Shown here in pieces: positions 1 through 64,000 of a stretch of DNA of 64,000 nt. Under the pieces are notes generated by a model. The model worked only from the letters and a program-made list of their open reading frames with translations, was not told where the DNA came from and searched no databases. Within the stretch, counting starts at the first letter, position 1. Every line of letters starts with the position of its first letter. Source of the DNA: a virus. Both the position numbers and the translations under genes were made by a program. The stretch is from IMG/VR virus record IMGVR_UViG_3300045988_155830, positions 1 through 64,000 of that record; one strand, written 5' to 3'.

Positions 1-153
1 GACAAGAACTGCGCACTCGAAATGGTACAGGCAGGCAATGTAAATACCGATTATGACAAACTTATTGACCGTCAGCTTGAAAGAGCGGCAATCACCTGTA
101 CCGCAGGTTTTTCAAAGATTTTTGCGGATTCCGTAAAGACTTTGTCTTACTAA
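1..153 (+). CDS. 3' fragment of a CDS entering from upstream (ends TAA at 151-153); hypothetical
   Basis: Open frame from position 1 to the stop at 151-153; no start in the window. Confidence 0.35.
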   Translation, partial: DKNCALEMVQAGNVNTDYDKLIDRQLERAAITCTAGFSKIFADSVKTLSY

Positions 154-209
154 TGAGGTGAAGTTTTGAATACGGGAAACATTGTTGAAAAATTTGAACT
201 GTTGAAGGA

Positions 210-536
210 ATGAAGAAAATGGATAATAAATTAAAAATCCGTGATTTCTGTGGTGATTATGCGTTGGATATACCATTCGCAGACGGTAGTGTAAACACGA
301 TATACTTTAATTCAAAACGAAATGCTGAAACAGTTAAGCATATTATTGAAGTTGACAAAAGTAAACCCAACGAAGCAACTGTGTGTGATATGCAAGAAAT
401 TAAACACGGAAAGTGGGAAGAAATTCGAGATTCTTATGGGCAACTTGAAGGATGGATTCATATTGAGTGTGGTAGAGAGGTAAAAATTAAAGAGAATTAT
501 TGTCCCTATTGCGGTGCGAAAATGGATAATATGTAG
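210..536 (+). CDS. hypothetical small protein with C-terminal CxxC zinc-ribbon
   Basis: 108-aa ORF with RBS-like GGAA upstream; C-terminal CPYCGAKMD motif. Confidence 0.5.
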   Translation: MKKMDNKLKIRDFCGDYALDIPFADGSVNTIYFNSKRNAETVKHIIEVDKSKPNEATVCDMQEIKHGKWEEIRDSYGQLEGWIHIECGREVKIKENYCPYCGAKMDNM

Positions 537-587
537 GGATTGATACTGAATACTTTACTCGGATTAAAATTATTGGAGGAAAATCAA

Positions 588-920
588 ATGAAAATTAAAG
601 CAGGTCAAGAGGAAAATTATAATCAGTTTGTTACAGTAAACAGTAAAGACCCTTATTCAAATGCAGTTGTGCGGTATGCAGAAAGATGGGCAAATCTTAT
701 GGAATCCAGAATTGCTTCGGGGGATAAAATTGTCGATATAGCAGATAGTACATCTCGTGAAGCAGATACAGAGGGTATTACTGGTTTTATGTATGGTTGT
801 GCTGTTAATGCCTTGTCTCAACTTTGGGAATACGGAGAGGAATTAAGGAAATGGCACAACAAAGAATATAACTATGAAGGCGATGGGGTAGTCAATCCAG
901 CTATTCTCACTATAGGATAA
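588..920 (+). CDS. hypothetical protein
   Basis: ORF in track (540..920); the likely true start is ATG 588, preceded by GGAGG. Confidence 0.45.
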   Translation: MKIKAGQEENYNQFVTVNSKDPYSNAVVRYAERWANLMESRIASGDKIVDIADSTSREADTEGITGFMYGCAVNALSQLWEYGEELRKWHNKEYNYEGDGVVNPAILTIG

Positions 921-934
921 AAGAGGTAATCATA

Positions 935-1687
935 ATGACTGAAAATATAACGGTTGAAGAAAACAAAATGTCTCCGCAGGAGTATTTTGATATTGTAAAA
1001 GAGAGGAAAAGGAAAATTACCGATAAACAATTAAAATCGGTATATGATAATTGTCTTGAACTTCTTAATAAATATAATATAACAGGTCAGCAGAGAGGTA
1101 TGGAAAAACTCTTATTTCATCTTAATTGCATTGAGAAAGAAAGAGAGATTGTTTCAATGGGTATTGATACATTTGTATATCGTGATGATATTGAGTTCTA
1201 TATCAATGAAGTTGCCTCTGATGTTGTCAAAATTATTGATATTCAAAGTTATGAGAGAGAAATTCCTGATGAGATTGTTGAAATTATTTCGCAGGTGAAA
1301 GATAAATTCGACCAGCTTTATATAGTGTTTACTGATTATACTGGCAGGATTGAACGAAAGGTAACAGAAGAACGTAGAAGAAAAGACCCTATTTTATTTG
1401 GAACATTTCAGAATGCCGAAACGAGAAGTGTTATTGACCGTTTTTATTATCTTGGTGATTGGGTTGATGAATATTGCGACCTTACACTTGATAAGATGGT
1501 CAATGAGACTGAACGAGTAGGTAAGAGAAACATTGTTCATACTATTAAAACACCAACAGATATTGAAGAATTAAAAGCACAGTTGAACAGCATTAAAAAA
1601 GTCAATTCAAGATTTGTTGTTGAGGAACAGAAAAAGAAAAGTTTTTTTGCAAGCATTAAGAACTTTATTGATAGGAAAAAGAAATGA
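935..1687 (+). CDS. hypothetical protein (250 aa)
   Basis: AAGAGG RBS 8 nt upstream of the ATG; compact spacing to neighbouring genes. Confidence 0.55.
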   Translation: MTENITVEENKMSPQEYFDIVKERKRKITDKQLKSVYDNCLELLNKYNITGQQRGMEKLLFHLNCIEKEREIVSMGIDTFVYRDDIEFYINEVASDVVKIIDIQSYEREIPDEIVEIISQVKDKFDQLYIVFTDYTGRIERKVTEERRRKDPILFGTFQNAETRSVIDRFYYLGDWVDEYCDLTLDKMVNETERVGKRNIVHTIKTPTDIEELKAQLNSIKKVNSRFVVEEQKKKSFFASIKNFIDRKKK

Positions 1688-2070
1688 TGAAATCAAATAT
1701 AGACTTAACATCAAATGAGATGTTTAGTCGGGAATCTGTGTCACTTCAATTATATGGTTTACAGTGGGATATGTCAAAAGTGGCTATTACCAAAAACGAC
1801 AGTGATTTAATTCCGAAATTTGAGGGTATCAGAACAGGAGATAAAAGATGTAGAGAACTAAAAGAATTGTGCGAAAGAGAAAGCACCGGAGATTATTGTG
1901 ATTGCTGTGGTTCTTATCTTAAAACAATTCCGTGGGATAGAACTTATGGATTGTGTAAGAAGTGTATGGCATATTACGCTAAAGAGGATTGGGCAAAAGA
2001 AGATTTACCCTGGGGTAAGTCACAAGAAATGAGAGGACAGATGGGAACAAATCCGTTATTTTGGGATTAA
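1684..2070 (+). CDS. hypothetical Cys-rich (zinc-finger-like) protein
   Basis: ATGA start/stop overlap with the upstream gene; CDCCGS...CKKC motif. Confidence 0.5.
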   Translation: MMKSNIDLTSNEMFSRESVSLQLYGLQWDMSKVAITKNDSDLIPKFEGIRTGDKRCRELKELCERESTGDYCDCCGSYLKTIPWDRTYGLCKKCMAYYAKEDWAKEDLPWGKSQEMRGQMGTNPLFWD

Positions 2071-2100
2071 AAATAATATTGAGAAAATTCAAAAATATTA

Positions 2101-2129
2101 TTGACATTCTGGCATACATATGATATACT
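2101..2129 (+). promoter_or_regulatory. sigma-70-type promoter (TTGACA-17-TATACT) upstream of the integrase
   Basis: TTGACA at 2101-2106 and TATACT at 2124-2129, separated by 17 bp. Confidence 0.5.
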
Positions 2130-2170
2130 ATCCATAGTAAATGATTTACTACACAGGAGGTAGCGAAATA

Positions 2171-3124
2171 ATGAATACAAACACAGTAAAAATCACACCA
2201 TTATTCCAGAAAGTCGGAATTGACATTGTTGAATTTCCACAACAGGATAAAGCAACGAAATTAAAGAAAGATGGAACGCCAAAAAATATTGTGTGCAACA
2301 AAAAGAAAGGCAAGAAATCAGAAGCTTATGCTATTGAAATTCCTGATATTAAGAAGTTAATAGATTTCTTTTATCAAAATGAAATGTGGCAACATTATTT
2401 GATTTTTGTTTTGTCCTGTAATATGGCTCGCCGTATTGGTGATACACTTACTTTGACTTGGGAGCATTTCTTTTATCCGACAACTGGTGCGATGAGAAAT
2501 GACTTGCTTGAAATCGTAGAGGACAAGACCGACAAGCTCGCAAATCCTCATATCAATTCAGCCTGCAAAAAAGCAATTCTGCTTTATATTGAAAAAACAG
2601 GTATCAATCCTGCCGAAAACAATTATAAGAATTATGTTTTTGTGCAGACCAGCGGAAACTATAAAGGTAGAGTTATTACTGATGATGGCTACCGTAAAGG
2701 CTTGAAAAAGGCTGCTGTTCAAGTTGGTATTGAGTATAACATTGGAACTCATAGTCCTCGTAAAACTTTTGGTATGATTAGTAGGATGTTGCATCCAAAT
2801 GATTATGATAGTATGGAACTCCTTCAGACTATCTATAATCATAGCGATACCAAAACAACAAACCACTATATCGGATTAACAAAGAAGAAGATTGACACCT
2901 ACTATAATGATATGGGTTCATTTTTTGATGATTATATCACAGGTGATAAAACATATATGGAAGTTGCAGAGCAGCCCGTAGTAAGTATTGATACTAATTC
3001 TTTGAGAGATATTATCAAAGAGGCATATAAAGCCGGAGCAGAAAATGCAGATAACACCGACCCTGTTATTCACATTGATGCAATCAACAAAATTATCGGT
3101 ATGATTGAAAGAGTGGCAAAGTAA
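2171..3124 (+). CDS. tyrosine site-specific recombinase / phage integrase
   Basis: ARRIGD (box I Arg), HSPRKTFG (H-x-x-R) and a C-terminal NHY(I) tyrosine motif, matching the R-H-R-Y catalytic signature; RBS GGAGG precedes ATG 2171. Confidence 0.6.
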   Translation: MNTNTVKITPLFQKVGIDIVEFPQQDKATKLKKDGTPKNIVCNKKKGKKSEAYAIEIPDIKKLIDFFYQNEMWQHYLIFVLSCNMARRIGDTLTLTWEHFFYPTTGAMRNDLLEIVEDKTDKLANPHINSACKKAILLYIEKTGINPAENNYKNYVFVQTSGNYKGRVITDDGYRKGLKKAAVQVGIEYNIGTHSPRKTFGMISRMLHPNDYDSMELLQTIYNHSDTKTTNHYIGLTKKKIDTYYNDMGSFFDDYITGDKTYMEVAEQPVVSIDTNSLRDIIKEAYKAGAENADNTDPVIHIDAINKIIGMIERVAK

Positions 3125-3330
3125 TGGATAAAAATGATTATGAAAATCACGAAGTTAAAGTCCAAATTAGAGAATATCTCGGATGTATATATAATGCTTG
3201 CCCGGAACTCCGCATAGGGCAAATAATGGTTAATGCAGCAGTAAAGGGTGGATGGACTCAAGGAGATATATTCTATTGTTCTGATGAAATTCTATTAAAA
3301 GGTTTGAAAATTTTATGGGATGAGGTGTAA
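3124..3330 (+). CDS. hypothetical protein (68 aa)
   Basis: ORF whose start overlaps the integrase stop. Confidence 0.35.
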   Translation: MDKNDYENHEVKVQIREYLGCIYNACPELRIGQIMVNAAVKGGWTQGDIFYCSDEILLKGLKILWDEV

Positions 3331-3359
3331 ATATAATTTATATTCTTATTCATAAGACT

Positions 3360-3737
3360 GTGAATAATGAAATATCAAAACATTTCGCAGTTAATAAAGA
3401 AGCTCAAAACCTTATGTGGAATGAATACGATGAAGTTCGTAAAAATTCTATTGATAAGGTATCTGGCAATCGTGGCGGTGATTGGTGTGAGATTATATAT
3501 TCCGATAAGTCAAAGGAAACTTGGAGTATATACCCTGTTGATATTCCAAAGACAGAGAAAATCTGTGTAACTTATAAGACAAGAACAGACATTGTATATT
3601 TCATCACTAAAAAAGAAATTACCGTTGATAATTTTTTCATATATCAATATGATATAAACAAAAGTGAAACAATTAAACTTGGTAAAGGTAATAATCCAAT
3701 TTTACTGGAGCAGAAGTATATAAAAAATATTTCTTAA
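3360..3737 (+). CDS. hypothetical protein (GTG start)
   Basis: 125-aa ORF from the track; a nested 67-aa ORF at 3367 is judged spurious. Confidence 0.35.
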   Translation: MNNEISKHFAVNKEAQNLMWNEYDEVRKNSIDKVSGNRGGDWCEIIYSDKSKETWSIYPVDIPKTEKICVTYKTRTDIVYFITKKEITVDNFFIYQYDINKSETIKLGKGNNPILLEQKYIKNIS

Positions 3738-3763
3738 TTTTAGAAACAATATTGAGAAAACCA

Positions 3764-3792
3764 TTGACAAACAGCACACCTTATGTTACAAT
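3764..3792 (+). promoter_or_regulatory. sigma-70-type promoter TTGACA-17-TACAAT, preceded by the conserved TTAGAAA..ATATTGAGAAA motif
   Basis: TTGACA at 3764-3769 and TACAAT at 3787-3792. Confidence 0.5.
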
Positions 3793-3941
3793 TATTATAG
3801 TAACAGATTTACTATAATTTATGGGCTGGAAGGAGCATTAAAAGATAGGAATTATAAGTCCACACATAATTACACACATATTATAATAAAGTTAATCCAG
3901 CCTATGAAGTTACATATTAAAGCCATAAGGTGGTATGGATT

Positions 3942-4325
3942 ATGCTTAATAAGACTAACTTAAATGAATACCCACGCTGCGGCGAAATTTGGATGTGCTA
4001 TCTGACTTCTAAAGATGGTAGTATTCAGAGTGGATATAGACCTGTTTTTATTCTCTCTAATGACAAAAACAATACATATAGCACTACACTTAACATAATT
4101 CCGTTGACTTCTAAAATGAATAAAAGAAAGTTGCCGGTACACGTTGAGTTGTGGAATTATCAAAAGTATGGACTCAAGACACCGAGTACATTGCTTGTAG
4201 AACAGATTACAACAATTACTATTGAATGTCTTGATAAATGTATTGGAAAAGTAAGCGATAAAGAAACATTATGTAATATTAGTAATGCTATCGCTATTCA
4301 ATTTCCTGTGATGGTAACAGTTTAA
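3942..4325 (+). CDS. hypothetical protein
   Basis: ATG 3942 with AGGTGG 7 nt upstream; the track's ORF begins at GTG 3930. Confidence 0.5.
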   Translation: MLNKTNLNEYPRCGEIWMCYLTSKDGSIQSGYRPVFILSNDKNNTYSTTLNIIPLTSKMNKRKLPVHVELWNYQKYGLKTPSTLLVEQITTITIECLDKCIGKVSDKETLCNISNAIAIQFPVMVTV

Positions 4326-4343
4326 AAACATTATTGAAAAGTC

Positions 4344-4372
4344 TTGACAGATAACTCTTAACTTGCTATAAT
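4344..4372 (+). promoter_or_regulatory. sigma-70-type promoter TTGACA-17-TATAAT
   Basis: TTGACA at 4344-4349 and TATAAT at 4367-4372. Confidence 0.55.
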
Positions 4373-4404
4373 TAAATTGTCATAATATTAAGAGGTGTGT
4401 AATT

Positions 4405-5394
4405 ATGGGCAAAATTTCTACTAAACAGTTAATAAACAGATACTTCAAAAGCATTGAAGGAACTCCGGCAGAAAAGCAAAGAGCAATTATTGATAAGACT
4501 GAATTATATGATTATGAGGAAAAAATCGGCAAAGAACTTATTGATATGGATGTTGATGATTTGTTTGGATTGATTAACGAGCTTAACAATAAGAAAAATG
4601 GTAAAGATATACCTTTTATGACGGCTCATTATTCATTCGACCATTTAACCGTATTATTGCGAGCAATCTTCAACTTCTACATTGATACGGTTGAGCCTAT
4701 CAAGAATCCTTTATATGATAAAAGAATGAAAGGCAAAGAAGCAACTAAAAGATTAGCACAAGGCAAAGAAACTCTCCGTTTTGATTATGTTCAAAGTATT
4801 ATAAATAAAGTTCATAATGATACAACCGAAGATAGAGCAGACTATGTTGAACTTATAATGTTGCTGTATTATTCAGGATTTGAAAATGCCGAAGAAATTG
4901 CTACATTCAAAGGTAGTGCAATCAATCATAGAAACAGAACTGTTGCAATGACAGGCAGAACGGTTCAGCTTACAGATAGATGCTATGAATTATTACAAAA
5001 ATTTGAAGGCATTGATGAATTAGTCGAATGGAGAACATACTACTTAATAACATATAGAGGCGGATATTTTAAGTTTATTGTTCAAGAAAAACAACTTGCC
5101 GAATTTGATGATAGAGATATAAGGTCTATATGTAATATGATTAACAGACAGATTTCTGTGTATGTTAATCAGCCATATAATACAAAAATTAACTTTAGCA
5201 TTCTCTACTGGCTCGGTTTTTATGATTCAATTGTTAAAAAGTACGGCGAAAAAGAAACTAATAGAATGTTGCTTTCATTCCGTAATTCGGATGATGTAAC
5301 AAAATTGATGAATTGCGCCAGAGATTATGGAGTAAAGGTTGATAATATTTCACACCTTAAAAGATTTTTAAGACCTTTTGTAAAAGTTGATTAA
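4405..5394 (+). CDS. hypothetical protein (329 aa)
   Basis: Strong RBS (AAGAGG); long uninterrupted ORF. Confidence 0.55.
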   Translation: MGKISTKQLINRYFKSIEGTPAEKQRAIIDKTELYDYEEKIGKELIDMDVDDLFGLINELNNKKNGKDIPFMTAHYSFDHLTVLLRAIFNFYIDTVEPIKNPLYDKRMKGKEATKRLAQGKETLRFDYVQSIINKVHNDTTEDRADYVELIMLLYYSGFENAEEIATFKGSAINHRNRTVAMTGRTVQLTDRCYELLQKFEGIDELVEWRTYYLITYRGGYFKFIVQEKQLAEFDDRDIRSICNMINRQISVYVNQPYNTKINFSILYWLGFYDSIVKKYGEKETNRMLLSFRNSDDVTKLMNCARDYGVKVDNISHLKRFLRPFVKVD

Positions 5395-5490
5395 CAGGAA
5401 ATATAGGCTGTTTCGGCAGCCTATATAAAAATCCTTTTAGAAATAATATTGAGAAACACCAATATAATAGTAAGAAAGCAGGTGGTTAAA

Positions 5491-6135
5491 ATGGGTGTTT
5501 ATGTCTTAACAGATGGGCAAGGAAACTATATCCGAAAAGACAATTTAACAGGAAGATATGTACCTGTCCGAAGTTTTAAACAGGCACAACAATGGGATAG
5601 CCAAGTAAAAGCTCATTCTATTTTGAATAACTCATTAGCAAAGTCAATTAGAAATAATTATGCCGTGCAACTTATTGCCACGGAAAACACTATCGAGAAA
5701 GACGATATGAGTAAACAAAAGGAACTTTGTTTTCGTGCTATTGATGATGGCAACATTGATGATTGGCTTGAAAAGGTTAATACAATTATGAATGTATTAT
5801 CTGGTTCTGATACAAGGAAAGATGAACTCGTAGCCAAGTTAAGTGAAATCGACAAAGAAATTGTTGATATTCAACATTACATAGAATTTGGAAAATTCAA
5901 CTGCTATCAAGGGTGGATGTGTTTCAAAATGTTACAAAATACTTTGCAGCAGAGAAGAAAATATAAAAATGAAATTGCAGTATTAAATTTGATAAAGCAA
6001 TGTAAATTTGATAAATCGTCTCTTGAGGCTCTGTCAGCTACAATAGCAGATATTCAAAATAAATGTTATAGACCAAGAGCATTCCCAGAATTGTTCAGTG
6101 GGAACGAAAGAAATCAGAATGAAAAAGAAAATTAA
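5491..6135 (+). CDS. hypothetical protein
   Basis: ATG 5491 with GGTGG RBS; the track's 5449 start is a TTG lying inside the intergenic motif. Confidence 0.5.
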   Translation: MGVYVLTDGQGNYIRKDNLTGRYVPVRSFKQAQQWDSQVKAHSILNNSLAKSIRNNYAVQLIATENTIEKDDMSKQKELCFRAIDDGNIDDWLEKVNTIMNVLSGSDTRKDELVAKLSEIDKEIVDIQHYIEFGKFNCYQGWMCFKMLQNTLQQRRKYKNEIAVLNLIKQCKFDKSSLEALSATIADIQNKCYRPRAFPELFSGNERNQNEKEN

Positions 6136-6265
6136 GTTATGGCTCTACTATAATAAGCCGAGAATTTATAATCTTCCACAGGTTGTTTACATAGTGTGGA
6201 GAAATAAAGAATACATATTTGAAAAATATAATACAAACCGATTTAGGTTTTAATTGGAGTATAAA

Positions 6266-6866
6266 TATGACAACAGAAAGAAAATACTCAACAGGAGATA
6301 GGGTTAAAGTAACAAGTGGCTGTTTAACTTCTGGCAAAATTGGAACTGTAACTGGTTATTGTAACGGATATAGTCATAATGTGGTAGTAGTCCATCTCGA
6401 CTGTGGATATTCGAGAAATTATAATGAACTTTCATTAACATTAATAGAAAAATATAAAGGAGAACAGATTATGGCACTCAAAGGAAATTTCAAAATTGCA
6501 ACAGTTAATTTTATTCAGGGTTATAACACAAGTAAGGAATATTGCTTTGCATTATTTGATGATGAAATCAAGGAAGGTGACATCGTTCTGTGTGATTCTG
6601 GCAATGGTTATAGTATAGCGAAGGTTGTCGGAATTATGACACAGGAAGAATATGGCAAATCAGTAACAAAAGAAATTGTTTGCAAATGTGATTTTGCACT
6701 TTTTGAAAAGAGAAAGGCAATAAGGAAGCAAAAAGCGGAAATTAAGAAGAAACTTGATAAAGCCGTAAAGGAAAATCAGGATTTAATTCTTTATAAGACT
6801 ATCGCACAGAATAATCCTGATGTTGCAGCGCTTCTTGCCGAATATGAAGCTCTTACTTCGGAATAA
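6266..6866 (+). CDS. hypothetical protein (KOW-like GDRVKV..GKIGTV N-terminus)
   Basis: ATG 6266 with GGAG RBS. Confidence 0.45.
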
Positions 6867-6959
6867 TGTGAATAAAAGACGGGTTTTATTGCCATAATTA
6901 CTACAATATATAGTAATTATGTAAAAGTTAAACACTATATATAGAAAGAGAACGATAAA

Positions 6960-7373
6960 ATGTTATATGAAGAAATGCGATTGCGAAAGACTGGCGAAAC
7001 TGTAAGAGTATATGCTATTAACCCTTCGGAAAATATAGCAACTATATTCTCTACTTCTCAATATACTAAAACAAATAACGGATGGCAGAAAATTAAGTTA
7101 TCGCAGTTAGTTCCGATGGATTTTCCTATTAACAATAAAGATTATATTTCTAAAACAAAGAAGAACAAAGCGAAAGATAGAATGAAATTGATTGAAGCTA
7201 CTTGGCAAACCAGTGACGGAAATCTTTGGAATCATTCTGACATTGATGCAGCAGTGGAACACGAACTTTTTCTTATGAGTTTAGAGGAAAATGGCAATAA
7301 GGAAAATAAAGACGGTAATGAAATTGTATATACTGCATCAGGAAAAATTGTAAAAATAGGAGGTCAAATATGA
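6960..7373 (+). CDS. hypothetical protein
   Basis: 137-aa ORF with a GAAAGAG RBS. Confidence 0.5.
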   Translation: MLYEEMRLRKTGETVRVYAINPSENIATIFSTSQYTKTNNGWQKIKLSQLVPMDFPINNKDYISKTKKNKAKDRMKLIEATWQTSDGNLWNHSDIDAAVEHELFLMSLEENGNKENKDGNEIVYTASGKIVKIGGQI

Positions 7374-8434
7374 TTAAGTTTATTGATAAAAAGAATAGAT
7401 TTGTTGAAATGTTTGACAAGAATACAGGTTTTTATGTTAGAAGTGGAGTTATGGGAGAATATGGAAAAGATACTGGTGTTGACCCATTTATGAGATGTTT
7501 TCCAGCACTTATTGATGTTGGTATTATGAATAAATGTGTTTGCGCTCATAAGTGTAATGTTGACTGTTATCAGAGAGCCATCGACCGTCACGGAGATAAT
7601 ATGTCTCTTGAAGATTATAAGTCAATTCTTGAACAGTGTAAAGGCAAAACATTTCAGTATGCTTTGGGTGGAGCAGGAGACCCTGATACACACGAAAATT
7701 TCAAGGAAATTCTTGAATTATCAAAAGAGTATGGTATCATACCAAACTTCACAACGTCAGGAATTATGATGACAGAAGAAAAAGCAAAACTTTGTAAAGA
7801 ATATTGTGGAGCAGTTGCCGTATCAGAACATTTTGCTGATTATACAAGAAAAGCTATTGATATGCTTTTGTCTGCCGGAGTAAAGACAAATATTCATTAT
7901 GTTCTTGGTTCTGATTCTATCGACTATGCTATTGAGCGGTTGAAGAACGGTGGGTTTGATAAAAGGATAAATGCTGTTGTATTTCTTCTTTACAAGCCCA
8001 TTGGTCTCGGAAGAAAAGAAAATATTTTAACAATGGATAATCCAAAAGTCAAAGAATTTTTTGAATTAGTTGATACAGGTAATTATCCTCATAAGATAGG
8101 CTTTGATTCTTGCTCGTGTGGTGGAATTGTAAACTTTTCACAGCATATTGATATGAACAGTATCGACTTCTGTGAGGGTGGCAGGTATTCAATGTATATT
8201 GATGCTGATATGAATGCTATGCCTTGTTCCTTTGGTAATCAGAATAGTAAGTATTTCGTGAGTCTGCGTAAATATTCTATTGAAGAAGCGTGGGAGAGTG
8301 AAATATTTAATCAATTCAGAAATTCTCTCAATCATTCTTGCCCTAACTGTAAAGATAGAGCAATGTGTGGCGGAGGTTGCCCCATTTGTCGAGATATTGT
8401 TTTATGTGACAGAAAGGAAAAACATTTACTATAA
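7370..8434 (+). CDS. radical-SAM-like / SPASM-domain enzyme, with a non-canonical N-terminal Cys cluster
   Basis: C-terminal CPNCKDRAMCGGGCPIC has the Cx2Cx5Cx3C SPASM/twitch spacing; a Gly-rich ALGGAGDP motif resembles the GGE motif; the N-terminal Cys cluster is CVCAHKCNVDC. Confidence 0.5.
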   Translation: MIKFIDKKNRFVEMFDKNTGFYVRSGVMGEYGKDTGVDPFMRCFPALIDVGIMNKCVCAHKCNVDCYQRAIDRHGDNMSLEDYKSILEQCKGKTFQYALGGAGDPDTHENFKEILELSKEYGIIPNFTTSGIMMTEEKAKLCKEYCGAVAVSEHFADYTRKAIDMLLSAGVKTNIHYVLGSDSIDYAIERLKNGGFDKRINAVVFLLYKPIGLGRKENILTMDNPKVKEFFELVDTGNYPHKIGFDSCSCGGIVNFSQHIDMNSIDFCEGGRYSMYIDADMNAMPCSFGNQNSKYFVSLRKYSIEEAWESEIFNQFRNSLNHSCPNCKDRAMCGGGCPICRDIVLCDRKEKHLL

Positions 8435-8541
8435 TGAAAATTAGAACAGATTTTGTAACAAACAGTTCAAGCAGTAGCTATGTTATTGCTTATAAAAAAA
8501 TACCAGAGATTGATGAAGATTTCATTATATTAGAGGATTAT
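8434..8541 (+). CDS. 35-aa peptide sharing the conserved N-terminus MKIRTDFVTNSSSSSYV (paralog 1 of 3)
   Basis: The ATG overlaps the stop of the rSAM-like gene (TAATG); the N-terminal 17 aa are conserved with the next two ORFs. Confidence 0.4.
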
Positions 8542-8546
8542 TAAAT

Positions 8547-8870
8547 ATGAAAATACGAAAAGATTTTGTGACCAATAGTAGCTCATCAAGTTTTATCATT
8601 TGTAAAGATTCTTTACCTGATGATATTAGAGAAAAAGTAGTATCATATATTGAAGAACATTTCGATGCAGCAACAGTTGAAAAAATGTATCAATATTATA
8701 AAGATTGTGATTTTGATTCTATTTATTATTTGGTAGATTATCATCCTAATGATAATGAAATGCACATATGGGTTACAAGAGATGAAAGTATGTGCGATGA
8801 TAACATAGATGATATTCTTTATAAATATGATAATACATCTATTGAGCCTAAATTTGATTTGCATTATTAA
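8547..8870 (+). CDS. 107-aa acidic protein with the conserved N-terminus MKIRKDFVTNSSSSSFI (paralog 2)
   Basis: Shares the N-terminal 17-aa motif; the nucleotide sequence diverges at synonymous sites. Confidence 0.5.
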   Translation: MKIRKDFVTNSSSSSFIICKDSLPDDIREKVVSYIEEHFDAATVEKMYQYYKDCDFDSIYYLVDYHPNDNEMHIWVTRDESMCDDNIDDILYKYDNTSIEPKFDLHY

Positions 8871-8881
8871 GGAGGTGTAAA

Positions 8882-9448
8882 ATGAAATACAGAAAAGATT
8901 TTGTAACGAACAGTAGTAGTTCGAGTTACATATGTGAAATATGTGGAAATTGTGAAAGCGGATATGATGTTGGGTTAAGTGAATTCGGAATGAGTGAATG
9001 TGTGAATGGTCATATATTTTGTGATGAACATAAACTCTCTATCACTGAAACAAAAGAGGATTTAATTAAATCAATTCTTGAAAATGAATATAATCATTCA
9101 ACAGAAGAAGAACTCAATGATATGGATATTGAAGAATTATTCAATAAAAAATATGATGGTGGTCATTATGAAATACCTGAATATATGTGTCCTATATGTC
9201 AATTCATTGAGTATAGTGAATCCGACCTTGCACAATATCTCTTAAAAGCATATCAAGTATCGAGAGATACTGTATTTGCCGAGGTTAAGAAATTCAACAA
9301 GAGAAGAAAGAAATTATATGACAGCGAATACATTACCTATGTTTGTCAACAGTATAATCTCATTCCGGCTGAAATTGTTTCAAGTTGGAAAGAGAAATTT
9401 GGAACATACGATAATTTCATAACATATCTGAATTCTCACGAAAATTAG
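8882..9448 (+). CDS. 188-aa Cys-rich protein with the conserved N-terminus MKYRKDFVTNSSSSSYI (paralog 3)
   Basis: GGAGG RBS; shares the N-terminal motif; multiple CxxC pairs. Confidence 0.5.
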   Translation: MKYRKDFVTNSSSSSYICEICGNCESGYDVGLSEFGMSECVNGHIFCDEHKLSITETKEDLIKSILENEYNHSTEEELNDMDIEELFNKKYDGGHYEIPEYMCPICQFIEYSESDLAQYLLKAYQVSRDTVFAEVKKFNKRRKKLYDSEYITYVCQQYNLIPAEIVSSWKEKFGTYDNFITYLNSHEN

Positions 9449-9478
9449 AAATAATTTTGACTTTTTTCAAAAACGTTA

Positions 9479-9507
9479 TTGACAAATGGGGATATGTATG
9501 CTATTAT
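9479..9507 (+). promoter_or_regulatory. sigma-70-type promoter TTGACA-17-TATTAT; the conserved motif lies downstream in the 5' UTR
   Basis: TTGACA at 9479-9484 and TATTAT at 9502-9507. Confidence 0.5.
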
Positions 9508-9559
9508 ATGAGTACAATAAAAACCGTATTGAGAAATACGCAAAAGAGAGGTTAATAAA

Positions 9560-10168
9560 ATGAAAGTTAATATTACAAACAACATTTCTAATGTAAATGT
9601 TACAGTCAATCAGAATGATGATGGCTCACTTGCTATTCTTCTTTTTGAAAAGACAGGCAAAAAGCTCGGTGATTTTAAGCCCGGTGAAACTGTAAAACTC
9701 GGCAAACGTGAGTATATTATTCTTGGTCACGGAGCAGAAACAACGGCAGTTGTGACAAAAGATATTTCAAAGGAAATGGAGTTCGGCAAGAGCTGGGATT
9801 ATTCAAAAAGTTATGTTCGTGATTACTGTAATGGAGATTTCTATAATGAACTTGCAGAAGCAGTCGGCAAGAACAATATTGTTCCTCACAGAGTAAATCT
9901 CACCTGTGACGATGGCTCAAACAAAGGTGTAACTTGTAAGGATGATGTTTCTATTCTCACAACTGAAAATTATCGCCGTTATCGTGAATATCTCCCTGCA
10001 CTCGGCAAACCTTGTTGGACTGCAACAGGTGTTACTACACTTGATAAGGATTATGCTCGTAGCGTTTGCTGTGTCAATTCCTACGGCATTCTTTGCTGGC
10101 GTGATTGTGACTTTGCCTTTGGTGTGCGTCCGTTTTGTATCTTGAATTCTTCAATCCTTGTATCTTGA
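9560..10168 (+). CDS. DGR target protein 1, with a variable C-terminus in a DUF1566/C-type-lectin-like domain
   Basis: The C-terminal 27 codons coincide with VR1; the ending YARSVCCVNSYGILCWRDCDFAFGVRPF resembles a DUF1566/CLec-fold C-terminus. Confidence 0.6.
   Translation: MKVNITNNISNVNVTVNQNDDGSLAILLFEKTGKKLGDFKPGETVKLGKREYIILGHGAETTAVVTKDISKEMEFGKSWDYSKSYVRDYCNGDFYNELAEAVGKNNIVPHRVNLTCDDGSNKGVTCKDDVSILTTENYRRYREYLPALGKPCWTATGVTTLDKDYARSVCCVNSYGILCWRDCDFAFGVRPFCILNSSILVS
10055..10134 (+). repeat. DGR variable repeat VR1
   Basis: 80 bp aligned to TR 10570-10649 has 9 mismatches, every one at a TR adenine (9 of 16 TR adenines substituted, 0 of 64 non-A positions). Confidence 0.8.
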
Positions 10169-10179
10169 ATTGACTTCAA

Positions 10180-10548
10180 ATGAGTGAAGAAACTAAATTT
10201 CTAATAGGTGAAAAAGCGGAAATACTATATACAGAGGTTTTTGACTTGACAACAAATAGACAACATTATCCTGTTAAGTTTCGCAGACTTGCCGACAAAT
10301 TACAAGAATATACACTTGATATACATAGTGATATTATGGATGCGAATTCATATCCAACTGATACGTTAAACCATAAGCAGAAAAGGTATGACTTACAAAC
10401 AAGTGCAATAACAAAGTGCAATAAACTTGCTTCTTTAGTAAAATATAGTTTACACGCTCATTTAATAAGTTTTAGTACAAGCGAGAAGTTGATAGCGTTG
10501 ATACACGATGTAAAATTTATGGCTCTCGCTTGGAGAAAGCAAACTTAA
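10180..10548 (+). CDS. avd: DGR accessory variability determinant (Avd)
   Basis: 122 aa, sitting between target and TR; internal YPVKFRRL...IMDANS and C-terminal LIALIHDVKFMALAWRK match the bAvd four-helix-bundle pattern as I recall it. Confidence 0.6.
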   Translation: MSEETKFLIGEKAEILYTEVFDLTTNRQHYPVKFRRLADKLQEYTLDIHSDIMDANSYPTDTLNHKQKRYDLQTSAITKCNKLASLVKYSLHAHLISFSTSEKLIALIHDVKFMALAWRKQT

Positions 10549-10569
10549 TATTGTGGGTTATATGCTGTT

Positions 10570-10649
10570 GCTCGTAACGTTTGCTATGTCAATTCCAACG
10601 GCATTCTTAACTGGAATGATTGTGACTATGCCTATGGTGTGCGTCCGTT
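10570..10649 (+). repeat. DGR template repeat (TR), non-coding
   Basis: Near-identical to VR1 and VR2; rich in AAC/AAT/TAT codons in the VR frame; lies between avd and the RT; the overlapping ORFs 10553..10771 and 10639..10848 are spurious. Confidence 0.8.
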
Positions 10650-10763
10650 CTGGTGGATTAGTGAGGTTTATAGACCACTTTTGTGGTCACAAAGAGTACA
10701 CCACTACATCAAAAGAGCATATAACCCTTCTCATAGAAAGTGGGATAAATACAAAAGATTATT

Positions 10764-12176
10764 ATGGATGATTTTCAGACCCTCGTTGATTTTGAAAATC
10801 TCTATAATTCTTACCGAACTTCTATGCGAGGTAAAGGTAAGAAATTGAGTGCGGCGAAGTTCGATGTTATGGCACTTGAAAACCTTTATGTGATGAAGAA
10901 ACAACTCATTAACCATACATATAGGATTTCACCGTATTCAGAGTTTATTGTAACAGAGCCAAAGAAAAGAATAATCAAATCAGGTTCATTTCGAGATAAG
11001 GTATTACAACATTGCTTATGTGATTATGTATTATTGCCAACTATGAAAGACCGTTTTATAAAGGACAATTATGCAGGTCAAATTGGTAAAGGAACATTAT
11101 TCGGACTAAATCGTTTGTCAGAAAATTTACATAATTTTTATGACAAATATGGTAGTGATGGATATATACTAAAATGTGATATAACCAAATTCTTTTATAG
11201 TATCAACCACGATATTATGAAAGAGAAGATAAGAGAAAATTTTTCGGATGAAGATATTCAATGGATTTGTGATAGTTTTATAGATAGTGTTGATGGAGAT
11301 GGGCTACCTCTTGGAAATCAAAGCAGTCAAGTATTTGCCCTGATATTCCTCAACGGACTTGACCATTATATTGTCGATGAGCTTGGATGTAAATATTATG
11401 GCAGATATATGGATGACTTTTATTTACTATCTAATGATAAAGAGTATCTAAAAGAATGTCTTATTAAAATCAAAGAGTATTTAGCTAACTTAAAATTAAC
11501 GCTTAATAACAAGACTGAAATTGTTTCTATGAGTAAAGGTATTAGATTTCTTGGTTTTCATACATATTTGACCGAGCAAGGTAATGTTATAAGAAAACTA
11601 AATGGAGATAACAAAAGACAAGTTAAAAAGCGTTTAAGAAAGTACACAAAGTTAGTAGTACAAGGAAGAATGAAACGAGAAAAGTTCAATGAGATTTACT
11701 GTTCTTGGCGGAATCACGCATCTCACGGTAACTGTTTCAAGTTGATTTATGGAATGGATTTGTTTGTGGAAAATTTATTTAATGAAGAAAAACCTGAAAT
11801 AAGGGTTATTATTGCCGGTAGTAGAGACTTTAATAACTACGAACTATTGGAAAAGCACCTTAATAAATTCGTCAAAGAACACCCTAATAATAAGATAACT
11901 ATTATAAGCGGTGCTGCTCGTGGTGCAGACCAACTCGGAGAAAGATATGCCAGAGAAAAGTGCATATTATTAAAGAGGTTTTCGGCAAATTGGGAACAAT
12001 TCGGTAAAAGGGCAGGTTATATTAGAAACATTCAAATGCTCGACTATATAGATGCATCTACCTGCGATTCATATGTGTTTGCATTTTGGGATGGAAAGAG
12101 TAAAGGAACAAAACAAATGATTGATAGTGCTAAAAAACGAAATATACCGTATCAAATTGTAGCATTTCAATCTTAA
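10764..12176 (+). CDS. DGR reverse transcriptase with an extra C-terminal SLOG/DprA-like domain
   Basis: YMDD motif; PLGNQSSQVFALIFLNGLD matches the DGR-specific [LI]GxxxSQ motif; C-terminal IISGAARGADQLGE resembles the Rossmann-like SLOG/DprA fold. Confidence 0.85.
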   Translation: MDDFQTLVDFENLYNSYRTSMRGKGKKLSAAKFDVMALENLYVMKKQLINHTYRISPYSEFIVTEPKKRIIKSGSFRDKVLQHCLCDYVLLPTMKDRFIKDNYAGQIGKGTLFGLNRLSENLHNFYDKYGSDGYILKCDITKFFYSINHDIMKEKIRENFSDEDIQWICDSFIDSVDGDGLPLGNQSSQVFALIFLNGLDHYIVDELGCKYYGRYMDDFYLLSNDKEYLKECLIKIKEYLANLKLTLNNKTEIVSMSKGIRFLGFHTYLTEQGNVIRKLNGDNKRQVKKRLRKYTKLVVQGRMKREKFNEIYCSWRNHASHGNCFKLIYGMDLFVENLFNEEKPEIRVIIAGSRDFNNYELLEKHLNKFVKEHPNNKITIISGAARGADQLGERYAREKCILLKRFSANWEQFGKRAGYIRNIQMLDYIDASTCDSYVFAFWDGKSKGTKQMIDSAKKRNIPYQIVAFQS

Positions 12177-12197
12177 AAAATAATTTTACAAAACCTC

Positions 12198-12226
12198 TTG
12201 ACAAACATCTAAATATATGATATAAT
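12198..12226 (+). promoter_or_regulatory. sigma-70-type promoter TTGACA-17-TATAAT
   Basis: TTGACA at 12198-12203 and TATAAT at 12221-12226. Confidence 0.55.
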
Positions 12227-12234
12227 ATAGAAGT

Positions 12235-12630
12235 AATCAAGAGTGCTGACCTAAAAGGTCAGCAATTCTAAATGCATTAAGAAATAATATTGAGCAACGC
12301 AAAAATAAATAAGCAACAATCGAGTAGTGAACAGCAAAGCCTTACGAGGATATGCCACAATGTACGAACCATTCAGAAAGACCGTACAATCACTGAATGG
12401 GTGGCAGGAATTAGAACTAATGGTGTAACGGTAGCATAGCGGCGGTGAGGTCGTGGCTCTGGTTCGACTCCAGAATGTTCGACCAAAAAGAAAGTTCCTT
12501 AAAAGTATCGGCGTTTGAAAAAGCAATGTAAAAATAGAAAGTAATTAAGAGAGATAATTGTTGGTACGTTGTGCGCAGACTAATCCAGCCATTGCTCCCA
12601 TAGGTGCGAGACCTATGGCTCGATTTTTAG
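12235..12630 (+). ncRNA. candidate structured ncRNA (promoter to terminator) containing a tRNA-like 3' element
   Basis: No + strand ORF of 60 aa or more; long-range stems (ccattcag/ctgaatgg, ggcgg/ccgcc); the tRNA-like stretch at 12431-12485 has a D-arm (tggtgtaacggtagca), a T-arm (tctggttcgactccaga), then atgttcg-ACCA. Confidence 0.35.
12598..12628 (+). terminator. rho-independent terminator candidate
   Basis: Hairpin ccatagg-tgcgaga-cctatgg followed by ctcgaTTTTT. Confidence 0.55.
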
Positions 12631-12669
12631 ATATAAAGAGAAATATAAAGAAATAAGAGGGAGTTAAAT

Positions 12670-14274
12670 ATGGCATCATTTCTCATTCCTATCGGAATTG
12701 CAATCGCAACAATTATTGTAGTTGTCATATTCTGTTGCTTAATTTATAAAGTTGCAGGTATTGACAAAGCACTCATCGTAACAGGTGGCAAAGAACCTAA
12801 AATTAAGGTATCTGGTGGTTCTTTTGTAATCCCGATTTTCCGAAAGGCTCAATATTTTGACCTTTGTATGTTGACTGTTACGGCAGACAGAGACGAAGTA
12901 AAGACCAAAACATCTGTGCCTATTGTAATTGATTGGACTGCACAGATTAGACCTGACACCGATAATATGGATAATTTGAAGAAAGCAATTATCTCATTCA
13001 AAGAACGAGGTCAAGACGGAATTATAAACGATGTAAAATTGACATTAACGGGTGCGGTTCGTGATATTGTTGCATCAATGACACCGGAAGAAGTTCTTCG
13101 TGACAAAGTTGCTTTTGCCGATAATGTTAAAAAAATTGTTTCTGATGAAATGGTAAATATGGGTATGGAACTTGTATCACTCAACATTCAGGACATTACT
13201 GACAATAACGGCTACTATGACAATATCGCTGCTCTTGATATGGAAGATAAGCGCCGCGAAGCAGAGAACAAAAAGGCGGTTGTTGACCAGGCAGTTCGTA
13301 CACAAAAAGCAGAATCCGAAAAGGTTGCTTCCCAGAATGAACTTGACTCCGAACTTGCTGTTGCTGCTAAACAAAGAGATAACAACTTGAAGATTGCGGA
13401 ATTTAAGGCAGAAACAGATAAGGCAGATGCCGATGCCGCAATCGCAGGTGAATTACAGAGAACGATTAGGCAGCAGGAAATTGCTCAACAGCAAGGTTGT
13501 ATCAAGGTTGTTGAACAAGAACAGGCTAATCTTGCGGCAATGAAAGAAAAAGAAGTAATTGCTACAAGAGCCGAGGCTGAAAAGCAAAAGAGACAAATTG
13601 AAGCAGAAGCCGATGCAAATGTCCGTAAGGTAAGTGCAGATGCTACCGTTGAGGTTGCAGAGAAAGAAGCAAGTGCTACCAAGATTACAGCAGAAGCTAC
13701 CGCAGAGAAAACTCGTAAAGAGGGTATTGCTGTTGCAGATGTTACTAAACAGAAAGGTATTGCAGAAGCAGAGGTTATTCGTCAGAGAGGTCTTGCCGAG
13801 GCGGAAGTTGAGAAACAGAAGTTAATGGCACAGGCAGAAGGCGAAAGAGCATTAGCAGAAGCTCGTGCCTCCAACGAAAAGGTCAACTTTGAGATTGAGA
13901 AGTTGAAGATTGAGAACGAAGCAAAGATTACTATCGCTACAAAGACAGCCGAGATTATGGCTAACATCGGTCAGAACGCAGAGTTCGTAAATATCGGTGG
14001 TGGCAATACTTCCAGCGGAACAGGAAATGTTCTTATCGACACTCTGGCAAGTGTCCCTGCCCTTATGAAGAAGTTGAATACAGAAAATCAGGCACTCAAC
14101 GGACAGTCATTTAATGATGAAATTCGTGGCTTGGTTTCAAGCATTGCCGAGCCTGTAAAGGGTTTACTTGCAACAACTACTAACACAACTGTTAATGGTG
14201 TTAAAGATGAAAATGTAAATTCTGACGGCGTAAAGGTTTTACCCGAAACATCTGTTGAAGATGGAACAGAGTAA
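12670..14274 (+). CDS. flotillin-like SPFH/band-7 membrane protein
   Basis: N-terminal transmembrane helix, an SPFH-like domain (GGSFVIPIFRKAQYFDL), then a long Ala/Glu-rich coiled coil (AEAE repeats) typical of the FloT/YqiK family. Confidence 0.7.
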   Translation: MASFLIPIGIAIATIIVVVIFCCLIYKVAGIDKALIVTGGKEPKIKVSGGSFVIPIFRKAQYFDLCMLTVTADRDEVKTKTSVPIVIDWTAQIRPDTDNMDNLKKAIISFKERGQDGIINDVKLTLTGAVRDIVASMTPEEVLRDKVAFADNVKKIVSDEMVNMGMELVSLNIQDITDNNGYYDNIAALDMEDKRREAENKKAVVDQAVRTQKAESEKVASQNELDSELAVAAKQRDNNLKIAEFKAETDKADADAAIAGELQRTIRQQEIAQQQGCIKVVEQEQANLAAMKEKEVIATRAEAEKQKRQIEAEADANVRKVSADATVEVAEKEASATKITAEATAEKTRKEGIAVADVTKQKGIAEAEVIRQRGLAEAEVEKQKLMAQAEGERALAEARASNEKVNFEIEKLKIENEAKITIATKTAEIMANIGQNAEFVNIGGGNTSSGTGNVLIDTLASVPALMKKLNTENQALNGQSFNDEIRGLVSSIAEPVKGLLATTTNTTVNGVKDENVNSDGVKVLPETSVEDGTE

Positions 14275-14422
14275 TACATAATTTAATCGGTTATTAAGGT
14301 GCTACGAAGTATATGCGATATATATAAGCCCAATTTGATGTTGGGGTTCGTTTCGGGTATCGTATATAAGGCAGAAGCAGTAGTAAATGGAATTTGATAA
14401 ACAGCCTTATAAATAACCACTT

Positions 14423-14497
14423 GCGAATATAGTGTAAAGGTTAGCACGCAAGTTTTCCAAACTTGAAGTGAGAGTTCGATTCTCTTTATTCGCTCCA
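14423..14497 (+). tRNA. tRNA-Gly (anticodon TCC), CCA encoded
   Basis: Acceptor gcgaata/tattcgc; anticodon stem caagt/acttg with loop tttccaa; T-arm gagagttcgattctc. Confidence 0.75.
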
Positions 14498-14502
14498 TAT
14501 AT

Positions 14503-14578
14503 TGGGGTGTTGCCAAGCGGTAAGGCACAGGACTTTGACTCCTGCATTTCGTTGGTTCGAGTCCAACCACCCCAGCCA
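14503..14578 (+). tRNA. tRNA-Gln (anticodon TTG), CCA encoded
   Basis: Acceptor tggggtg/cacccca; D-arm gccaagcggtaaggc; anticodon stem cagga/tcctg with loop ctttgac; T-arm gttggttcgagtccaac. Confidence 0.8.
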
Positions 14579-14887
14579 ATAATAGGCAGACAGGGTTTGC
14601 AAATAACAGCCTGGAATTAAATCTGTCGGAAGTCCGAAAAATTTGTATGCCTTTAAATCTATTAAAATGTTGTTTAAAGAGTATCGATGTTTACTTCGGT
14701 ATTCGTTAATATAGGCTTGGGCGGTAGGCATAGCGAAGTACAAGATAAATAGAGCCGCCATATAAACAGAAAGCAATTTAATTTTTTTACATAAAAATTG
14801 TGAGTAACGGCTGATTTGGCAGCCGAAGTGTGAGACATATATATTGTACTCATAAAAAACTATGTAGGTTAGTGGATAATATTTGAG

Positions 14888-15188
14888 GTTTTGGAACTGT
14901 ATTAAATTACATAGTTACCAAACGTATTGGCTATTAGTCAAATCAGTAACACGGTTTTGGAACTGTATTAAATTACATAGTTACCAAACGGTAAGCATAT
15001 GTACCCTGATTTACAACATTGTTTTGGAACTGTATTAAATTACATAGTTACCAAACACACATATAAACATAAATATATGTATGAAAGTTTTGGAACTGTA
15101 TTAAATTACATAGTTACCAAACAACCAGGGGACCTTATAGAATATGTAAAAGGTTTTGGAACTGTATTAAATTATATAGTTACCAAAA
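14888..15188 (+). CRISPR. CRISPR array: 5 x 36-bp repeat GTTTTGGAACTGTATTAAATTACATAGTTACCAAAC with 4 spacers (30-31 bp)
   Basis: Repeats at 14888, 14954, 15021, 15087 and 15153; repeats 1-4 are identical, and the gene-proximal repeat 5 carries 2 substitutions; the repeat is an imperfect palindrome; an AT-rich leader lies upstream. Confidence 0.9.
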
Positions 15189-15206
15189 ATACGAAGGAAA
15201 GTTAAA

Positions 15207-16553
15207 ATGACAAACACATATATAATTGCAAGAAAAATTCAACTGATACCAGTAGGAAAGAAGGAAGAAGTTAATCGAGTTTATACATATATTAAGGATG
15301 GTATAAAATCACAAAATATGGCAATGAACCAGTATATGAGTGCTTTATATACTTCAACTATTATGGAAATGACAAAAGATGATAGAAAAGAATTAAGCAG
15401 ACTATTTGGTAGAATTAGTACAAGCAAATTAGGAAGTGCTTATGATAAAACAATAGAGTTTGCAAAGGGGCTACCTATGGGTGGTGCAATTCAGCAAAAA
15501 GTCAAAAAAGATTTCGATAATGCAATGAAAAAAGGACTTAAATACGGCAAACTATCTTTACCATCATATCGTGATAGCAATCCTCTTTTGGTACACGTTG
15601 ATTATGTTAGACTTCGTTCTACGAATCCACATTTGGATAACGGCTTATATCACAACTATAGTAGCCACGAAGAATTTTTAAATCACTTATATAACGAAAA
15701 ACTTGAATTGTTTATTAAGTTCGCAAACAAAATTACATTCAAACTTGTTTTAGGCAATCCACGAAAATCAGCAGAAATCAGAAGTGTTTTCAAAAATATT
15801 TTTGAGGATTATTATCACATAAAAGGAAGCTCCATTGAACTTGACGGAACGAAAATTATCTTAAATATGTCGATTGAAATTCCGAAAAAGAAAGTTGTTC
15901 TTGACGAAAATGTTGTTGTTGGCGTGGATTTAGGAATCGCAATTCCTGCCGTATGTGCCTTGAATACCAATGACTATGTAAGAAAAAGCATAGGTTCACG
16001 AGATGATTTTTTGAGAGTAAGAACACAGATTAAATCTCAAAGGGACAGGCTTAAAAGGAAGTTGAAATATACAAGGGGCGGTCACGGCAGAGCGAAGAAA
16101 ATGCAGGCTATGGATAGGTTTACTGATTATGAGAAAAATTGGGTACAAACCTACAACCACAAAGTTAGCAAAGATGTCGTTGATTTTGCGTTGAAAAACA
16201 AGGCTAAATATATAAATCTCGAATGTTTAGACGGTTTCAGTAAGGATGATAAAAAGAAAAATTACTTATTAGCGAACTGGTCTTATTACCAGTTGCAACA
16301 ATACATAAAATACAAAGCCGAAAAATATGGAATTGTGGTTAGATTTGTAAATCCCGCTTATACCTCTCAAACCTGTAACTGTTGTGGTAATTTAGAAGAA
16401 GGACAAAGAGTTAAGCAATCAGAATTTATCTGTAAAAATCCAGAGTGTAAAAATTTTGGGAAGAAAATCAATGCTGATTTCAATGCGGCTCGCAACATCT
16501 CAATGTCAACAGACTTTGTTGAGAAAGAAGAAGAAAAAGAAAGAATTACATAA
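15207..16553 (+). CDS. compact type V effector (TnpB/Cas12f-like RuvC nuclease, 448 aa)
   Basis: RuvC-I VGVDLGIAIPAV; RuvC-II YINLECLDG; zinc finger CNCCGN...CKNPECKNFG; RuvC-III INADFNAARNI; ATG 19 nt after the last repeat with RBS GAAGGAAAG; no tnpA nearby. Confidence 0.75.
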   Translation: MTNTYIIARKIQLIPVGKKEEVNRVYTYIKDGIKSQNMAMNQYMSALYTSTIMEMTKDDRKELSRLFGRISTSKLGSAYDKTIEFAKGLPMGGAIQQKVKKDFDNAMKKGLKYGKLSLPSYRDSNPLLVHVDYVRLRSTNPHLDNGLYHNYSSHEEFLNHLYNEKLELFIKFANKITFKLVLGNPRKSAEIRSVFKNIFEDYYHIKGSSIELDGTKIILNMSIEIPKKKVVLDENVVVGVDLGIAIPAVCALNTNDYVRKSIGSRDDFLRVRTQIKSQRDRLKRKLKYTRGGHGRAKKMQAMDRFTDYEKNWVQTYNHKVSKDVVDFALKNKAKYINLECLDGFSKDDKKKNYLLANWSYYQLQQYIKYKAEKYGIVVRFVNPAYTSQTCNCCGNLEEGQRVKQSEFICKNPECKNFGKKINADFNAARNISMSTDFVEKEEEKERIT

Positions 16554-16567
16554 AGCAGCATAAATTT

Positions 16568-16643
16568 GTGGTTGTTGGTGTAACGGTTAGCACGCTTGTT
16601 TGTGGCACAAGTAGAGTGGGTTCAATTCCCACACTTCCACCCA
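16568..16643 (+). tRNA. tRNA-His (anticodon GTG) with encoded G-1, discriminator C and CCA
   Basis: Anticodon stem cttgt/acaag with loop ttgtggc; T-arm gtgggttcaattcccac; extra 5' G opposite discriminator C; the acceptor has two U-U mismatches, so confidence is moderate. Confidence 0.5.
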
Positions 16644-16651
16644 ATATATAT

Positions 16652-16727
16652 GTGCCAGTAGCTCAATCGGTAGAGCAATCGACTTTTAATCGGTAGGTCG
16701 GAGGTTCGATTCCTCTCTGGCACACCA
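16652..16727 (+). tRNA. tRNA-Lys (anticodon TTT), CCA encoded
   Basis: Acceptor gtgccag/ctggcac; D-arm gctcaatcggtagagc; anticodon loop cttttaa; T-arm ggaggttcgattcctct. Confidence 0.8.
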
Positions 16728-16732
16728 TTGAT

Positions 16733-16904
16733 GGCTGAAAATACTCATCCTTCTAAATCTTTTGCCTGTTAAGCAGGAGGTTGTCGGTTCAAGTCCGGCA
16801 CTGCCCCCGTGGGTAGTTAGCTCAATCGGATAGAGCGCCTACAAGAATAGAGTATAAAATTTCCATCAAATTTCCCTTAACGGCTATATTGAAACTTCCT
16901 TCTA
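16733..16904 (+). repeat. two copies (A and H) of the GGCTG-N8-TCATCCTTCTA motif with tRNA fragments (T-arm gtcggttcaagtccggc, then D-arm gctcaatcggatagagc)
   Basis: Motif A at 16733-16755 and motif H at 16882-16904; between them a T-arm followed by a D-arm without a canonical tRNA fold. Confidence 0.5.
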
Positions 16905-16971
16905 TTAAAGAAATTGGGTTCTAAATAGTTTCAATGATTACCGACAAATTAAAACAAAGGAGATTATTACA

Positions 16972-19218
16972 ATGAAGAATTTCAAATTAACAGAACTTGA
17001 TAAGATTTTGCTACGCCGTAAGCATTCAGTGATGTTTGAACCTGCTAATATGGCTTATGAGCAGAGCAAGACAGAAAAAGCACTCGTTGTTTCCGGCTTG
17101 AAAAATGTTCAGGCTCTTGGATTTACATTTTCAAAGGAACTTATTGAAAAAGCATTTCATTTTACAAGAGATGAGTTTACTGCTTTCTATGGTTTCCTTA
17201 TCCCTGCACTTAAAGAACTTGTTGGTGCGGATGTTGCATATAATCCAATGTACCCGAACTTTCCACAGCAGGTTGCAGAAGCAAGTGACATTGAGTTATT
17301 CATCAATGCAATCGTTCATTACTGGTCATTTGGCACATTGATTCCCGAATACGAAAAAAATGAGCGTTTACCGCTTATTGATGACAATAAAATGGCTCTT
17401 TTATCAGTAGGAAGTCACGATGATTTGATGACTATTTTCACAAATCTTGTTGAGAGCAAGACATCAATCTCGGAGCAGGACAAAGAGGACATTGAAACTA
17501 TCATTCTTGCTTGTCCTGATTATACTACATATTTTTCTGATACAATCCCTCTTAAAGAGAATGTTGCGTTCGTTGGAAAACTCATTATTGAAAAAGCACC
17601 AATCAAAAGCGCCGATTCAATAAGCAAATACTTCAAGACCGCAACGGATGTTTTACGACTTGTAACAGCACTTTCCGATGGCGACATTAGCCTTGCTTCA
17701 AAAACCAAGTACCGAAATCTTCGTAGGGTTGAACGCCGTATGATTATGGACTTGCTTACTGGCTGTGGTAACATAACAGAGGATTTATTCCGTTATCAGT
17801 ATGAATGGATTAGAGTTGCAGAAATTCTTCATCCGTTTGAATATAAAAAATCAAAGTATAGCAATGTCAACGCTGCATTCAATACTTTAAGAAACGAGAA
17901 AAAGCCTCTTATGTTTGCAGGAAAGGTTCAGGCAGCAATTACCGCAAAAGATATGCGTGAAGCTGCCACCTTGTTAAAAGCAAGACCCGGAGAGTTCGCA
18001 AGGAAACTTGACAAACTTATTCGTGATGCAGATAATCCGAATTATATTGTCAACTGTTTTAAGGAAGTTGCAACAGAAATCTCAACTCCTGTACTCCTTC
18101 AGGTAAGACAGCATTTCATAGGAAGAATGGAGAATGATAATCAGCCTGTAAGAGTATTCTTTCCTAAAGGAAACCTTGCAAAAGCTATGGTTATCAGAAA
18201 TGAACTTCCCAAAATCAATAGAAATGTATGTAAAAATGTTGCAAGGATTTGCCGTGAGGCTTTAATTGAACAGTACAAGGAAAAAGATTTTCTCGGAAAG
18301 GTTTATATTGATGAGGATTTCAAAAATTACCTTGTTCCGTTTAGTCAGAGAAGTGCAAGTAAGGCTGTTAAGACCATTGTTCGTGGTAGTAAGTTGCCTA
18401 TTAAGAAAGATGCTACGACTGTTCGTGGTTTTATTTGGTGGACTAATACTGATAACACGAGAAATGGCTGGGGTGAAGATAGGGTTGATATTGACCTTTC
18501 TGCAACCATTTATGATGAAAATTGGCAGTATGTTGACCGTGTATCATACACACAACTTCGCTCTGCAAAATATAGAGCATATCATTCGGGCGATATTACC
18601 AATGGCGGAAATGTTAATGGTGATGGCGTAGCAGAGTTCATTGATGTAGAAATTGATGCAGTTGCTAAAAACGCTGGTAGATACATTGCATTTCAGGTTT
18701 ATAGTTTTACACGACAGCATTTTTCTACGCTTCCTAATTGCCGTTTTGGATGGATGGAAAGAGAAGATGTAAACAGCGGTGAAATATTTGAGCCGAAAAC
18801 GGTTGGAATGAAAATTGACTTAACTGCTGACAGCACTGTTGCTATACCCGTTATATTCGATTGCGTTGAGCGTAAATTCATTTGGTGTGATATGAACCTT
18901 CAGAATGCAAGTTCGAGGTTTTATGGAAATAATCTTGAAAGTAATTTACACGGTGTAACCGCAACTTGCTATGGCTTAACACATCTTAATAAGGCAAATA
19001 TTTATGACCTCATAATGATGAACGCTGTTGCAAGAGGTAGTATTGTCACAGATAGAAATGAAGCAGACATCATTTTCAGTAATGATACAACAGTACCTTA
19101 TGAAATTGTAAATGAGCTTGACGAGGTTACGGGTACTACAAAACCTGTTATAAAGGAGAAGCCAGAAGTTCCGATTATCACGGCTTTCGATACCGATGAA
19201 TTATTTGCCTTGTTATAA
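16972..19218 (+). CDS. large protein (748 aa) with a TerD-like domain
   Basis: Region DIDLSATIYDENWQYVDRVSYTQLRS...YHSGDITNGGNVNGDGVAEFIDVEIDAV..RYIAFQVYSF matches the TerD consensus (HSGDn.tG.g.GDdE.i.vdL...rivf.v.iy); the N-terminal roughly 450 aa are unassigned. Confidence 0.5.
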   Translation: MKNFKLTELDKILLRRKHSVMFEPANMAYEQSKTEKALVVSGLKNVQALGFTFSKELIEKAFHFTRDEFTAFYGFLIPALKELVGADVAYNPMYPNFPQQVAEASDIELFINAIVHYWSFGTLIPEYEKNERLPLIDDNKMALLSVGSHDDLMTIFTNLVESKTSISEQDKEDIETIILACPDYTTYFSDTIPLKENVAFVGKLIIEKAPIKSADSISKYFKTATDVLRLVTALSDGDISLASKTKYRNLRRVERRMIMDLLTGCGNITEDLFRYQYEWIRVAEILHPFEYKKSKYSNVNAAFNTLRNEKKPLMFAGKVQAAITAKDMREAATLLKARPGEFARKLDKLIRDADNPNYIVNCFKEVATEISTPVLLQVRQHFIGRMENDNQPVRVFFPKGNLAKAMVIRNELPKINRNVCKNVARICREALIEQYKEKDFLGKVYIDEDFKNYLVPFSQRSASKAVKTIVRGSKLPIKKDATTVRGFIWWTNTDNTRNGWGEDRVDIDLSATIYDENWQYVDRVSYTQLRSAKYRAYHSGDITNGGNVNGDGVAEFIDVEIDAVAKNAGRYIAFQVYSFTRQHFSTLPNCRFGWMEREDVNSGEIFEPKTVGMKIDLTADSTVAIPVIFDCVERKFIWCDMNLQNASSRFYGNNLESNLHGVTATCYGLTHLNKANIYDLIMMNAVARGSIVTDRNEADIIFSNDTTVPYEIVNELDEVTGTTKPVIKEKPEVPIITAFDTDELFALL

Positions 19219-19292
19219 TTTATGAGGTGAATATTATAGTTAAGGTATGGAACAAACGGAAGGCTATATTAGTGAAATAAAATGAAATTATT

Positions 19293-19995
19293 GTGGCTGT
19301 GGACTTTCTTCCTTCTAAAAGAAAATAATTTCGATGGTTTAGCCATCTACATAATGATGATAAGATAGAAAGTCCGATTTCCACTATTCATAATTTGTGG
19401 CTGTAATGCTCATCCTTCTACATAATATCAAGAACTGCAAATTCTTCTAAAAAGAGTATTAAATTCCCACACCTCTTTCTAAATATTATGTGGCTATTGT
19501 TTTTTCATCCTTCTATGCCAATAGGCACTTGATTTGGGATTAAGATTTTAGAGAAACAAATTTCCACAATACAAAATATGCGGCTGACCAACATCATCCT
19601 TCTATATATCAGGGAACTATGTGTCGTGGGTTCGACTCCCACCATTCCATCTTCGATGGGATGTCGCACAGTTGGTAGTGCAATAGTATTATTAGATGTT
19701 AAAATTACCGCATCAAATAAATTTCAAATAATTAGAAATAATATTGAGAAAAACACTTGACAAATAGTAAAATGTGTGCTATAATATCTAATGTAAGTTA
19801 AATAAACATTCGGCTGTTGAGGTTCATCCTTCTACCTATTAGGAATAGACTTTTAATCTATATATTATAAGAACCTCAAATTTCTGAATATAAGCTGGCT
19901 GAAAGGTTTCATCCTTCTTCAAATACATAATACCAAGCTGCTAATCGTGGGTTCGATTCCCACCTATCTACATTGCTGGTAGTCGCCAAGAGGTA
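19293..19995 (+). repeat. array of about 90-110-nt degenerate tRNA-like units, each beginning with the conserved motif GGCTG-N8-(T)CATCCTTCTA (copies B-G)
   Basis: Motif copies at 19295-19317, 19399-19420, 19492-19515, 19582-19604, 19812-19834 and 19897-19919; units E and G contain a perfect T-arm (gtgggttcgactcccac / gtgggttcgattcccac) followed by a D-arm (gcacagttggtagtgc / gccaagaggtaaggc); unit F contains a Lys-type anticodon arm (atagacttttaatctat); none folds as a complete tRNA. Confidence 0.55.
19757..19785 (+). promoter_or_regulatory. sigma-70-type promoter TTGACA-17-TATAAT inside the tRNA-like array, preceded by the conserved intergenic motif
   Basis: TTGACA at 19757-19762 and TATAAT at 19780-19785. 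Confidence 0.55.
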
Positions 19996-20226
19996 AGGCA
20001 GCAGCCCTAAAATCAAAGAGACCGAAATTTCCAGCATCAAGAAACATTATTGAGCAAAACAAAATACGATAACTACAAAACCTAATCAGAATTTTTCACC
20101 TCTTTCTCTCCTTTCTATGTTTTTGCGTGTTTCATAAGATAAATTAAGAGTATTTTTTTTGTCTGATTAAAACCTGTTTAACAGGGGGCAAAGTTAGATA
20201 GATAAAGGTCTTTGCCATATACATAT

Positions 20227-20304
20227 GCGCCGATAGTTCAGTTGGAACAGAATGCTTGACTACGAATCAAGAGGTCGCAGGTTCGAGTCCTGCTCGGCGT
20301 GCCA
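20227..20304 (+). tRNA. tRNA-Arg (anticodon ACG), CCA encoded
   Basis: Acceptor gcgccga/tcggcgt; anticodon stem cttga/tcaag with loop ctacgaa; T-arm gcaggttcgagtcctgc. Confidence 0.75.
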
Positions 20305-20322
20305 AGAGTGAAAATTTAATAT

Positions 20323-20409
20323 GCTGGTATGATGGAATTGGCAGACATAGCGGACTTAAAATCCGCTGGCTGCAAAGCCGTGTCGGTTCGAGTCCGACTA
20401 CCAGCACCA
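20323..20409 (+). tRNA. tRNA-Leu (anticodon TAA), type II, CCA encoded
   Basis: Acceptor gctggta/taccagc; anticodon stem gcgga/tccgc with loop cttaaaa; long variable arm; T-arm tcggttcgagtccga. Confidence 0.8.
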
Positions 20410-20519
20410 CTAATTATTTAGGAAAGCAGTGATAATAAATTAAACAAGTTCCATTATATGAATTATTAAATGATGAACAATTTATTGATTGCTTTAATAA
20501 ATCTAATAGTTACACAGAA

Positions 20520-20810
20520 TTGTATCTTAATATTGGCTATTCATCTGCCAAACCAGTTAAGCCATCGAAAATAATTGGTATTAAAGAAAGAATCAAAGAA
20601 CTTGGTTTAGATGAGCATAAATTAAGTAATCGTAATTATTATAAGAAAAGTAAATATATAAACAAACATCTAAATTTTGTTTTAGACCACATTGACGGAA
20701 ACGCTTCAAACAATCGAGAAAATAATCTCCGATTGATATGTCCAAATTGTGATTCTCAATTAGACACATATAAATCTAAAAATAAAAATTCAGCAAGACA
20801 ATATAGATGA
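20520..20810 (+). CDS. HNH homing-endonuclease-like protein (short)
   Basis: HIDGNASNNRENNLRLICPNCD matches the HNH motif; located in the tRNA cluster. Confidence 0.5.
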   Translation: MYLNIGYSSAKPVKPSKIIGIKERIKELGLDEHKLSNRNYYKKSKYINKHLNFVLDHIDGNASNNRENNLRLICPNCDSQLDTYKSKNKNSARQYR

Positions 20811-20816
20811 TAATAT

Positions 20817-20906
20817 GGCGAGTTGACAGAGTATGGCTTATTGTGCTTAACTTGAAATTAAGCGGCGGTAACACGCCCGTGGGTTCAAATCCTACACTCG
20901 CCGCCA
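20817..20906 (+). tRNA. tRNA-Ser (anticodon TGA), type II, CCA encoded
   Basis: Acceptor ggcgagt/actcgcc; anticodon stem cttaa/ttaag with loop cttgaaa; long variable arm; T-arm gtgggttcaaatcctac. Confidence 0.75.
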
Positions 20907-21520
20907 ACATCCTGTTGGCGTAACAGGTTGGTTGAGAACCGACTCTCACGACCAATACCAAAAGTATAAAAGCCTCTTAACAATGCTCACTATTATGAAA
21001 AAGTTGGTTATTAAAATATTGCTGTCGCTGCGAATATAGGTGGGGTAAACATACTTTCATATGCAAATCGCAAAATCCTCATTAGCGAACTCCGTGGAAG
21101 CTGCTCCTATGGCTGATGGCTTCTGACAGCAACTATATAAATGAGAAGAAAGAAACTCTCTGTTTAGGGTGAAATGATATATCTCTAATCGGTGCTGACA
21201 CCTATCAGACATTTATATGGCGTTACGCCCTCTACCGATACGATAACTCGGGGTAACACAATGGTGAGGGAATTATAAATACGAGAGTGCAGGAATAACG
21301 AGTAGTCATTCAAAGGAATTGCAGTAAATGATTGTGCATTTATAACGAACTGCAAGAGTGAATGTATGAACAATGAATGACGGTGACTAAATATCAGTTA
21401 GTAATGGCAATATGAGGCGAGGATGTGGTGCGGCTATGCAAACCAACTCACAGTGTTTCGGCATAGAGTAGTTGAACTGTTGCTAACTGGTATTGAAATC
21501 ACTTTAGAAAGGAGAGAACA
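20907..21520 (+). ncRNA. candidate large structured ncRNA (about 600 nt, ORF-free) directly 3' of tRNA-Ser
   Basis: No + strand ORF; GC content visibly higher than the flanks; numerous local hairpins; this placement (after tRNAs in a phage) is typical of ROOL/GOLLD-class RNAs, but that is not verified. Confidence 0.35.
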
Positions 21521-21522
21521 AA

Positions 21523-21792
21523 ATGTTTTATAATGTAATAATCGGAAGTCCGATTGTAGAACCTAAAACATTGATTGCTCTTGATGATATAGATTGGGAA
21601 ACTAATGAAAAAGAAAAGACATTATTTACCGATACAAGATTTCTTCCGGCAATTATGAAAGAAGCCGGAATAGTGAAATCAATCGGAGAAGTTAGAAAGA
21701 ATAAGCCCGAACTTGTTTTTACTCTTAATGAACTTGATTGTTTATGGATTAAATGGGGCAAGAAGTTTCTCTATATTGTAGTCGGTAATTGA
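21523..21792 (+). CDS. hypothetical protein (89 aa)
   Basis: GGAGAG RBS upstream of the ATG. Confidence 0.45.
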   Translation: MFYNVIIGSPIVEPKTLIALDDIDWETNEKEKTLFTDTRFLPAIMKEAGIVKSIGEVRKNKPELVFTLNELDCLWIKWGKKFLYIVVGN

Positions 21793-22018
21793 TTGGAAAT
21801 CTATTATAAATAAAGATAAATTTGCGGAATTGATAAATGAAATATTTATAAGCGGCGTTGCTTATGGTATGGCTTATCAAACAAAAGTGATGCAGAGAAA
21901 TATCATATTATTGATGAAAAACAGATAAAATTTTATTTAGTGATTTTTAGTTAATGATTTGGCTATTTCTTTTTATCCAAGTGCGATTATTCCATCTGCT
22001 TTGAAAAATAAATGAATT

Positions 22019-22101
22019 GCTGGTGTGGTGGAATGGCAGACACGGCAGACTCAAAATCTGTTGCTATAAGCGTGCGAGTTCAAATCTCGCCACCAGCACC
22101 A
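22019..22101 (+). tRNA. tRNA-Leu (anticodon CAA), type II, CCA encoded
   Basis: Acceptor gctggtg/caccagc; anticodon stem gcaga/tctgt with loop ctcaaaa; T-arm gcgagttcaaatctcgc. Confidence 0.75.
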
Positions 22102-22103
22102 AA

Positions 22104-22197
22104 GGTTCATTGGTCAAGCGGTTAAGACACTGGCGGAGGTATGTAGTGTAAATCAGGCACACTGCCGGAGACATAGGTTCAAATCCTATATGAGCCA
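22104..22197 (+). tRNA. aberrant tRNA-like gene (94 nt) with an approximately 29-nt insertion or 9-nt loop in the anticodon region; no CCA
   Basis: Acceptor ggttcat/atgagcc; D-arm gtcaagcggttaagac; T-arm ataggttcaaatcctat; the region between D- and T-arms is 44 nt with nested stems ctggc/gccgg and agtgt/acact. Confidence 0.4.
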
Positions 22198-22253
22198 TAG
22201 ATAATCCTATTTCGTTGTTAAGTGTGGCTGACACTTTCAAAAACAGCCAATAT

Positions 22254-22329
22254 AGCAGGATAGAGAAGTGGTTATCTCGTCAGCCTCATAAGCTGAAAAT
22301 CGTGGGTTCAAATCCCACTCCTGCAACCA
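22254..22329 (+). tRNA. tRNA-Met (anticodon CAT), CCA encoded
   Basis: D-arm gagaagtggttatctc; anticodon stem tcagc/gctga with loop ctcataa; T-arm gtgggttcaaatcccac; a 1-72 A-A mismatch in the acceptor. Confidence 0.65.
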
Positions 22330-22357
22330 CAAAAAATAATAATAAGGAGTTATGATT

Positions 22358-22477
22358 ATGGATAATGTAAAAACTTGTCCTATGTGCGGACAGAGAATTG
22401 CTACATACAAACACAAACTAAATAAGGTTCTTATTTCTGCTTTGTTCAAATTAAGAGACCACAGCGGAATTGGTTGA
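22358..22477 (+). CDS. small zinc-ribbon protein (39 aa)
   Basis: Strong RBS AAGGAG 7 nt upstream; CPMCGQ motif. Confidence 0.35.
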   Translation: MDNVKTCPMCGQRIATYKHKLNKVLISALFKLRDHSGIG

Positions 22478-22705
22478 TAAAGAGGGTTGCATTTATATCC
22501 TTAATGAACTTGGCAGAAGGTTTCTTGAAAACAAAGCAAAGGTTTCTGTCGAGGTTTATATAAAACACGGACAGTTAATATGAACTTCTAATATGATATA
22601 TGCAAACTATATGCAAACCAAGTAGATGCTTATATTCAAGTAAAGGAAGAATGGAAAGAGCAAGCAGCTACGGCATAATATAATTCAAAAAAAGAGGATG
22701 AGAGT

Positions 22706-23515
22706 ATGAAATATGATGCATTTGATAAAAGAATGAAAAAGTATGAATTTGTGTCGAGACACTATTTGACAACTCGTACTCCTGTTATTATCCGAATTGA
22801 CGGTAAAACGTTTCATACATTCACAAGAGGTTTTCAAAGACCTTTCGATGATGTACTTTCTAAAACTATGCAGGAGACAATGAAATATCTTTGTGAAAAT
22901 ATTCAAGGTTGTGTTCTTGGATATACACAATCAGATGAGATTACTCTTGTCCTTGTTGATTACAAGAATATAGATACTTCTGCTTGGTTTGATTACAATA
23001 TCCAAAAGTGTGCGAGTGTTGCAGCAAGTATGGCAACAATGGCTTTTAATAAATTTTTCAATAACAGAGCCAATAATTATATAAATTCAGTTTTAGAACT
23101 CCAAGATACAGATATTCCATCCGAATTAGAATATATTAAGATACTTAAAAGAGCAATAGATAAAGGTGCAATGTTTGATGCTCGTGTATTCAATATTCCA
23201 AAAGATGAGGCTTGCAATAATTTACTTTGGAGACAGAATGATGCCACAAGGAACTCAATTCAGATGGTTGGCAGAGCATCTTTCTCTCACAAGCAATTAA
23301 ATAAAAAATCCACAAGCAATATTCAGGATATGCTTATGCTTGAAAAAGGCGTAAACTGGAATGATTATCCTACAAAATATAAGAGAGGTAGCTGTTGTAT
23401 TCGTAAGACTGATGAGACAACAGGTAGAAGTAAATGGATTATTGATAATGAAATTCCTATCTTTAAGGGAGATGGTCGAAAGTATGTCAATGATTTAATA
23501 TATGTGGGCGAGTAA
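22706..23515 (+). CDS. Thg1-like protein (tRNA-His guanylyltransferase family 3'-5' polymerase)
   Basis: VIIRIDGKTFHTFT and VLGYTQSDEITLVLV match the Thg1/TLP signatures (RIDGRxFHxF; GQSDEYSF); RBS GAGGATG upstream. Confidence 0.75.
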   Translation: MKYDAFDKRMKKYEFVSRHYLTTRTPVIIRIDGKTFHTFTRGFQRPFDDVLSKTMQETMKYLCENIQGCVLGYTQSDEITLVLVDYKNIDTSAWFDYNIQKCASVAASMATMAFNKFFNNRANNYINSVLELQDTDIPSELEYIKILKRAIDKGAMFDARVFNIPKDEACNNLLWRQNDATRNSIQMVGRASFSHKQLNKKSTSNIQDMLMLEKGVNWNDYPTKYKRGSCCIRKTDETTGRSKWIIDNEIPIFKGDGRKYVNDLIYVGE

Positions 23516-23516
23516 T

Positions 23517-23714
23517 ATGAGCTATCGCAGAAGTCAGGAAAGAAATCGTAGACTTAAAAACTTTATAATGAAACTAAGAATTTATATGGTGCTGGTGCTT
23601 GGTATGACGAGGAAAAAGGAAGATATACAAAATATTCTTGCGGTGGCAGGAAATATAAAAAGTATCTTAAAAAAATATCAAGCAAGAAAGCACGCAAATA
23701 TAAAGGGGATATGA
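23517..23714 (+). CDS. hypothetical basic protein
   Basis: ORF from the track trimmed to its first in-frame ATG; weak support. Confidence 0.3.
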   Translation: MSYRRSQERNRRLKNFIMKLRIYMVLVLGMTRKKEDIQNILAVAGNIKSILKKYQARKHANIKGI

Positions 23715-23738
23715 GACATTGCGATTACAAGAGAACAT

Positions 23739-24626
23739 TTGATTATTGGTGGGAGTTATTTTAATGAGAAGATTATTCATAAAATGAATATTTATACTAC
23801 ATATTTTGCAAATATTCGCCATTTGCCAAAAAGTATTATACCAGTTTCAATAGCTGGAAAACCGCCCGAAAAATGGGATGGAATTGAGTATAAGAAATTA
23901 GCACCTAAATGGAGTTTCTTTTCCGAGTGGAAAAAAACTAAAAATAACGATTATTATATTGAACATTTTTATGATGAAGTATTAAGTAGTCTTACTCCAC
24001 AAAATGCAATTGATGAACTAAATAAAATTAGTTCTAATAATGATAACAAAGATATTGCCCTTGTGTGTTACGAAATTCCAAGAGATTTTTGCCACAGACA
24101 TATTGTTTCCGGTTGGTTAAATCGTAATGGGGGATATTGTGTAAAAGAATATATTGATATGAATTCTATAAAAGATACAGATGACGGAATTACACATATC
24201 AATATTTATAGTAAAGGCAAAACTGATTTAGGAAAAATGTTAAGTAACTTTTATAAGTTTCCTATACATACAGATGACGGTGATTTTCTATCAGTTGAGG
24301 GATATTGGTATTGGTTATCTATTGATGATTCGGTGAGAGAAAGAGAAGAATTACGTTATTTATATGGATTTAATGCTAAAAGCAGAGGTAAAGAAATCTT
24401 AAAAGAAACAAATGATGGTAAAAGTAGTAGATTTGAGCCTGACTTTGAAAATAAGATTCTAAAAGCTATTTGGTATAAATTAAGAAGAAATGCAAATCTA
24501 TTAACACCTGAATATCGGAGATTACCAATAGTTCATTATTATTGTTATGGTGGAAAGGTTGTTGATGTTACAAGTAAATATCAATGGTTAATAGACGGAA
24601 TTACTAAAATGAGAGATTACTTATAA
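23739..24626 (+). CDS. hypothetical protein (295 aa)
   Basis: Long ORF; start uncertain. Confidence 0.45.
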   Translation: MIIGGSYFNEKIIHKMNIYTTYFANIRHLPKSIIPVSIAGKPPEKWDGIEYKKLAPKWSFFSEWKKTKNNDYYIEHFYDEVLSSLTPQNAIDELNKISSNNDNKDIALVCYEIPRDFCHRHIVSGWLNRNGGYCVKEYIDMNSIKDTDDGITHINIYSKGKTDLGKMLSNFYKFPIHTDDGDFLSVEGYWYWLSIDDSVREREELRYLYGFNAKSRGKEILKETNDGKSSRFEPDFENKILKAIWYKLRRNANLLTPEYRRLPIVHYYCYGGKVVDVTSKYQWLIDGITKMRDYL

Positions 24627-24671
24627 ATCATTATTAAATGACAGTTTTATTATTAAAAAGGAGATTAAATT

Positions 24672-25358
24672 ATGTCATATACAAAGAGAACAGAAAACAA
24701 TGTTTCAAATGAGAAATTTGTAGAAATTAAATGTAATATTGCATCAGCAAAAAATGTCAATAATTCAACTTTTACAATAGGTAGCTATGATTTTGATACG
24801 GCATTGATGCATCCTTCAAGCATACACTTTGGTAAAGTTCAAGATGGTGCAAAAACTTATATTGATAAGAATTACAGCAAAGGTATTCGTATTATTTATA
24901 ACGGTCTGTGGGGAATGGGTACTGCAACTAATGTAATTATTCCTCACATCAAAGATGTTCAGGTTATCAAAGATAGAGTTGTCATTGTAAGTTTTGCTGA
25001 TGACTCGCAAGAAAAAGCTGTGCTTGATAGTGCTGATACTTTCTCTTTGGAGCAGGGCATTTCGATTTGCATTACAAAGAAAATGCTTTCAATGGAGACA
25101 AACGGAAACGGAAGTTCGGCATATAACAAACTTATTAACCATTGCTTGAAAGTGTATGAGAACAGCCGAAAGACAGAAGAAAAAGCAAAAGCAGAAGAAC
25201 AGACTGCAAAAGAAAAGGAAAAGAAAGCAGCAGATAAGGCAAGAGCAAAGAGAATTAAGAAAGCCAACAAGAATCGTGAAAGAGAGATTGAAATTCAAAA
25301 AGAAGCATATCTCCGTGCAATGAGAGAATTCGGCGGCAATTCTGCTGTTAATGACTAA
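24672..25358 (+). CDS. hypothetical protein with a Lys/Glu-rich C-terminus
   Basis: RBS AAGGAG; 228-aa ORF. Confidence 0.5.
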   Translation: MSYTKRTENNVSNEKFVEIKCNIASAKNVNNSTFTIGSYDFDTALMHPSSIHFGKVQDGAKTYIDKNYSKGIRIIYNGLWGMGTATNVIIPHIKDVQVIKDRVVIVSFADDSQEKAVLDSADTFSLEQGISICITKKMLSMETNGNGSSAYNKLINHCLKVYENSRKTEEKAKAEEQTAKEKEKKAADKARAKRIKKANKNREREIEIQKEAYLRAMREFGGNSAVND

Positions 25359-25415
25359 TTAAGCATAGGGAGTGTGAAATATCACTCCCTTTAATTTATG
25401 AGGTAATAGCAAAGA

Positions 25416-26186
25416 ATGATTTATATAACAGGCGATACTCACGCAAATTTCAATAGATTTTCTACCAAGAATTTTCCTGAACAAAAGGAAATGACTAAAG
25501 ATGATTATATGATAATTTGTGGTGATTTTGGTGGAATTTGGAATTATCTTTATTCCGACAAAACAGAAACATATTGGTTAAAATGGCTTGAAGATAAACC
25601 ATTTACGATATTATTTGTTGATGGAAACCACGAGAATTTTGATAGATTGAGTAAAGAATTTAAGGTTGTTAATTATCACGGCGGTAAAGCTCATAGAATA
25701 CGCAGCAATATCTATCATCTTATGAGAGGTTATGTATTTGAATTTGAAGGCAAGAAATTCTTTACTTTTGGCGGAGCAAGTAGTCACGATATTCAAGACG
25801 GTATATTAAAAATTGAAGATTATTCAACATTGAGTGATTTGGTTAAGGATTATAATAAAAGAACCAGAGCAGGGCAAATGTTGAGAATTGACCACATATC
25901 TTGGTGGGAAAAGGAACTTCCATCATACTATGAAATGCAGAGAGGCAGACGGGAATTAGAAAAGGTAAATTATGAAGTCGATTATGTAATTACTCATTGT
26001 GCTCCTCAAGATATTGCTTCATATATTTCTCACGGATATTACAAACCTGATATTTTAACAATGTATCTTGGTGAAATAGCTCGTGAACTTAAATTTACCA
26101 AGTGGTATTTTGGTCATTATCATAATGAACAAGCCATTATGGATAAATTTATTCTTCACTATGATAAGATTGAGAGGATTATTTAA
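25416..26186 (+). CDS. metallophosphoesterase (calcineurin-like phosphatase superfamily)
   Basis: GDTHAN, GDFGG, GNHEN and GHYH motifs in the canonical order. Confidence 0.75.
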   Translation: MIYITGDTHANFNRFSTKNFPEQKEMTKDDYMIICGDFGGIWNYLYSDKTETYWLKWLEDKPFTILFVDGNHENFDRLSKEFKVVNYHGGKAHRIRSNIYHLMRGYVFEFEGKKFFTFGGASSHDIQDGILKIEDYSTLSDLVKDYNKRTRAGQMLRIDHISWWEKELPSYYEMQRGRRELEKVNYEVDYVITHCAPQDIASYISHGYYKPDILTMYLGEIARELKFTKWYFGHYHNEQAIMDKFILHYDKIERII

Positions 26187-26259
26187 TATGAAAAAGATTA
26201 TGTCAATGGGTTTAGTTATTACAATGACTTGTTTATGCTTTGGAGGAAATATATACTAA

Positions 26260-26625
26260 ATGACCGACATTGATTTTTATGTTCAATTTAGATTAGAGAT
26301 TGAACGAATGTATGCTCCTTATGTTCTAAATGAGTGTGAAACTATAAGAATTGAAGATGAAAAAACAAAAATAGGCATATTGCTTATCAAGGATAAATAT
26401 ATTGTAGGTCTGTATATTTTACCTGAATATAGACGGAAAGGCTATGGAAGAAAAGCAATTTTAGATTATGTATCAAAATATGGTATGTTAAAGGACTTAA
26501 CTATATTAAACTCAAACGAAACCGCCAAGTCTTTTTGGAATAACTTATTTGAGTTAGAAGTAATTAAAGAAAATTCCATAGATACCTATTATTCAATAAA
26601 ATCATTAAAATATAAAGAGGTATAA
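26260..26625 (+). CDS. GNAT-family N-acetyltransferase
   Basis: LYILPEYRRKGYGRKAIL matches the acetyl-CoA-binding motif (R/Q-x-x-G-x-G/A). Confidence 0.55.
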   Translation: MTDIDFYVQFRLEIERMYAPYVLNECETIRIEDEKTKIGILLIKDKYIVGLYILPEYRRKGYGRKAILDYVSKYGMLKDLTILNSNETAKSFWNNLFELEVIKENSIDTYYSIKSLKYKEV

Positions 26626-26627
26626 AA

Positions 26628-26792
26628 ATGAAAGTATTTTATCATTCAGACAATGATGTTGAATATAGAGTTAATGGGATAGAAACCTATAATAAATATA
26701 AAGGCCGAGTAGGTGAAACTGTAAACGCTACTATTGAAAAGAATAGTTATGATGATGGAACAGTTAAATATTCGGTTACTGCGTTGGAGTAA
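26628..26792 (+). CDS. 54-aa ORF whose first 10 codons duplicate the start of the DHH phosphoesterase gene (likely a gene remnant)
   Basis: 31-nt repeat atgaaagtattttatcattcaga(c/t)aatgatg at 26628 and 27098. Confidence 0.3.
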   Translation: MKVFYHSDNDVEYRVNGIETYNKYKGRVGETVNATIEKNSYDDGTVKYSVTALE

Positions 26793-26797
26793 CTAAT

Positions 26798-27088
26798 ATG
26801 AAAATTGCAAGGGCAGCTATTAAGTTTTTTGAATTAAATAACCCGAATAAAGAAAGAATTTATTTTGGTTGGAATCACGCAGAAATTTTTCAAAATATGA
26901 AAAATGATGGAATTATATATGATAGAACAAATTATGAAATGGGTTTCATAACCAACGAAAGACCAATTCATTTTGTTAATAGAACAGAAGCGGCTAAAAT
27001 TGCTTTTGAATCAGGACAGACCAAAGAATTACATAATGAATTGTTTTCCGAAGATTTTTGGAAAAACGGTCAATTTGATTATAGTTAG
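26798..27088 (+). CDS. hypothetical protein (96 aa)
   Basis: ORF with a start overlapping the upstream stop. Confidence 0.45.
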   Translation: MKIARAAIKFFELNNPNKERIYFGWNHAEIFQNMKNDGIIYDRTNYEMGFITNERPIHFVNRTEAAKIAFESGQTKELHNELFSEDFWKNGQFDYS

Positions 27089-27097
27089 GAGTGTTTT

Positions 27098-27979
27098 ATG
27101 AAAGTATTTTATCATTCAGATAATGATGGTAAATGTGCTGGTTATTGGGTAAAAACCTTAAATAAATTAACTGACAACTTTACCGATGAATATATCAAAA
27201 TAAATTATGGGATAGAATTCCCATTTGACTCTATTGGAAAGAATGAAATTGTATATATTGTAGATTATTCTATTTCTCCGGAAGAAATGGATAAGTTACT
27301 TGAAATTACGAGTAATGTCATTTGGATTGACCATCATAAATCAGCAATTGAAAAATATAAGAATTATGATAAAGATGTTAAAGGGTTAAGGTATGACGGG
27401 ATTGCTGGTTGTATGCTTACTTATTGTTATCTTTTTTTTCTTACTGATGGAGTTAAAGAATTTGAACCTGAAATGGTAGAGTCTGCTCCTTTATTTACAA
27501 AGTTAATTGCAGATTATGATGTTTGGACTTTTGAGTTTGGAGATAAGACAAGAAGATTTCAAAAAGGCTTTGAATTATATCCACACGAACCAGAGGATAA
27601 AATCTGGGATAATTTATGGAGCAATATATTCTGTGAATCAGATGAAATGAATCGGATTATAGAAGCAGGGAAGATAATTATTGAATATAGAAAATGTATG
27701 ATGGCAGAGTATTGTGAAAATAAGGGATTTGAAGCAAGTCTTGAAGATTATAAATGTTTTGCTATCAATATGGCTATGGTTAGTAGTGATGATTTTGTCA
27801 TTGATAATATAAACGATTATGATATTCTAATTGGATTCTCATATGATGGAGATAATTGGAATTATTCATTGCGTTCCACAAAGGTTGACTGTGCGGTGCT
27901 TGCTATGAAATATGGTGGTGGCGGTCATAAGGGTGCAGCAGGATTTAGTAGCCCCGACTTTGTGTTAAGAAAATTGTAA
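27098..27979 (+). CDS. DHH/DHHA1-family phosphoesterase (NrnA/RecJ-like)
   Basis: Motif I HSDNDG, motif III WIDHHKS, and DHHA1 GGGGHKGAAGF. Confidence 0.7.
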   Translation: MKVFYHSDNDGKCAGYWVKTLNKLTDNFTDEYIKINYGIEFPFDSIGKNEIVYIVDYSISPEEMDKLLEITSNVIWIDHHKSAIEKYKNYDKDVKGLRYDGIAGCMLTYCYLFFLTDGVKEFEPEMVESAPLFTKLIADYDVWTFEFGDKTRRFQKGFELYPHEPEDKIWDNLWSNIFCESDEMNRIIEAGKIIIEYRKCMMAEYCENKGFEASLEDYKCFAINMAMVSSDDFVIDNINDYDILIGFSYDGDNWNYSLRSTKVDCAVLAMKYGGGGHKGAAGFSSPDFVLRKL

Positions 27980-28140
27980 AGGAGGATTACCTATGGATTA
28001 GGCAAGTTTGAAGTTCTTTGTAAGCAAATCGTAATGGATTACGCAAATAAGCATTTAGACAAGAGTGATAATGCTGAAATTACAGAAAATGATGTTTATA
28101 TTGATTTAGAAAAATCATTTACAGAAAGCGAGGAATAGCA

Positions 28141-28359
28141 ATGGCTAAATATTGCAAGAAACCTGTTATTATTGAGGCATATCAGACCGACAAAGAAATG
28201 ATTATTCATACCCTTGAAGGCGATATGAAGGCAAGTATCGGTGATTATATTATCACAGGTGTAAACGGTGAGAAGTACCCGTGTAAACCCGATATTTTTA
28301 AGAAAACTTACGAGAAAGTAATTGATTTAGAAGAATTATTTACAGAAAGTGAGGAATAA
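28141..28359 (+). CDS. hypothetical protein (72 aa) whose C-terminal tail is duplicated
   Basis: Ends [12 protein letters not shown]; a 39-nt near-repeat of this tail sits at 28101-28139 (34-aa ORF ending [12 protein letters not shown]). Confidence 0.4.
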
Positions 28360-28662
28360 TTATGATAAATGTAAATTTTATTGAACTTGCAGTATCAGCG
28401 GATTAAATATTGTTGCTGAAAGTGCAGATTTTGCACTTAAAGCGGTAAATATTTACTGCAATAAAAATGGTTACAGAATTAAAGAAAACTCACTGCCTGA
28501 TAGATTAGGTAGTTAAATGGTGTTTGTACCACAAGAAGAATGTATTGATTGTTCTGGTTATAGAGAAAATGTCTTATATACAAAGTCAGGCAAAGAAAAG
28601 ATTGCTTATTTTTGTCCGACTTATGGTAGAAAATTCCAGTAAATTTTACAAAGGAGGCAGGT

Positions 28663-29295
28663 TTGAGAGTAGCGAAAATCAAAGGATTGATTTGTTTAGT
28701 TACTGTGCTGGCTGTTATCAGTACAACAGCAATTATAGCAACAGATTCAGAGATTGAACAAAGCGAAAACCAATCCAAAGAAGAAAGTACAGCAATTGTA
28801 ACTACTCAATTAGTAACAGAAGTTACAACTACTAAAAAGGTCGAGGAAACCACAGAAGAAATAACAGAAGTAACAACGGAGCAGGTAACAGAAAAGCCGA
28901 CAGAAGTTACAACGGTTAAACCTACTACAACAGTTAAGCCGACAACAAAACCTGTGGAAACTACGAAACCAAAAGAAACAGAAGCACAAATAGAAAAATC
29001 AGAAACAAGTGAGGCTTTATATTCAGCTTCAAAATTTATGAATATGGGTGTCATTTATTGGAATGGATGGAGATGGACTTGGTATAGCGAAAGGGTTCTT
29101 CCTGGCGGTGGTTTGAATATTCCAGGCAGACACGCAGATTCAAGTGGTTACATTTGCGATGGGAATGATTATATTTGTTTATCTTCTTCATCTTTAAGCA
29201 AAGGTACAGTAATAGCAACGCCATTTGGTAAGAGTGGTAAAGTATATGATACCGGTTGCGCAAGTGATACCATAGATGTTTATGTAAATTGGTAA
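28663..29295 (+). CDS. secreted Thr/Pro-rich protein with a C-terminal 3D (MltA-like) domain; candidate peptidoglycan hydrolase
   Basis: Signal-peptide-like N-terminus; TTVKPTTKP repeats; C-terminal GTVIATPFGKSGKVYDTGCASDTIDVYV resembles the 3D domain. Confidence 0.45.
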   Translation: MRVAKIKGLICLVTVLAVISTTAIIATDSEIEQSENQSKEESTAIVTTQLVTEVTTTKKVEETTEEITEVTTEQVTEKPTEVTTVKPTTTVKPTTKPVETTKPKETEAQIEKSETSEALYSASKFMNMGVIYWNGWRWTWYSERVLPGGGLNIPGRHADSSGYICDGNDYICLSSSSLSKGTVIATPFGKSGKVYDTGCASDTIDVYVNW

Positions 29296-29330
29296 AATAA
29301 AGAATGATGACATAATAGGAGGTCGGTTAA

Positions 29331-29483
29331 ATGTTTTGGATAGGATTTGGAATAGGTGTAATAATTGGAGCAATACTCGGAATTATGTGTATGGCTTTAG
29401 TTACAGCTAATCATAGAAGTGAGAAAGATAATAAAGAACAAGTAATGTATTTTGCTATGCAAAAAGATAGGAATGAGTTTTAA
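29331..29483 (+). CDS. small transmembrane protein (50 aa), holin-like by position
   Basis: Strong RBS AGGAGG; a single hydrophobic helix followed by a charged tail; located immediately after the putative lysin. Confidence 0.4.
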   Translation: MFWIGFGIGVIIGAILGIMCMALVTANHRSEKDNKEQVMYFAMQKDRNEF

Positions 29484-29488
29484 CATAA

Positions 29489-29905
29489 ATGTTAAAAATG
29501 ACACAAGAAGAAGCACAAAAAGTTCTTGATAAGAGAAATGAAAATTTTCAAATTATTTCTTATAATGGAATGAGAAATAACAGTGAGGTCATATGTTTAC
29601 ATTGTGGTTCACAATTTAGCACTTCCATAGATAGTTTATTGAGAAAATCAGGTACTTCGTTTGGATGTAGTTATTGTAATTTTCAAAGAATAAAAGATAA
29701 GTTGCAAAACAATTCACTTGAATTTATTTCAAGAAATAAAGATAAAACTATAAATGTTAAATGTAAAAATTATAATCATATTATAACAAATAGAGCTTCT
29801 ATTCTTACAAATCCTAATTTAAGAGGTTTATATGATTTTATTAAAATAAATTCTATTCCTGCAATGAAAAGAAAATGGAATAGGTTGGAGGTGTTAAGTG
29901 TATGA
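29489..29905 (+). CDS. hypothetical Cys-rich protein
   Basis: CLHCGS...CSYCNF motifs. Confidence 0.45.
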   Translation: MLKMTQEEAQKVLDKRNENFQIISYNGMRNNSEVICLHCGSQFSTSIDSLLRKSGTSFGCSYCNFQRIKDKLQNNSLEFISRNKDKTINVKCKNYNHIITNRASILTNPNLRGLYDFIKINSIPAMKRKWNRLEVLSV

Positions 29906-30480
29906 GTCAGATGTATTTTATAGCTGACTTGCATTAGCATTTCAGCCACAAAAATTGTCTCTCATTTGACAATAGACCATTTAAGACGATTGAAGAACAC
30001 GATACTGAACTTATAAGACGATGGAACGAAACTGTCGGATTTGATGATGATGTATGGATTCTCGGAGATATTAGTTGGGGTAACATAACAAAGACTATTG
30101 AGGTATTCAGTCAATTAAATGGAAACAAACATCTTTGCATAGGAAACCACGATAGAAAACTACTTAAAAGCAAGAATATCAGAGACTTGTTCGTTGAAAT
30201 TGTTGATTACAAAGAATTCAAAATTAACGGCAATGACATTATTTTATCCCACTACCCTATACCTTGTTTTAACCGACACTATTATGGTGCTTACCATTTT
30301 TACGGACACGTTCATAATTCATTTGAGTGGAATATGATGCAGAGAGTTAAATATGAAATGGTTGCTCTCTACGACAAGCCCTGCAATATGTTTAATGTTG
30401 GTTGTATGATTCCTTATATGAATTATACGCCGAGAACATTTGAAGAAATAATTCATAGTGAGGATAAAGAAAATGTATGA
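29902..30480 (+). pseudogene. second metallophosphoesterase gene interrupted by a single in-frame TAG (29935-29937)
   Basis: ADLH-TAG-H...GDISWG...GNHD...GHVH motifs lie in one frame, broken only by the amber codon at the position where a Gly is expected. Confidence 0.5.
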
Positions 30481-30733
30481 TAGATGTGTGAGTTGCGGAG
30501 CTTATGTTCCCGAAGGTAGAATGGTTTGTCCGAGTTGTGAGGCAAAGGCTAAAGAGCAAACTATTAAAATAAGGAAAATGCCTTTATGGAGAAAGATTAT
30601 TGCTTTCTTTATGGGCATTATAATGTGTTTTACATTTGCCGCTTGCTCCAATATTTTCATTAAGAACAATGCTATATTGGCATTTAGTGTTTCAGAACAA
30701 TATGATGGCTGTGTTTATATAATAGCGGCATAA
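30458..30733 (+). CDS. hypothetical zinc-ribbon / transmembrane protein
   Basis: CVSCGAYVPEGRMVCPSC, then a hydrophobic segment. Confidence 0.45.
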   Translation: MRIKKMYDRCVSCGAYVPEGRMVCPSCEAKAKEQTIKIRKMPLWRKIIAFFMGIIMCFTFAACSNIFIKNNAILAFSVSEQYDGCVYIIAA

Positions 30734-30750
30734 ATATAAGGAGATAAAAT

Positions 30751-31338
30751 ATGAGCAAACCATATGATGTAGGTGCTATTTGTGGCAGATTTCAAACTTT
30801 TCATATCGGTCACGAATCACTTGTTGATACAGCGTTAAAACTGTGTGATAGGGTGTTAATTTTGGTCGGTTCTTCGCAGGAATGTGGAACAGAAAGAAAC
30901 CCACTAAACATTGACACAAGAATAAGAATGTTGAGAGCTATTTACGGTGATGATGGCTCAATTATTATTAAGGGTATTTCTGATTTAACAGATGAAAATG
31001 ATATTAGACCTGAATGGGGTCGATACTTACTTGATAATATTGACCGTTATATTTATAAGACACCTGAACTTATGATATACGGTAATGATGAAAGCCGGTC
31101 TCGATGGTTTGACCCAGATGATATTAAGGATGTTACAGAAATTATTGTAAGCCGTGGAAAAATACCTATTTCGGCTACACAAGTAAGAGCCTTAATGGTT
31201 GCCGATAATCGCAGAGAATGGCAAAAATGGGTTAATCCAAAATTACACAAGATGTATGACGAAATTCGGAGAGAGTTAATGAGTGTTCCATTTTACACTT
31301 CGGAAGAATACATTGAGTCTATAAAAGAGGTGATGTAA
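30751..31338 (+). CDS. NMN/NaMN adenylyltransferase-like nucleotidyltransferase (HIGH-motif family)
   Basis: ICGRFQTFHIGH matches the (H/T)xGH signature of archaeal-type NadM/cytidylyltransferases. Confidence 0.6.
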   Translation: MSKPYDVGAICGRFQTFHIGHESLVDTALKLCDRVLILVGSSQECGTERNPLNIDTRIRMLRAIYGDDGSIIIKGISDLTDENDIRPEWGRYLLDNIDRYIYKTPELMIYGNDESRSRWFDPDDIKDVTEIIVSRGKIPISATQVRALMVADNRREWQKWVNPKLHKMYDEIRRELMSVPFYTSEEYIESIKEVM

Positions 31339-31500
31339 ATGAATAGATTAACTTATAAATCACTTATGGGAGATTATGGTTCTGCAAAAGCATTTGAAGA
31401 TGAATATTCAGAAAAATGTGCATTGAGAAACGCCCTTGGAAAGTATGAAGATTTGGGTTATACGCCAGATGAATTAAAAAACATAATCAAACAGAGTTAG
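31339..31500 (+). CDS. hypothetical small protein (53 aa)
   Basis: Start overlaps the upstream stop (TAAATG). Confidence 0.3.
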   Translation: MNRLTYKSLMGDYGSAKAFEDEYSEKCALRNALGKYEDLGYTPDELKNIIKQS

Positions 31501-31540
31501 TGTGATATTGCACAATAAAAAGAAGTAGCAGAAAGATGAA

Positions 31541-32149
31541 ATGAAAGATATGGATAATATGGAAAATGAGGATAGTGTAGTTCTCGCCAAAGATATTGAC
31601 GATTGCTCAAAGTGTCCTTTGTATGAGAGTGAATGTCCGGGCGGATGGACTTCCGATGGTTCTGGCAATCCCATAGAACCACCTTGCACTTCTTGGAATT
31701 ACGATGACGAGATTTGGGATGGTATACTTGAAAGTCAGCGTATTGATTGGGAAGAATCGGAAGAACGTCAAAGAAAATATGAGAGAAGTATGAAAGCCAA
31801 ACGAGCCGCAGCAACCAGAAAGAAATACGCTCACTTGGATAGTAAATATACAAAATTCAAAGAATGGCTTCCAAAGTCACGATGGAATTTGATTATTACA
31901 TCTCGTAGGTTGAACAAAGTATATATGAGGACAATAGGTAAGCGTTCAGCAAACTATTGTTTCAATCTTGAAACAGAGAAATTTTGTGTAATAAGGGGCA
32001 GAATTAGCCTCGCTGACAAAAATGTAATAAATCAATTTGAAAATGATTTCAAAGAGATGTTCTATGGCAAGAGACCAAAAGACAGAGATTTTGTTAAGGA
32101 AAGACAAGAAGAAGTCAATAATATTTTCAAAAAATTTTTTCAGATTTGA
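31541..32149 (+). CDS. hypothetical protein
   Basis: 202-aa ORF; Cys-rich N-terminus. Confidence 0.45.
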   Translation: MKDMDNMENEDSVVLAKDIDDCSKCPLYESECPGGWTSDGSGNPIEPPCTSWNYDDEIWDGILESQRIDWEESEERQRKYERSMKAKRAAATRKKYAHLDSKYTKFKEWLPKSRWNLIITSRRLNKVYMRTIGKRSANYCFNLETEKFCVIRGRISLADKNVINQFENDFKEMFYGKRPKDRDFVKERQEEVNNIFKKFFQI

Positions 32150-32163
32150 AGGGAACAAAACAA

Positions 32164-32900
32164 TGGGTGAATTTGTAAAACCTAAAACAGAATATGTTGC
32201 AGACAAGAATTATGTTGAGAAACTTGTTAATGTTCATTTGAAAAAGGATTTACACGGAGATGAGGAAATTTGCCAAGTTTGTCACGGCACAGGACTTGTC
32301 ATTCGTGAAAATCCTTATGGATTAAGTGATGACCCTGACAAAAGCAGAATGTTTCCTTACTCTCATCAGACTTTGACTTTTTGTCCACATTGTTTTAATG
32401 GCATTATCCACCGTTGTAATCTTTGCGGTGGTATCATTAAGCGTGGATATACAAAACATAATTGTGAACAACAAAGGGAGTTAGACAGAAAGCAATTTTA
32501 TCAACGGAGAGCCAAAGAATTAAATGATGCAGAACTTGCACCATCCGAAATAATTAAAAATATGGAATGTTTCTTTTCTGACGAGTATGGAAGAAATGAC
32601 GGTTTCTTTATGGATTGGGATGATTTCTTTGAGTATTGGGCAGAAGAACACGAACCTTCAGATATAAGACCTGAATTTGTATGGTCAACCGAACCCGTTA
32701 AAATTAGTATTGATGCACAAGGAATAGTTGAAGATGCAACAGAGGATTTGTATGAAGATGCATTCTATGATATTCCAAGTGAAAAAATCATTGAATTACA
32801 GAATTACCTTAATAAATGGTGTAAAGAATGCGGAGTCGGTACAACATATTTTGAGGGTAAATATAAGGTAAGGATTCCGTGGGAGGATTATGATGAGTAA
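32164..32900 (+). CDS. hypothetical zinc-finger protein
   Basis: ATG 32164 with RBS AAGGGA; the track's 32037 start overlaps the previous gene; CQVCHGTG..CPHC..CNLCGG motifs. Confidence 0.5.
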
Positions 32901-33177
32901 AGTTATTGCCAGAAAAAGATACATAATCGTCCGTAATGGTACACATATAATGTGTGGACTTGCGAGACAATATTATTTCAAGCCTATTGATGATATAGGT
33001 GATACACAGATTAAGACTTATTCAAGTGAGAAAAAGGCTATTGCTGGTTTTGAAAGAAGTTGGCATCGTAAAATAGGTGATGAATACCAAGTTGTTGAGG
33101 TTGAGGAAGTTATTAAGGTAAAAGATGACTTACATTCGGGGGAGAGACCGATAGCGGTGAGCAATGGGAACAATTAA
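32890..33177 (+). CDS. hypothetical protein (95 aa)
   Basis: Start overlaps the upstream stop. Confidence 0.45.
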   Translation: MMSKVIARKRYIIVRNGTHIMCGLARQYYFKPIDDIGDTQIKTYSSEKKAIAGFERSWHRKIGDEYQVVEVEEVIKVKDDLHSGERPIAVSNGNN

Positions 33178-33201
33178 CACTGAATATTTGAGGATATAAT
33201 A

Positions 33202-35151
33202 ATGAATGAAAATAGAGTAGAGGAAGTTAAATCCCTCGTTAAAAAATTAAATAAGTACAGAGATGAATACTATAACAATAATAATAGTATCATTTCTGAC
33301 AGAGAGTATGATGAACTCTTTGATAAACTAATTGTTTTAGAACGAGAGACAGGATGTATATTCTCAAATTCACCGACACAATCTGTTGGTTATATGAGCT
33401 TGAGTCAGTTACAGAAAGTCAAACATAGCCATCCTTTATTATCTCTTGGTAAGACAACAGATATTGATGAGTTTATTAAGTATTTCGGCAACAAAGATTT
33501 TCTTATTATGGCAAAACTTGATGGGCTTACTTGCTCCTTGACATATGATAATGGTAAACTCATAAGAGCCGAAAGTCGTGGTGACGGTGAAACCGGAGAA
33601 GATATTACCCACAATGCCAAAGTATTTTCTAATCTTCCAACGGAAATTCCATTTAAGGGTAAACTCGAAATTGATGGCGAGTGTATTATTACTTATGATG
33701 AATTTGAACGTATTAAAGCAAAAGAAAATACGGAATATAAAAATCCACGAAATCTTGTAAGTGGTTCAGTACGTCAGTTGAATAGTGAAATTGCTGCAAA
33801 ACGGAATATCAAGTTTATAGCTTGGAGGCTTCACGAAGCAGAAAATGTTGATATTCAGTATCATTCTGAAGGTTTTGAATTTCTATCAAATCTTGGCTTT
33901 GATGTAGTACCTTATTATACCAATAGTTTTAATACTATTGAATGGATTAAAGATGAATGCGAAACCAAACAGATTCCGATTGATGGAATAGTAGGAATGT
34001 TTGATGATATTGAGTATGGAAATTCTCTTGGTAGAACAGGACATCACCCAAGACATTCTCTTGCATATAAATTCTATCAAGAGGAAAACGAAACGGTTTT
34101 GCTTAACATTGAGTGGTCAACGAGCAGAACTGGTCTTGTAAATCCTGTTGCAATTTTTGAGCCTGTCGAGATTGATGGGACTACTGTATCTCGTGCTACT
34201 CTTAACAATGTAAGTATCATCCAAGAGCTTGAACTTGGTATTGGTGATACTGTAACTGTTATTAAAGCAAATCAGATTATCCCGAAAATCACACAAAATC
34301 TTACAAGAAGTAATACATACCAAATACCTTCAGTATGCCCATCTTGTGGAAATCCTGTGACAATAAAGAATGATAATGGTAGAGAAATGCTTTACTGCAC
34401 AAACAGACATTGTAAAGCAATTCTTCACGATAAAATTTCAAACTATGCTACAAGGGAAGCAATGAATATTGTAGGTATATCAGAAGAAAGGTTACGCTCT
34501 CTTATGGATATGGGTTATATTACAAGTTTTGAGAGCCTTTATCACCTTAAAGATTATCGTAATGAAATTGCAAAAGCAAAAGGTTTTGGTGAATCAAGCA
34601 TTGATAAGATTATCAATGCTATTGAAGTTAGTAAAAAATGTCAGTTAATCAATATTATTGTTGCTATTGGTATTCCGGGAATTGGTAAATCAGCAGCAAG
34701 AACGATGGCTGAATATTGTGAAGAAACAGGAGCAGAAAATACATTTCAAGAGTTTATCAATCTTGCAATATTAGGATTTGATTGGAGTGCATTACAGGAA
34801 ATCGGACAGGCAACAAGTGATAATATCAATTCATATGTTGTAGATAATTATGAAGATATTCAACCTCTTGTTAATATTCTCCAAATTGAAAAACCACGAA
34901 AATCAGATTTAAGTCAGAGATACAAAGGTAAAACATTTTGTATTACAGGAAAATTAGTTGAATTTGATAACCGTAATGCTCTTGTGTATGATATTGAAAC
35001 AAAAGGTGGAACGGTAGTTTCTTCCGTGACTTCTAAAACACAATATTTAATTACAAATGATAAGACTTCTGGTAGTTCTAAAAATAAAGCTGCCGATAAG
35101 TATGGAACAAAGATTATTTCTGAACTTGAATATATAATGGGAAATTTCTAA
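33202..35151 (+). CDS. ligA: NAD+-dependent DNA ligase
   Basis: KxDG adenylation motif (IMAKLDGLT); Cys4 zinc finger CPSCGN..C..C; HhH and C-terminal BRCT-like regions; length 649 aa. Confidence 0.9.
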   Translation: MNENRVEEVKSLVKKLNKYRDEYYNNNNSIISDREYDELFDKLIVLERETGCIFSNSPTQSVGYMSLSQLQKVKHSHPLLSLGKTTDIDEFIKYFGNKDFLIMAKLDGLTCSLTYDNGKLIRAESRGDGETGEDITHNAKVFSNLPTEIPFKGKLEIDGECIITYDEFERIKAKENTEYKNPRNLVSGSVRQLNSEIAAKRNIKFIAWRLHEAENVDIQYHSEGFEFLSNLGFDVVPYYTNSFNTIEWIKDECETKQIPIDGIVGMFDDIEYGNSLGRTGHHPRHSLAYKFYQEENETVLLNIEWSTSRTGLVNPVAIFEPVEIDGTTVSRATLNNVSIIQELELGIGDTVTVIKANQIIPKITQNLTRSNTYQIPSVCPSCGNPVTIKNDNGREMLYCTNRHCKAILHDKISNYATREAMNIVGISEERLRSLMDMGYITSFESLYHLKDYRNEIAKAKGFGESSIDKIINAIEVSKKCQLINIIVAIGIPGIGKSAARTMAEYCEETGAENTFQEFINLAILGFDWSALQEIGQATSDNINSYVVDNYEDIQPLVNILQIEKPRKSDLSQRYKGKTFCITGKLVEFDNRNALVYDIETKGGTVVSSVTSKTQYLITNDKTSGSSKNKAADKYGTKIISELEYIMGNF

Positions 35152-35179
35152 AAATAAGAAATAATTTTGAGAAAAACGC

Positions 35180-35208
35180 TTGACATATACTAAATTCTAT
35201 GATATGCT
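35180..35208 (+). promoter_or_regulatory. sigma-70-type promoter TTGACA-17-TATGCT, preceded by the conserved intergenic motif
   Basis: TTGACA at 35180-35185 and TATGCT at 35203-35208. Confidence 0.45.
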
Positions 35209-35236
35209 TTAGATAAAGTTGAAAAGAGGTGAGAAT

Positions 35237-35509
35237 ATGAAAGCAAAAATTGAGCTATCAAATATTACTGCCGTTAAAAAGTTTACCGATATAGTAAGCA
35301 CAGTTGATTGTGATGTGCGACTCGTAGGCAAAGATGAAAATGGAAATGATTGGGATATATCCGCAAAGTCATTGCTTTGTTCTTTGATTATGGCACAGAG
35401 AGAACAGTCTGAAAGAGAGCATACTGCTCACGAAGTAGATTGGAATACAATATGGTGTGTTTGCGAAAAGGATATTTATTCGGCAATTAGCGAATTTGTT
35501 GTTACTTAA
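35237..35509 (+). CDS. hypothetical protein
   Basis: ORF from the track trimmed to ATG 35237 (GAGGTG RBS). Confidence 0.45.
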   Translation: MKAKIELSNITAVKKFTDIVSTVDCDVRLVGKDENGNDWDISAKSLLCSLIMAQREQSEREHTAHEVDWNTIWCVCEKDIYSAISEFVVT

Positions 35510-35820
35510 AAACATTATTGAGCAACACAAAATACATAAAATAGCATTTTTATTACTCATAATGTACCTTAAACTCCCTATATTGCTATTTTTATGATGA
35601 CTATAATTGTAATATTAGAGCAGACCAAACAACGATTGGAACAATAACTTCAACGATAGGTCATAGTGCTTTAAGGAATTCATATAAATTGATAGAAATG
35701 CAATAATTTTTTGTCATTAAGAAATAATATTGAGAAATACATAAAAGGAGAACTTATGGATTTATTGGTAATGAGTAATTATATAATTTGCAAACCATAT
35801 TCTTTTCCAAAGGAAGGATA

Positions 35821-35973
35821 ATGAAAATGAAATGTAAATATGAACAAAGGGCAAATCTTGGTGAGAAATATATCAAGTGTGGACGTGACGGTTCAATCCG
35901 CCATTATCCCTGCCATAGTAATAAATACCATCAGACATTTTGGGAAAAGCTCAAAAGAAAACTTGGCTTTTAA
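35821..35973 (+). CDS. hypothetical small Cys/His protein
   Basis: RBS GGAAGG before the ATG. Confidence 0.35.
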   Translation: MKMKCKYEQRANLGEKYIKCGRDGSIRHYPCHSNKYHQTFWEKLKRKLGF

Positions 35974-35985
35974 TGAGGGCGTTTT

Positions 35986-36855
35986 ATGATAGATGTTAAA
36001 CCACATAATGAAATCAAATTAAGAGTACCACCCGAACAAAATGGAGATTGTGGCGAAATAGTCATTTTTAATGAAGATTGTTTCGTAACAATGAGTTCTA
36101 TAAGACAATCTTCTATTGATGTAATTTTGACAAGTCCATTTTATAACACAAATAAAAAAGCAGGTAATAACAGAACACTTGAAAATACAAAAGTTTTAGA
36201 TGGTCAATACAATTATGTTAGATATGACACCCACATCGACAATATGACGAATGATGAATACTGTAAATTTACAGAAAAATTATTTAATGAATTTGACAAG
36301 ATATTAAAAGATAATGGTGTGGTTTTATACAACATTAGTTATGGTTCTGAAAATACAGACTGTATGTTTAGGGCAATCAATTCTGTCATTATGAATACAC
36401 CATTCACCATCGGAGATGTAATTGTGTGGAAGAAGAAAACTGCTTTACCAAATAGTTGCTCACCTAATAAACTTACGAGAATTTGGGAGTTTGTATTTGT
36501 TATTTGTAGAAAGATAGAAATTAAATCTTTCAAATGCAATAAGAAAATCACAAGTTATCGTAAGACTGGACAGGCAGCATATGAGAATATCTACAACATA
36601 ATTGAAGCAAGAAACAATGACGGAAGTTGTCCTTATAACAAGGCGACATATTCAAGTGAATTATGTGAAAAGTTGTTGACATTATATGCTCCTGAAGGTG
36701 CAACGGTTTATGACCCATTTTTAGGTAGTGGTACTACTGCTGTTGCTTGTAAGAGATTAAGACTTAATTGTTATGGCTCTGAAATCTCAAAGAATCAATG
36801 CAAATGGGCATTTAACAGATTAAAAGAGGTTACATATGATTCGGGTTCGATATAG
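35986..36855 (+). CDS. DNA methyltransferase (beta-class N6A/N4C; motif IV precedes motif I)
   Basis: ILTSPFY (DPPY-like) is N-terminal and VYDPFLGSGTT (FxGxG) is C-terminal. Confidence 0.8.
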   Translation: MIDVKPHNEIKLRVPPEQNGDCGEIVIFNEDCFVTMSSIRQSSIDVILTSPFYNTNKKAGNNRTLENTKVLDGQYNYVRYDTHIDNMTNDEYCKFTEKLFNEFDKILKDNGVVLYNISYGSENTDCMFRAINSVIMNTPFTIGDVIVWKKKTALPNSCSPNKLTRIWEFVFVICRKIEIKSFKCNKKITSYRKTGQAAYENIYNIIEARNNDGSCPYNKATYSSELCEKLLTLYAPEGATVYDPFLGSGTTAVACKRLRLNCYGSEISKNQCKWAFNRLKEVTYDSGSI

Positions 36856-37171
36856 AGGGCAATTATTAAAACATAATGAGCTTAACGAGATTGCGAATAA
36901 TTACATATTAACAAAACACGCAAAAGAAATGATTGACAAAAGATGCCCTAACCTAAATATAAAACATTCAATTAAACATCCTATTTTGGCTTATTTTAAT
37001 ACGGATGGTAGCGTGAATATTGCAATAAATGGTTTTGAGTATTTAGTAGTATTACTTGATAGATTCCCGTATAAAATTATCACATTCAAAGAGAAATCAC
37101 ACAATGGTATAAATATTTATTTCAAAAGATATTTAGCTCAAATGGGATATTGCAGAAAATTATTTCAGTAA
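36836..37171 (+). CDS. hypothetical protein
   Basis: 111-aa ORF overlapping the methyltransferase stop. Confidence 0.45.
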   Translation: MIRVRYRGQLLKHNELNEIANNYILTKHAKEMIDKRCPNLNIKHSIKHPILAYFNTDGSVNIAINGFEYLVVLLDRFPYKIITFKEKSHNGINIYFKRYLAQMGYCRKLFQ

Positions 37172-37267
37172 GAGGTTTTTGAAATAAAATATCAGATGAT
37201 GACATTAACGACCATTCACAAAATTGGTTGTCTAATGATTACATAAATAGAGTCATTATTACAAACT

Positions 37268-38203
37268 ATGAAACGATGGATTTTAACAATAGAGGAATTT
37301 AATACAAAACCTTTAATTTATGCTGAATCTGCTGAAAAAGCAAGACAGGTTTTTAGCTCTGAAAATGTTACAGATATTCAACCATATACAGATATGTCCT
37401 ATCTTGATACTATTCAAGAGTTGAAAAGCAAATCTGAACTTTTAGCAATACACAAAATTCCTCAAAATAGAATAAAAGAATGGTATAAGTATCAATTACA
37501 AGATGGTATGTTGCGATTTAGGCTATATAAAGACAATACCGATGATTTGTATTATGACATTGTTGAATATCAGTTTATGTCAAATGATAGTTTAGTTTAT
37601 CCTATAACATTTACTTATTCTAATCCTGCCGAAGTTTACGAATTATTTTTTACAGCACCGCTTTCTTGTGAAGTGGTTTCATATAGATTTTACGGTCAGC
37701 CAAAATTATCAAGACCAGCAGAATTAAAAGGAGTAAAGCAAAGTTTTTCAGCGGATTGGATTTCAAACAAGTGCAAGTGTCAATGTGTTGTAAAAGGTGA
37801 TGACCTTTGGATTAAACACAGGGATTTCTTTTCACCCTTACATAGACCATCTGACCCAAGTGACAATGGAACGCCATTGGTATATCGTGCCAAAAAGTAT
37901 TTTGGCATTGATTTAAGTAGCAAAGAAAAGTTTTGTTATTCAGATTGTTGGGGCGAAATCATATTACGAAATGAGGCGTGGATTGTATTCCGAAATTTTG
38001 GTCAGGTAATACGCCGAGATAGACAGTCACCAATTCAAAATATGATTAAAGCATTTTCAAATAGTGATTTTTGTATTAAACACTCAATATCACAATACGA
38101 TTTGAGCAATGGTGATTGGGAAAGATTTTTTGAAAATGTATGTTGTAATTATAAAGCGCAGGTTGATATACTTGGCGCTTCGTTGAAAAATGAAAGGAGT
38201 TGA
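37268..38203 (+). CDS. hypothetical protein (311 aa)
   Basis: Long ORF. Confidence 0.5.
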   Translation: MKRWILTIEEFNTKPLIYAESAEKARQVFSSENVTDIQPYTDMSYLDTIQELKSKSELLAIHKIPQNRIKEWYKYQLQDGMLRFRLYKDNTDDLYYDIVEYQFMSNDSLVYPITFTYSNPAEVYELFFTAPLSCEVVSYRFYGQPKLSRPAELKGVKQSFSADWISNKCKCQCVVKGDDLWIKHRDFFSPLHRPSDPSDNGTPLVYRAKKYFGIDLSSKEKFCYSDCWGEIILRNEAWIVFRNFGQVIRRDRQSPIQNMIKAFSNSDFCIKHSISQYDLSNGDWERFFENVCCNYKAQVDILGASLKNERS

Positions 38204-39264
38204 TTATATGTCTTTCTATTACAGCAATGAAATTGTTTTTAGAGGACATCCCTGACAAAGTTTGCGACCAAATAAGTGATGCACTTCTTGATGCTTTTTT
38301 GAAACAGGATAAACATAGCAGATGCGGCATTGAAACTGTCGGTGGCAAAGGAAAAATATTCGTAACAGGTGAAGTAACTTCAAGAGCATTAGTCAATGTA
38401 ACAAACATTGTTAAAGAAGTTCTTCGTGATGTTGGATATGACCCAAATAAATATGAAGTTATTGATAACATCGGTAAACAGTCACCTGATATTGCGCAGG
38501 GCGTTGATGATGGAGGTGCTGGAGACCAAGGAATGATGTTCGGGTATGCGTGCAGAGATACAGTGGATTACATTCCTACGGCAATGGCTATCCTTCAAGA
38601 TTTATCGGCATTCTATGATAGACTTGTCAAAATTGATGACAGATTTCTCCCTGATGGCAAGGCACAGATAACAGGATTCTATGATGAAAATAACAAATTG
38701 GAGTATATAAATGATTTTATTATCTCATATCAGAACAAAGAAACAAATCGAGCAGAGACAGATAAAATTCTTACTGACTACTGTGAGACACTTTGTTCAA
38801 ATTACGGAATTGCAATCAGAGAGTTTCACATCAATCCGACAGGTAAATTCTTAATCGGTGGTTTTGATGGAGATGCAGGTCTAACCGGCAGAAAAATTGT
38901 AGTTGACAATTATCAGTCTTTTGCAAATGTCGGAGGTGGTGCATTCTCTGGTAAAGACCCAACAAAAGTTGACCGTTCAGCAGCGTATAAGGCAAGACAG
39001 CTTGCAATCGAATGTCTTGATACATCGCCCGATGTCAACTGGTGTGAAATTCAGATTTCTTATGCAATAGGTATGGATAAGCCTCTTGGAATTTATGCAA
39101 AGACAGATAAGGGAGTAATTGATATACCGGATTGTTTCTATGATGAATGCACACCAAAAAGGATTATCGAAGATTTGCATTTGATAGATGGAACATTTAA
39201 GTTTAATGATACTGCAAAGTTTGGTCACTTCGGTCATTCCGAATTTCCGTGGGAGTCAAGATAA
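38200..39264 (+). CDS. metK: S-adenosylmethionine synthetase (MetK), with a probable +1 indel near the N-terminus
   Basis: GGGAFSGKDPTKVDRSAAY signature and PDKVCDQISDALLDA. An ATG at 38208 with an AGGAG RBS opens another frame encoding ..FRGHP, which meets the canonical GHPDK only if one C of the CCC run at 38250-38252 is removed. Confidence 0.85.
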   Translation: MIICLSITAMKLFLEDIPDKVCDQISDALLDAFLKQDKHSRCGIETVGGKGKIFVTGEVTSRALVNVTNIVKEVLRDVGYDPNKYEVIDNIGKQSPDIAQGVDDGGAGDQGMMFGYACRDTVDYIPTAMAILQDLSAFYDRLVKIDDRFLPDGKAQITGFYDENNKLEYINDFIISYQNKETNRAETDKILTDYCETLCSNYGIAIREFHINPTGKFLIGGFDGDAGLTGRKIVVDNYQSFANVGGGAFSGKDPTKVDRSAAYKARQLAIECLDTSPDVNWCEIQISYAIGMDKPLGIYAKTDKGVIDIPDCFYDECTPKRIIEDLHLIDGTFKFNDTAKFGHFGHSEFPWESR

Positions 39265-39668
39265 TGTCGATATTTGAACAATCTAAAATCCGAGGTTATA
39301 AATTCCTCGATAGATGCATCACTTTATCGAACTACATAATTACTTTTTATATTGAAGATATGGTTTCAGCTAAAACAATGCTTGATGAAATCATTGAATA
39401 TTACAAGAAAGTGACTTATGATTGCGAGATAAAATCTATTGTTGAAGGTGAGCAAATTAAGATTGAGTTTTTCAATGGTAGCATTATCAATTTAATATTA
39501 ATAACCCAAGAGAATATGATTCCCGAAATTTGTTCACAAGTTATTTTTATGGATTCTCGAATAAGAGAAACATATATTCAAGAAGTTATTAAGCCAAAAA
39601 TTGACCAATATGTTCTCGGTGAGAGAAATGCAATACTCAATCCGAAACCAATTTATCTTGTTTTTTAA
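39249..39668 (+). CDS. hypothetical protein
   Basis: 139-aa ORF. Confidence 0.45.
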   Translation: MGVKIMSIFEQSKIRGYKFLDRCITLSNYIITFYIEDMVSAKTMLDEIIEYYKKVTYDCEIKSIVEGEQIKIEFFNGSIINLILITQENMIPEICSQVIFMDSRIRETYIQEVIKPKIDQYVLGERNAILNPKPIYLVF

Positions 39669-39684
39669 GTTAGGAGGATTAAAA

Positions 39685-40251
39685 ATGGCTAAAGAAAAAA
39701 GTAAATTCAGTTTGAAATTAACAGCAATTATTCTTGCTATTATTGTTGCCGTTTCAATGATGTTTATATTCGGTTTCAATGGTGTTAAAAACAAGGCGAT
39801 TTCTTATGAGGAGCAAATCAGTACGGCACAGTCTGACATTAAGGTTCAGGAAAAGCGCAGAGCAGACCTTATGCCTAATCTTGTTGATTGTGTTAAACAG
39901 TATGATAATCACGAATACGAAACCCTAATGGCTGTCGTTGAAGCAAGAGGCACATCGTCTGATAATTCTGTAAACGAGATTCAGACTATGATTAACGCAG
40001 TTGCAGAGGCTTATCCAGAATTAAAGAGCAATGAAAACTACAAAGAATTGATGTCGGAACTTACAACGACGGAGAATTTGATTGCAAATTATCGAAGTAA
40101 TTTTAATAAGTTTGTTAAATCTTATAATCAGTATGTAAGGCAATTTCCGAATAGTAATATTCTTGATATACTTGGCTATGAGGTAATTGAATATTCATAC
40201 TTAAATTATGATGTATCGGAAGATGCACCAACAAATCTTTTCGGAGATTAA
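39685..40251 (+). CDS. LemA-family membrane protein
   Basis: N-terminal transmembrane helix, then QEKRRADLMPNLVDCVKQYDNHEYETL, which matches the LemA signature; RBS AGGAGG. Confidence 0.75.
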   Translation: MAKEKSKFSLKLTAIILAIIVAVSMMFIFGFNGVKNKAISYEEQISTAQSDIKVQEKRRADLMPNLVDCVKQYDNHEYETLMAVVEARGTSSDNSVNEIQTMINAVAEAYPELKSNENYKELMSELTTTENLIANYRSNFNKFVKSYNQYVRQFPNSNILDILGYEVIEYSYLNYDVSEDAPTNLFGD

Positions 40252-40254
40252 CCT

Positions 40255-41025
40255 ATGGATAAGAGGTTAGTAACCAAGCGTGAAGTCCTCTTTAGTATTG
40301 TCATTATTTCTGTTATGCTTGTATTTGGTTTTATGATTTCATCAGGAATAAGTAATTCTTTAATGAATGATTATCAGGAATACAATACAGCATTGCAGAT
40401 AGACAATAACAAAGATGTGTTTCAACACGGTATGAGAACAAATATAGGTAATGCTTTCGTATATGGTAAACTTAAAGCTATTGATACAGTTTCTTATAAT
40501 GAAATTGAGGGAGACTTTTCCTACATAAAGAAAGTCAAAGAGAAATATACAAGACACACAAGAACGGTAACAAAAACGAGAACCAACTCAAAAGGCAAAA
40601 CCGAAACATATACGGAAACAGAAGAATATTATACTTGGGATTATGTTAGTCAAGAATCAAAAAGTTCTACAAAGATTGATTTTATTGGTGTTGAGTTTCC
40701 TTATGATACAATTCATTTACCAAGTGAAAGAGAAATAAAAACGATATATGTAGATGGTGATTGGTGGCATTCATCAGGAGATATAAGATATGTGTATTAT
40801 GCTGCTCCGGCCGAATGTAAAGGAACACTACACGCTGTACTTAAAGATAATACAATTTCTAATGTTCACTTTTATTATGATAAGAATATTGAAGATACAA
40901 TCGAAAACCTTGAGTCCGAATGGCAGATAATAGTTTTCTGGATTTTTTGGATATTACTTATAGGTGGATTGGTAGTAGGTTTTTATGTCATTGATAATAA
41001 GTGGCTTGAAGATAAAAAGAAATAA
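40255..41025 (+). CDS. membrane protein (N- and C-terminal transmembrane helices)
   Basis: Hydrophobic segments at both ends; follows lemA. Confidence 0.5.
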   Translation: MDKRLVTKREVLFSIVIISVMLVFGFMISSGISNSLMNDYQEYNTALQIDNNKDVFQHGMRTNIGNAFVYGKLKAIDTVSYNEIEGDFSYIKKVKEKYTRHTRTVTKTRTNSKGKTETYTETEEYYTWDYVSQESKSSTKIDFIGVEFPYDTIHLPSEREIKTIYVDGDWWHSSGDIRYVYYAAPAECKGTLHAVLKDNTISNVHFYYDKNIEDTIENLESEWQIIVFWIFWILLIGGLVVGFYVIDNKWLEDKKK

Positions 41026-41042
41026 TTAAAGGAGATTAAGAA

Positions 41043-41639
41043 ATGAATATGTTCAATGGTATGTTTGGTAAAGTAGCCAACGGAATGTGCAGACTTTCAA
41101 TGAATGGTGAGGTTGCCGTAAAGACAAGCGATGGTTATAAGACTTATAATATCAAGAAAAATAGACTTACAAATTGCAATAACTTCGTTTTCAATCTTGG
41201 TGAGGAATTTTTCTTTGTAATTCCTACTAATAAAGTTGAAGCTGGCGACATTATTCTTGTATCAGGCAAGCCAAAGTGTGTTATTGCAGTAAATAATGAT
41301 ACAATTAAGGTCATTGATTATGAGGATTCAACTGTTAAGGACATTCTTCCAGAACGCCACGTTTTTATGGGTAATACATATTTTTACGGCAAGATTGTTT
41401 CAATGTTCGGAAATGACTTGATGAAGGGTAAAAAAGGTATGGACAAAATGATGTCCTATATGATGATGTCTGAAATGATGAAGGGCAGCAATGGCGGAAC
41501 AATGGGTGATAATGGTATGGCTTCAATGCTTCCATTTATGTTGCTTGGTGGCGGAAATAGGTTTACCGATATATTTGATGGTATGTTCGATTCCGATAAC
41601 AATGATGAAGAAGTAACAGAAGATAAGGAGGCAGAATAA
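41043..41639 (+). CDS. hypothetical protein (Met/Gly-rich C-terminus)
   Basis: RBS AGGAG. Confidence 0.45.
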   Translation: MNMFNGMFGKVANGMCRLSMNGEVAVKTSDGYKTYNIKKNRLTNCNNFVFNLGEEFFFVIPTNKVEAGDIILVSGKPKCVIAVNNDTIKVIDYEDSTVKDILPERHVFMGNTYFYGKIVSMFGNDLMKGKKGMDKMMSYMMMSEMMKGSNGGTMGDNGMASMLPFMLLGGGNRFTDIFDGMFDSDNNDEEVTEDKEAE

Positions 41640-42496
41640 TGGGTTGCGGAACTTGGACTACAAGTGATTATACAATTTACTCAAAATCTGTTGGTAGAAC
41701 TGTTCTTGATGACGGTAATTTAGATAAGAGTTATTCTGCACAGGATTTATTTAAGTCAAGATGTATTCAACCTGAATTAGACCCTTATAATGTAGTTCGT
41801 CAGTGTTGTGATTCAGACGAACATCCTAATACAATCCCGGTTATTCTTGCTCTTGATGTTACGGGTAGTATGGGTAGTGCTGCCGCAGAAGTCGCAAAGA
41901 AACTCAATGAGGTTATGACAAGACTCTATGGGGAAGTAACTGACGTGGAATTCCTTGTTATGGGTATTGGCGATTTGGCTTATGATAATGCACCTATTCA
42001 GGCTTCACAGTTTGAATCAGATGTTCGTATTGCCGAGCAGCTTGATAAAATTTATTTTGAAAGAGGTGGTGGCGGTAATTCATTTGAGTCATATACTGCT
42101 GCGTGGTATTTTGGATTAAAACACACCGACCTCGATTGCTGGAAGCGTGGTAAGAAAGGCATTATCATTACAATGGGAGATGAATCATTAAATCCTTATC
42201 TTCCTGCAAATAGATTAAGTGCCATAACCGGAGATTCATTGCAGACTGATGTTGAAACAGAAACACTTTATAAGGCGGCAAGTGAAAAATTTGATATTTA
42301 CCACTTGGCTATTGATGATACTGCTACAAGTTATTCTTGGCATAAAGATGGTATTAACAATACTTATAGCAAGTATCTTGATAACAAACATTTCCTTACT
42401 GTTGGATTGAATAATATTGCAAGCACTATTGTTAATATTATAACCAATGCAAAAGATGAGGAAGTTGCAAATACAAATACTGAAATTTCTTGGTGA
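41639..42496 (+). CDS. von Willebrand factor A (vWA) domain protein
   Basis: MIDAS-like LALDVTGSMGS (DxSxS). Confidence 0.55.
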   Translation: MGCGTWTTSDYTIYSKSVGRTVLDDGNLDKSYSAQDLFKSRCIQPELDPYNVVRQCCDSDEHPNTIPVILALDVTGSMGSAAAEVAKKLNEVMTRLYGEVTDVEFLVMGIGDLAYDNAPIQASQFESDVRIAEQLDKIYFERGGGGNSFESYTAAWYFGLKHTDLDCWKRGKKGIIITMGDESLNPYLPANRLSAITGDSLQTDVETETLYKAASEKFDIYHLAIDDTATSYSWHKDGINNTYSKYLDNKHFLTVGLNNIASTIVNIITNAKDEEVANTNTEISW

Positions 42497-42502
42497 TAAA
42501 TA

Positions 42503-43702
42503 ATGAGTAAAGTTAAGGTCAAAGTAGTAATAGGTAGTAATTATGGAGATGAAGGAAAAGGATTGGCAACACATTTTTTCTCTCAATCCGAGAAAAATAA
42601 GTGCTTAAATGTTTTATTTAATGGAGGATGTCAACGAGGTCATACTGTCGAACTTAAAGATGGCACAAGGCATATTTTCCATCATTTTGGAAGTGGCACA
42701 TTTGATAATGCTCATACATACTTTGACCAAAACTTTATGGTTAATCCTGCAATCTTCATTCAAGAATATAATGAGCTTAAAAAATATGGCATCAAACCTA
42801 TATGTATGATTTCTCCTAAATGTAGAGTAAACACTATGTATGATATGTTTATCAATCAAATTGTTGAAATACATAGAGAGAATAAAAGACACGGTTCTTG
42901 TGGTTATGGTATTTGGGAAACACAAAAAAGGTATGATGATGGTGTTTTTGCATTAGATTATAACCAACTATCTCATATGAACGATAAAGATGTTGTAGAT
43001 TATCTACATAATATAGCAAATGTTTATTTACCTAAAAAATTATTTGAATACGGAATAACAGAAATTCCACAAGAGTATCAAGAGTTGATAAAGTCTAAAG
43101 GGTTAATTGAACATTTCGTTAGTGATTTAAGAGAAATGCAATATATAACTTTTATGTGTGATTTCGATAGAATCCGAAATAAGTATAATACCATTATATT
43201 TGAGGGTGCGCAAGGTCTTGAACTTGATGAGAATAATTTAAAAGCATTGCCATACATCACAGCAAGTAATACTACTTCTTATACACCCATTCAAAGAGTT
43301 AATGATTTTGATTGTGATGTTGAAATTTGTTATATTACAAGGTCTTATTTTACCAGACACGGAGCAGGAACATTGCCAACAGAATGTGATAAGTCGGATA
43401 TAAATGAAGATATAACTGACCTTACAAACTGTTATAACGATTACCAGCAAACAATAAGGTATGGAATGTTTGATTATGATGAGTTTATCAATAGAGTGAA
43501 AACTGATATACAAAGAGCAAGAGAAAAAATCAGCGGAACAAAAACTTCTGTTATGATTACTCATTTGAATTATACGGATAATGAAATTGCAGGTAATTGT
43601 AAAATTCAAGATTTGTTAAAACATTTCGATAATATATATTTATCTAATACAAAATTTTCAGAAGATATAAAGAGAACCAACAAAGGAAGTACAATACATT
43701 GA
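42503..43702 (+). CDS. adenylosuccinate synthetase-like enzyme (PurA/PurZ family)
   Basis: N-terminal VVIGSNYGDEGKG P-loop typical of PurA; 399 aa, shorter and more divergent than housekeeping PurA. Confidence 0.65.
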   Translation: MSKVKVKVVIGSNYGDEGKGLATHFFSQSEKNKCLNVLFNGGCQRGHTVELKDGTRHIFHHFGSGTFDNAHTYFDQNFMVNPAIFIQEYNELKKYGIKPICMISPKCRVNTMYDMFINQIVEIHRENKRHGSCGYGIWETQKRYDDGVFALDYNQLSHMNDKDVVDYLHNIANVYLPKKLFEYGITEIPQEYQELIKSKGLIEHFVSDLREMQYITFMCDFDRIRNKYNTIIFEGAQGLELDENNLKALPYITASNTTSYTPIQRVNDFDCDVEICYITRSYFTRHGAGTLPTECDKSDINEDITDLTNCYNDYQQTIRYGMFDYDEFINRVKTDIQRAREKISGTKTSVMITHLNYTDNEIAGNCKIQDLLKHFDNIYLSNTKFSEDIKRTNKGSTIH

Positions 43703-44439
43703 TTAAAATTAACACCCCCCTGCCAAATCTTATATGTGGAGAGTGTTTAACAGAATTAAGCAAAATACCAAACGAGAGCATTGATTTAATTGTAACAGAC
43801 CCACCTTATAAAATTACTTCTCGTGGGAACGCCGGAAATTCAGGTGGTATGTTACAAAAGAAAATCAATATGCGAGGTCAAGTATTTAAGCATAATAACA
43901 TTGATTGTTCAGAATATGCATCGGAGTTTTATAGAATATTAAAAGATGGCAGTCATTGTTATGTAATGACCAATCATATCAATCTTATTCATATGTTGAA
44001 CACTTTTACTGATTTAAGGACAGAGGAAGAAAAAGATAATGGCGTTAAGCCCTATGGTTTCCATTTTATTAAGTCTTTGATATGGGATAAAGGAAACAAA
44101 ATAATGGGTCAATTCTATATGTCACAGTTTGAATACATATTATTTTTCCGCAAAGGTCGTGGCGTAAGAATTAACCATTGTGGAACAAGCGATATTTTAT
44201 CTATACCAAACATCAAATTAAAAGGTATTGACGGAAAGAATTTACACGATACTGAAAAGCCTGTTAAGTTGATGAAAATATTGATTGACAATTCTTCTCA
44301 ACAAAACGGTATAGTATTAGACCCATTTATGGGTATAGGTAGTACAGGCATTGCTTGTAAAGAGCTTGACCGACAATTCATAGGTATAGAAATAGACCAA
44401 CAATACTACAATATTGCACAGGAACGAATTAAAGGATAA
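43699..44439 (+). CDS. DNA methyltransferase (beta-class N6A/N4C)
   Basis: LIVTDPPYK precedes VLDPFMGIGSTG. Confidence 0.8.
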   Translation: MIKINTPLPNLICGECLTELSKIPNESIDLIVTDPPYKITSRGNAGNSGGMLQKKINMRGQVFKHNNIDCSEYASEFYRILKDGSHCYVMTNHINLIHMLNTFTDLRTEEEKDNGVKPYGFHFIKSLIWDKGNKIMGQFYMSQFEYILFFRKGRGVRINHCGTSDILSIPNIKLKGIDGKNLHDTEKPVKLMKILIDNSSQQNGIVLDPFMGIGSTGIACKELDRQFIGIEIDQQYYNIAQERIKG

Positions 44440-44440
44440 A

Positions 44441-44728
44441 ATGACTGAAATAAAGTTACCTTATACACATCTTCTTTATGTTAGAAAATATTCTATCATT
44501 ACCAATGATTATGAACTTTTTATCGTTGGTGTGAATACTAAAGATATTTTCCATACTATGGGAGAATATTTGTATCGAAGCGAAACACAAGTCAAGAGAA
44601 TAGACAAAGTAGAATGCACACAAGAAAAACTTGACTTTTGGGCAAAAGAAGGATATGAGATTTATGAATTTAAGGACAAGTACATTGTTAAAAATAAAAG
44701 GAAAGAAGAAAATGCAGATTACCATTGA
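44441..44728 (+). CDS. hypothetical protein
   Basis: ATG 44441 with AAAGGA RBS. Confidence 0.4.
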   Translation: MTEIKLPYTHLLYVRKYSIITNDYELFIVGVNTKDIFHTMGEYLYRSETQVKRIDKVECTQEKLDFWAKEGYEIYEFKDKYIVKNKRKEENADYH

Positions 44729-45350
44729 TAGTGCAAATATAAAAATTGAAAATGGAAAGGTTACTATTGACCTTAATCCAGAGCAACTTGCAGCATTAAC
44801 TTGTTCTAATAAAGTTGAATTATCAACACTAAAATCAGGAGATGAATTTAAGCTCGGAGATGAAGTATTCATTGTAATGGAACATACTGATAAAGGAACA
44901 AGAGTTATTTCAAAAGAGTTTGCTTATAAAGAAGTAAAATTCGGCGATAATTCAAATTGGAATACATCTCCTATTCGTAGAATGCTCAATAATGAGTATT
45001 TCGAGAAGATTGCAGCTATCATCGGCGGAGAAAACAATATTATCTCTATGGATAGAGACCTCACTTCTCTCGATGGTTTGGATGATTACGGAACTTGCAC
45101 CGATAAGGTAAGTCTTTTAACCGCTATGGAATATGCAAAGTATCATAAGATTCTTGGCTTGAAATCCAACTATCCTGATTGGTGGTGGCTTATTACTCCT
45201 GCATCCACTCCGAGTAATAACTACGCTCGTCGCGTTTGCTATGTCGGTTCCAGCGGCATTCTTGACCAGAATGGCTGTGACTGTGCCTTTGGTGTGCGCC
45301 CGTTTTTAAATCTTGAATCTTCTATCTCGGTTCTTTTGAATAAGGATTAA
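44712..45350 (+). CDS. DGR target protein 2 (paralog of target 1) with a C-terminal VR
   Basis: The C-terminus YARRVCYVGSSGILDQNGCDCAFGVRPF is homologous to target 1; the nucleotide sequence aligns to TR. Confidence 0.55.
   Translation: MQITIDSANIKIENGKVTIDLNPEQLAALTCSNKVELSTLKSGDEFKLGDEVFIVMEHTDKGTRVISKEFAYKEVKFGDNSNWNTSPIRRMLNNEYFEKIAAIIGGENNIISMDRDLTSLDGLDDYGTCTDKVSLLTAMEYAKYHKILGLKSNYPDWWWLITPASTPSNNYARRVCYVGSSGILDQNGCDCAFGVRPFLNLESSISVLLNKD
45225..45304 (+). repeat. DGR variable repeat VR2 (remote)
   Basis: 80 bp versus TR: 13 mismatches, 9 at TR adenines and 4 at non-A positions; the 3' flank shares atcttgaat..cttc with the VR1 flank. Confidence 0.6.
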
Positions 45351-45781
45351 CGACTATCTATCCATTCACGGAATTGTGACAATACGATTGTTTCAAGACG
45401 AGAAGTTTGAAAAGCATTTTTTCTTGACAAGAGCATTTCAAAACGCTTAAATCGCTGATTTGCTAAATCAATAGGAAGTCTGGAAAGACTACTCATTTCT
45501 TCCGCAGATTTAACACCTAATTCTTTAAAAATAATCATAGGCGCAAGAATTCTAATGGCAAGGTATCTTGGAAATTCAGGATTCGCCATTCCAAAGATTT
45601 TCAAGATACATTCGGCAACGGAAAGAGTATTATCATATAAAGATTTAGAATTGTCAATTAAGTGTTGTAAATCATAAAGAGTAGCAATAGCATTTATATC
45701 AACTGGCAACCGTGAAATATTTGCATCAATGAGTAAATCCCACGCTAAATTTCGTATATGTTTATATTCTTGTTCTGTCAT
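45347..45781 (-). CDS. hypothetical protein (minus strand)
   Basis: 144-aa ORF, co-directional with the repressor module. Confidence 0.5.
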   Translation of the reverse strand: MTEQEYKHIRNLAWDLLIDANISRLPVDINAIATLYDLQHLIDNSKSLYDNTLSVAECILKIFGMANPEFPRYLAIRILAPMIIFKELGVKSAEEMSSLSRLPIDLANQRFKRFEMLLSRKNAFQTSRLETIVLSQFREWIDSR

Positions 45782-45842
45782 AAAAACACCTCATAGAGAT
45801 TGTTCCCTATGAGGTGTAAAATATAACGAATATATTATATTG

Positions 45843-46454
45843 TTAATAACTACCTTTTTGTTTATAAAGTTTAACAATATCATTTTCCCATGCAGTTTTG
45901 CGATGGTATTGTTTCCATTTTAAGTATTTTTTATAACGATAAAGAGAGGCTTCTGCTGATAATCCAAAAACATTTTGAACATCTAAAGGCGATTGAACGC
46001 TTAGATATTCATAAAGAGGAAACGGAGATAATATTGTTGCGGCAAAATAATCAGCTTCATTTTCAAATTCAGAATTTTCTGTGCACATAAAACTATTCTC
46101 CGATAATTTTGAATAAGCAGATGCAGAGTGGTGTTTGCAAAGAATATGCCCTATTTCGTGACTACAAGTCCATAATTGCCGACCAAAATTGTTATTGCCT
46201 TGTGTTGACTGATTGCAAAGAATTAAATATCTATCCTGTGAAATATCATAATGAGTGCAACCAGACCCGCTTTCGCACATTTGGATAACATCATTTATTG
46301 AACAATTATTTATTTTAGCGAATTTCTGATATGACATATATCTACAATTCGGAATGAGTTTAATTACTTCTTGAATATCTAAAGGAAATGTGATTTGTGG
46401 CAACATAGAATATATTTTCAACACCAAATTGTTTATATAAATATATCTAATCAT
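45843..46454 (-). CDS. ImmA/IrrE-family zinc metallopeptidase
   Basis: HEIGHILCKHH contains HExxH. Confidence 0.7.
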   Translation of the reverse strand: MIRYIYINNLVLKIYSMLPQITFPLDIQEVIKLIPNCRYMSYQKFAKINNCSINDVIQMCESGSGCTHYDISQDRYLILCNQSTQGNNNFGRQLWTCSHEIGHILCKHHSASAYSKLSENSFMCTENSEFENEADYFAATILSPFPLYEYLSVQSPLDVQNVFGLSAEASLYRYKKYLKWKQYHRKTAWENDIVKLYKQKGSY

Positions 46455-46807
46455 TAGGTGTTATTATCCTCCTCAAAGGCGTAATCGAAACCAACTTTAA
46501 GCATTCGCATCATTCGTTCTCTATCTTGTTGAGACATTTTTTGTCTTGCTCTTTGAAAAGATATAATATCATCATCTCCGAGTAATTTAGAAGCAGAACC
46601 TTTTATATCTGTTCTACCGAGTAAATAATCGACTGACACATCGAAGTATGTGGCAACCTTGATTATTTTATCAACGGATGGAGAATAAGTTGATTTCCAT
46701 TTTTGAATTGAAGATAATCCTACTCCTAAATCACTTTCAAGTTTGTTGACAGAAATACCTTTTTCAATACATAATTCTTTGATTCTCTGATATAATACAG
46801 TTTCCAT
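46454..46807 (-). CDS. XRE-family helix-turn-helix transcriptional regulator (CI/Cro-like)
   Basis: N-terminal QRIKELCIEKGISVNKLESDLGVGLSSIQKW is a typical HTH_3 domain. Confidence 0.8.
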   Translation of the reverse strand: METVLYQRIKELCIEKGISVNKLESDLGVGLSSIQKWKSTYSPSVDKIIKVATYFDVSVDYLLGRTDIKGSASKLLGDDDIISFQRARQKMSQQDRERMMRMLKVGFDYAFEEDNNT

Positions 46808-46835
46808 AACTTTCTCCTTATTTGGTAGTGATTTC

Positions 46836-46875
46836 TTGAAATTGTGTTGACATCAAGAAAATAATCTGATATAAT
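46836..46875 (+). promoter_or_regulatory. divergent promoter/operator: TTGACA-17-TATAAT with a 7-bp inverted repeat TTCTTGA..TCAAGAA flanking the -35
   Basis: TTGACA at 46847-46852 and TATAAT at 46870-46875; the palindrome arms lie at about 46836-46842 and 46853-46859. Confidence 0.5.
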
Positions 46876-46963
46876 GAGTCATAGTTCAAGAAAATACAAC
46901 TAAATTTAATTGTATTATACGCTGAATTTTCTTAATTGTCAAGATGATATGGAGGATTAAATA

Positions 46964-47221
46964 ATGTATTACGCAACATATAAAGGAATAGGAATGAGTG
47001 ACATTACTGCATTTGAGTCGGAGCAGGAAAGAAATGATTGGGTTGAATTTAAGGACGATTTTAGTTTACTCTGCGGAGTGACAAAAGAAAATTCAACTTT
47101 TGAAAGACAAATACTCACGAACAAAAGAGAAATTGAAAGAGTAGTTAATAACAAAAAAATTAAGAAAATTATAGATACATATAACCCGAAACAATGGTGG
47201 TTTTTAAGGAGTATAATATAA
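46964..47221 (+). CDS. hypothetical protein (85 aa)
   Basis: RBS GGAGG. Confidence 0.45.
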   Translation: MYYATYKGIGMSDITAFESEQERNDWVEFKDDFSLLCGVTKENSTFERQILTNKREIERVVNNKKIKKIIDTYNPKQWWFLRSII

Positions 47222-48015
47222 TGGCAATTAAAGGTGCAATCATAGGAGATATTATAGGTTCTCAATATGAGTTTCGTAAGCCTATGGAATTTGACAATAA
47301 AACGGCGATTTTATTATCAGAAAACTGCAAATTTACAGATGATACGGTGTTATCATTGGCAACTAAATATGCTATTAAACACAATATAAGTTTTGCCGAA
47401 GCCTATAAGTTTTTCGGATTGAAATACATAGATGCCGGATATGGTGGTTCATTTCGTGAATGGCTTAATAGTGATACCAATGAACCTTATGGTAGTTATG
47501 GCAACGGTTCTGCTATGAGGGTATCTTTTGTTGCAGATTATTATGATAGTATGCAAGATGTTGTTGAGAATGCAAGCAAAACAGCAGAATGTACTCATAA
47601 TCATCCTGAAGGAATAAAGGGTGCTGTTGTAGTAGCAATGTGTATTTGGATGGCAAAACACGGAATTTCAAAAGAAGATATTTTGAATTATGCTATTGGT
47701 CAATATCCAAAAGATAAATACGCATATAGTCCTGAACTCACTCTTGATGAAATTCGAGAAATATATCATTGGAATGATAATTGCCAAGGTAGTGTACCTG
47801 CTGCAATTAGATGTGTATATGAAGCAAATACTTATACAGAATTTATAAGAAATGTGTTGAGCTTGAAATGTGATGCAGATACATTATGTGCAATAGGTGG
47901 TGGAATTGCAGAAGAACTATTTGATAATAGAAAAGATGAAATTCTTCAATCAGCCGACCAAATATTAGGAAGGTATCTTGATGACTATTTAATGAAAGTT
48001 TTTTCTGAAAATTAG
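47221..48015 (+). CDS. ADP-ribosylglycohydrolase-family protein (ARH/DraG-like)
   Basis: N-terminal GAIIGDIIGSQYEF and GNGSAMR match the ARH signatures. Confidence 0.65.
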   Translation: MAIKGAIIGDIIGSQYEFRKPMEFDNKTAILLSENCKFTDDTVLSLATKYAIKHNISFAEAYKFFGLKYIDAGYGGSFREWLNSDTNEPYGSYGNGSAMRVSFVADYYDSMQDVVENASKTAECTHNHPEGIKGAVVVAMCIWMAKHGISKEDILNYAIGQYPKDKYAYSPELTLDEIREIYHWNDNCQGSVPAAIRCVYEANTYTEFIRNVLSLKCDADTLCAIGGGIAEELFDNRKDEILQSADQILGRYLDDYLMKVFSEN

Positions 48016-48034
48016 AAATAATATTGAGAAACTA

Positions 48035-48063
48035 CTTGACAAATAGGTAAATCGGTGCTATAA
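48035..48063 (+). promoter_or_regulatory. sigma-70-type promoter TTGACA-17-TATAAT, preceded by the conserved intergenic motif
   Basis: TTGACA at 48035-48040 and TATAAT at 48058-48063. Confidence 0.55.
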
Positions 48064-48094
48064 TATTCAATGTTAAGAAACGAGGGAATAAATT

Positions 48095-49126
48095 GTGAGT
48101 ATGATTGATATTAAAAAGATAATCCAAAACACAGAGTATGATTTTTTACGAACCAATGAAAATCTTGGTAGTAATATTTTTCTACTCGGATTTGGTGGCA
48201 GTTATGCTTATGGTACAAACAATGAAAACTCTGACATTGATATTAGAGGTATAGCCACAAATAGTAAAAGAAATATTCTTACAGGTAATGATTTTGAACA
48301 AGTTGTTGATATTGATACCGATACAACTGTATATTCATTCGATAAGATTATCAAATTGTTATGTTCTTGTAACCCGAATACAGTAGAAATGTTAGGATTA
48401 AAACCCGAACATTATTTCTATCTTACAAATATTGGTAGAGAACTCATAGAAAATAAATCATTATTCTTGTCAAAAAGAGCAATCCATTCATTTGGCGGAT
48501 ATGCAAACGCCCAGCTGCGAAGGTTGGAAAATAAATCTGTTCGTTTGGTTAGTCAAAGTCAGCAGGAGCAACATATTTTGAAAAGTATCGAACACGCTTC
48601 TGCTGATTTCAGAGAAAGATATTTTGATATGCCGGAAGATGCAATTACTCTGTATGTTGATAAATCGGAGCAGGAAGGTTATGATACGGAAATTTTCTGC
48701 GATGTTACATTAAAGCATTATCCTCTCCGAGATTATAAAGGAATGTTTTCCGATATGGGTACAATTATAAAGTCTTACTCAAAAATCGGTAAGAGAAATG
48801 AAAAGGCTATCGGGCATAATAAGTTGGGTAAACATATGATGCATCTTGTTCGTCTTTACCTTATGGCATTTGATATTCTTGAAAAAGGCGAAATCAATAC
48901 TTATCGAGATAAAGAACACGATTTCCTTATGAAAATAAGAAATGGTGGTTATCTCGATGAAAATAGACAGCCAACAAAGGAATTCTATGAAATTGTTGAT
49001 GAGTATGAAAACAGGCTTGATAGACTCAAGGCAACAACGGATTTGCCTGAAACAGTAGATATGAACAAGGTTATGGATTTTGTAGCCAAAGTAAATGAGA
49101 TGGTCGTTTCAGGAGGTAATATATGA
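48095..49126 (+). CDS. nucleotidyltransferase-fold protein (Pol-beta superfamily)
   Basis: GFGGSYAYGTNNENSDIDIRG matches the GS..D.D motif. Confidence 0.5.
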   Translation: MSMIDIKKIIQNTEYDFLRTNENLGSNIFLLGFGGSYAYGTNNENSDIDIRGIATNSKRNILTGNDFEQVVDIDTDTTVYSFDKIIKLLCSCNPNTVEMLGLKPEHYFYLTNIGRELIENKSLFLSKRAIHSFGGYANAQLRRLENKSVRLVSQSQQEQHILKSIEHASADFRERYFDMPEDAITLYVDKSEQEGYDTEIFCDVTLKHYPLRDYKGMFSDMGTIIKSYSKIGKRNEKAIGHNKLGKHMMHLVRLYLMAFDILEKGEINTYRDKEHDFLMKIRNGGYLDENRQPTKEFYEIVDEYENRLDRLKATTDLPETVDMNKVMDFVAKVNEMVVSGGNI

Positions 49127-50073
49127 CAAGGGAAGAAGTGCTGAATTCTATTCAGTTGAAAAAGAGATTCTGTAAAGATTGTAATATACCGATTGCCGTG
49201 TTTGATAATCCGTATTTTTGTGAAAGACTTATAACACTTGATACAATTTTTAATTGTGTTGAACAGTTTAATCTGTTTTGTGTAGAAATGCAGCAGTTCA
49301 ATAATGAGCAGGATTATTTTGAATACTATAATTTAGTAAAAGATAAAATGATTTCGGATATTAAAGGAAATCATACATATCAATCTTTCAATATAGATTT
49401 AAGTGGTAAATCTGAAACTGCCCTTAATATAGAAAGAGCAAAAGTCGGAAAGAAAAACCTTTATGTTGAAAATAATGACGGAAAGGCATTTATATCTATT
49501 GATATGAAAAAAGCAAACTTTTCATCAATGAACTTCTATTCGAGAGATATTTTCGATTGCGACACCTGGGAAGATTATGTTGGAAAATTTACGAATAGTT
49601 TACATATTCAAAATAGTAAATATATCAGACAGGTTGTATTAGGTGCTTGTAATCCTAAAAGACAAATTCAGTATGAGCATTCATTGATGTTAAAACTCTA
49701 TCTACATATCAAAGACACACTTAATGACAATGGTTTCACGGCTTACAGTATTGGCGAAGATGAAATACTTATAGAAGTAGGTCAGTTCCACCATCCGCTT
49801 AATAAGTTAAAAGAGGTTATTGATTCTTGTCCTTTAGGTATTGGTAATCTTGTAAGAGTTGAAATGTTTGATTTACAGAAAGCAGGAGATTATGGGTGGT
49901 TAAAAGTTATTTATGATGATAACCAGACCGTTAAATTCAAGTGTATTGATTCAGAGATATTTCATCAAATAGTTAAACACTATTACAATATACCAATTAC
50001 AGAAAATGACCTTGTATTTAGACATAATGGCAGACTTGCACGATTTTTAGAGGAGGTCAAAAATCCGTGGTAG
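49123..50073 (+). CDS. hypothetical protein (316 aa)
   Basis: Overlapping start and stop codons. Confidence 0.5.
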   Translation: MTREEVLNSIQLKKRFCKDCNIPIAVFDNPYFCERLITLDTIFNCVEQFNLFCVEMQQFNNEQDYFEYYNLVKDKMISDIKGNHTYQSFNIDLSGKSETALNIERAKVGKKNLYVENNDGKAFISIDMKKANFSSMNFYSRDIFDCDTWEDYVGKFTNSLHIQNSKYIRQVVLGACNPKRQIQYEHSLMLKLYLHIKDTLNDNGFTAYSIGEDEILIEVGQFHHPLNKLKEVIDSCPLGIGNLVRVEMFDLQKAGDYGWLKVIYDDNQTVKFKCIDSEIFHQIVKHYYNIPITENDLVFRHNGRLARFLEEVKNPW

Positions 50074-51392
50074 ATATAAAAATGCCTATGCCGGTTGAAT
50101 TTGCATTAAACAGATTGCATTCAAATGGTTATGAAGCTTATATCGTTGGTGGATGTGTACGTGATAGTATTATAGGAATTCAACCTCACGACTGGGATAT
50201 TTGCACATCTGCTTTGCCAGAGCAAGTCCAAGAAATATTCAAAGACTTAAAAGTAATTCCCACTGGTTTACAGCACGGAACAGTAACCGTTGTTTTTGAA
50301 GATGGCGATTGCAAGCAATGTCTTGAAATCACTACTTACAGAATTGACGGAGAATATAAAGATAACCGACACCCTGAAAATGTTAAGTTTGTATCTGACC
50401 TATCACTTGATTTAATGCGCAGAGATTTTACAATCAATGCTATGGCTTATAATGATAAAGAAGGCATCATTGATATGTTTGGCGGAGTTGAAGATATTGA
50501 AATGGGCTGTTTGAGATGTGTAGGAAATCCAGATGATAGATTTCAAGAAGATGCGCTCCGCATTATGAGAGCTATTCGCTTTGCAATTAGATATGATTTG
50601 CAAATTGATGATGAGATTATTAAATCAATTCAGAAAAACAAGATACTTTTGAAGAATGTATCTGTTGAAAGAATTTGTGCTGAATTGACAAAGATACTTG
50701 AATCAAATATCGGCAATGACGGTTCAAAGAAAAACAGGATTGAACTGATTGGTTATCTTATTGATTTTTTACAGGTAGTTCTTGATTACAAGATTGATTT
50801 TGATGAGCAAGAGGTTTACAACAGATTGGCTTTTGTTGAGCCAAATGTTCCATTAAGACTCGCAATCTTGTTTGATACTACTAATATTATGAATATCCTT
50901 AAAGATTTAAGGTTTTCAAACGATGTTGTATTTGCAGCACACGCTATCCGTGAATATGGTCATAAAATTCTTGACGAGAAAGATAAGCGGAGTAGCAAAT
51001 CAAGCATTGCGGCAGCAGTCAATAATCTGCATATAGGAGATAGAGAAGATAATGTTGAAGATGATAGCTCATTGCGTTACTATGCGAGACGGTCATTAAA
51101 AAACATTCATTCTTGCTCATTTGAATCCATAATATCGTTTGCAAAGGCTTATGTCAATGATGAATATATGTTTGTTGCATTAAACATTCTTCAAAGGCAA
51201 ATGCAATTTTGTAAAGAGAATGACGTATATTGCCTTCAGTATCTTGCCGTAAATGGCAATGATATTATGCAAGCCGGATTTGAGGGTAAGGATATAGGAG
51301 ATATATTAAATAAACTTCTCGATATGGTTATGCGAGAAGATGTCCGAAATAACAGAGAAGAATTGTTGGCTGCCGTATCAAAATTTAGATAA
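50067..51392 (+). CDS. tRNA nucleotidyltransferase (CCA-adding enzyme), class II
   Basis: GGCVRD, DWDI, RRDFTINAMAY and ERIxxE-like motifs. Confidence 0.8.
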   Translation: MVDIKMPMPVEFALNRLHSNGYEAYIVGGCVRDSIIGIQPHDWDICTSALPEQVQEIFKDLKVIPTGLQHGTVTVVFEDGDCKQCLEITTYRIDGEYKDNRHPENVKFVSDLSLDLMRRDFTINAMAYNDKEGIIDMFGGVEDIEMGCLRCVGNPDDRFQEDALRIMRAIRFAIRYDLQIDDEIIKSIQKNKILLKNVSVERICAELTKILESNIGNDGSKKNRIELIGYLIDFLQVVLDYKIDFDEQEVYNRLAFVEPNVPLRLAILFDTTNIMNILKDLRFSNDVVFAAHAIREYGHKILDEKDKRSSKSSIAAAVNNLHIGDREDNVEDDSSLRYYARRSLKNIHSCSFESIISFAKAYVNDEYMFVALNILQRQMQFCKENDVYCLQYLAVNGNDIMQAGFEGKDIGDILNKLLDMVMREDVRNNREELLAAVSKFR

Positions 51393-51405
51393 GGCGAGAT
51401 AAATA

Positions 51406-51732
51406 ATGAACTATAAATGTCAACAATGTGGTTGCGAAAAAGTTTATGCCAAACCAAGCGGCAGACGAATGGGTGTATATTGTTCAGATTGTAATAGTTG
51501 GATTTGTTGGACTACATATTCAAAGATGACAGAGCTTTATAAACAGATTGAAGAACAAGATTTGAATGATAAAGTCGCAATCAGAAAGATATTCAAACGC
51601 AGTGGAGTTACAAGAATGAACTGCTCCAAATGCGGATGTTTGCTATATAATTCGTGTTATTCAAGACCCGAAGGTCAATTCGATTTAGTTAATGCTAAAT
51701 TCTGTCCGAATTGTGGCAGAGAATTGATTTAA
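51406..51732 (+). CDS. hypothetical multi-CxxC zinc-ribbon protein
   Basis: Four CxxC pairs. Confidence 0.5.
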   Translation: MNYKCQQCGCEKVYAKPSGRRMGVYCSDCNSWICWTTYSKMTELYKQIEEQDLNDKVAIRKIFKRSGVTRMNCSKCGCLLYNSCYSRPEGQFDLVNAKFCPNCGRELI

Positions 51733-51797
51733 TTTTTTTAACGATTAGAAACCGTATTGAGCAACACGAAACAAATAACACATAAAGAGGTAAAAGA

Positions 51798-52654
51798 ATG
51801 TATAAGAATCCATTTAATTATACGGGTGCAAAATTCAAGTTGCTCCCACAAATATTGCCTCTTTTCCCGGACAAAATTAACACATTTGTTGACTTGTTCG
51901 GGGGAGTGGAGAATTAACATTCAATACACAAGCAGAGCATTACATATATAATGAGAAATCAAAACAACTGGTTAATATTTTCAATAATCTTGATGATGAT
52001 TTCATAATAGATGTTGAAAAGGTTATTCAACAATATGGTTTATCTAAAGAGAATAAACAAGGATTTCTTGATTTGAGAACATATTATAATACAAATCTTG
52101 GAACAATGTCTGATAGAGAAAATGCCATAATTTTGTATTGTTTATTGACTCACGCTTTTAATTACCAAATAGCATTTAATTCAAAAGGTGAGTATAATAT
52201 GCCATCTGGTAAAGGCAGGAGTTATTTTAGTCCACAACTTAAAGAAAAGCTGACTGCTTATATAGATAAGAATAAACAAAATGATATAAGGTTTTTATCA
52301 TATGATTTTGTTGATATAAATATTCCGTCTTTAGTTTCTTCTGATGATGCTTTTATATATGTTGACCCACCATATTACATAACAGTTGGTGCATATGAAA
52401 GAGATTATTTTTGTAAGTGGTCGGAAGAATACGAGAACAAACTACTTGCACTTCTTGATGATTTATCTACAAAGGGTTATAAATGGGCATTTTCAAATGT
52501 TTTTGAACATAAAGGTAAATCTAATGATTTATTAAAAAGTTGGGCAAGTAAATATACAATTCATTATCTCAATATGGACTATAAGAATTGTAATTATCAT
52601 ACAAAAGATAAGTCTGCAAATAGTAGTGTTGAGGTTTTAATTACTAACTATTAG
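51798..52654 (+). pseudogene. Dam-class N6-adenine DNA methyltransferase with a -1 frameshift in a G5 run (around 51903-51907)
   Basis: Frame 1 reads MYKNPFNYTGAKFKLLPQIL...VDLFGG then stops; the continuing frame reads (G)SGELTFN...YVDPPYY; one extra G restores DLFGGSGELTF (FxGxG) followed by DPPY. Confidence 0.6.
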
Positions 52655-52771
52655 AAACAGTATTGAGTAATAGAGGTTAAGTTATGAGCCATTTATGCTT
52701 GTGGATTTCAAGCAACAAGGTATTTCATTGAAACATACGAAGAAACAGATAATTAAATTAGGAGAATATAT

Positions 52772-53260
52772 ATGGAAAAATTTTATATCGTATCGAATGA
52801 CAGTGTTCTTGGCGAAAAATATCTTGAATATTTAGAAGCTGTTAATAAGATTACTGACTTATTTCGAGATTTTGCGGTAAGAAATAATATTCATACCAAC
52901 TCATTCCATCCAACTGTTACAAGGTTATGGATTGACCCTGATGCCGAGGACATTAAAAACTTTTCAACAGGTTTTATGGCTGATACTGCTGGCAAGTTCA
53001 AATTAAAAAATCCTCTCAATAAAGAATGGGTTTCATTATGTAAAGAAAACGGTCTTACAGAAAATGCCCGCAAACCTTATGTTCCATTCTATTTTACATT
53101 TGGTTGCTTTAAGTGTGGGTGGAGATTATTTGATGTTGATAATGTTATTTATTGCACCTTTTCATCTGAAGGTGATTTCAATGCTCCGGAAGGTTTAAAG
53201 GAAATAAAAGCAAGTGAGTTTTATTCCATTATGGAATCTAAAAAACTTATTATAAATTGA
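52772..53260 (+). CDS. hypothetical protein
   Basis: 162-aa ORF. Confidence 0.5.
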   Translation: MEKFYIVSNDSVLGEKYLEYLEAVNKITDLFRDFAVRNNIHTNSFHPTVTRLWIDPDAEDIKNFSTGFMADTAGKFKLKNPLNKEWVSLCKENGLTENARKPYVPFYFTFGCFKCGWRLFDVDNVIYCTFSSEGDFNAPEGLKEIKASEFYSIMESKKLIIN

Positions 53261-53352
53261 TTAAATAATTCTTTTATTAGTAAAGAATAGAGAATGGTCT
53301 ATATTGATTAGCATTTTAATACTAACAAAAAATAGGGAGTTAAAACATCAGA

Positions 53353-54313
53353 ATGGGCGATAAAAAATCTACTTCATTTGAAAATAAATATACAGTTGAA
53401 GATTTACGAATAATGCAATCGTGGTCATTGCAAAGAAAAATACAGGTCACACAAACACGAATAATCGAATGGTATCAGAAAAACAATGGAAAAGTTTATG
53501 TTTCTTTTAGTGGCGGAAAAGATTCTACCGTACTTCTTGATTTAGCAAGAAGAATTTATCCTGATATTCCTGCCGTTTTTATTGATACTGGGCTTGAATA
53601 TCCAGAATTAAGAGAGTTTGTTAAATCAATATCAAATGTAGTTTGGTTAAAGCCAGATATGAATTTTCGTAAAGTAATTGAAACATATGGCTATCCAATC
53701 ATTAGCAAGAATGTTAGCAGGGCAATACACGATGTCAAAAAATTAGGAAATAATTGTTGGTCTGCAAGAGCTTTTGATGGTAGAGAAACTGGTTTATACA
53801 ATTATACCAAATATAAATACTTACTTGATTCTCCGTTCAAAATTAGCAATCAGTGTTGTGAAGTTATGAAAAAGAAACCATTAAAAAAAATATGAAAAAC
53901 AGTCTGGAAACAAACCAATTATCGGAACAATGGCTTGTGAGAGTCAAGCAAGAAAAATCGCTTGGTTACATAATGGTTGCAACTCTTTTAGTGGTAAAAA
54001 TCAGAAATCACAACCTATGAGTTTTTGGACTGAACAGGATGTATTAGAATACATATCGCTCACTGGAATATCATATACGCAAGTTTATGGTGAAATTATT
54101 AAAGATAAAGATGGTAAATATCACACTACTAAATGCAATAGAACGGGATGTATATTTTGCGGTTTTGGATGCCATCTTGAAAAAGAACCAAATAGATTTC
54201 AAAGATTAAAAGAGACACATCCAAAGCTATGGGAATATTGTATGAGAGATTGGAATAGCGGAGGACTTGGAATGAAAAGTGTTCTTGAATATATAGGAGT
54301 AAAAATTGAGTAA
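53353..54313 (+). pseudogene. PAPS-reductase-family (ATP-pyrophosphatase fold) protein split by a 1-nt frameshift in an A8 run (53883-53890)
   Basis: N-terminal part has SFSGGKDS (PP-loop); C-terminal part has CGFGCHLE; removing one A fuses the two frames. Confidence 0.55.
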
Positions 54314-54872
54314 AACTATTTTAATTGATATAGATGATACCATTGAAAACCTTTGTGAAACCTGGGTTTCCTGGCTTAATAAACAATATGGTACTTCTGT
54401 TAAATATGATGAGATAACGGAATGGGATATAAGTAAATTCTTCCCATTATTAACCAAAGAACAGGTTTATGAACCATTACATAATCCATCATTATGGAGT
54501 TATGTTGAACCAAAGCCTGGAGCAGTTGAATATGTAAAGAAACTAATTGATGAAGGTTACAATGTTTATCTTTGCACAACAACTGATTATAGAAATGTTA
54601 AACCAAAGTTTGAGAGTGTTATTCAGAAACATTTTCCTTATATAAAGTGGAGTCAGGTTATTATTGCAAGTCAAAAACAAATGATAAACGCAGATGTTCT
54701 TATTGATGATGGAATACATAACCTTGAAAACGGTAATTATATCAAAATTCTTGTATCTGCTTCTCATAACAAAAACTATGATGCTGCAAGCAATGGTATG
54801 CACAGAGCCGACACTTGGGAAGAAATATATTCACTTATTCATTCATTGATAGGAGAACCATATGAGAGTTGA
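54306..54872 (+). CDS. HAD-superfamily 5'(3')-deoxyribonucleotidase-like hydrolase
   Basis: N-terminal ILIDIDDTI (DxDxT). Confidence 0.55.
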   Translation: MSKTILIDIDDTIENLCETWVSWLNKQYGTSVKYDEITEWDISKFFPLLTKEQVYEPLHNPSLWSYVEPKPGAVEYVKKLIDEGYNVYLCTTTDYRNVKPKFESVIQKHFPYIKWSQVIIASQKQMINADVLIDDGIHNLENGNYIKILVSASHNKNYDAASNGMHRADTWEEIYSLIHSLIGEPYES

Positions 54873-55428
54873 TATTTTTAATACATCAAATCAGTATAAC
54901 TTAATTCTTGCTGACCCACCCTGGAAACAGGCTAAAGGCGGCAAGAAGAAAGTTAGACCGGTCAGCAGTGGAACTGCACTTGACTACCCTGTATGTTCTC
55001 TTGATGAAATCAAAAGACATTTGGCACAAGCTACAAGTTTATGCAAGGGGGATAGCGTTCTTTTCTTATGGACTATTGATAAGTATTTATTTGAGGCACA
55101 ACAGATTGCAGAATCATTAGGTTATAAGTTACACGCAAGAATGATATGGAATAAGGTCACAGGTATTCCAGCAGCATTTACAGTTAGATATGGTCACGAA
55201 TATTTATTGTATATGTATAAAGGCAAACTTATCCCTGTGGCTACCGAAGAAAGAGGTAAGATACATACCGTTTTTACGGAAAAAGTTCAGAAACATAGTA
55301 AAAAGCCGGAAATTTCTTATGAAATTATCAATCGCCTTTATCCTAATTTAAAAAAGTTAGAGATGTATGCAAGAGAAGAAAGAGATAATTTCGATGTCTG
55401 GGGTAATGAAGTACCCGTACAAAACTAA
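54862..55428 (+). CDS. MT-A70-family adenine methyltransferase
   Basis: LILADPPWKQ (DPPW). Confidence 0.65.
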   Translation: MRVDIFNTSNQYNLILADPPWKQAKGGKKKVRPVSSGTALDYPVCSLDEIKRHLAQATSLCKGDSVLFLWTIDKYLFEAQQIAESLGYKLHARMIWNKVTGIPAAFTVRYGHEYLLYMYKGKLIPVATEERGKIHTVFTEKVQKHSKKPEISYEIINRLYPNLKKLEMYAREERDNFDVWGNEVPVQN

Positions 55429-55448
55429 TCTAAACGGAGGAACTTGTA

Positions 55449-55655
55449 ATGTTTAAATGTAAAAATTGTGGAACTGAAATGGAGAGAGTTTATTCTTTTG
55501 AAAATGAGAATGAAAGTTATCAGCAGATGAAGTGTCCTAACTGTGGCGGTGCTACAAAAAAGAGACCTATCGTGTATGACGATAACGGCAATCTCGTAAC
55601 CAATTTCAAGAAGAACAATAAAAAGAAAAAGCAGAGAAAGGCTAAAGAAGAATGA
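55449..55655 (+). CDS. hypothetical zinc-ribbon protein
   Basis: CKNCG...CPNCGG. Confidence 0.45.
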   Translation: MFKCKNCGTEMERVYSFENENESYQQMKCPNCGGATKKRPIVYDDNGNLVTNFKKNNKKKKQRKAKEE

Positions 55656-58600
55656 TTATCAATGATAAGAGAGCATTAGCCTATATCGTAACCATTGATG
55701 AAATTAGACCTATTCCGAATTACGATAGGGTTGAACACGCTCGTACAAATGGATGGTGGTGTGTAACTCGTCTTAATGAATTAAAAGTTGGAGACAAAGC
55801 GGTTTATTTTGAAGTCGATAGCAAAGTGCCGGCAGATGATGAGAGATTTAGTTTCCTTGAGGCTAAACACTACAAGATTAAAACTCAAAAAATGTGTGGA
55901 GTTTTTTCACAAGGTTTGCTAATGCCAGTTACATTATTTCCTGAATTAGCGGATATGGAAGTCGGAACAGATGTTACTGATATTCTTAAAGTTACATATT
56001 CTGTCATTGAAGATAATACAAGAAAATCCAAAAATGGAGACCCTGATGCAAAATATAAGTCTATGGCACAGCGACATCAAAAGATTTTTAAGAAACCTAT
56101 TGTGCGAAAGATTATGAAACACAAGCTCGGCAGAAAGATTATGTTCCTTTTCTTTGGAAAAAAGAAAGATAAACCATTATCATTTCCGACACATTTCCCA
56201 TTTGTTCATAAGACAGATGAAGAAAGGTGTTTAATTGGCGATACAAAAGTCCAAACAAACAATGGTGTTTTAAAAATTGCCGACATAGTAAATAAAGAGT
56301 TGCCTGTTGAGGTTTTATCTTATAATGAGAAAACAAAAACAGTTGAATATAAACCGATTATTTCTTATCAAAAATTTGCGAAGAAAGAAGATGAAGATTT
56401 AATCGAAATAAAATATCCTTACAGATTTGGAAATCAAAAAACAAATACTATTCGTTGCACCCCAGACCATAAATTTTATAATGGTTCAACTTATGTACGA
56501 GCTGATGAAATTCATCAAGGTGATAAAATTTTTATTCACCATCATTGTTATGATGACTATGTTATTCAAGTTGTTTTTGGAATGCTACTTGGAGATTCTT
56601 CAATTTATTATGATAAGAGAAGTGGTAGTAATAATATCCGCATCCAAACCTCACAAGGCGAAAAACAATTAGATTACTTAAAAATGAAGCAATCGTTGTT
56701 TGGAGAACAATTCTTTAAGATTTCCAAATGTAAAAGCGGATATTGTGACAATGTGGTTTATAAAGGGTGTCTATCGGCTGATTACAATATTTCTAAAGCT
56801 GTATTAGAAAATTGTTTTATTAACAATAAGAAAACAATTACACCTACAATGTTAAAATATATTACGCCACTTTCTCTCGCAATTTGGTATATGGATGATG
56901 GCAACCTTAAACATAAATATGATAGTTGTAGTCCATCAATTATTATTTCTACTTGTGGTTTTTCAAAAAATGAAAATGAATTGCTAATTGATATGTTGAG
57001 AAATAATTTTGGAATTGAGTGCAACTTGCGTAGAGAGAAAAATAAATATTGGAGCATTTATATTACAACTGAAGGAACAAAGAAGTTCCTAAAACTCATT
57101 ACTCAATATATCCCACCGTGTATGAGGTATAAAACATTACAAGAATATGAGAATGATTATTTTTCTATCCAAGATTTAAGATATAAAAAGCAGGAACGAT
57201 TGATGCCCATACCAGTAATATCAATTAAAAAATATAAGGGTATTAGACGATATAAAACTGTTTTTGATATTGAAGTTAAAGATAATCATAATTTCTTTGC
57301 GAACAATATATTAACTCATAATTGTGAGAATATGCCGTGGGTTCTTGGATATGAAAGACCGTTAATCGTGACTGAAAAACTTGATGGTTGTCTTGATAGA
57401 GATGTTAGCGTTGTTACAGATGCTGGTTCGTTTAAGATTTCAGAAATTGTAAACAAAAAACTTCCTGTGAATGTTCTCACTTATAATTCTAATTTGAATA
57501 TTTGCGAATACAAACCGATTGTAGATTATCACAAATGGGAAAGAGTATCGGATATGTATGACATAGTAGTATCTCAACAAGGTTATAAGTGTGAAAACAA
57601 ACCGAAACATATTCGCTGTACAAGTGAACACAGCTTTTATGTTGGTAACAATCAATACATAAAAGCTAAAGACTTAAAAAATACTGATATAATTTATCAT
57701 AGATATGAAATTATTGATACATTAGTAAAAGAAATCTTATTGGGAATTTTGCTTGGAGATGCCTCATTATCTTCTAAATACGGAGTAATAAATGGTGGCG
57801 TTGATTTTAGTCATTCTATTAAACAGAAAGATTATTTTAATGAGATAAAAAGATTGTTGGGTCAAAATATTTCAATAGATACAACAAAATCGGGATATAA
57901 TTCTGAAATGTTAAGAGGTCATTTTTATACTAATTCAGAATTTAAGGAGTTGTCAAATAAAATATGTGTAAGAAATCACAAAAAATATGTAACACAAGAA
58001 TGGGCAAATGAATTAACTCCCATATCTCTTGCATTTTGGTATATGGACGATGGAACTATCTCAAATGCTGATTCAAAGTTGTCAAGACCTACAATTAGTA
58101 TTGCTACAAATGGTTTTAGTTATGAGGAATGCGAAAACTTAAAAAGAGCATTATCAACAAAGTTTAATATTGAATCAGACATAAAAATGGGAGAATCATA
58201 TAAAGGGAATACACTCTATATGAATACAATGAATACGGCTAAATTTGCTTCCTTGATTGCTCCATATATTTGCGATGGTATGAAGTACAAGTTGCCAAAA
58301 TCAATGAGAAATATTAAGTATTGTCTCGGAGATTATATAGCGAGCAATGGTAGCTCAATTACTCCCACGAAAATTATTTCTGTAAGAAAAATTGACAATT
58401 ATAACCGCAAATATGTTTTTGATTTAACAGTCAAAGATAACCATAACTATTTTGCAAACGGTATTTTAACACACAATACCTCATCTACATATATTCTTGA
58501 AAGAAAAGGCAAGAAAAAATTCGAGTTTTATGTTCTATCAAGAAATGTTCGTCAAAAGACACCTGACCAAAAGTGCTACCACGATAAGAATATTTACTGG

Positions 58601-59011
58601 GATATGGCTATTAAAAACAATATTGAGCAACGCCTAAAAGAATATCTTATTGCAAATCCAGACTTGAAATATGTCTGCATACAAGGGGAGTCTGTTGGTA
58701 GTGTTCAAGGAAATCCACTTAAATTAAACGAAGATGAACTCTATGTATTTAACTTCATTCGTTCCGATGTGGGTAGATTATCATCTATTGACGGAAAAGA
58801 AATTATTGAGAGTTGGGGTATGAAATTTGTCCCAATATTGGAAACAGAATATTATGTACCAACTGATATGGAAACATTCAAAGAGTATGCAACTGCAAAA
58901 TCTGTTGTAAATCCGAATGTATTGCGTGAGGGCATTGTGCTTCGTGACCCGACCAATGATTTTAGCTTTAAGAATGTTTCCCGTGAGTATTTATTAAAAC
59001 ACGGAGGTTAA
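55652..59011 (+). CDS. RNA/DNA-ligase-family nucleotidyltransferase (KxDG) interrupted by two LAGLIDADG inteins; the extein is about 391 aa
   Basis: Extein motifs TEKLDG|TSST (motif I), IQGESVG (motif IV) and FSFK (motif V); two insertions with the intein hallmarks Cys1 and ..THN followed by C or T. Confidence 0.65.
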   Translation: MIINDKRALAYIVTIDEIRPIPNYDRVEHARTNGWWCVTRLNELKVGDKAVYFEVDSKVPADDERFSFLEAKHYKIKTQKMCGVFSQGLLMPVTLFPELADMEVGTDVTDILKVTYSVIEDNTRKSKNGDPDAKYKSMAQRHQKIFKKPIVRKIMKHKLGRKIMFLFFGKKKDKPLSFPTHFPFVHKTDEERCLIGDTKVQTNNGVLKIADIVNKELPVEVLSYNEKTKTVEYKPIISYQKFAKKEDEDLIEIKYPYRFGNQKTNTIRCTPDHKFYNGSTYVRADEIHQGDKIFIHHHCYDDYVIQVVFGMLLGDSSIYYDKRSGSNNIRIQTSQGEKQLDYLKMKQSLFGEQFFKISKCKSGYCDNVVYKGCLSADYNISKAVLENCFINNKKTITPTMLKYITPLSLAIWYMDDGNLKHKYDSCSPSIIISTCGFSKNENELLIDMLRNNFGIECNLRREKNKYWSIYITTEGTKKFLKLITQYIPPCMRYKTLQEYENDYFSIQDLRYKKQERLMPIPVISIKKYKGIRRYKTVFDIEVKDNHNFFANNILTHNCENMPWVLGYERPLIVTEKLDGCLDRDVSVVTDAGSFKISEIVNKKLPVNVLTYNSNLNICEYKPIVDYHKWERVSDMYDIVVSQQGYKCENKPKHIRCTSEHSFYVGNNQYIKAKDLKNTDIIYHRYEIIDTLVKEILLGILLGDASLSSKYGVINGGVDFSHSIKQKDYFNEIKRLLGQNISIDTTKSGYNSEMLRGHFYTNSEFKELSNKICVRNHKKYVTQEWANELTPISLAFWYMDDGTISNADSKLSRPTISIATNGFSYEECENLKRALSTKFNIESDIKMGESYKGNTLYMNTMNTAKFASLIAPYICDGMKYKLPKSMRNIKYCLGDYIASNGSSITPTKIISVRKIDNYNRKYVFDLTVKDNHNYFANGILTHNTSSTYILERKGKKKFEFYVLSRNVRQKTPDQKCYHDKNIYWDMAIKNNIEQRLKEYLIANPDLKYVCIQGESVGSVQGNPLKLNEDELYVFNFIRSDVGRLSSIDGKEIIESWGMKFVPILETEYYVPTDMETFKEYATAKSVVNPNVLREGIVLRDPTNDFSFKNVSREYLLKHGG
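56228..57322 (+). mobile_element. intein 1 (365 aa, LAGLIDADG homing-endonuclease type)
   Basis: Begins CLIGDT; internal LLGDSSIYY and AIWYMDDGN; ends NILTHN with C+1 (CENMP). Confidence 0.75.
57389..58477 (+). mobile_element. intein 2 (363 aa, LAGLIDADG type), inserted directly after the KxDG glycine
   Basis: Begins CLDRDV; internal LLGDASL and AFWYMDDGT; ends GILTHN with T+1. Confidence 0.75.
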
Positions 59012-59015
59012 GCAA

Positions 59016-59345
59016 ATGGCAATAACTAATGAGGAAGAAATTATGCTTGAAAAGTTATTCAGAACTGAATTACAGAAACATTTTTTGCGTGGTATCAAAG
59101 TCGGTATTCAAACTTGCAGTAAGGTTTGTCTTGAAAAACTTAATGACAATTCCAAGCCGTTAATGAAACGAATTGAAAATATCAAGAAATATTGTGCTGT
59201 TGCAACACAACTAGATTTTCTTACTAAAGGTATTGATGATACACCTTCAAAAGAAGATGTACCTGAAATTAAAGAAGTTGTGGTAGAAAAATCGGCACAG
59301 CAAAATTCTGATGAAACAAATGTTTCGCAATCCCCCAATAATTGA
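59016..59345 (+). CDS. hypothetical protein
   Basis: 109-aa ORF. Confidence 0.45.
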   Translation: MAITNEEEIMLEKLFRTELQKHFLRGIKVGIQTCSKVCLEKLNDNSKPLMKRIENIKKYCAVATQLDFLTKGIDDTPSKEDVPEIKEVVVEKSAQQNSDETNVSQSPNN

Positions 59346-59415
59346 GGGCTTGAATAACATTATTTGAAAATAAAACTACAATTTTATTTATAAAGATAAG
59401 AAAAGGGCAAATATT

Positions 59416-60420
59416 ATGAAATCAATTGTCAACTATAAAAGAATATGTGATAAACCATTCCTGATTATGATGTGTGGCCTGCCCGGAAGTGGCAAAAGTA
59501 CATTTGCTGAAAATTCCATCACGGTAACTTCGGGTGTAAAGCAGTATAAACCTGTAATCCATTCTTCTGATGGTTTACGCAAAGAGATTTATGGAAATGA
59601 ATCAACACAAGGAGATGCTAATAAGGTATTTGGAGAATTACATAAACGTATTAAGAACGACCTTATTGCCGGCAAAGATGTTATTTATGATGCGACTTGC
59701 ATTAAAAAGAAACAGCGTATTCAGTTTCTCAAAGAATTAAAAAATATATCTTGCACTCCTGTCTGTATTTGTATGGCAACAGAATATTCACTTTGTCTAT
59801 ATAACAATGAGCATAGAGAAAGAAAAGTACCTGTTGATGTTATTAAGCGTATGCAAATGAACTGGCAGCCTCCTCATTATAATGAAGGCTTTGAACAGAT
59901 TACATATATATTTTCTTATCTTGATAAAAATTACAATATAGTCAATGCAAGTCAAAAAGATAAATATAACCTCGGAAAATTCTTTGAAATAGCTAATTCA
60001 TTTGACCAAGAAAACCACCATCATAAACTTACACTTGGCAAACATTGTGAAAATGCAGGTCAAGGAATACAAGCAACAAACCCAGATAATTTTTGGCTTT
60101 TGATTGCTACTTTATTACACGATAATGGCAAGTTATATACAAAGACAAAAACTAATGCAAGAGGTATTGAAGATGGTGATTGCCACTATTACCAACATCA
60201 TTGTGTTGGAGCATATAATGCAATGTTCTATCTTCATAGTTTTGAAGATATTGAAGAAAAGAACATTGCATATGTTACGAATCTGATTTATTACCATATG
60301 CACCCGTATAATGAGTGGAAGCATTCTGAAAGAGTGCATAATAAAGATAAGTTACTTCTTGGCAAAAAATTATATAACGATATTCAACTGTTGCACGAAG
60401 CAGATTTGCTTGCACATTGA
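59416..60420 (+). CDS. polynucleotide-kinase-like P-loop kinase fused to an HD-domain phosphohydrolase
   Basis: N-terminal MMCGLPGSGKST (Walker A, T4 Pnk-like); C-terminal LIATLLHDNGK (HD motif). Confidence 0.6.
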   Translation: MKSIVNYKRICDKPFLIMMCGLPGSGKSTFAENSITVTSGVKQYKPVIHSSDGLRKEIYGNESTQGDANKVFGELHKRIKNDLIAGKDVIYDATCIKKKQRIQFLKELKNISCTPVCICMATEYSLCLYNNEHRERKVPVDVIKRMQMNWQPPHYNEGFEQITYIFSYLDKNYNIVNASQKDKYNLGKFFEIANSFDQENHHHKLTLGKHCENAGQGIQATNPDNFWLLIATLLHDNGKLYTKTKTNARGIEDGDCHYYQHHCVGAYNAMFYLHSFEDIEEKNIAYVTNLIYYHMHPYNEWKHSERVHNKDKLLLGKKLYNDIQLLHEADLLAH

Positions 60421-60434
60421 TGGAGGTTTTAACA

Positions 60435-60755
60435 ATGAAACTAATTGATAGAGAGCGTGGTTCTGGCAAAACTACGAAGTTGATTTATACAAGTGAAATG
60501 ACAGGTTATCCGATAGTGACACAAAATAGTCAAAGCGTAGAACATATAATAAGGCAAGCACAAGAGCTTGGTGCTAAAATTCCCAAGCCTATGACTGTCA
60601 AAGAAGTGTGTACTGTTCGAGGTATTAGGTTTGATAAGATACTTATAGATGAAGGTTTTTCGATTATCGAGAACGCCTTGAAGGCTTATTTTAACGGAGT
60701 AGGAGTCGCAACTGTTACATTCACTTCAAATGATTACAATAACACCTTCGGGTGA
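60435..60755 (+). CDS. small P-loop protein
   Basis: RGSGKTT; ATG 60435 with RBS GGAGG. Confidence 0.4.
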   Translation: MKLIDRERGSGKTTKLIYTSEMTGYPIVTQNSQSVEHIIRQAQELGAKIPKPMTVKEVCTVRGIRFDKILIDEGFSIIENALKAYFNGVGVATVTFTSNDYNNTFG

Positions 60756-60868
60756 TAATATATATACCTTACTTTGAAAAGTGGTGGTTCATTATGATTG
60801 TAAGAAACAAGTAAGAGCAAAACGAAAATAAATGATTAAAATTATTAAGATAGGAGAAAAATACAGAA

Positions 60869-61498
60869 ATGGCAGAAAGTATTTTTGAGACCTTAAACAA
60901 GGTTGATGTATCTAATAAGACCAAAGAAAAAGGTGGTCTTACATATCTTTCTTGGTCATCTGCTTGGGCAGAAGTCAAGAAAAAATATCCAGAAGCAACA
61001 TATGAAATTATTTCACAGGTCGTTGATGAAGGTGGAAACACGAGATTCTGGCACGATGACGGCAAGACCGGATGGGTTGAAGTTAAAGTAACCATTGGAG
61101 ATATTTCTCATACAGAGGTTCTTGCAATTATGGACTTTAAAAATAAGTCAATCCCTGCTGAAAACATTACATCTGTTGATGCAAACAAGTCCTTAAAGCG
61201 TTGTCTTGTTAAAGCTCTTGCTATGCACGGTCTTGGATTATATATCTACGAGGGAGAAGATTTGCCGGAGGAAGCCTCAAAGACAATCGAACTCAAAGAT
61301 AAGATTAAGGAACTTGTTAATAAAAAGGTTAAGTTATCAGATAAGGCAAAGGAAAAAGTTGCCGAACTTTGCAAAGCCGCAGAGAAACAGGCTAATCCTA
61401 CTCTTGATGATGATTTGATTACGGGAAATTACAACAATATCGAAGATGCCGAAGTGCTTGCTAATCTCGAAAGGCAGCTTTTGGCAGTAAGAAAGTAA
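60869..61498 (+). CDS. Rad52-family single-strand annealing protein (Sak-like)
   Basis: GGLTYLSWSSAWAEV and C-terminal MHGLGLYIYEGEDLP resemble the lactococcal phage Sak pattern (..LEYLSWAQVW.. / ..GLGLYLY). Confidence 0.6.
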   Translation: MAESIFETLNKVDVSNKTKEKGGLTYLSWSSAWAEVKKKYPEATYEIISQVVDEGGNTRFWHDDGKTGWVEVKVTIGDISHTEVLAIMDFKNKSIPAENITSVDANKSLKRCLVKALAMHGLGLYIYEGEDLPEEASKTIELKDKIKELVNKKVKLSDKAKEKVAELCKAAEKQANPTLDDDLITGNYNNIEDAEVLANLERQLLAVRK

Positions 61499-61513
61499 AG
61501 TGAGGTAAATATT

Positions 61514-61948
61514 ATGGGATTTAGACAGGCAGACAACGAAGGTCGTGGTGGTTTCGCACGCATTTGGTCTATCGAGAACAAGGGTAACTATTCAGTTGCA
61601 AAAATCAGTACAAGTAAAAAACGCAAAGATGGAGGTGGTTATGAGACCGATTTCCAGGACGGATTTGTTCGTTTAATTGGTTCTGCTCACGAAAAAGGTA
61701 AGACTTTAACCGTGACAGAAAAAGGTGTAGCAATTCAAATTACATCTTGCGAGGTTACTACCCCTTACAATGCAGAAACCAAAAAAGGTTATACAAACTA
61801 TGCAATTTTTGCTTTCAATATTCCCGAAGGCAATGATAATTCATCGACAACAAAGGGCGGCAAGAAGTCATCGGCAAAGACTTCAAAGGCAAAGACTAAA
61901 AAGGCTGCCGAAGTCGCAGATGAGCCAGAAGATGAGCTTCCGTTCTAA
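61514..61948 (+). CDS. ssb: single-stranded DNA-binding protein
   Basis: OB-fold-like N-terminus, Gly/Ser-rich linker, and acidic C-terminal tail ending DEPEDELPF. Confidence 0.7.
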   Translation: MGFRQADNEGRGGFARIWSIENKGNYSVAKISTSKKRKDGGGYETDFQDGFVRLIGSAHEKGKTLTVTEKGVAIQITSCEVTTPYNAETKKGYTNYAIFAFNIPEGNDNSSTTKGGKKSSAKTSKAKTKKAAEVADEPEDELPF

Positions 61949-62565
61949 TGGCTGAAACAAATCCTAATGTTGAGAGGTTTGAACAGTTATTAAAAAGCAC
62001 TAATAGAGAAGGTATAGATAGTCTGATTGACTTTATTAGGAAGTCAGACTTCTATACTGCTCCTGCATCAACAAGATTTCATTCTTGTCACGAAGGTGGG
62101 TTGTTAGAGCATACATTACTTGTTTATGACCGTCTCAACACAAAATTTGAAGATAAATTGTGGAGTGAGAAAGTTGATGTCAAAATTGAAAACATCATTA
62201 TTGCCGCACTACTTCACGATTTATGTAAGGTATATTACTACGGAACAGAGTTAAAAAATAAGAAGATTTACAGTGACCACGGAAAGAAATCAGATAGCAA
62301 TGGCAGGTATGATTGGGAGACAATTCCGGCTTATACAGTGGATGATAAAATCCCTTACGGTCACGGAGAAAAGTCAGCAATGATGGTAGAAGAATTTATC
62401 CGTTTAGAACCAGTTGAAAGATACGCTATTCGTTGGCATATGGGCTTTACAGAGCCTAAAGAGAATTGGAATACTCTTGGATGTGCAATTCGCAAATATC
62501 CTCTTATTTTGGCTCTACATACATCGGATTTAGAAGCAACATACTTGTTAGAAAAGGAAGAATAA
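61948..62565 (+). CDS. HD-domain phosphohydrolase
   Basis: H..H...D pattern; IAALLHDLCK. Confidence 0.6.
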   Translation: MAETNPNVERFEQLLKSTNREGIDSLIDFIRKSDFYTAPASTRFHSCHEGGLLEHTLLVYDRLNTKFEDKLWSEKVDVKIENIIIAALLHDLCKVYYYGTELKNKKIYSDHGKKSDSNGRYDWETIPAYTVDDKIPYGHGEKSAMMVEEFIRLEPVERYAIRWHMGFTEPKENWNTLGCAIRKYPLILALHTSDLEATYLLEKEE

Positions 62566-62568
62566 TAT

Positions 62569-63114
62569 ATGAGCAAAAAAACTGACATTAAGGTTTGCAG
62601 ATATGTTGACTGCCCATACGGAAAAGAAATTGATATTACCAAAGATGATTATAGAGTAGTCGGTAAAACAATGTATTATCACACTGATTGCCTCAAGAAG
62701 AAAAAAAAAGGTGAATGGAAAGATGAAAAAACAAAAGCCGATTTACAATATATCAAAAATGGTTGGGTTACTCATATTAGTAAAACCGTTATTTATAGTC
62801 AGTTGTTTCAATGCTTAAATGAACTCATTGCTCGTGGTATTTCTTCGGATTATCTTGTATTTGTGTTTGACTATATAGTTAGTCACAAATTGAATTTAAG
62901 GCATCCAAAAGGTTTCAAATATTTTGTTGATAAAGATGAAATAAAGGTTGCTTATAAGAAACAGCAGTCGCAGAAAATCAGTTCAATAAAACCAAGCAAT
63001 TTTTCCGGTACTACTGATAGTTCGGATGTTCCGAAGTTTGCTCTTAATAGAAAACCGAATGGATTTGGAAGTATTCTAAATCACAAGGAGTCAATAGATG
63101 AGAAAAAAGTATAA
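62569..63114 (+). CDS. hypothetical protein
   Basis: 181-aa ORF. Confidence 0.45.
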   Translation: MSKKTDIKVCRYVDCPYGKEIDITKDDYRVVGKTMYYHTDCLKKKKKGEWKDEKTKADLQYIKNGWVTHISKTVIYSQLFQCLNELIARGISSDYLVFVFDYIVSHKLNLRHPKGFKYFVDKDEIKVAYKKQQSQKISSIKPSNFSGTTDSSDVPKFALNRKPNGFGSILNHKESIDEKKV

Positions 63115-63283
63115 CACATATGATTTAGATTCCTTAATGAGTGTTAAAAATCAACGAATCAATTTAGGTAGATTCGATACTCTTGAAGATGCCATTGCTG
63201 CAAAACATAAGGCTCAAAATGAATATTATAAAAAATTTTCATATTTGAATAGCATTAAGCAAAGTGAAAGGATAGGTGAATGA
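63098..63283 (+). CDS. hypothetical small protein
   Basis: 61-aa ORF. Confidence 0.35.
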   Translation: MRKKYNTYDLDSLMSVKNQRINLGRFDTLEDAIAAKHKAQNEYYKKFSYLNSIKQSERIGE

Positions 63284-64000
63284 TATAAATACAAAAATTG
63301 AAGAATTATCAGATATACAATCTGAAAGTGGCATTATAGGAACACTCATTTATCATCCTGAATTTGTTCTTCATACTGATTATCTTAAACCAAATTATTT
63401 TTATGGCGTAGAGAATGGTTGTTGTTACTGGGCTATTCAAGAACTTTATAGAGAAGGCATTACAAATATTGATGCCTATAATATCTCAAATAAATTGCAA
63501 AGCCATCCAGGAGTAAGCAAAACAATCGAAAAATATAATATGCCAGCGGTACAAGATTTTATTGAACTCTATAAAGAAATCGCAAGACACTCTTTAGAGG
63601 AATATAAAATGCTTGCCGACAATATTGTGACCCTCGCCTTTAAGCGTGACTTGGTTAAAACTTTAGACAAAGTATCAAGAAGTTGTTTTAAGAATGATAT
63701 TGACCTTGATACATTAAGCAACAATGTATATGACGAACTTGATAACCTCACGCAAAAATATATATCCAGCACAGAAATACATACTCTCGGTACAGAAATA
63801 GATAGTATTTGGGAAGAAATATGCAATCGCCGTTCAGACAATGGTGTTTATGGAATACCATCAAAATTCAACATATTTAATGATTATTTCACTTACGAAA
63901 CTGGCGAATTAGTGGTAGTTCAAGCAAAATATAAAAGAGGTAAATCTGTTCTGCTTATGAACGAAGTTGTTCATAAACTTAGGAACGGTGTTCCAACTTT
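63276..64000 (+). CDS. replicative DNA helicase (DnaB-like), 5' portion; the gene continues beyond the window
   Basis: N-terminal domain (SESGIIGTLIYHPEF..ENGCCYWAIQELY) and the start of the RecA-like core (GIPSKFNIFNDYF...VVVQAKYKRGKSVLL); GTG start assumed. Confidence 0.6.
   Translation, partial: MNDINTKIEELSDIQSESGIIGTLIYHPEFVLHTDYLKPNYFYGVENGCCYWAIQELYREGITNIDAYNISNKLQSHPGVSKTIEKYNMPAVQDFIELYKEIARHSLEEYKMLADNIVTLAFKRDLVKTLDKVSRSCFKNDIDLDTLSNNVYDELDNLTQKYISSTEIHTLGTEIDSIWEEICNRRSDNGVYGIPSKFNIFNDYFTYETGELVVVQAKYKRGKSVLLMNEVVHKLRNGVPT

Follow-up and report, generated by a model that had tools for sequence, protein, structure and literature searches.

YonO-type enzymes are minimal single-chain relatives of the cellular multi-subunit RNA polymerases. 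The YonO of SPbeta has a single start and serves the late operon alone, and its promoter sequence is undefined (PMC5467207); the DNA sequence recognised by YonO, and its need for a cofactor, were left open in 2017 (Forrest et al., PMC5467207), and no later answer on either was found in the literature searched. Precedent comes from phage P23-45, whose two-barrel single-subunit polymerases use conserved DNA motifs upstream of starts. The motif described here resembles the promoters of T7-like and Thermus phage P23-45 polymerases in being contiguous (~20–23 bp), rich in information, strand-specific and intergenic, repeated 10–25 times, lineage-specific and sometimes found alongside host-type promoters; it differs from both in that many copies precede a sigma-A promoter by a fixed distance, and the YonO-type polymerase of this phage is unrelated to the T7 family. 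Another kind of repeated site, the stoperator of Cluster A mycobacteriophages (L5 gp71; PMC9283540), is likewise asymmetric, occurs in 20–30 copies in short intergenic spaces and at promoters with an orientation tied to transcription direction, and has a consensus that evolves with lineage; however, it measures 13 bp as against 23 bp here, at promoters the motif of this phage lies upstream of the -35 box and not over it, no repressor homologous to that of the Cluster A phages was found here, and those phages lack a polymerase of their own whereas this one encodes one.

A 23-base motif on the gene strand

The DNA belongs to a large temperate phage that resembles SPbeta and infects a Gram-positive gut bacterium, with temperate-type genes (an ImmR/ImmA-like module, integrases and ParAB); it is also rich in RNA-processing genes, and hammerhead ribozymes lie between early genes. 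A preliminary description of the window (the whole 64,000-nt stretch of DNA analysed) had reported a conserved, multi-copy intergenic motif, and this motif is real: a search of the window for TTAGAAAYAATATTGAGMAAnAC with at most 3 mismatches returns 14 strong copies versus 0.34 expected, and the chance distribution against which it was to be judged, from 100 dinucleotide shuffles of the window, gives a maximum of 2 matches. All 14 lie on the + strand, which is the gene strand, and 13 of them are intergenic by the database gene calls in a window whose non-coding share is only ~13%; the exception, already described as lying within coding sequence, is the copy at 58611. Scores from a weight matrix built from the copies are bimodal, with 14 sites at 23–33 bits and 3–4 weak sites at 9–12 bits (the best at 4322), and the - strand of the window has no site above 8 bits. 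The whole phage holds ~25 copies. Those previously listed are genuine, with positions off by 0–15 nt, except that a partial copy placed at 9446 in fact belongs to a sigma-A promoter, whose -35 region (TTCAAAAACGTTATTGACA) resembles the motif. The true positions, with the best weak site, are:

2067–2089, + strand: motif copy TTAAAAATAATATTGAGAAAATT, 23.3 bits; its TAA is the stop of ORF 1684–2070; sigma-A promoter 14 nt downstream (-35 at 2101); a tyrosine recombinase gene lies beside it
3740–3762, + strand: motif copy, 30.9 bits; 2 nt past the stop of ORF 3360–3737; -35 (3764) 4 nt on
4322–4344, + strand: degenerate copy TTAAAAACATTATTGAAAAGTCT, 10.9 bits; overlaps the stop of a PemK-like gene and abuts the -35 of a perfect sigma-A promoter (4344–4372)
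5437–5459, + strand: consensus copy without sigma-A promoter, 33.0 bits; strong hairpin (5401–5426) 10 nt upstream, start codon 31 nt downstream
9517–9539, + strand: motif copy, 24.7 bits; at about +3 of sigma-A promoter 9479–9507; RBS 6–8 nt and ATG 20 nt downstream
12278–12300, + strand: motif copy, 31.0 bits; ~50 nt downstream of sigma-A promoter 12198–12226, just past hairpin 12244–12264; then a 370-nt leader and an SPFH-domain gene
19732–19754, + strand: motif copy, 31.4 bits; 5 nt upstream of the -35 of a perfect sigma-A promoter (19757–19785)
20038–20060, + strand: promoter-less copy, 27.6 bits; ~250 nt downstream of the promoter at 19757; followed by a CT-rich structured leader and a tRNA-Arg/Leu cluster; heads a 15-kb block without other promoter
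35155–35177, + strand: motif copy, 26.8 bits; 3 nt past the NAD-ligase stop; -35 (35180) 5 nt on
35506–35528, + strand: motif copy without sigma-A promoter, 30.9 bits; overlaps the stop of ORF 35219–35509
35718–35740, + strand: promoter-less copy, 29.5 bits; RBS 5 nt downstream, ATG 15 nt past position 23; heads a ~9.6-kb operon (methyltransferases, PurZ-like gene)
48012–48034, + strand: motif copy, 26.8 bits; its TAG is the stop of ORF 47194–48015; -35 (48036) 4 nt downstream
51745–51767, + strand: consensus promoter-less copy, 33.0 bits; 12 nt past a stop codon, ATG 30 nt past position 23; starts a ~20-kb block running into replication genes
52651–52673, + strand: promoter-less copy, 25.3 bits; its TAG is the stop of ORF 52073–52654
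58611–58633, + strand: motif copy in the RNA-ligase reading frame, 31.5 bits; encodes IKNNIEQR; also retained in intein-less alleles of other strains

The motif carries ~29 bits across 23 contiguous conserved positions, of which A3, A5–7, T11, T13, T14, G15, A16, G17, A19 and A20 are invariant and C23 nearly so. It is asymmetric, with two conserved blocks ~10 bp apart, and has no self-complementarity beyond AATATT and no secondary structure. It is not a hairpin terminator, as had been stated, for it lacks the G+C-rich hairpin and U tract of an intrinsic terminator; strong hairpins, some terminator-like, are separate from it and lie 8–14 nt upstream of several copies. Many copies begin on the stop codon of the upstream gene or within 3 nt of it, and the overlap with stop codons noticed earlier is found in four strong copies (2067, 35506, 48012, 52651) and in the weak one at 4322.

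This placement, together with the fresh sigma-A promoter that several copies precede, might suggest that the motif acts on the phage polymerase as a sequence-specific terminator or insulator (or, with the help of a factor, on the host polymerase) and marks where transcription units end, much as a 26-nt conserved motif marks the termination sites of the two-barrel virion polymerase of P23-45. Termination is nevertheless an improbable role, since it would leave the phage polymerase without an identifiable promoter, would silence genes wherever copies immediately precede the RBS at the front of a long promoter-less operon or sit at +3 of a promoter, and would be redundant where strong hairpins already lie just upstream. 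Most improbable of all is a recombination site or cassette boundary, which the preliminary description had entertained as a hotspot: the recombinase gene adjoining copy 2067 and the breakpoint cluster at 52679/52692 speak for it, but the copy at 52651 is the only one that coincides with strain breakpoints, ~22 of ~23 breakpoints lie away from copies, and the motif has no inverted-repeat architecture.

Sigma-A promoters, ribosome-binding sites and operons

The motif had been related to gene expression and described both beside sigma-70-type promoters and directly ahead of RBSs; both contexts are borne out. Six window copies abut strong sigma-A promoters at the position of an UP element, about -59 to -37, as do at least 4 further copies in the flanks; the -35 boxes pointed out at 3764, 19757, 35180 and 48036 are real and have TG-extended -10 boxes. 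These motif–promoter cassettes are paralogous over ~73 nt, and several of the promoters bear a separate palindromic operator at +1. Such a layout would be expected of an UP element or upstream enhancer of host sigma-A promoters, with the promoter-less copies as relics of promoter cassettes; the promoter-linked copies do share position and A/T-tract composition with the UP elements of strong bacterial and phage early promoters, the motif fits 11 of the 14 specified positions of the consensus AAAWWTWTTTTnnnAAA, and in more distant relatives generic A/T tracts stand in the same place. However, the UP-like element proposed earlier suits these 6 copies and cannot explain 7 others: half of the copies lack a core promoter, so that an A/T-rich block at -40 to -60 of one is found for 6 window copies and not for 7, the best-scoring copies (33 bits) are among the promoter-less ones, and the UP consensus has N at the places of the invariant G15 and G17. 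Other strains, moreover, retain the promoter-less copies, as does a sister lineage with a variant sequence, and a copy also stands at the head of the late operon, where no sigma-A promoter is found. This explanation is accordingly held to be quite unlikely. An alternative-sigma element, also suggested previously, does not fit the 3' flank, where a -10 box at a distance of 17 nt would find no space and no sequence is conserved for it.

In the 7 window copies without a sigma-A promoter, the RBS lies 5–19 nt and the ATG 15–31 nt past position 23, and any promoter there must therefore be compact. Such copies stand at the start of each long operon that has no sigma-A promoter (20038, 35718 and 51745/52651), and to judge from their arrangement the genes behind promoter-less copies would be servable only by a compact promoter of the single-subunit-polymerase type. 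A pyrimidine–purine step occupies positions 23/24 in 10–11 of 13 promoter-less copies. The strand specificity and the short distance to the RBS could also reflect a signal in polycistronic RNA, either a processing site or an A-rich translational enhancer, in a phage whose RNA-processing genes and ribozymes would make this natural. It is a doubtful proposition: copies upstream of sigma-A promoters fall outside the transcripts of those promoters, the motif is unstructured, no antisense partner occurs in ~125 kb, and known single-strand RNase recognition sites are far shorter than twenty bases.

Gene direction and the phage-encoded polymerase

Two facts from beyond the window are decisive: the motif inverts with gene direction, and the phage encodes a YonO-type RNA polymerase. 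About 25–30 kb upstream of the window gene direction inverts; the 3 copies of the leftward arm are all on the - strand (L223 7488, 7022 and 2746) and those of the rightward arm all on the + strand, and on either arm the motif points the same way as the genes that follow it. In the leftward operon, on the same IMG/VR contig and 25–30 kb upstream, lies the gene for a 947-aa single-subunit RNA polymerase of the YonO family (Pfam PF05183 at 5e-8; catalytic ADKDGD), which is 38.7% identical over its full length to the YonO homologue of c-st and, over the core, 29% identical to SPbeta yonO (E = 3e-21). As in SPbeta, this homologous polymerase is followed by a non-coding leader and the late structural operon, with YonJ/HU/YonG/YonD/YonB homologues in syntenic order after the leader. 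A motif copy stands at the head of this leader (L232:8110, L223:2746(-), L237:8283), between the polymerase cluster and the late operon and 12 nt past a hairpin followed by TTT, which is where SPbeta has its sole mapped YonO start site (PMC5467207). In the 13 kb past this copy, the late structural operon, neither a further motif copy nor a consensus sigma-A promoter was found.

These observations point, tentatively, to the motif as the promoter, or promoter core, of the phage's own YonO-family two-barrel RNA polymerase, the likeliest of the readings considered, though short of probable; we infer both the polymerase that reads the motif and the position of the start. Host RNA polymerase would fire the strong sigma-A promoters early, one of them driving the polymerase gene. 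The phage polymerase would then bind the 23-bp asymmetric site, alone or with a phage cofactor (candidates are a conserved ~290-aa neighbour and the HU-like protein), and RNA synthesis would begin at the 3' edge of the site or immediately beyond it, at about positions 17–24, where the pyrimidine–purine step is usual. Transcription of the long DNA-metabolism and replication operons and the tRNA clusters would follow, with the late structural operon served from a sub-consensus copy; where a sigma-A promoter follows closely, copy and promoter together would make a dual-promoter cassette.

Several facts count against a promoter. Consensus sigma-A promoters follow 6 to 10 of the copies at a constant distance, these copies resemble the UP-element consensus, and the motif sometimes flanks one promoter on both sides, an arrangement that operators typically show as well. 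At the late leader the copy departs from the consensus (G17 to A). Unlike SPbeta with its one start, this phage has ~25 copies, mostly ahead of early/middle-type genes, and the start-site window of an SPbeta-like genome (L226 7760–7950) has neither a matrix match nor a multi-copy motif, only the loose TTAAACAATAT.

Motif variants in related phages

A sister lineage (L028/L180) holds TATAAAATGTTAMGAAAA at orthologous sites, with identical substitutions in every copy; the variant stands at the sites orthologous to copies 35155 (in L028) and 35506 (L028:12310). In L234–L236, whose polymerases are 64–72% identical, the window-type motif is absent from the few early intergenic regions seen, and the late-leader spot is only ~50% identical, with a hairpin and CT-rich block just downstream far better conserved; the true late promoter could therefore lie elsewhere. 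Two other YonO-encoding phages have motifs of their own, co-oriented at ~10 sites versus 0.05 expected in PMBT24 and 6 versus 0 by strand in c-st, in both of the contexts described above, among them sites immediately past the polymerase/HU genes, and phiCD211 has no YonO match and no such multi-copy motif was found in it; this co-occurrence of motif and YonO rests on only four phage types.

The concerted change in the sister lineage is also what would be seen if the motif were an asymmetric operator or stoperator, as stoperators change with immunity type. A phage protein, probably a monomer with two DNA-reading domains, would bind in one orientation and block host RNA polymerase at promoters and during elongation, so that long lytic operons would be gated in lysogeny while short promoter-proximal genes stay on; the units left unblocked would include the recombinase and the PemK toxin, plausible lysogen functions. 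The element is temperate, the motif is asymmetric with two conserved blocks, and many copies occupy short gaps between genes, frequently on a stop codon, with an orientation that tracks transcription, as described for the L5 type (PMC9283540); some flank sigma-A promoters on both sides or stand at +3 or +50 (9517, 12278, L180 9601/9671). Against this, no candidate two-domain repressor was found, and Pfam recognised no DNA-binding protein in the window besides the ImmR-like repressor; the switch region (46807–46964) of the one clear repressor (HTH_3, 117 aa) carries repeats of another kind and no motif copy. The motif at promoters does not overlap the -35, and several of these promoters already have their operator at +1. 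Neither the tight motif–RBS spacing nor the copy heading the late operon beside the polymerase gene is predicted by such a repressor, and analogous motifs occur in other YonO phages. A silencing role, which would make the motif an operator as the preliminary description had proposed among other roles, is considered unlikely, yet it is the main rival to the promoter and a good deal less remote than termination or RNA processing; were it correct, a mycobacteriophage silencing strategy would be extended to Firmicute phages.

Should the motif instead be the promoter of the phage polymerase, it would be the first recognisable promoter consensus of the YonO family. It is plausible, if again short of probable, that the polymerase, at first confined to late genes, has come to serve most of the lytic programme via ~25 promoters, many paired with host promoters in dual cassettes, and that sister lineages carry matched variants of promoter and polymerase specificity. 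The ~25 near-identical candidate sites, the naturally diverged set of a sister phage and the weaker late-operon variant constitute a ready panel for in vitro transcription and specificity swapping, and, if the reading is true, they may offer a compact orthogonal promoter/polymerase pair for Gram-positive hosts.

The intergenic motif and its position relative to sigma-A promoters

A degenerate pattern search of the window returned 14 matches against 0.34 expected, all 14 of them on the plus strand, bearing out the preliminary description of a repeated conserved motif in at least 13 copies. A weight matrix scored 14 sites at 23–33 bits and a few weak sites at 9–12 bits, with no site above 8 bits on the minus strand of the window. 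The conserved span comprises 23 contiguous positions, TTAGAAAYAATATTGAGMAAnAC, organized as two conserved blocks (positions 1–8 and 11–20) with two free positions between them. Coding sequence makes up ~87% of the window, and 13 of the 14 copies fall between genes (by the gene calls of the public contigs); four strong copies and one weak copy provide the stop codon of the upstream gene. No known RNA family in Rfam overlaps any copy, and pattern scans run across viral and genome collections gave chance single matches only. The possibility that the 5' half of the motif pairs with a T-rich stretch ahead of it was considered and rejected: the folds are weak, and most of that stretch is generic A/T or belongs to the upstream gene's coding sequence.

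On the plus strand of the window, nine sigma-A promoters are credible and have TG-extended −10 boxes. At six of these a motif or degenerate copy ends 4–5 nt (once 14 nt) upstream of the −35 and occupies −59 to −37, where an UP element would lie; the motif also resembles the UP consensus. At two the motif lies downstream (9517 at ~+3 and 12278 at ~+50; copies are named by their window start), and the promoter of the repressor switch is the only one without a motif. Seven copies stand without a sigma-A promoter:

5437, 20038, 35506, 35718, 51745, 52651 and 58611, plus strand: promoter-less copies (n = 7)

In these seven the ribosome-binding site starts 5–19 nt past the motif and the start codon lies 15–31 nt past position 23, so close that a promoter needing a −10 box 17 nt beyond the motif is excluded. 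The form GAGCAA-YAC-R is commoner among them, and such copies head long blocks that have no other promoter (20–35 kb, 35.7–45.3 kb, and 51.7 kb onward into replication genes). The UP-like element suggested in the preliminary description suits the six copies at −59 to −37, but acting alone it would leave the seven copies without a core promoter unexplained. An alternative-sigma element, or a sigma-70-type promoter with TTGAGA as its −35, was rejected, since no −10 is conserved 15–19 nt downstream, and five copies are followed by the start codon before that distance is reached. A signal acting at the RNA level does not accommodate the copies upstream of sigma-A promoters, which lie outside those promoters' transcripts.

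A separate 20-bp palindrome (4 matches against 0.12 expected) lies 4 nt past the −10 box in a subset of the sigma-A promoters bearing an upstream motif, and looks like a candidate operator of a dimeric repressor:

Window 2134–2153 and 3797–3816: palindrome ATAGTAAATnATTTACTACA
Contig L212, 2172, 5494 and 16026: the same palindrome

The surrounding element and operator readings

The window encodes ten tRNA genes, tRNA-repair enzymes, an NAD ligase and several methyltransferases, together with a TnpB insertion, an intein-laden RNA ligase and an ImmR/ImmA-like module. IMG/VR and ENA hold near-identical contigs of 90–136 kb; the 120-kb source contig is ENA ERZ919629 k127_119850. DnaB, DnaG, DnaE, NrdD, an integrase and ParAB follow downstream of the window, and an LPXTG adhesin and conjugation-like genes lie beyond; the closest cultured DnaE relatives are in C. 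difficile phiCD211 and C. botulinum c-st. From ~73 to 103 kb (window coordinates) there are zero motif copies.

Window 45347–46964, minus strand (the sole minus-strand block): ImmR-like HTH_3 repressor, ImmA/IrrE M78 peptidase and a 144-aa ORF
Contigs L205 12097–19041 and L218 10708–20628 (window coordinates ~83–103 kb): ParA, ParB, 1466-aa LPXTG thioester adhesin, 2551-aa methylase-SNF2 protein, DUF3991-Toprim and DUF3846/DUF4314
Window 16755–16865, 19618–19685 and 19902–19964: sub-threshold YrlA matches and a tRNA-like fragment

An operator for a phage transcription factor, as proposed earlier, or more specifically a stoperator-like roadblock site, would explain the asymmetry, stop-codon adjacency and promoter-flanking pairs as well as a promoter would, and a roadblock fits a temperate element. 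Against it, searches turned up no cognate repressor, and a number of these promoters have the separate palindromic operator as well. The repeats in the main, ImmR-like switch region are also different ones (TCAAGAAAATA occurs twice, along with inverted copies, in its divergent promoter region, with no motif copy there), and an operator of the ImmR-like repressor was rejected. The roadblock, the main rival to a promoter, is judged rather unlikely. A ParB/parS or KorB-like operator was entertained given the ParAB genes and also rejected, the motif being non-palindromic and absent near the par genes. The ParA/ParB–adhesin–methylase-SNF2 set is of conjugative-plasmid type and sits inside an SPbeta-like phage; its two contig stretches contain neither motif copies nor consensus sigma-A promoters. 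The proposal of a recombination hotspot delimiting cassettes fails because ~22 of 23 strain breakpoints lie away from the copies.

A TnpB gene (Cas12f-like TNB domain) and its flanks (window 14579–16563) are missing from two otherwise near-identical contigs, and therefore represent a recent IS insertion between tRNA clusters. The RNA ligase gene (55652–59011) contains two inteins that encode LAGLIDADG endonucleases; in other strains there is an intein-less 391-aa allele or an adjoining GIY-YIG gene. At 10764–12176 a reverse transcriptase carries a fused SLOG/YspA-like domain; in some strains a ~1-kb deletion (10321–11328) leaves only the SLOG part. A PurZ-like adenylosuccinate-synthetase homologue adjoins a SAM synthetase and several DNA methyltransferases (42503–43702, with 38200–39264 and neighbours), a cluster that hints at modified DNA bases. 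The sub-threshold Y RNA-like (YrlA) matches flank a conserved 748-aa ORF (16972–19218), and the tRNA-like fragment is found downstream of promoter 19757, ahead of motif copy 20038. In the ENA records behind contigs L011–L018 the region under study occurs on scaffolds of 224–517 kb and on contigs of 100–136 kb, and four scaffolds stop ~18 kb beyond the window end, a pattern that may reflect scaffolding artefacts, concatemers or integration. A 1020-aa methylase-helicase gene on L208, L211, L214 and L215, contigs with no motif copies, is 96–100% identical to a gene upstream of the window and appears to be a mosaic gene common to this element and a different phage backbone.

The upstream arm: phage polymerase and late operon

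Upstream of the window the motif copies stay on the plus strand for ~20 kb; past that point gene direction reverses, and the leftward arm has three copies, all of them minus-strand. Because the copies flip with gene direction, the motif tracks transcription and not genome strand, and fixed-strand explanations (Chi-like, Ter-like, nick sites, conjugative T-strand signals) were rejected.

L223 (IMG/VR contig 3300045988_143165) 3668–6511, minus strand, ~25–30 kb upstream of the window start: gene for a 947-aa YonO-family two-barrel single-subunit RNA polymerase
L232 (a contig with a late-leader copy) 8130–8260 (= L223 about 2720–2600, minus strand): hairpin GAAGGGAAATATAGCCCTT, CT-rich block CTCTCATTTCTTTATCTTTCTCTTTTCTTGAT and GC hairpin, then 4–5 tRNA genes

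The polymerase matches Pfam PF05183 and has the catalytic ADKDGD motif; it resembles the YonO homologue of c-st and proteins of Enterocloster phages over its full length and SPbeta yonO over the core, and a PDB sequence search with it gave no matches. Next comes a conserved ~290-aa ORF with no assigned function, which could be a polymerase cofactor, and then a non-coding leader with the tRNA genes. Past the leader come beta-CASP, ClpP, YonJ-like, HU-like, YonG, YonD and YonB homologues, an SPbeta-type late operon. The motif copy at the head of the leader has A in place of G17 and lies 12 nt past a hairpin and TTT; the 13 kb after it contain neither another copy nor a consensus sigma-A promoter. 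In SPbeta, the YonO-dependent late operon is transcribed from a single start (B. subtilis 168 coordinate 2225998) in the equivalent region, the promoter sequence being left undefined (PMC5467207). A terminator would leave the phage polymerase without a promoter and silence the promoter-less operons.

A similar CT-rich leader follows motif copy 20038 (window ~20085–20200), ahead of tRNA-Arg/Leu. Iteron-like hairpins CCCTCAATAATTGAGGGTTT are repeated at L223 7700–8250 and just upstream of the late-leader copy, in a ~2-kb non-coding region between the divergent arms that is a possible origin; their sequence varies by lineage (e.g., CCCTCTTATTTAGAGGG in the relative L234). A type II hammerhead ribozyme at L223 11388–11455 (plus strand) reaches the Rfam gathering score (37.5 against 37), and cores of the form CUGAUGAG...CGAAAC are found repeatedly between the early genes of several lineages, the early intergenic regions of L232, L234, L235 and L237 having sequences like it.

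Comparison with relatives and a promoter model

In a sister lineage (DNA 65–80% identical) the variant TATAAAATGTTAMGAAAA stands at orthologous places with identical substitutions in all copies; at one locus a sigma-A promoter lies between two perfect variant copies. In Enterocloster phage PMBT24, whose polymerase is 37% identical, ~10 copies of TTTTAAAAATAAATTTTAA occur against 0.05 expected, some ahead of ribosome-binding sites, some abutting −35 boxes, and one where the late genes begin, directly past the gene for the HU-like protein. All six c-st occurrences of AAAATTAAATTAAAAT are on the gene strand, the opposite strand having none; some follow the YonO gene and precede the gene for the YonG homologue. 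phiCD211, with no YonO hit, has no motif of this type. Relatives with polymerases 64–72% identical show no window-type motif within the limited early sequence available, and identity at the late-leader position is only ~50%, whereas the downstream hairpin and CT-rich block are far better conserved; hairpin, CT-rich block and GC hairpin are all kept. An SPbeta-like genome has no motif match in the start-site window, only a loose TTAAACAATAT.

The terminator, the UP element alone, the RNA-level signal and the recombination site, each failing on a subset of copies for the reasons given, share what probability remains beside the roadblock and a promoter. The likeliest reading, tentatively proposed at slightly less than even odds, is that the motif is a compact promoter of the phage polymerase, with initiation at its copies inferred throughout. 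The promoter reading is supported, by analogy, by precedent in other single-subunit polymerases. Such a promoter would account for the orientation rule, for the high information content and tight ribosome-binding-site spacing, and for the copies at the heads of promoter-less operons, the late one included; it would likewise account for the lineage-specific co-variation and for the parallel motifs in other YonO phages.

Follow-up and report, generated by a model that had tools for sequence, protein, structure and literature searches.

Radical SAM/SPASM enzymes are known as maturases of peptides and of a few dedicated enzymes. Among them, anSME oxidises a Ser or Cys side chain in a short linear motif of whole proteins, namely (C/S)-x-(P/A)-x-R. 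RiPP maturases are characterized by an RRE or PqqD domain or partner, and they act on short precursor peptides made up of a cleavable leader and a defined core. Radical SAM genes have also been described in association with STAND NTPases. The KpAvs2 operon encodes the radical SAM protein Avap1 and a protein of roughly 130 aa, Avap2, together with the STAND NTPase Avs2 (Béchon et al. 2024, PMC11564622); binding of Avap2 to Avs2 is constitutive, and Avap1 is required against a subset of phages only (PMC11564622). In FxSxx-COOH systems, fast-diverging small proteins keep only a short terminal motif and are paired with the radical SAM/SPASM protein FxsB; they are linked to conflict systems of the STAND/AP-ATPase type (Haft and Basu 2011, via Kaur et al. 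2020, PMC7159879).

The locus considered here lies in the window, i.e. the whole 64,000-nucleotide stretch of viral DNA that was analysed, and consists of a gene for a radical SAM/SPASM enzyme and three open reading frames (ORFs) whose products, hereafter called clients, begin with the same short tag. No description of such a tag–enzyme system was found in Pfam, NCBIfam, PADLOC or the literature. Its recurrence in hundreds of phages and bacteria, sometimes in operons of immune sensors, points to an undescribed protein-modification system. The reading preferred here, to which a probability of about 0.55 is given, is that enzyme and clients together make up a two-component system for post-translational modification, in which the maturase acts on the tag, within phage–host conflict.

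The radical SAM/SPASM enzyme

All four ORFs of the cassette, and thus all features described below, are on the + strand. The first (7370..8434) encodes a protein of 354 aa, the predicted tag maturase, which by its sequence and its model belongs to the SPASM subgroup of the radical SAM superfamily. The profiles PF04055 (30.4 bits, cut-off 29.5; Pfam profile search), PF13186 (33 bits, cut-off 21.5; residues 268-328) and TIGR04085 (28.9 bits, cut-off 27; residues 268-341) all score above their cut-offs, and the AlphaFold2 model (pLDDT 94.9) matches solved radical SAM enzymes, as the original prediction had anticipated. The top PDB matches found by Foldseek are anSMEcpe (4k36-39), SuiB and PqqE, with E about 1e-12, while a profile of the enzyme family searched against PDB sequences retrieves SuiB (1e-15) and anSME (3e-12); the nearest solved relatives are anSME, SuiB, SkfB, PqqE and CteB. 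The enzyme is also matched by phrog_7293 ('unknown function', 1e-25). Every match to an NCBIfam equivalog model is far under the cut-off, the weak matches including the RiPP maturases PqqE, MftC, WgkB and StsB. The family comprises 175 clusters (50% identity, E ≤ 1e-30).

The radical SAM cluster motif, C56-V-C58-AHK-C62-NVD-C66 (7535..7567), had been singled out as non-canonical (CVCAHKCNVDC), which is true of the window protein. Alignment to distant homologues places C56, C62 and C66 on their C-x3-C-x2-C-Y-Q, and in 42 diverse homologues these three residues are at least 90% conserved and C58 is subfamily-specific. By this alignment, C56-x5-C62-x3-C66 is an expanded-loop form of Cx3Cx2C and not another kind of site. 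The two other signatures on which the assignment had been based are present as well. GGAGDP (residues 100-105, 7667..7684) corresponds to the 'GGE' motif for SAM binding, enlarged by one inserted residue, and aligns with GG-GEP and GG-GNP in distant homologues. The SPASM domain (8111..8407), with cysteines 248, 268, 286, 324, 327, 333, 337 and 346, contains the C-terminal motif C324-x2-C327-x5-C333-x3-C337 (Cx2Cx5Cx3C). In the 42 diverse homologues, C248, C268, C286 and C337 are invariant and C324, C327, C333 and C346 at least 90% conserved, and two auxiliary 4Fe-4S sites are expected in this domain.

Residues 1-45 (7370..7504) form a family-specific N-terminal extension made of three beta strands (DSSP on the model: E2-6, E11-15 and E22-24) and a highly conserved loop. 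F11, F15, T19, G20, Y22, R24, G26, D34, T35, P39, F40, M41 and P45 are invariant. The extension has no sequence-level alignment to solved SPASM enzymes, in which profile matches start at position 44. PqqD (Pfam) does not match the enzyme, a complete RRE was found neither in its sequence nor in its model, and in the model the 45 residues are three strands without RRE helices. This sheet may be a reduced leader-binding sheet, and the extension is a candidate tag-binding surface.

The cassette and its tags

The TAA stop of the enzyme gene overlaps the next ATG (TAATG), client 2 starts 2 nt past the stop of client 1, and a GGAGG ribosome-binding site lies 7 nt upstream of the start of client 3; the three tagged ORFs are translationally coupled. 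The strand, the order and the overlapping stop and start thus stand as the original prediction gave them, whereas the first tagged ORF, reported there as 35 aa at 8434-8541, encodes 36 aa and occupies 8434..8544. Nor is it an independent short paralogue, as had been supposed. Contig L001, which is 97% identical, keeps an intact 142-aa client (7065-7493), relative to which client 1 has a 318-bp in-frame deletion between ATGAAGA microhomologies and is therefore a remnant of this 'core' family. The intact family (cluster c0) has 111 members in phages and bacteria and is the usual lone client in bacteria.

Client 2 (107 aa, 8547..8870) has a pI of 4.4 and a conserved C-terminus, PKF-x-[YL]-HY. Client 3 (188 aa, 8882..9448; pI 4.7) is zinc-ribbon-like by its Cys/His residues (C18, C21, C40, H44 and C47; C103 and C106), which are invariant in the cluster alignment, and carries a basic patch, KKxNKRRKKLY. 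Its family (cluster c1, 47 members) is viral for the most part, and its exact sequence is that of WP_295249862.1, a 'hypothetical protein [Ruminococcus sp.]', and occurs on 192 contigs. Around the cassette, the window ORFs that were scanned gave no NTPase family match, the nearby 748-aa ORF has no Walker A motif, and no sulfatase gene adjoins the cassette.

The three clients open with MK[IY]R.DFVTNSSSSS[FY], the tag segments being MKIRTDFVTNSSSSSYV (client 1, 8434..8484), MKIRKDFVTNSSSSSFI (client 2, 8547..8597) and MKYRKDFVTNSSSSSYI (client 3, 8882..8932). The degenerate DNA pattern for DFVTNSSSS has three sites in the 64 kb, all of them these tags, where 0.06 is expected, and three or more hits were obtained in 0/100 shuffles. 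Pairwise, the 17 tag codons are 82-88% identical in amino acids and 63-71% identical in nucleotides; in each pair, six to nine of the shared residues are encoded by different codons, AGY/TCN Ser switches included, and both AGY and TCN codons are used at every Ser position of the tag. Because identical residues use different codons, the tag is, at the level of sequence, under protein-level selection, which upholds what the synonymous differences had been taken to mean.

More broadly, the consensus is the 16-residue, strictly N-terminal M-K-[IVF]-R-x-D-[FY]-V-T-N-S-S-S-S-S-[FY]. The tag is N-terminal in 351 of 353 distinct proteins, with the motif at a constant distance of 5 residues from Met1, and its five serines are near-invariant.

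Linkage of tag and enzyme

The family was defined by M-[KR]-x-[RK]-x-[DG]-[FY]-[VI]-[TS]-N-S-S-[ST]-x-S-[FY] together with an enzyme homologue within a few kb; the window, with three clients directly downstream of the enzyme, falls within it. Viral stretches with the tag number at least 119. In IMG/VR, an enzyme homologue lies within a few kb in 78 of the 88 evaluable loci found via the tag (10 have none in the sequence available, and 38 further loci are not evaluable). Conversely, all 11 IMG/VR loci found via the enzyme have 2-6 tagged ORFs directly downstream. In the GTDB species genomes, DFVTNSSSS is encoded in 298 stretches, and among the best 80 of these 298 the enzyme adjoins the tag in 75 of 76 evaluable loci, four being cut by contig ends and one (L165) being an orphan. 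The pairing thus recurs almost without exception in both collections, and is therefore not a local chance; wide occurrence of the motif away from the enzyme, which would have spoken against the original prediction, is not what these counts show.

Several features of the distribution bear on the strength of the association. The pairing is kept even with enzymes of only about 33% identity that carry the canonical Cx3Cx2C (L131, L217, L218, L224, L225 and L228), and in L143, L192 and L206 the tagged gene and the enzyme decay jointly. In phages, the enzyme is followed by 2-10 clients, while bacteria usually have one client, encoded upstream of the enzyme gene and in many cases accompanied by an XRE regulator. 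A homologue with 28% identity is present in the T4-like phages RB16, KP15 and Miller, where its surroundings contain no tagged genes; other substrates therefore exist within the wider enzyme clade. Clustering of neighbours over 154 loci showed an XRE gene recurring in 28 loci and two membrane-protein-like genes in one phage group, but no recurrent protease, transporter/exporter or immunity gene.

The same distribution bears on the proposal that the common N-terminus serves to package proteins into the capsid or to secrete them, with the radical SAM gene as an unrelated neighbour. T4 internal proteins carry a capsid-targeting sequence, several unrelated phage proteins here have a common short N-terminus, and in large phage contigs (e.g. 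L041, L096 and L098) certain tagged genes are found at a distance from the enzyme gene. This proposal is nevertheless highly improbable because the pair also occurs as a 2-3-gene cassette in bacterial chromosomes, in plasmids (among them a conjugative one of Agrobacterium) and in STAND NTPase operons without virion genes; the linkage of 75/76 in genomes and the absence of hydrophobic signal-peptide character from the tag are further points against it. From the targeting alternative raised in the original prediction, there remains the idea of a tag recognised by the upstream enzyme, which is closer to the data.

Properties of the clients

At least 38 unrelated families (BLAST clusters) can be distinguished among the tagged proteins, which are about 90-260 aa long. 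With the tag removed, hhalign detects no relation among most of them, so that the complete divergence noticed after the shared segment is real at the sequence level. Their median net charge is -12, compared with +1 for neighbouring ORFs.

In the AlphaFold2 model of client 2, tag residues 3-11 have pLDDT <50 and are followed by a confident folded domain, the first strand of which is formed by the C-terminal part of the tag, S14-K19. The tag is therefore not simply a cleavable leader. This weighs on the interpretation first given to the locus, a classical RiPP system in which a conserved leader guides modification of variable cores and the peptide is then released. A conserved N-terminus, a variable remainder, an adjoining radical SAM/SPASM gene and the many RiPP maturases among the weak NCBIfam matches all suit it. 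However, the clients are 90-260 aa long and spread over many unrelated families, in the single client modelled the tag runs directly into the first beta strand of a folded domain, the 'cores' have no common residue pattern, the Ser-rich tag itself being what stays invariant, no complete RRE/PqqD domain was found in the enzyme, and a recurrent protease, transporter or immunity gene is not found nearby. A RiPP-like leader on divergent cores is accordingly very improbable.

The other end of the clients deserves attention, since the chemistry might take place there. Y, H or G terminates 57% of the clients, whereas none of the three ranks with the most frequent terminal residues of neighbouring ORFs. 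Among the 17 clusters with three or more members, 11 have His or an aromatic residue at one of the three final positions, where composition leads to an expectation of about 37%. Family-specific C-termini such as PKFxYHY, RFSHH, CNHMG and DLSY are strongly conserved, and the SMEK- or P-loop-NTPase-linked clients of L217, L218, L224 and L228 all end in W. These observations would fit a tag serving as leader or docking element only, with the chemistry elsewhere in the client, e.g. at the C-terminus, or with a staple cross-linking the N- and C-termini. MftC, which acts on the C-terminal Tyr of MftA, offers a parallel, and the mycofactocin maturase is among the nearly full-length NCBIfam matches of the enzyme. 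Yet the enrichment is moderate and is missing from large families: in cluster c1 (the zinc-ribbon family), only about a third of the members have His or an aromatic residue at one of the three final positions, and cluster c3 is dominated by proteins ending in AGRDG/AGRNG. Besides, the near-invariance of five serines is hard to account for with docking alone, and there is little precedent for a reaction on a folded protein 100-250 residues beyond the leader. Both forms of this reading are rather unlikely.

STAND NTPases and a possible conflict context

In L131, a client, the enzyme and Avs2 (PADLOC, 2e-69) are encoded by overlapping genes. In the Agrobacterium plasmid pAt Ach5, L218 and L224, the order is SMEK_N NTPase, small gene, client and enzyme, and in L228 it is enzyme, P-loop NTPase and client. 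Most Firmicutes cassettes are without a recognisable NTPase neighbour. The bacterial pairs sit in variable or mobile regions. Taken as gene neighbourhood, these placements suggest that the module belongs to phage–host conflict.

A different view is that the tagged proteins are partners of the enzyme, interchangeable adaptors or regulators that dock by the tag and would set its specificity or localisation, its true substrate being a nucleotide, nucleic acid, lipid or host protein. A single enzyme copy with many alternative tagged partners is compatible with this, as are the constitutive Avap2–Avs2 binding and the need for Avap1 with some phages only (PMC11564622). A weak PADLOC similarity to viperin (1e-6 for the window enzyme, 5e-14 for P0229) might be added, but it is limited to the generic radical SAM core. 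Against it, the SPASM domain and the closest solved relatives are overwhelmingly those of peptide and protein modifiers, and a docking tag needs neither five near-invariant serines nor an invariant T-N. Such partners are improbable on balance.

Proposed mechanism

We infer that the tag is the substrate, and the site and manner of its modification, as well as its biological role, are proposed on the same footing. In the two-component reading, the 354-aa enzyme would recognise the strictly N-terminal tag, probably while it is an exposed, extended peptide, and its N-terminal beta-sheet may take up the tag as an additional strand, which is a conjecture. A reaction of the 5′-deoxyadenosyl radical would follow inside the tag, on or beside T-N-S5, the simplest guess being hydrogen abstraction from a Ser carbon. 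Possible products are formylglycine (as with anSME), an epimerised residue or a cross-link to the flanking aromatic residue. Whole proteins, and not peptides bound for cleavage, would be the substrates. The small acidic clients that the phage encodes vary as a set, with three in the window including the deletion remnant, and such arrays are most likely host-takeover or anti-defence effectors.

A bolder and tentative extension, to be regarded as doubtful at present, is that STAND operons (Avs2 and SMEK-type) use one modified tagged protein as a sensing or regulatory subunit, and that phages arm a tagged acidic arsenal against these sensors or other host targets. Temperate and large gut Firmicutes phages would then own a copy of the enzyme for their diversifying tagged proteins, which might mimic, titrate or disable sensors or other host targets, and the modification of T-N-S5 would be new chemistry, e.g. 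serine-derived aldehydes or cross-links.

If the two-component reading is true, one maturase serves dozens of unrelated folded proteins through a 16-residue N-terminal tag, a logic of substrate choice different from that of known radical SAM/SPASM enzymes, and a new modification of a serine-rich sequence is probably involved. The system is widespread yet unannotated, with its 175 enzyme clusters and with the tag in at least 119 viral and 298 species-genome stretches. That it is found in Avs2 and SMEK-NTPase operons is relevant to the function of radical SAM accessories in STAND immunity, a role that the KpAvs2 study left unresolved (PMC11564622). A large set of small acidic phage proteins is also flagged as candidate host-interaction or anti-defence effectors, and a short encodable tag with a dedicated modifying enzyme could serve biotechnology.

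Comparison with described systems

With a tagged client and a SPASM enzyme, L131 has an Avap1/Avap2/Avs2-like layout. However, the KpAvs2-type operon of Vibrio harveyi p345-185 differs from the tag–enzyme pair: inspection of its radical SAM protein (319 aa) shows no SPASM Cys motifs, the partner protein belongs to DUF6375 (MKIWQGYGAEHS...) and is without the Ser tag, and the gene order is reversed. Neither hhalign (probability ≤1.1%) nor BLAST detects homology between DUF6375 and the tagged proteins, and PF19902 is matched by 0 of 35 diverse clients at E ≤ 10. Membership of the Avap1/Avap2 group was rejected, since the partner here is not DUF6375 and the radical SAM protein there is without SPASM Cys; the relation is one of analogy or distant kinship.

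In FxSxx-COOH systems (PMC7159879), the motif is C-terminal and a zincin peptidase frees the peptide, whereas here the motif is N-terminal and no recurrent peptidase is seen. The FxsB model is not among the 25 of 27 NCBIfam matches listed for the enzyme. Membership of FxSxx-COOH/FxsB was likewise discarded, the conserved motif being N-terminal here and the client C-termini varying by family.

The best structural match is anSME (Foldseek E 1.6e-12, TM about 0.6; profile E 2.7e-12). The structures of anSMEcpe from Clostridium perfringens (PDB 4K36-4K39) are of a radical SAM/SPASM enzyme of similar size and, like the window enzyme, without an RRE domain, and identity between 4K36 and the window enzyme is about 18-19% in the structural alignment. 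The anSME family model is not among the 25 of 27 NCBIfam matches listed, and (C/S)-x-(P/A)-x-R is absent from tags and clients. Unlike in anSME targets, the motif here is strictly N-terminal, comprises five serines and is found on many unrelated proteins instead of one enzyme family, and the present enzyme family has two features of its own, the 45-residue N-terminal beta extension and the expanded Cys-loop spacing.

Finally, SuiB/StrB, PqqE, MftC, CteB and SkfB have the same enzyme architecture, with the substrate gene beside the enzyme gene as here. What sets the present system apart from these RiPP maturases is the lack of a complete RRE, the predicted folded-protein substrates and up to 10 clients per enzyme; unlike a RiPP leader, the conserved tag appears to be the modification site itself.

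A radical SAM/SPASM enzyme followed by three tagged proteins

The gene for a 354-aa radical SAM/SPASM enzyme (7370-8434, plus strand) is followed on the same strand by three small ORFs (8434-8544, 36 aa; 8547-8870, 107 aa; 8882-9448, 188 aa), whose products are called clients 1 to 3. The four genes are tightly coupled: the enzyme gene and that of client 1 overlap in a TAATG junction, client 2 starts 2 nt past the stop of client 1, and a GGAGG lies 7 nt upstream of the start of client 3. The N-termini of the clients, in order MKIRTDFVTNSSSSSYV, MKIRKDFVTNSSSSSFI and MKYRKDFVTNSSSSSYI, share a Ser-rich tag, and a degenerate DNA pattern of its motif matches these three sites only in the 64 kb, where 0.06 matches are expected. 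Over the 17 tag codons the clients are pairwise 82-88% identical in amino acids versus 63-71% in nucleotides, with different codons at 6-9 identical residues per pair. The ORFs, the DNA pattern and the codon comparison thus confirm the shared N-terminus reported in the original prediction. The first small ORF, described there as a 35-aa paralogue, is present, but it encodes 36 aa and arose from a 142-aa gene by loss of 318 bp in frame; that gene is intact at 7065-7493 of L001, a viral contig 97% identical to the window. The deletion ends are 7-bp direct repeats (ATGAAGA, microhomologies), and what is left is the tag and the last 9 residues, which shows that turnover of the client array is ongoing. 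A 137-aa ORF overlapping the enzyme start is not conserved with the module (enzyme gene plus client genes), and no nucleotide similarity to the window was found among INPHARED phages.

Linkage of the tag and the enzyme

All 11 IMG/VR loci retrieved via the enzyme carry 2-6 tagged ORFs directly downstream, and a tag-only search of IMG/VR gave at least 119 stretches. Among 130 viral loci, the enzyme lies within a few kb in 78 and is absent from the piece examined in 10, the others being pieces that end too soon to be judged (38) or loci without a tag under a stricter pattern (4). In 185,579 species-representative genomes, DFVTNSSSS is encoded by 298 stretches; at the best 80 of these loci the enzyme is adjacent in 75, contig ends interrupt four more, and the remaining one, L165, is an orphan. 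Adjacency of enzyme and tag is therefore general, and the tag is not widespread without the enzyme, since viral and genome loci are nearly all paired where this can be judged. These counts rest on DNA-pattern and locus scans; a 42-aa tag alignment searched against a 5.8-billion-protein database returned 42 short proteins (29-74 aa), which is not a census.

The pairing is kept where the enzyme is only ~33% identical and the tag slightly relaxed, as in the DFVSNSSSVSY, DFVSNSSSTSF, DFVTNSSTTSF and GFVTNSSSTSF of distant relatives. Both genes are damaged in three degraded cassettes from GTDB (L143, L192 and L206): the enzyme gene is frameshifted or fragmented in all three, and the client is truncated in L192 and L206 and intact in L143, with one of its five serines lost. 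This joint decay is consistent with a pair that is useful only together.

Family and fold of the enzyme

The enzyme scores above the Pfam cut-offs for Radical_SAM (30.4 bits, cut-off 29.5) and SPASM (33, cut-off 21.5) and above that of TIGR04085 (28.9 versus 27). It belongs to no named family, because NCBIfam equivalogs all fall far under threshold, and in PHROGs it corresponds to phrog_7293, of 'unknown function'. A database clustered at 90% holds 3792 homologues at E<=1e-3, and at E<=1e-30 they form 175 clusters of 50% identity. The N-terminal Cys cluster, CVCAHKCNVDC, had been singled out as non-canonical; it does look odd in the window protein, but an alignment of 42 diverse homologues places C56, C62 and C66 on the canonical C-x3-C-x2-C-Y-Q of distant members, the window subfamily having widened loops (Cx5Cx3C) and an additional C58, and the bacterial subfamily loops that are longer still. 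The alignment also resolves GGAGDP as a GGE motif with a one-residue insertion, and eight SPASM cysteines are conserved.

The AlphaFold2 model (pLDDT 94.9) retrieves anSMEcpe as the first Foldseek match in the PDB (E 1.6e-12), followed by SuiB, PqqE, TigE, BtrN, CteB (5WHY/5WGG) and SkfB. A sequence profile of the enzyme finds SuiB, SkfB, PqqE and anSME in the PDB, a single-sequence search having yielded repeat-protein artefacts only. Residues 1-45, highly conserved and modelled as three beta strands, did not align to the solved enzymes. Because of the domain hits, the conserved cysteines, the model and the PDB matches, the protein can be assigned an Fe-S fold and a radical SAM/SPASM identity. 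The coupling of enzyme and tag hence passes both tests that the original prediction had set for it, namely that the tag should not be widespread without the enzyme and that the enzyme should have such a fold.

Inteins (with Intein_splicing, LAGLIDADG or Hint domains) interrupt five phage homologues of the enzyme (P0172, P0175, P0223, P0236 and P0273). Intein insertion is typical for highly conserved, important phage genes.

The tag and its clients

In 351 of 353 distinct tagged proteins the motif begins at residue 6, and across 332 distinct coding sequences both AGY and TCN codons occur at every Ser position of the tag. The invariance of D6, N10, S11, S12 and S15 is partly by construction, because the search pattern fixed them; at positions 13 and 14, where varying was allowed, Ser is found in 331 and 318 of the 332. 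Past the tag, the clients fall into at least 38 BLAST clusters; when these are compared by hhalign without the tag, two pairs of clusters are joined with any confidence, and a further two reach a probability of ~43%. Client length is 90-260 aa and median net charge -12, versus +1 for neighbouring ORFs (pI of the window clients, 4.4-4.7). No family match was found for the clients in Pfam, NCBIfam or PADLOC, and 4 of 35 weakly match phrog_7397 ('unknown'). The largest cluster, c0, holds both the 142-aa proteins of phages and the lone client (120-127 aa) that bacterial cassettes carry; it is the family truncated in the window and looks like the ancestral client.

In the AlphaFold2 model of the 107-aa client (74-sequence alignment, pLDDT 80), confidence drops to less than 50 at residues 3-11 and the first strand spans 14-19, so the tag is modelled as an exposed N-terminal extension leading directly into the fold, for which a fold search gave no significant match. 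The 188-aa client has conserved Cys/His pairs and is zinc-ribbon-like; its exact sequence appears in public sources only as 'hypothetical protein [Ruminococcus sp.]'. A conserved segment of this client, DLAxYLLKxYxVSxDEVFAEVKKxNKRRKKLYDSEYI (residues 118-158, window 9233-9355), shows a weak profile match to the Shigella effector OspC3 over residues 58-98 of the latter (E 0.0046, 20.5 bits), which may be due to chance.

The preferred reading is that the enzyme would mature whole proteins through an N-terminal tag dedicated to it, which would serve as recognition element and, most likely, as modification site. The tagged clients are accordingly predicted substrates of the enzyme, with a probability put at about 0.55. 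In the main rival reading, the tag does no more than dock the client, and the chemistry takes place at another site, perhaps the C-terminus. Client C-termini are indeed conserved per family (PKFxYHY, RFSHH, CNHMG, DLSY and AGRDG, including window 8847-8870) and enriched in Y, H and G, which are the last residue in 57%, while W ends all four clients linked to SMEK- or P-loop NTPases (L217, L218, L224 and L228); they could mark a second site of enzyme action. However, these statistics are moderate, and the aromatic enrichment, although real, is not counted as mechanistic evidence.

Gene order and genomic context

In phages the enzyme comes first and is followed by 2-10 clients; in bacteria one client usually stands immediately upstream of the enzyme, and an XRE-type regulator is nearby in 28 loci. 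The bacterial hosts are mostly Lachnospiraceae, Oscillospiraceae and Selenomonadaceae, with further occurrences in Fretibacterium, Desulfobacterales, Gastranaerophilales, Kaiserbacteria, Bacteroidales and Rhizobiaceae plasmids. Apart from the XRE regulator in bacteria, no third gene (protease, transporter or exporter, flavodoxin) recurs near the cassette. This bears on two ideas of the original prediction, that the tag is a RiPP-like leader on divergent cores beside its maturase, or else a signal for capsid packaging or secretion: a classical RiPP pathway is judged unlikely, given clients of 90-260 aa in many families, a tag that leads directly into the modelled fold and the lack of a recurrent protease or exporter, and a packaging or secretion signal is judged unlikely because the pair also occurs in bacterial genomes and plasmids and in STAND operons.

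The flanks are variable and include, as read from translated ORFs and not from profile hits, CRISPR-Cas (L138) and, in L177, restriction-modification genes together with one for a conjugation coupling protein. Client, enzyme and the immune sensor Avs2 are encoded by overlapping genes in L131 (PADLOC 2e-69). The order SMEK_N NTPase, ~120-aa gene, client, enzyme is found in L217 (Agrobacterium tumefaciens Ach5 pAt, 20854-25306), L218, which has an additional NTPase downstream, and L224; L228 has the order enzyme, P-loop NTPase, client. Overlapping-gene operons thus tie the enzyme-client pair to STAND-type NTPases, and the conserved SMEK_N four-gene operon seems to represent a candidate defence system that has not been described before. 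A role of the enzyme-tag system in phage-host conflict is predicted more tentatively than the substrate relationship.

On pAt Ach5, genes for a (p)ppGpp synthetase and an integrase lie a few kb from the four-gene operon. Several large phages and a bacterial locus (L021, L212-L215, L191) carry the module in accessory regions, where it adjoins Pfam-annotated Thg1-like, RNA-ligase and metallophosphatase genes in L212-L215, and NAD-salvage and macro-domain genes, read from sequence, in L021. Such accessory regions are often devoted to counter-defence.

The result is broader than the original finding: a widespread, unannotated enzyme-tag system that takes the form of multi-client arrays in phages and of a compact cassette in bacteria, sometimes within STAND immune operons.

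Other features of the window

A complete diversity-generating retroelement (DGR; 9560-12176) lies directly downstream of the tag array. It comprises a target gene with a DUF6273 match (9560-10168), a 122-aa helical ORF (10180-10548) that may be Avd-like, a template repeat (~10590-10680) and a reverse transcriptase (10764-12176) to which a YspA/SLOG domain is fused. Mismatches in the well-aligned core of the VR/TR alignment fall nearly all at template adenines, the classic DGR signature. At 8 other loci a homologue of the target gene lies close to the enzyme-tag module.

An ORF at 42503-43702 matches phrog_1211 ('2-aminooxy adenylosuccinate synthetase', 2.1e-54); it is presumably PurZ-like, which would be a hint of a genome containing 2-aminoadenine (Z). 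In L023 and ~10 related loci, the ORF immediately upstream of the enzyme likewise looks, from its N-terminal sequence, like an adenylosuccinate-synthetase homologue. The 1119-aa ORF at 55652-59011 has two stretches that match the RNA ligase family phrog_968 and, over residues 692-883, a match to a LAGLIDADG homing-endonuclease family; it looks like an intein-containing RNA ligase. Together with a CCA-adding enzyme (50067-51392), a further nucleotidyltransferase (48095-49126) and an NAD-dependent DNA ligase (33202-35151), it suggests a tRNA/RNA repair set typical of large phages. TnpB (Cas12f1-like TNB and OrfB_IS605 domains, 15207-16553) and a tyrosine integrase (2141-3124) are also encoded. 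The phage is probably temperate, since the exact 188-aa client is found on contigs of up to 907 kb attributed to Ruminococcus sp.

Comparison with known systems

KpAvs2 requires accessory genes, namely Avap1, a radical SAM protein required against some phages, and Avap2, a DUF6375-like protein that is constitutively bound to Avs2 and not deletable (Béchon et al. 2024, PMC11564622). In a genuine operon of this type, from Vibrio harveyi p345-185, the radical SAM protein (319 aa) is without SPASM domain as judged by inspecting its sequence, although the enzyme profile matches its radical SAM core at 6.5e-22, and the DUF6375 protein has neither a Ser tag nor detectable homology to the clients. PF19902 is matched by none of 35 clients, and identity with the Avap1/Avap2 pair is rejected for the small protein. 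Owing to the SPASM-less enzyme, the tagless and unrelated DUF6375 partner and the lack of PF19902 in clients, the enzyme-tag system is an analogue of the KpAvs2 accessories and not a member of that group, though perhaps a distant relative.

In the FxSxx-COOH/FxsB peptide-processing systems, which occur within STAND and vWA conflict systems, the conserved motif is C-terminal and the radical SAM/SPASM enzyme is accompanied by a zincin peptidase (Kaur et al. 2020, PMC7159879); their logic is similar, but the parts are different. The best structural match, anSME, is also the best functional analogy, with a protein substrate, a short motif, Ser/Cys oxidation and no RRE, but it shares neither sequence family nor target motif with the enzyme. 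The T4-like phages RB16, KP15, KP27 and Miller encode a 28%-identical homologue with no tagged genes nearby, so the wider clade has other substrates. No description of the enzyme-tag system was found in the literature searched. Enzymes of this class are already known, as is the principle that a radical SAM maturase is encoded next to its substrate; it is the substrate logic and the biological setting that are unusual, enough to merit experiments.

Follow-up and report, generated by a model that had tools for sequence, protein, structure and literature searches.

A diversity-generating retroelement with a SLOG domain on its reverse transcriptase in a probable large Clostridia phage of the human gut

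The diversity-generating retroelement (DGR) of Bordetella phage BPP-1, with the layout mtd-avd-TR-brt, is the prototype of its class. The RNA at the centre of such an element has been described as a duplex, a stem-loop and a run of adenosines (‘cPRT Stop’), together with a stem-loop that binds Avd (bioRxiv 10.1101/2023.10.23.563531). Among gut phages, DGRs with DUF6273 targets have been reported in nd12 and nd4 (PMC10743442) and in the Faecalibacterium phages Lelie, Toutatis and Brigit (PMC11792537), by which DUF6273 is already a published DGR target domain, and a hotspot has been described for Toutatisvirus (bioRxiv 10.1101/2024.10.15.618418).

The locus considered here lies in the window, by which we mean the whole 64,000-nucleotide stretch that was analysed (positions 1 to 64,000 of IMG/VR record IMGVR_UViG_3300045988_155830). 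We take it, with a probability of about 0.92, to be a complete DGR, recently active in this phage population, and to belong to a large temperate phage of human-gut Clostridia (probably Ruminococcus-like ones). As a DGR it adds little, considering that the loss of DGRs, second targets at a distance and targets of the DUF6273 family are all on record for gut phages; it is an ordinary representative of a well-known class, save for the SLOG/DUF2493 domain at the C-terminus of its reverse transcriptase (RT). The description of the locus as a complete, ‘textbook’ DGR in an earlier note on this DNA holds, with a DGR-type RT, an Avd-like protein, adenine-only differences between TR and VR, and a VR placed in a C-type-lectin fold; the three open reading frames given there, 9560-10168 (target, 202 aa), 10180-10548 (122 aa) and 10764-12176 (RT, 470 aa), were reproduced. 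The features are as follows.

9479..9507, + strand: candidate promoter (TTGACA-17-TATTAT, with TG; 11/12 in a consensus scan), upstream of the target-avd-TR-RT unit
9560..10168, + strand: target gene 1, 202 aa, with an N-terminal beta domain and a DUF6273/C-type-lectin-fold domain, VR1 being C-terminal
10055..10134, + strand: VR1, with 9 of 9 mismatches to TR at TR adenines
10121..10134, + strand: G+C-rich 3' end of VR1 (GGTGTGCGTCCGTT), IMH-like, common to TR, beyond which VR and TR diverge
10180..10548, + strand: avd (accessory variability determinant), 122 aa, predicted four-helix bundle
10555..10566, + strand: 5' strand (GGGTTATATGCT) of a 12-bp duplex, pairing with 10716-10727 in the RNA fold
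10570..10649, + strand: TR, 80 nt, 16 adenines, non-coding
10673..10688, + strand: spacer stem-loop GACCAC-TTTT-GTGGTC just 3' of TR, candidate Avd-binding stem-loop
10716..10727, + strand: 3' strand (AGCATATAACCC) closing the TR-bracketing duplex
10729..10757, + strand: stem-loop 10729-10745 directly 3' of the duplex, then the conserved A-rich tail TAAATACAAAAG at 10746-10757
10764..11768, + strand: RT domain of DGR type (aa 1-335); RVT_1, PHROG 1423, PDB 8ub7_A
11769..12176, + strand: YAcAr (DUF2493) SLOG domain (aa 336-470); Pfam PF10686, PHROG 289
44712..45350, + strand: target gene 2, 212 aa from the ATG at 44712, with the frame open from a TTG at 44631; remote DUF6273 paralogue
45225..45304, + strand: VR2, 35 kb from TR on the same strand, identical to TR at 67 of 80 positions

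VR2 in the second target gene and the SLOG domain that ends the RT open reading frame were both absent from the earlier note.

The adenine-only signature could be recomputed exactly as it had first been given. In the ungapped 80-nt alignment of TR with VR1, the 9 mismatches fall at 9 of the 16 TR adenines and at none of the 64 other bases (hypergeometric p=4.9e-8). VR1 is read in frame 0 of target 1, the frame in which TR reads ARNVCYVNSNGILNWNDCDYAYGVRP, and every one of the 16 adenines occupies codon position 1 or 2, the placement by which DGRs avoid creating stop codons. Eleven codons are thereby randomised (5 AAY, 3 TAT, 1 ATT and 2 GAY), allowing ~3e9 possible peptides. VR2 in the window departs from TR at 13 positions, 9 of them adenines and 4 not (three T>C and one G>A); because of these four, it has either not been rewritten recently or has drifted. 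The same adenine bias is seen in 12 related IMG/VR cassettes, which were found via their proteins and examined as loci with 10 kb flanks: each has 9-19 mismatches at A sites and at most 2 others, one of these usually a boundary base. With its adenines masked, TR had 0 exact matches in IMG/VR, and a DNA search of GenBank phages returned no close relative. A 72-aa open reading frame over TR at 10553-10771, called by some gene callers, is TR plus spacer in another frame and not a gene.

The first 335 residues of the RT match Pfam RVT_1 (E=2.4e-18) and PHROG 1423 (E=1e-108), and their best PDB match is 8ub7_A, the BPP-1 DGR RT (E=7.3e-35 over aa 7-328). DGR RTs are marked by a palm YxDD and by a motif 4 of the form [I/L]GxxxSQ, in place of the QGxxxSP of intron and retron RTs; the YMDD (encoded at 11406-11417) and LGNQSSQ (11310-11330) that had been read from the letters are both there. 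By its motifs and matches, then, the RT is of the DGR type. Let us suppose nevertheless that the three 80-nt copies were ordinary paralogous or duplicated sequence, shaped by point mutation and gene conversion, and that the RT belonged to some other class, be it that of group II introns, of retrons or of defence systems. It is true that target 2 is a paralogue of target 1, with 36% identity, and the top NCBIfam RT model is a group II intron maturase. However, this model reaches 97 bits where 300 are required, the retron model reaches 49 of the required 235, and none of the Drt models attains its cutoff; Rfam returned no intron or retron RNA; and the closest solved relative is a DGR RT. TR, moreover, does not code for protein and is not part of any paralogue; the nine changes in VR1 are all at A, and the bias recurs in the 12 relatives and across populations. 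We regard this reading as effectively refuted.

Variation between samples was followed in 10 near-identical contigs of other human-gut metagenomes, chosen for an identical Avd. TR is invariant in nine of them, the tenth (L007) having 2 changes, both at A sites, and the 114-nt spacer has 0 variable columns. The VRs, on the other hand, vary at every adenine-templated site: VR1, with 7 haplotypes, at 16 of 16 such sites against 5 of 64 others (Fisher p=7.5e-13), and VR2, with 7 haplotypes in 8 contigs, at 16 of 16 against 10 of 64 (Fisher p=2e-10). One VR2 haplotype (L022) differs from TR at 9 positions, all of them A. Outside the VRs, 11 of 495 columns are variable in the N-terminal part of target 1 and 17 of 513 in target 2, so that the non-A sites of the VRs vary more (8% in VR1, 16% in VR2) than the gene background (2-3%). 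The absence of variation in avd (0/369 columns) is largely a product of selecting contigs with identical Avd. In contig L010 an apparent truncation of the RT is explained by a run of N's, a scaffold gap, and is not decay. With 16/16 adenine sites variable in two targets while TR and spacer stay fixed, the locus makes an unusually clean case.

These data also bear on whether the element still works in this very genome. Conceivably the cassette looks intact and yet no longer mobilises here, so that the VR differences would be frozen products of past activity. The VR1 haplotype of the window is identical in four contigs (L006, L009, L010 and L015, apparently re-assemblies from the same study's samples), and the four non-adenine differences in VR2 lean the same way, as do the relatives L004, L005 and L042/L043, which are deleted through TR and/or the RT palm and keep A-only VR patterns. 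In close relatives such deletions of TR and the RT core are independent of one another, which shows that the element is often lost. In the window, however, RT, Avd, TR and every RNA helix are intact, and spacer and TR are strongly conserved while the VRs turn over between strains only ~2% different in other parts of the sequence. A relic is for these reasons improbable, and we favour an element active in the population's recent history.

What is diversified is a pair of small proteins of one family. Target 1 had been proposed to carry a DUF1566/C-type-lectin fold; the fold part of this proposal stands, and the family part does not, since neither target matched DUF1566 at E<=0.1 in the Pfam search and the family is DUF6273 (PF19789), matched at or above its gathering score. 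Target 2 scores 34.4 bits against Pfam DUF6273 and E=2e-42 against PHROG 9958, and is called as a gene of 211-212 aa in most public contigs. Because PDB searches by sequence gave no significant match for the target or for Avd, structure prediction was needed for both. The structure prediction of the target, which the earlier note had called for, gives a model with C-type-lectin matches, TvpA among them, and with the VR at the C-terminus. By homology with other DGR targets, it is most likely that the two proteins belong to the virion and bind receptors or ligands.

The 122-aa protein between target 1 and TR matches PHROG 3206, ‘Avd protein of DGR’ (E=1.8e-12), and has no Pfam or NCBIfam match, the Avd-family models included; the PDB searches by sequence covered a single query, a 4-sequence profile and a 47-sequence profile. 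Its AF2 model (pLDDT 93.2) has four helices, and Foldseek places it near 2rld/2gsc (TM 0.8-0.9) and BPP-1 Avd (4dwl_D, TM 0.73/0.83; also 8ub8_D). Judged by profile match and predicted fold together, the protein is Avd-like.

The RNA around TR is held together by three helices that covary among 13 relatives. In the TR-bracketing duplex, compensatory double changes occur at 5 of the 12 pairs, and pairing holds in 94.9% of cells; the stem-loop at 10673-10688 is 100% paired, with all 5 counted pairs covarying; and in that at 10729-10745, likewise 100% paired, 6 of the 13 sequences show covariation at one pair. Taken jointly, 97.2% of cells are paired and 11 pairs have double changes, a result equalled by 0 of 500 shuffles, while slid controls reached at most 49% paired. 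Rfam, searched over 10500-12700 at the gathering threshold and at E<=1, gave nothing, and only tRNAs elsewhere in the window. By position and pairing, the scaffold matches the published arrangement of duplex, stem-loop, adenosines and Avd-binding stem-loop. It gives independent covariation support, from a distant lineage of Clostridia phages, to the RNA scaffold that cryo-EM recently revealed for the Bordetella element.

At their 3' ends, VR1, VR2 and TR have the G+C-rich 14-mer in common, in a window of 33% G+C, and the flanks diverge immediately after it, here as in three relatives; the VR flank is also coding, so conservation of this segment is not diagnostic. By analogy with BPP-1 we infer that it acts as an IMH-like element. 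Downstream of VR1 and VR2, hairpins or cruciforms were no better than in shuffles (z=-1.4 and +0.6).

With these parts the following course of events may be envisaged, in which priming, the requirement for Avd and the homing route are drawn from homology. The target1-avd-TR-spacer-RT unit would be transcribed, probably from the candidate promoter at 9479, and in the RNA the 12 nt upstream of TR would pair with 12 nt of the spacer, the two spacer stem-loops and the A-rich tail completing a scaffold like the one by which, in the Bordetella phage, the RNA is positioned on RT-Avd so that cis-primed reverse transcription can begin. RT and Avd would then make cDNA from TR, with misincorporation opposite its 16 adenines, and this cDNA would take the place of VR1 in the neighbouring gene and of VR2 in the paralogue 35 kb off, with TR/VR homology and the G+C-rich 3' element GGTGTGCG(T/C)CCGTT perhaps directing the homing. 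In the two small DUF6273 proteins, 11 codons would so come to be randomised, at the surface of the C-type-lectin fold.

We need to pay separate attention to the domain that follows the RT. It matches Pfam PF10686 at 64.2 bits against a cutoff of 28.2 and PHROG 289 at E=7e-32, and it keeps the residues conserved in the family (SGxxxGxD, W410, G418, R421, N422, W442, G448). Its profile found nothing significant in the PDB, the best match being a YpsA-like ‘molybdenum carrier’ (E=0.16), and its DNA is weakly similar to ICP1 helB in the GenBank phage search. The RT-SLOG fusion recurs in ~35 protein clusters at 64-97% identity, mostly of one clade, and is absent from 50,697 GenBank phages; the searchable literature held nothing relevant on a DGR joined with SLOG or DUF2493. 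The fusion runs counter to the usual view that DGR RTs consist of NTE, fingers, palm and thumb and nothing more. A 76%-identical cassette is present in the cultured isolate Ruminococcus sp. YE282, record NZ_FMUV01000001.1, which makes the fusion experimentally testable.

The domain probably serves as an added module for binding nucleic acid or nucleotides, and two accounts of what it might do there can be weighed. On the first, it is an independent passenger, translationally fused to the RT and serving, for example, in counter-defence by sensing NAD+/ADP-ribose or nucleotides, with no role in retrohoming. Eight RT-only sisters (63-77% identity) show the same A-specific mutagenesis signature, so the domain is dispensable for the core reaction; L004 and L005, in which the DGR is dead, retain an open thumb+SLOG frame at 95-97% identity; and most homologues are stand-alone proteins of 120-150 aa, some of the others being fused to NADAR. 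YAcAr has also been predicted by comparative genomics to use NAD+ (PMC7824862). Against a mere passenger, the fusion is stably inherited across its ~35 clusters, and the other partners of related SLOG representatives are mainly DNA-processing enzymes (5'-3' exonuclease, PIF1 and SF2 helicases, ICP1 HelB), which argues for a role linked to nucleic acid. On balance we would give this account about even odds. The second account makes the domain a working part of the DGR, a module coupling to ssDNA or the replisome through which the mutagenised cDNA would reach the machinery of replication or recombination. The analogy behind it is with the Rossmann domain of DprA and with phage helicases and flap exonucleases, which bear this domain too. 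We consider a working part doubtful; were it correct, it would offer a handle on the cDNA-integration step of DGR retrohoming, and the domain would perhaps favour remote targets such as VR2. Whichever account is preferred, the fusion ties DGRs to a domain found repeatedly on phage helicases and nucleases.

Set beside BPP-1, the window element shares the gene order of target, avd, TR and RT, the adenine-specific differences between TR and VR, the C-terminal position of the VR in a C-type-lectin fold, the RNA layout (duplex of upstream and spacer strands, stem-loop, adenosines, and a stem-loop after TR) and the G+C-rich element at the 3' end of the VR; the Avd fold is also shared, as far as the model tells. 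It differs from the prototype in a TR of 80 nt rather than 134 nt, in targets that are small DUF6273 proteins of 202 and 212 aa rather than the 381-aa trimeric Mtd, in having two targets, one of them remote, in VRs that lack a significant downstream hairpin, and in an Avd too diverged for detection by Pfam or PDB sequence searches.

The gut-phage DUF6273 elements are nearer in kind, with the VR likewise at the C-terminus of a C-type-lectin fold, two targets each, and relatives that have lost the DGR and kept the targets, as also seen here. Their second targets lie up to 17 kb away, compared to 35 kb in the window; nd12/nd4 and Lelie/Toutatis/Brigit are siphoviruses or myoviruses of 30-60 kb, whereas the present phage exceeds 110 kb and is rich in tRNA, RNA-repair and NAD genes; and the window targets are without Ig-like ‘tentaclin’ domains. 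The nearest RTs among GenBank phages are those of nd12 (48.5%), FP_Brigit (40%) and nd4 (39%), none of which covers the SLOG part of the query. That part is the remaining difference from BPP-1, whose bRT is reported to have no extra subdomains, and its counterpart is to be sought outside the DGRs: HelB of Vibrio phage ICP1 (bioRxiv 10.1101/671271) also bears a C-terminal DUF2493 on a nucleic-acid enzyme, the partners in fusions of that type being helicases or an exonuclease, and the partner here the RT of a DGR.

The element is a diversity-generating retroelement (DGR): it belongs to this class and works like its members, as the earlier note had proposed. The three open reading frames lie where that note placed them, and the adenine-only mismatch pattern it described between the template repeat (TR) and the first variable region (VR1) was recovered in every detail, the two repeats differing at nine positions, all among the 16 TR adenines and none among the 64 other bases (hypergeometric p=4.9e-8). 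When the whole window was scanned, without gaps, for the 80-nt repeat at 10570-10649, two further copies were found, both on the + strand, at 10055 (71/80) and 45225 (67/80). The latter is a second variable region (VR2), unreported in the earlier note, inside a paralogous target gene that shares the cassette's strand at a distance of 35 kb.

Features of the element
9560-10168, +, target 1 gene, 202 aa
10055-10134, +, VR1
10180-10548, +, avd gene, 122 aa
10570-10649, +, TR
10764-12176, +, reverse transcriptase (RT) gene, 470 aa
44712-45350, +, target 2 gene, 212 aa in the gene calls of most public contigs; identity to target 1, 36%
45225-45304, +, VR2

VR1 is in frame with the 202-aa ORF, and TR read in that frame gives ARNVCYVNSNGILNWNDCDYAYGVRP. 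Since all TR adenines fall at codon position 1 or 2, 11 codons (five AAY, three TAT, one ATT and two GAY) are free to vary and stop codons never arise; by arithmetic from the codon table, TR could specify 4^16 DNA sequences and ~3e9 peptide sequences. VR2 differs from TR at 13 positions, nine at adenines plus three T>C and one G>A. At their 3' ends TR, VR1 and VR2 have the G+C-rich sequence GGTGTGCG(T/C)CCGTT in common (the window as a whole has 33% G+C), and the sequences part ways immediately past it, an arrangement resembling the IMH, the recognition element at the VR 3' end of known DGRs. No hairpin 3' of VR1 or VR2 was better than shuffled controls.

The earlier note had suggested looking for population heterogeneity, and this was found at the adenine-templated VR sites when different samples were set against each other. 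An identical Avd protein occurs on contigs from many human-gut metagenomes, and ten such loci were compared. Four equal the window outside VR and appear to be re-assemblies from the same study; the other six carry 36-66 substitutions relative to the window across 9560-12176. Over the seven distinct haplotypes, VR1 varies in 21 of 80 columns, comprising 16/16 adenine-templated positions and 5/64 others (Fisher p=7.5e-13), compared to 11/495 in the N-terminal part of target 1, 2/80 in TR (both adenines, both in one contig), 0/114 in the TR-RT spacer and 0/369 in avd, this last zero being largely by construction, as the loci were picked for an identical Avd protein. For VR2, contigs were fetched via the invariant gene neighbouring its target downstream; here 16/16 adenine positions and 10/64 others vary, against 17/513 in the remainder of target 2 (p=2e-10). 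Because both VR1 and VR2 vary at all adenine sites across haplotypes, we conclude that the two targets were repeatedly diversified as this phage population recently diverged. One VR2 haplotype (contig L022) differs from TR at nine positions, 9/9 of them adenines, and agrees with TR at the T/C polymorphism within the G+C-rich 3' element, as expected of a recently rewritten VR2. The sole TR variant in the population, contig L007, shows A>T and A>G at the equivalents of window positions 10628 and 10634, both to the bases of its own VR1, with loss of two mutable sites; VR-to-TR conversion or self-homing would fit these changes.

Related cassettes in IMG/VR and in a species-representative genome collection have RTs of 66-81% identity. 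Twelve of them were compared, namely the RT-deleted L043 and eleven whose RT is uninterrupted; their TR/VR differences number 9-19 at adenines and at most two at other bases, one of the latter usually being the base just beyond the repeat boundary; two further relatives, L002 and L003, show the adenine bias likewise. When the interval from the avd stop to the RT start was folded, GGGTTATATGCT (10555-10566, just upstream of TR) was predicted to pair with AGCATATAACCC (10716-10727, in the spacer), with a predicted hairpin at 10673-10688 and a predicted stem-loop at 10729-10745 followed by TAAATACAAAAG. In an alignment of 13 related elements the three helices are 97.2% paired, with compensatory double changes in 11 pairs; no column shuffle out of 500 did as well, and with the partners displaced by 1-3 columns pairing fell to 31-49%. 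Covariation around this cassette is independent support for the RNA scaffold of DGRs. The predicted layout matches that of the Bordetella DGR RNA, predicted for 207 other DGRs as well, which has three parts, among them an adjacent stem-loop followed by adenosines and an Avd-binding stem-loop just after TR (Handa et al., bioRxiv 10.1101/2023.10.23.563531). The match argues well, if indirectly, for the same cis-primed reverse transcription in this element.

The protein components agree with this assignment. The best solved relative of the RT is 8ub7_A (E=7.3e-35, aa 7-328), from the entry series of the Bordetella phage DGR ribonucleoprotein, and Pfam RVT_1 covers aa 67-266. Models for group II intron, retron and DRT enzymes all scored far under their cutoffs, and no intron or retron RNA was found in the window. 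The 122-aa Avd has no sequence-level match in Pfam, NCBIfam or PDB; it matches PHROG 3206, 'Avd protein of DGR' (E=1.8e-12), and its AlphaFold2 model (47-sequence alignment, pLDDT 93) is a four-helix bundle that can be superposed on two S23-IVP/Avd family structures, 2rld and 2gsc (TM 0.8-0.9), on the Avd of Bordetella phage BPP-1 (4dwl_D, TM 0.73/0.83) and on the 8ub8 Avd chain.

The RT ORF has a second domain, not reported in the earlier note: Pfam YAcAr (PF10686, formerly DUF2493, SLOG superfamily) matches aa 347-412 (64 bits, cutoff 28), and the whole domain extends over aa 336-470. Among 5.8 billion proteins, RVT_1 is combined with YAcAr in each of the 35 closest RT clusters (64-97% identity), and the next ~85 (63-77%) are RT-only, ~340-350 aa; in a rough neighbour-joining tree the fused RTs fall mostly in one clade. 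L002, an RT-only element, has no SLOG gene directly downstream. Mean column conservation is lower in the SLOG domain than in the RT (0.63 vs 0.82), and the domain retains the family-invariant residues. Clustered at 50%, its relatives come to >18,000 representatives, of which most are stand-alone proteins with a length of 120-150 aa; among the larger representatives sampled, fusion partners were a 5'-3' exonuclease, PIF1 helicase, SF2 helicase, NADAR, DUF7831 and a phosphoribosyltransferase-like region. A helicase-DUF2493 fusion, ICP1 HelB, has been published (bioRxiv 10.1101/671271). In the window itself, PHROG 11222 is matched twice, by a 295-aa protein (23739-24626) along its N-terminal half and by the SLOG domain of the RT along its C-terminal half, so that the two modules are fused in other phages.

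Since RT-only sisters carry the same mutagenic signature, the SLOG domain is dispensable for the core DGR reaction. Decay among the relatives is of three kinds. L004 and L005, IMG/VR relatives 96% and 86% identical to the window across the kept C-terminal part of the RT, have separate deletions running from mid-avd into the RT, with TR gone and, in L004, YMDD as well; an open ORF of RT thumb and intact SLOG (L004 9974-10747, L005 10079-10774; 95-97% identical) and the target gene are kept. L042 and L043 lack RT residues 127-200 and likewise keep an open thumb-SLOG ORF and the target gene. The deletions that cost these close relatives TR or the catalytic core of the RT are independent events. 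Twelve further loci have a target homologue without adjoining avd or RT. An apparent truncated RT in L010 proved to be a scaffold gap and was rejected. The open thumb-SLOG ORF kept by DGR-dead relatives hints at an independent role for the domain. That it is either a passenger or a nucleotide-signalling module has roughly even odds, and a part in cDNA handling seems unlikely.

The window resembles a segment of a large temperate phage genome, with an integrase (2141-3124), ten tRNAs, a tRNA-His guanylyltransferase, a CCA-adding enzyme, an intein-bearing RNA ligase, an NAD-dependent DNA ligase and repeated strong sigma-70-like promoters. Cassette-carrying contigs, of 87-154 kb, come from human-gut metagenomes. 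Because the Ruminococcus sp. YE282 isolate carries a 76%-identical cassette, on a 207-kb contig that is the same sequence as the IMG/VR relative L001, and the nearest RTs in GenBank belong to gut Clostridia phages, our best guess would be a Ruminococcus-like host. The 1119-aa RNA ligase ORF (55652-59011) is split by intein elements (two Intein_splicing, two LAGLIDADG_2 and one PT-HINT match) and contains a direct-repeat pair at 57254 and 58409. A ~55-nt motif, AGAAATAATATTGAGAAA...CTTGACAAATAG...TATAAT, recurs upstream of gene blocks at 3720, 19712, 35142, 35697 and 47992 (and 12191) and has the appearance of a promoter or regulatory box specific to the phage.

Several neighbours of the cassette deserve mention. 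Directly 3' of the RT, a ~490-nt non-coding stretch (12177-12669) holds a perfect promoter, TTGACA-17-TATAAT (12198-12226), and closes with what resembles the T-arm and 3' end of a tRNA (GGTTCGACTCC...CGACCA, ~12455-12487); neither ARAGORN nor Rfam (E<=1) called an RNA in it, and it may encode a small RNA, either tRNA-like but unusual or of another kind. Five 36-nt repeats (GTTTTGGAACTGTATTAAATTACATAGTTACCAAAC), separated by spacers of 30-31 nt, form a CRISPR-like array that sits immediately upstream of a gene for a 448-aa TnpB-family/Cas12f-like protein (14882-16553; NCBIfam guided_TnpB 189 bits, cutoff 100; Cas12f2 126 bits, under cutoff; Pfam Cas12f1-like TNB domain); array and protein together resemble a miniature type V system carried by the phage. 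A 748-aa protein (16972-19218) resembles the MXAN_6230/SCO0854 RING-domain family (405 bits, under the 600-bit cutoff), unusual in a phage. Upstream of the cassette, a radical SAM/SPASM gene (7370-8434; downstream of the RT in relatives) precedes a short ORF and a pair of paralogous ORFs, all starting MK(I/Y)R(K/T)DFVTNSSSSS, the larger paralogue being Cys-rich; the whole (7370-9448) could be a peptide-maturation cassette.

Much of this conforms to what the literature already holds: lectin-fold targets of the DUF6273 family, a remote second target and frequent decay are known, and DGR loss with target retention has been published for gut phages. What is new is a DGR reverse transcriptase lineage fused to a YAcAr/SLOG domain. 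The fused part is covered by 0 of 50,697 GenBank phages, the nearest RT being that of phage nd12 (48.5%), and no paper linking DGRs to SLOG or DUF2493 was found in the searchable literature. In contrast to the BPP-1 RT, explicitly described as being without extra subdomains, the RT of this phage carries an added C-terminal SLOG domain.
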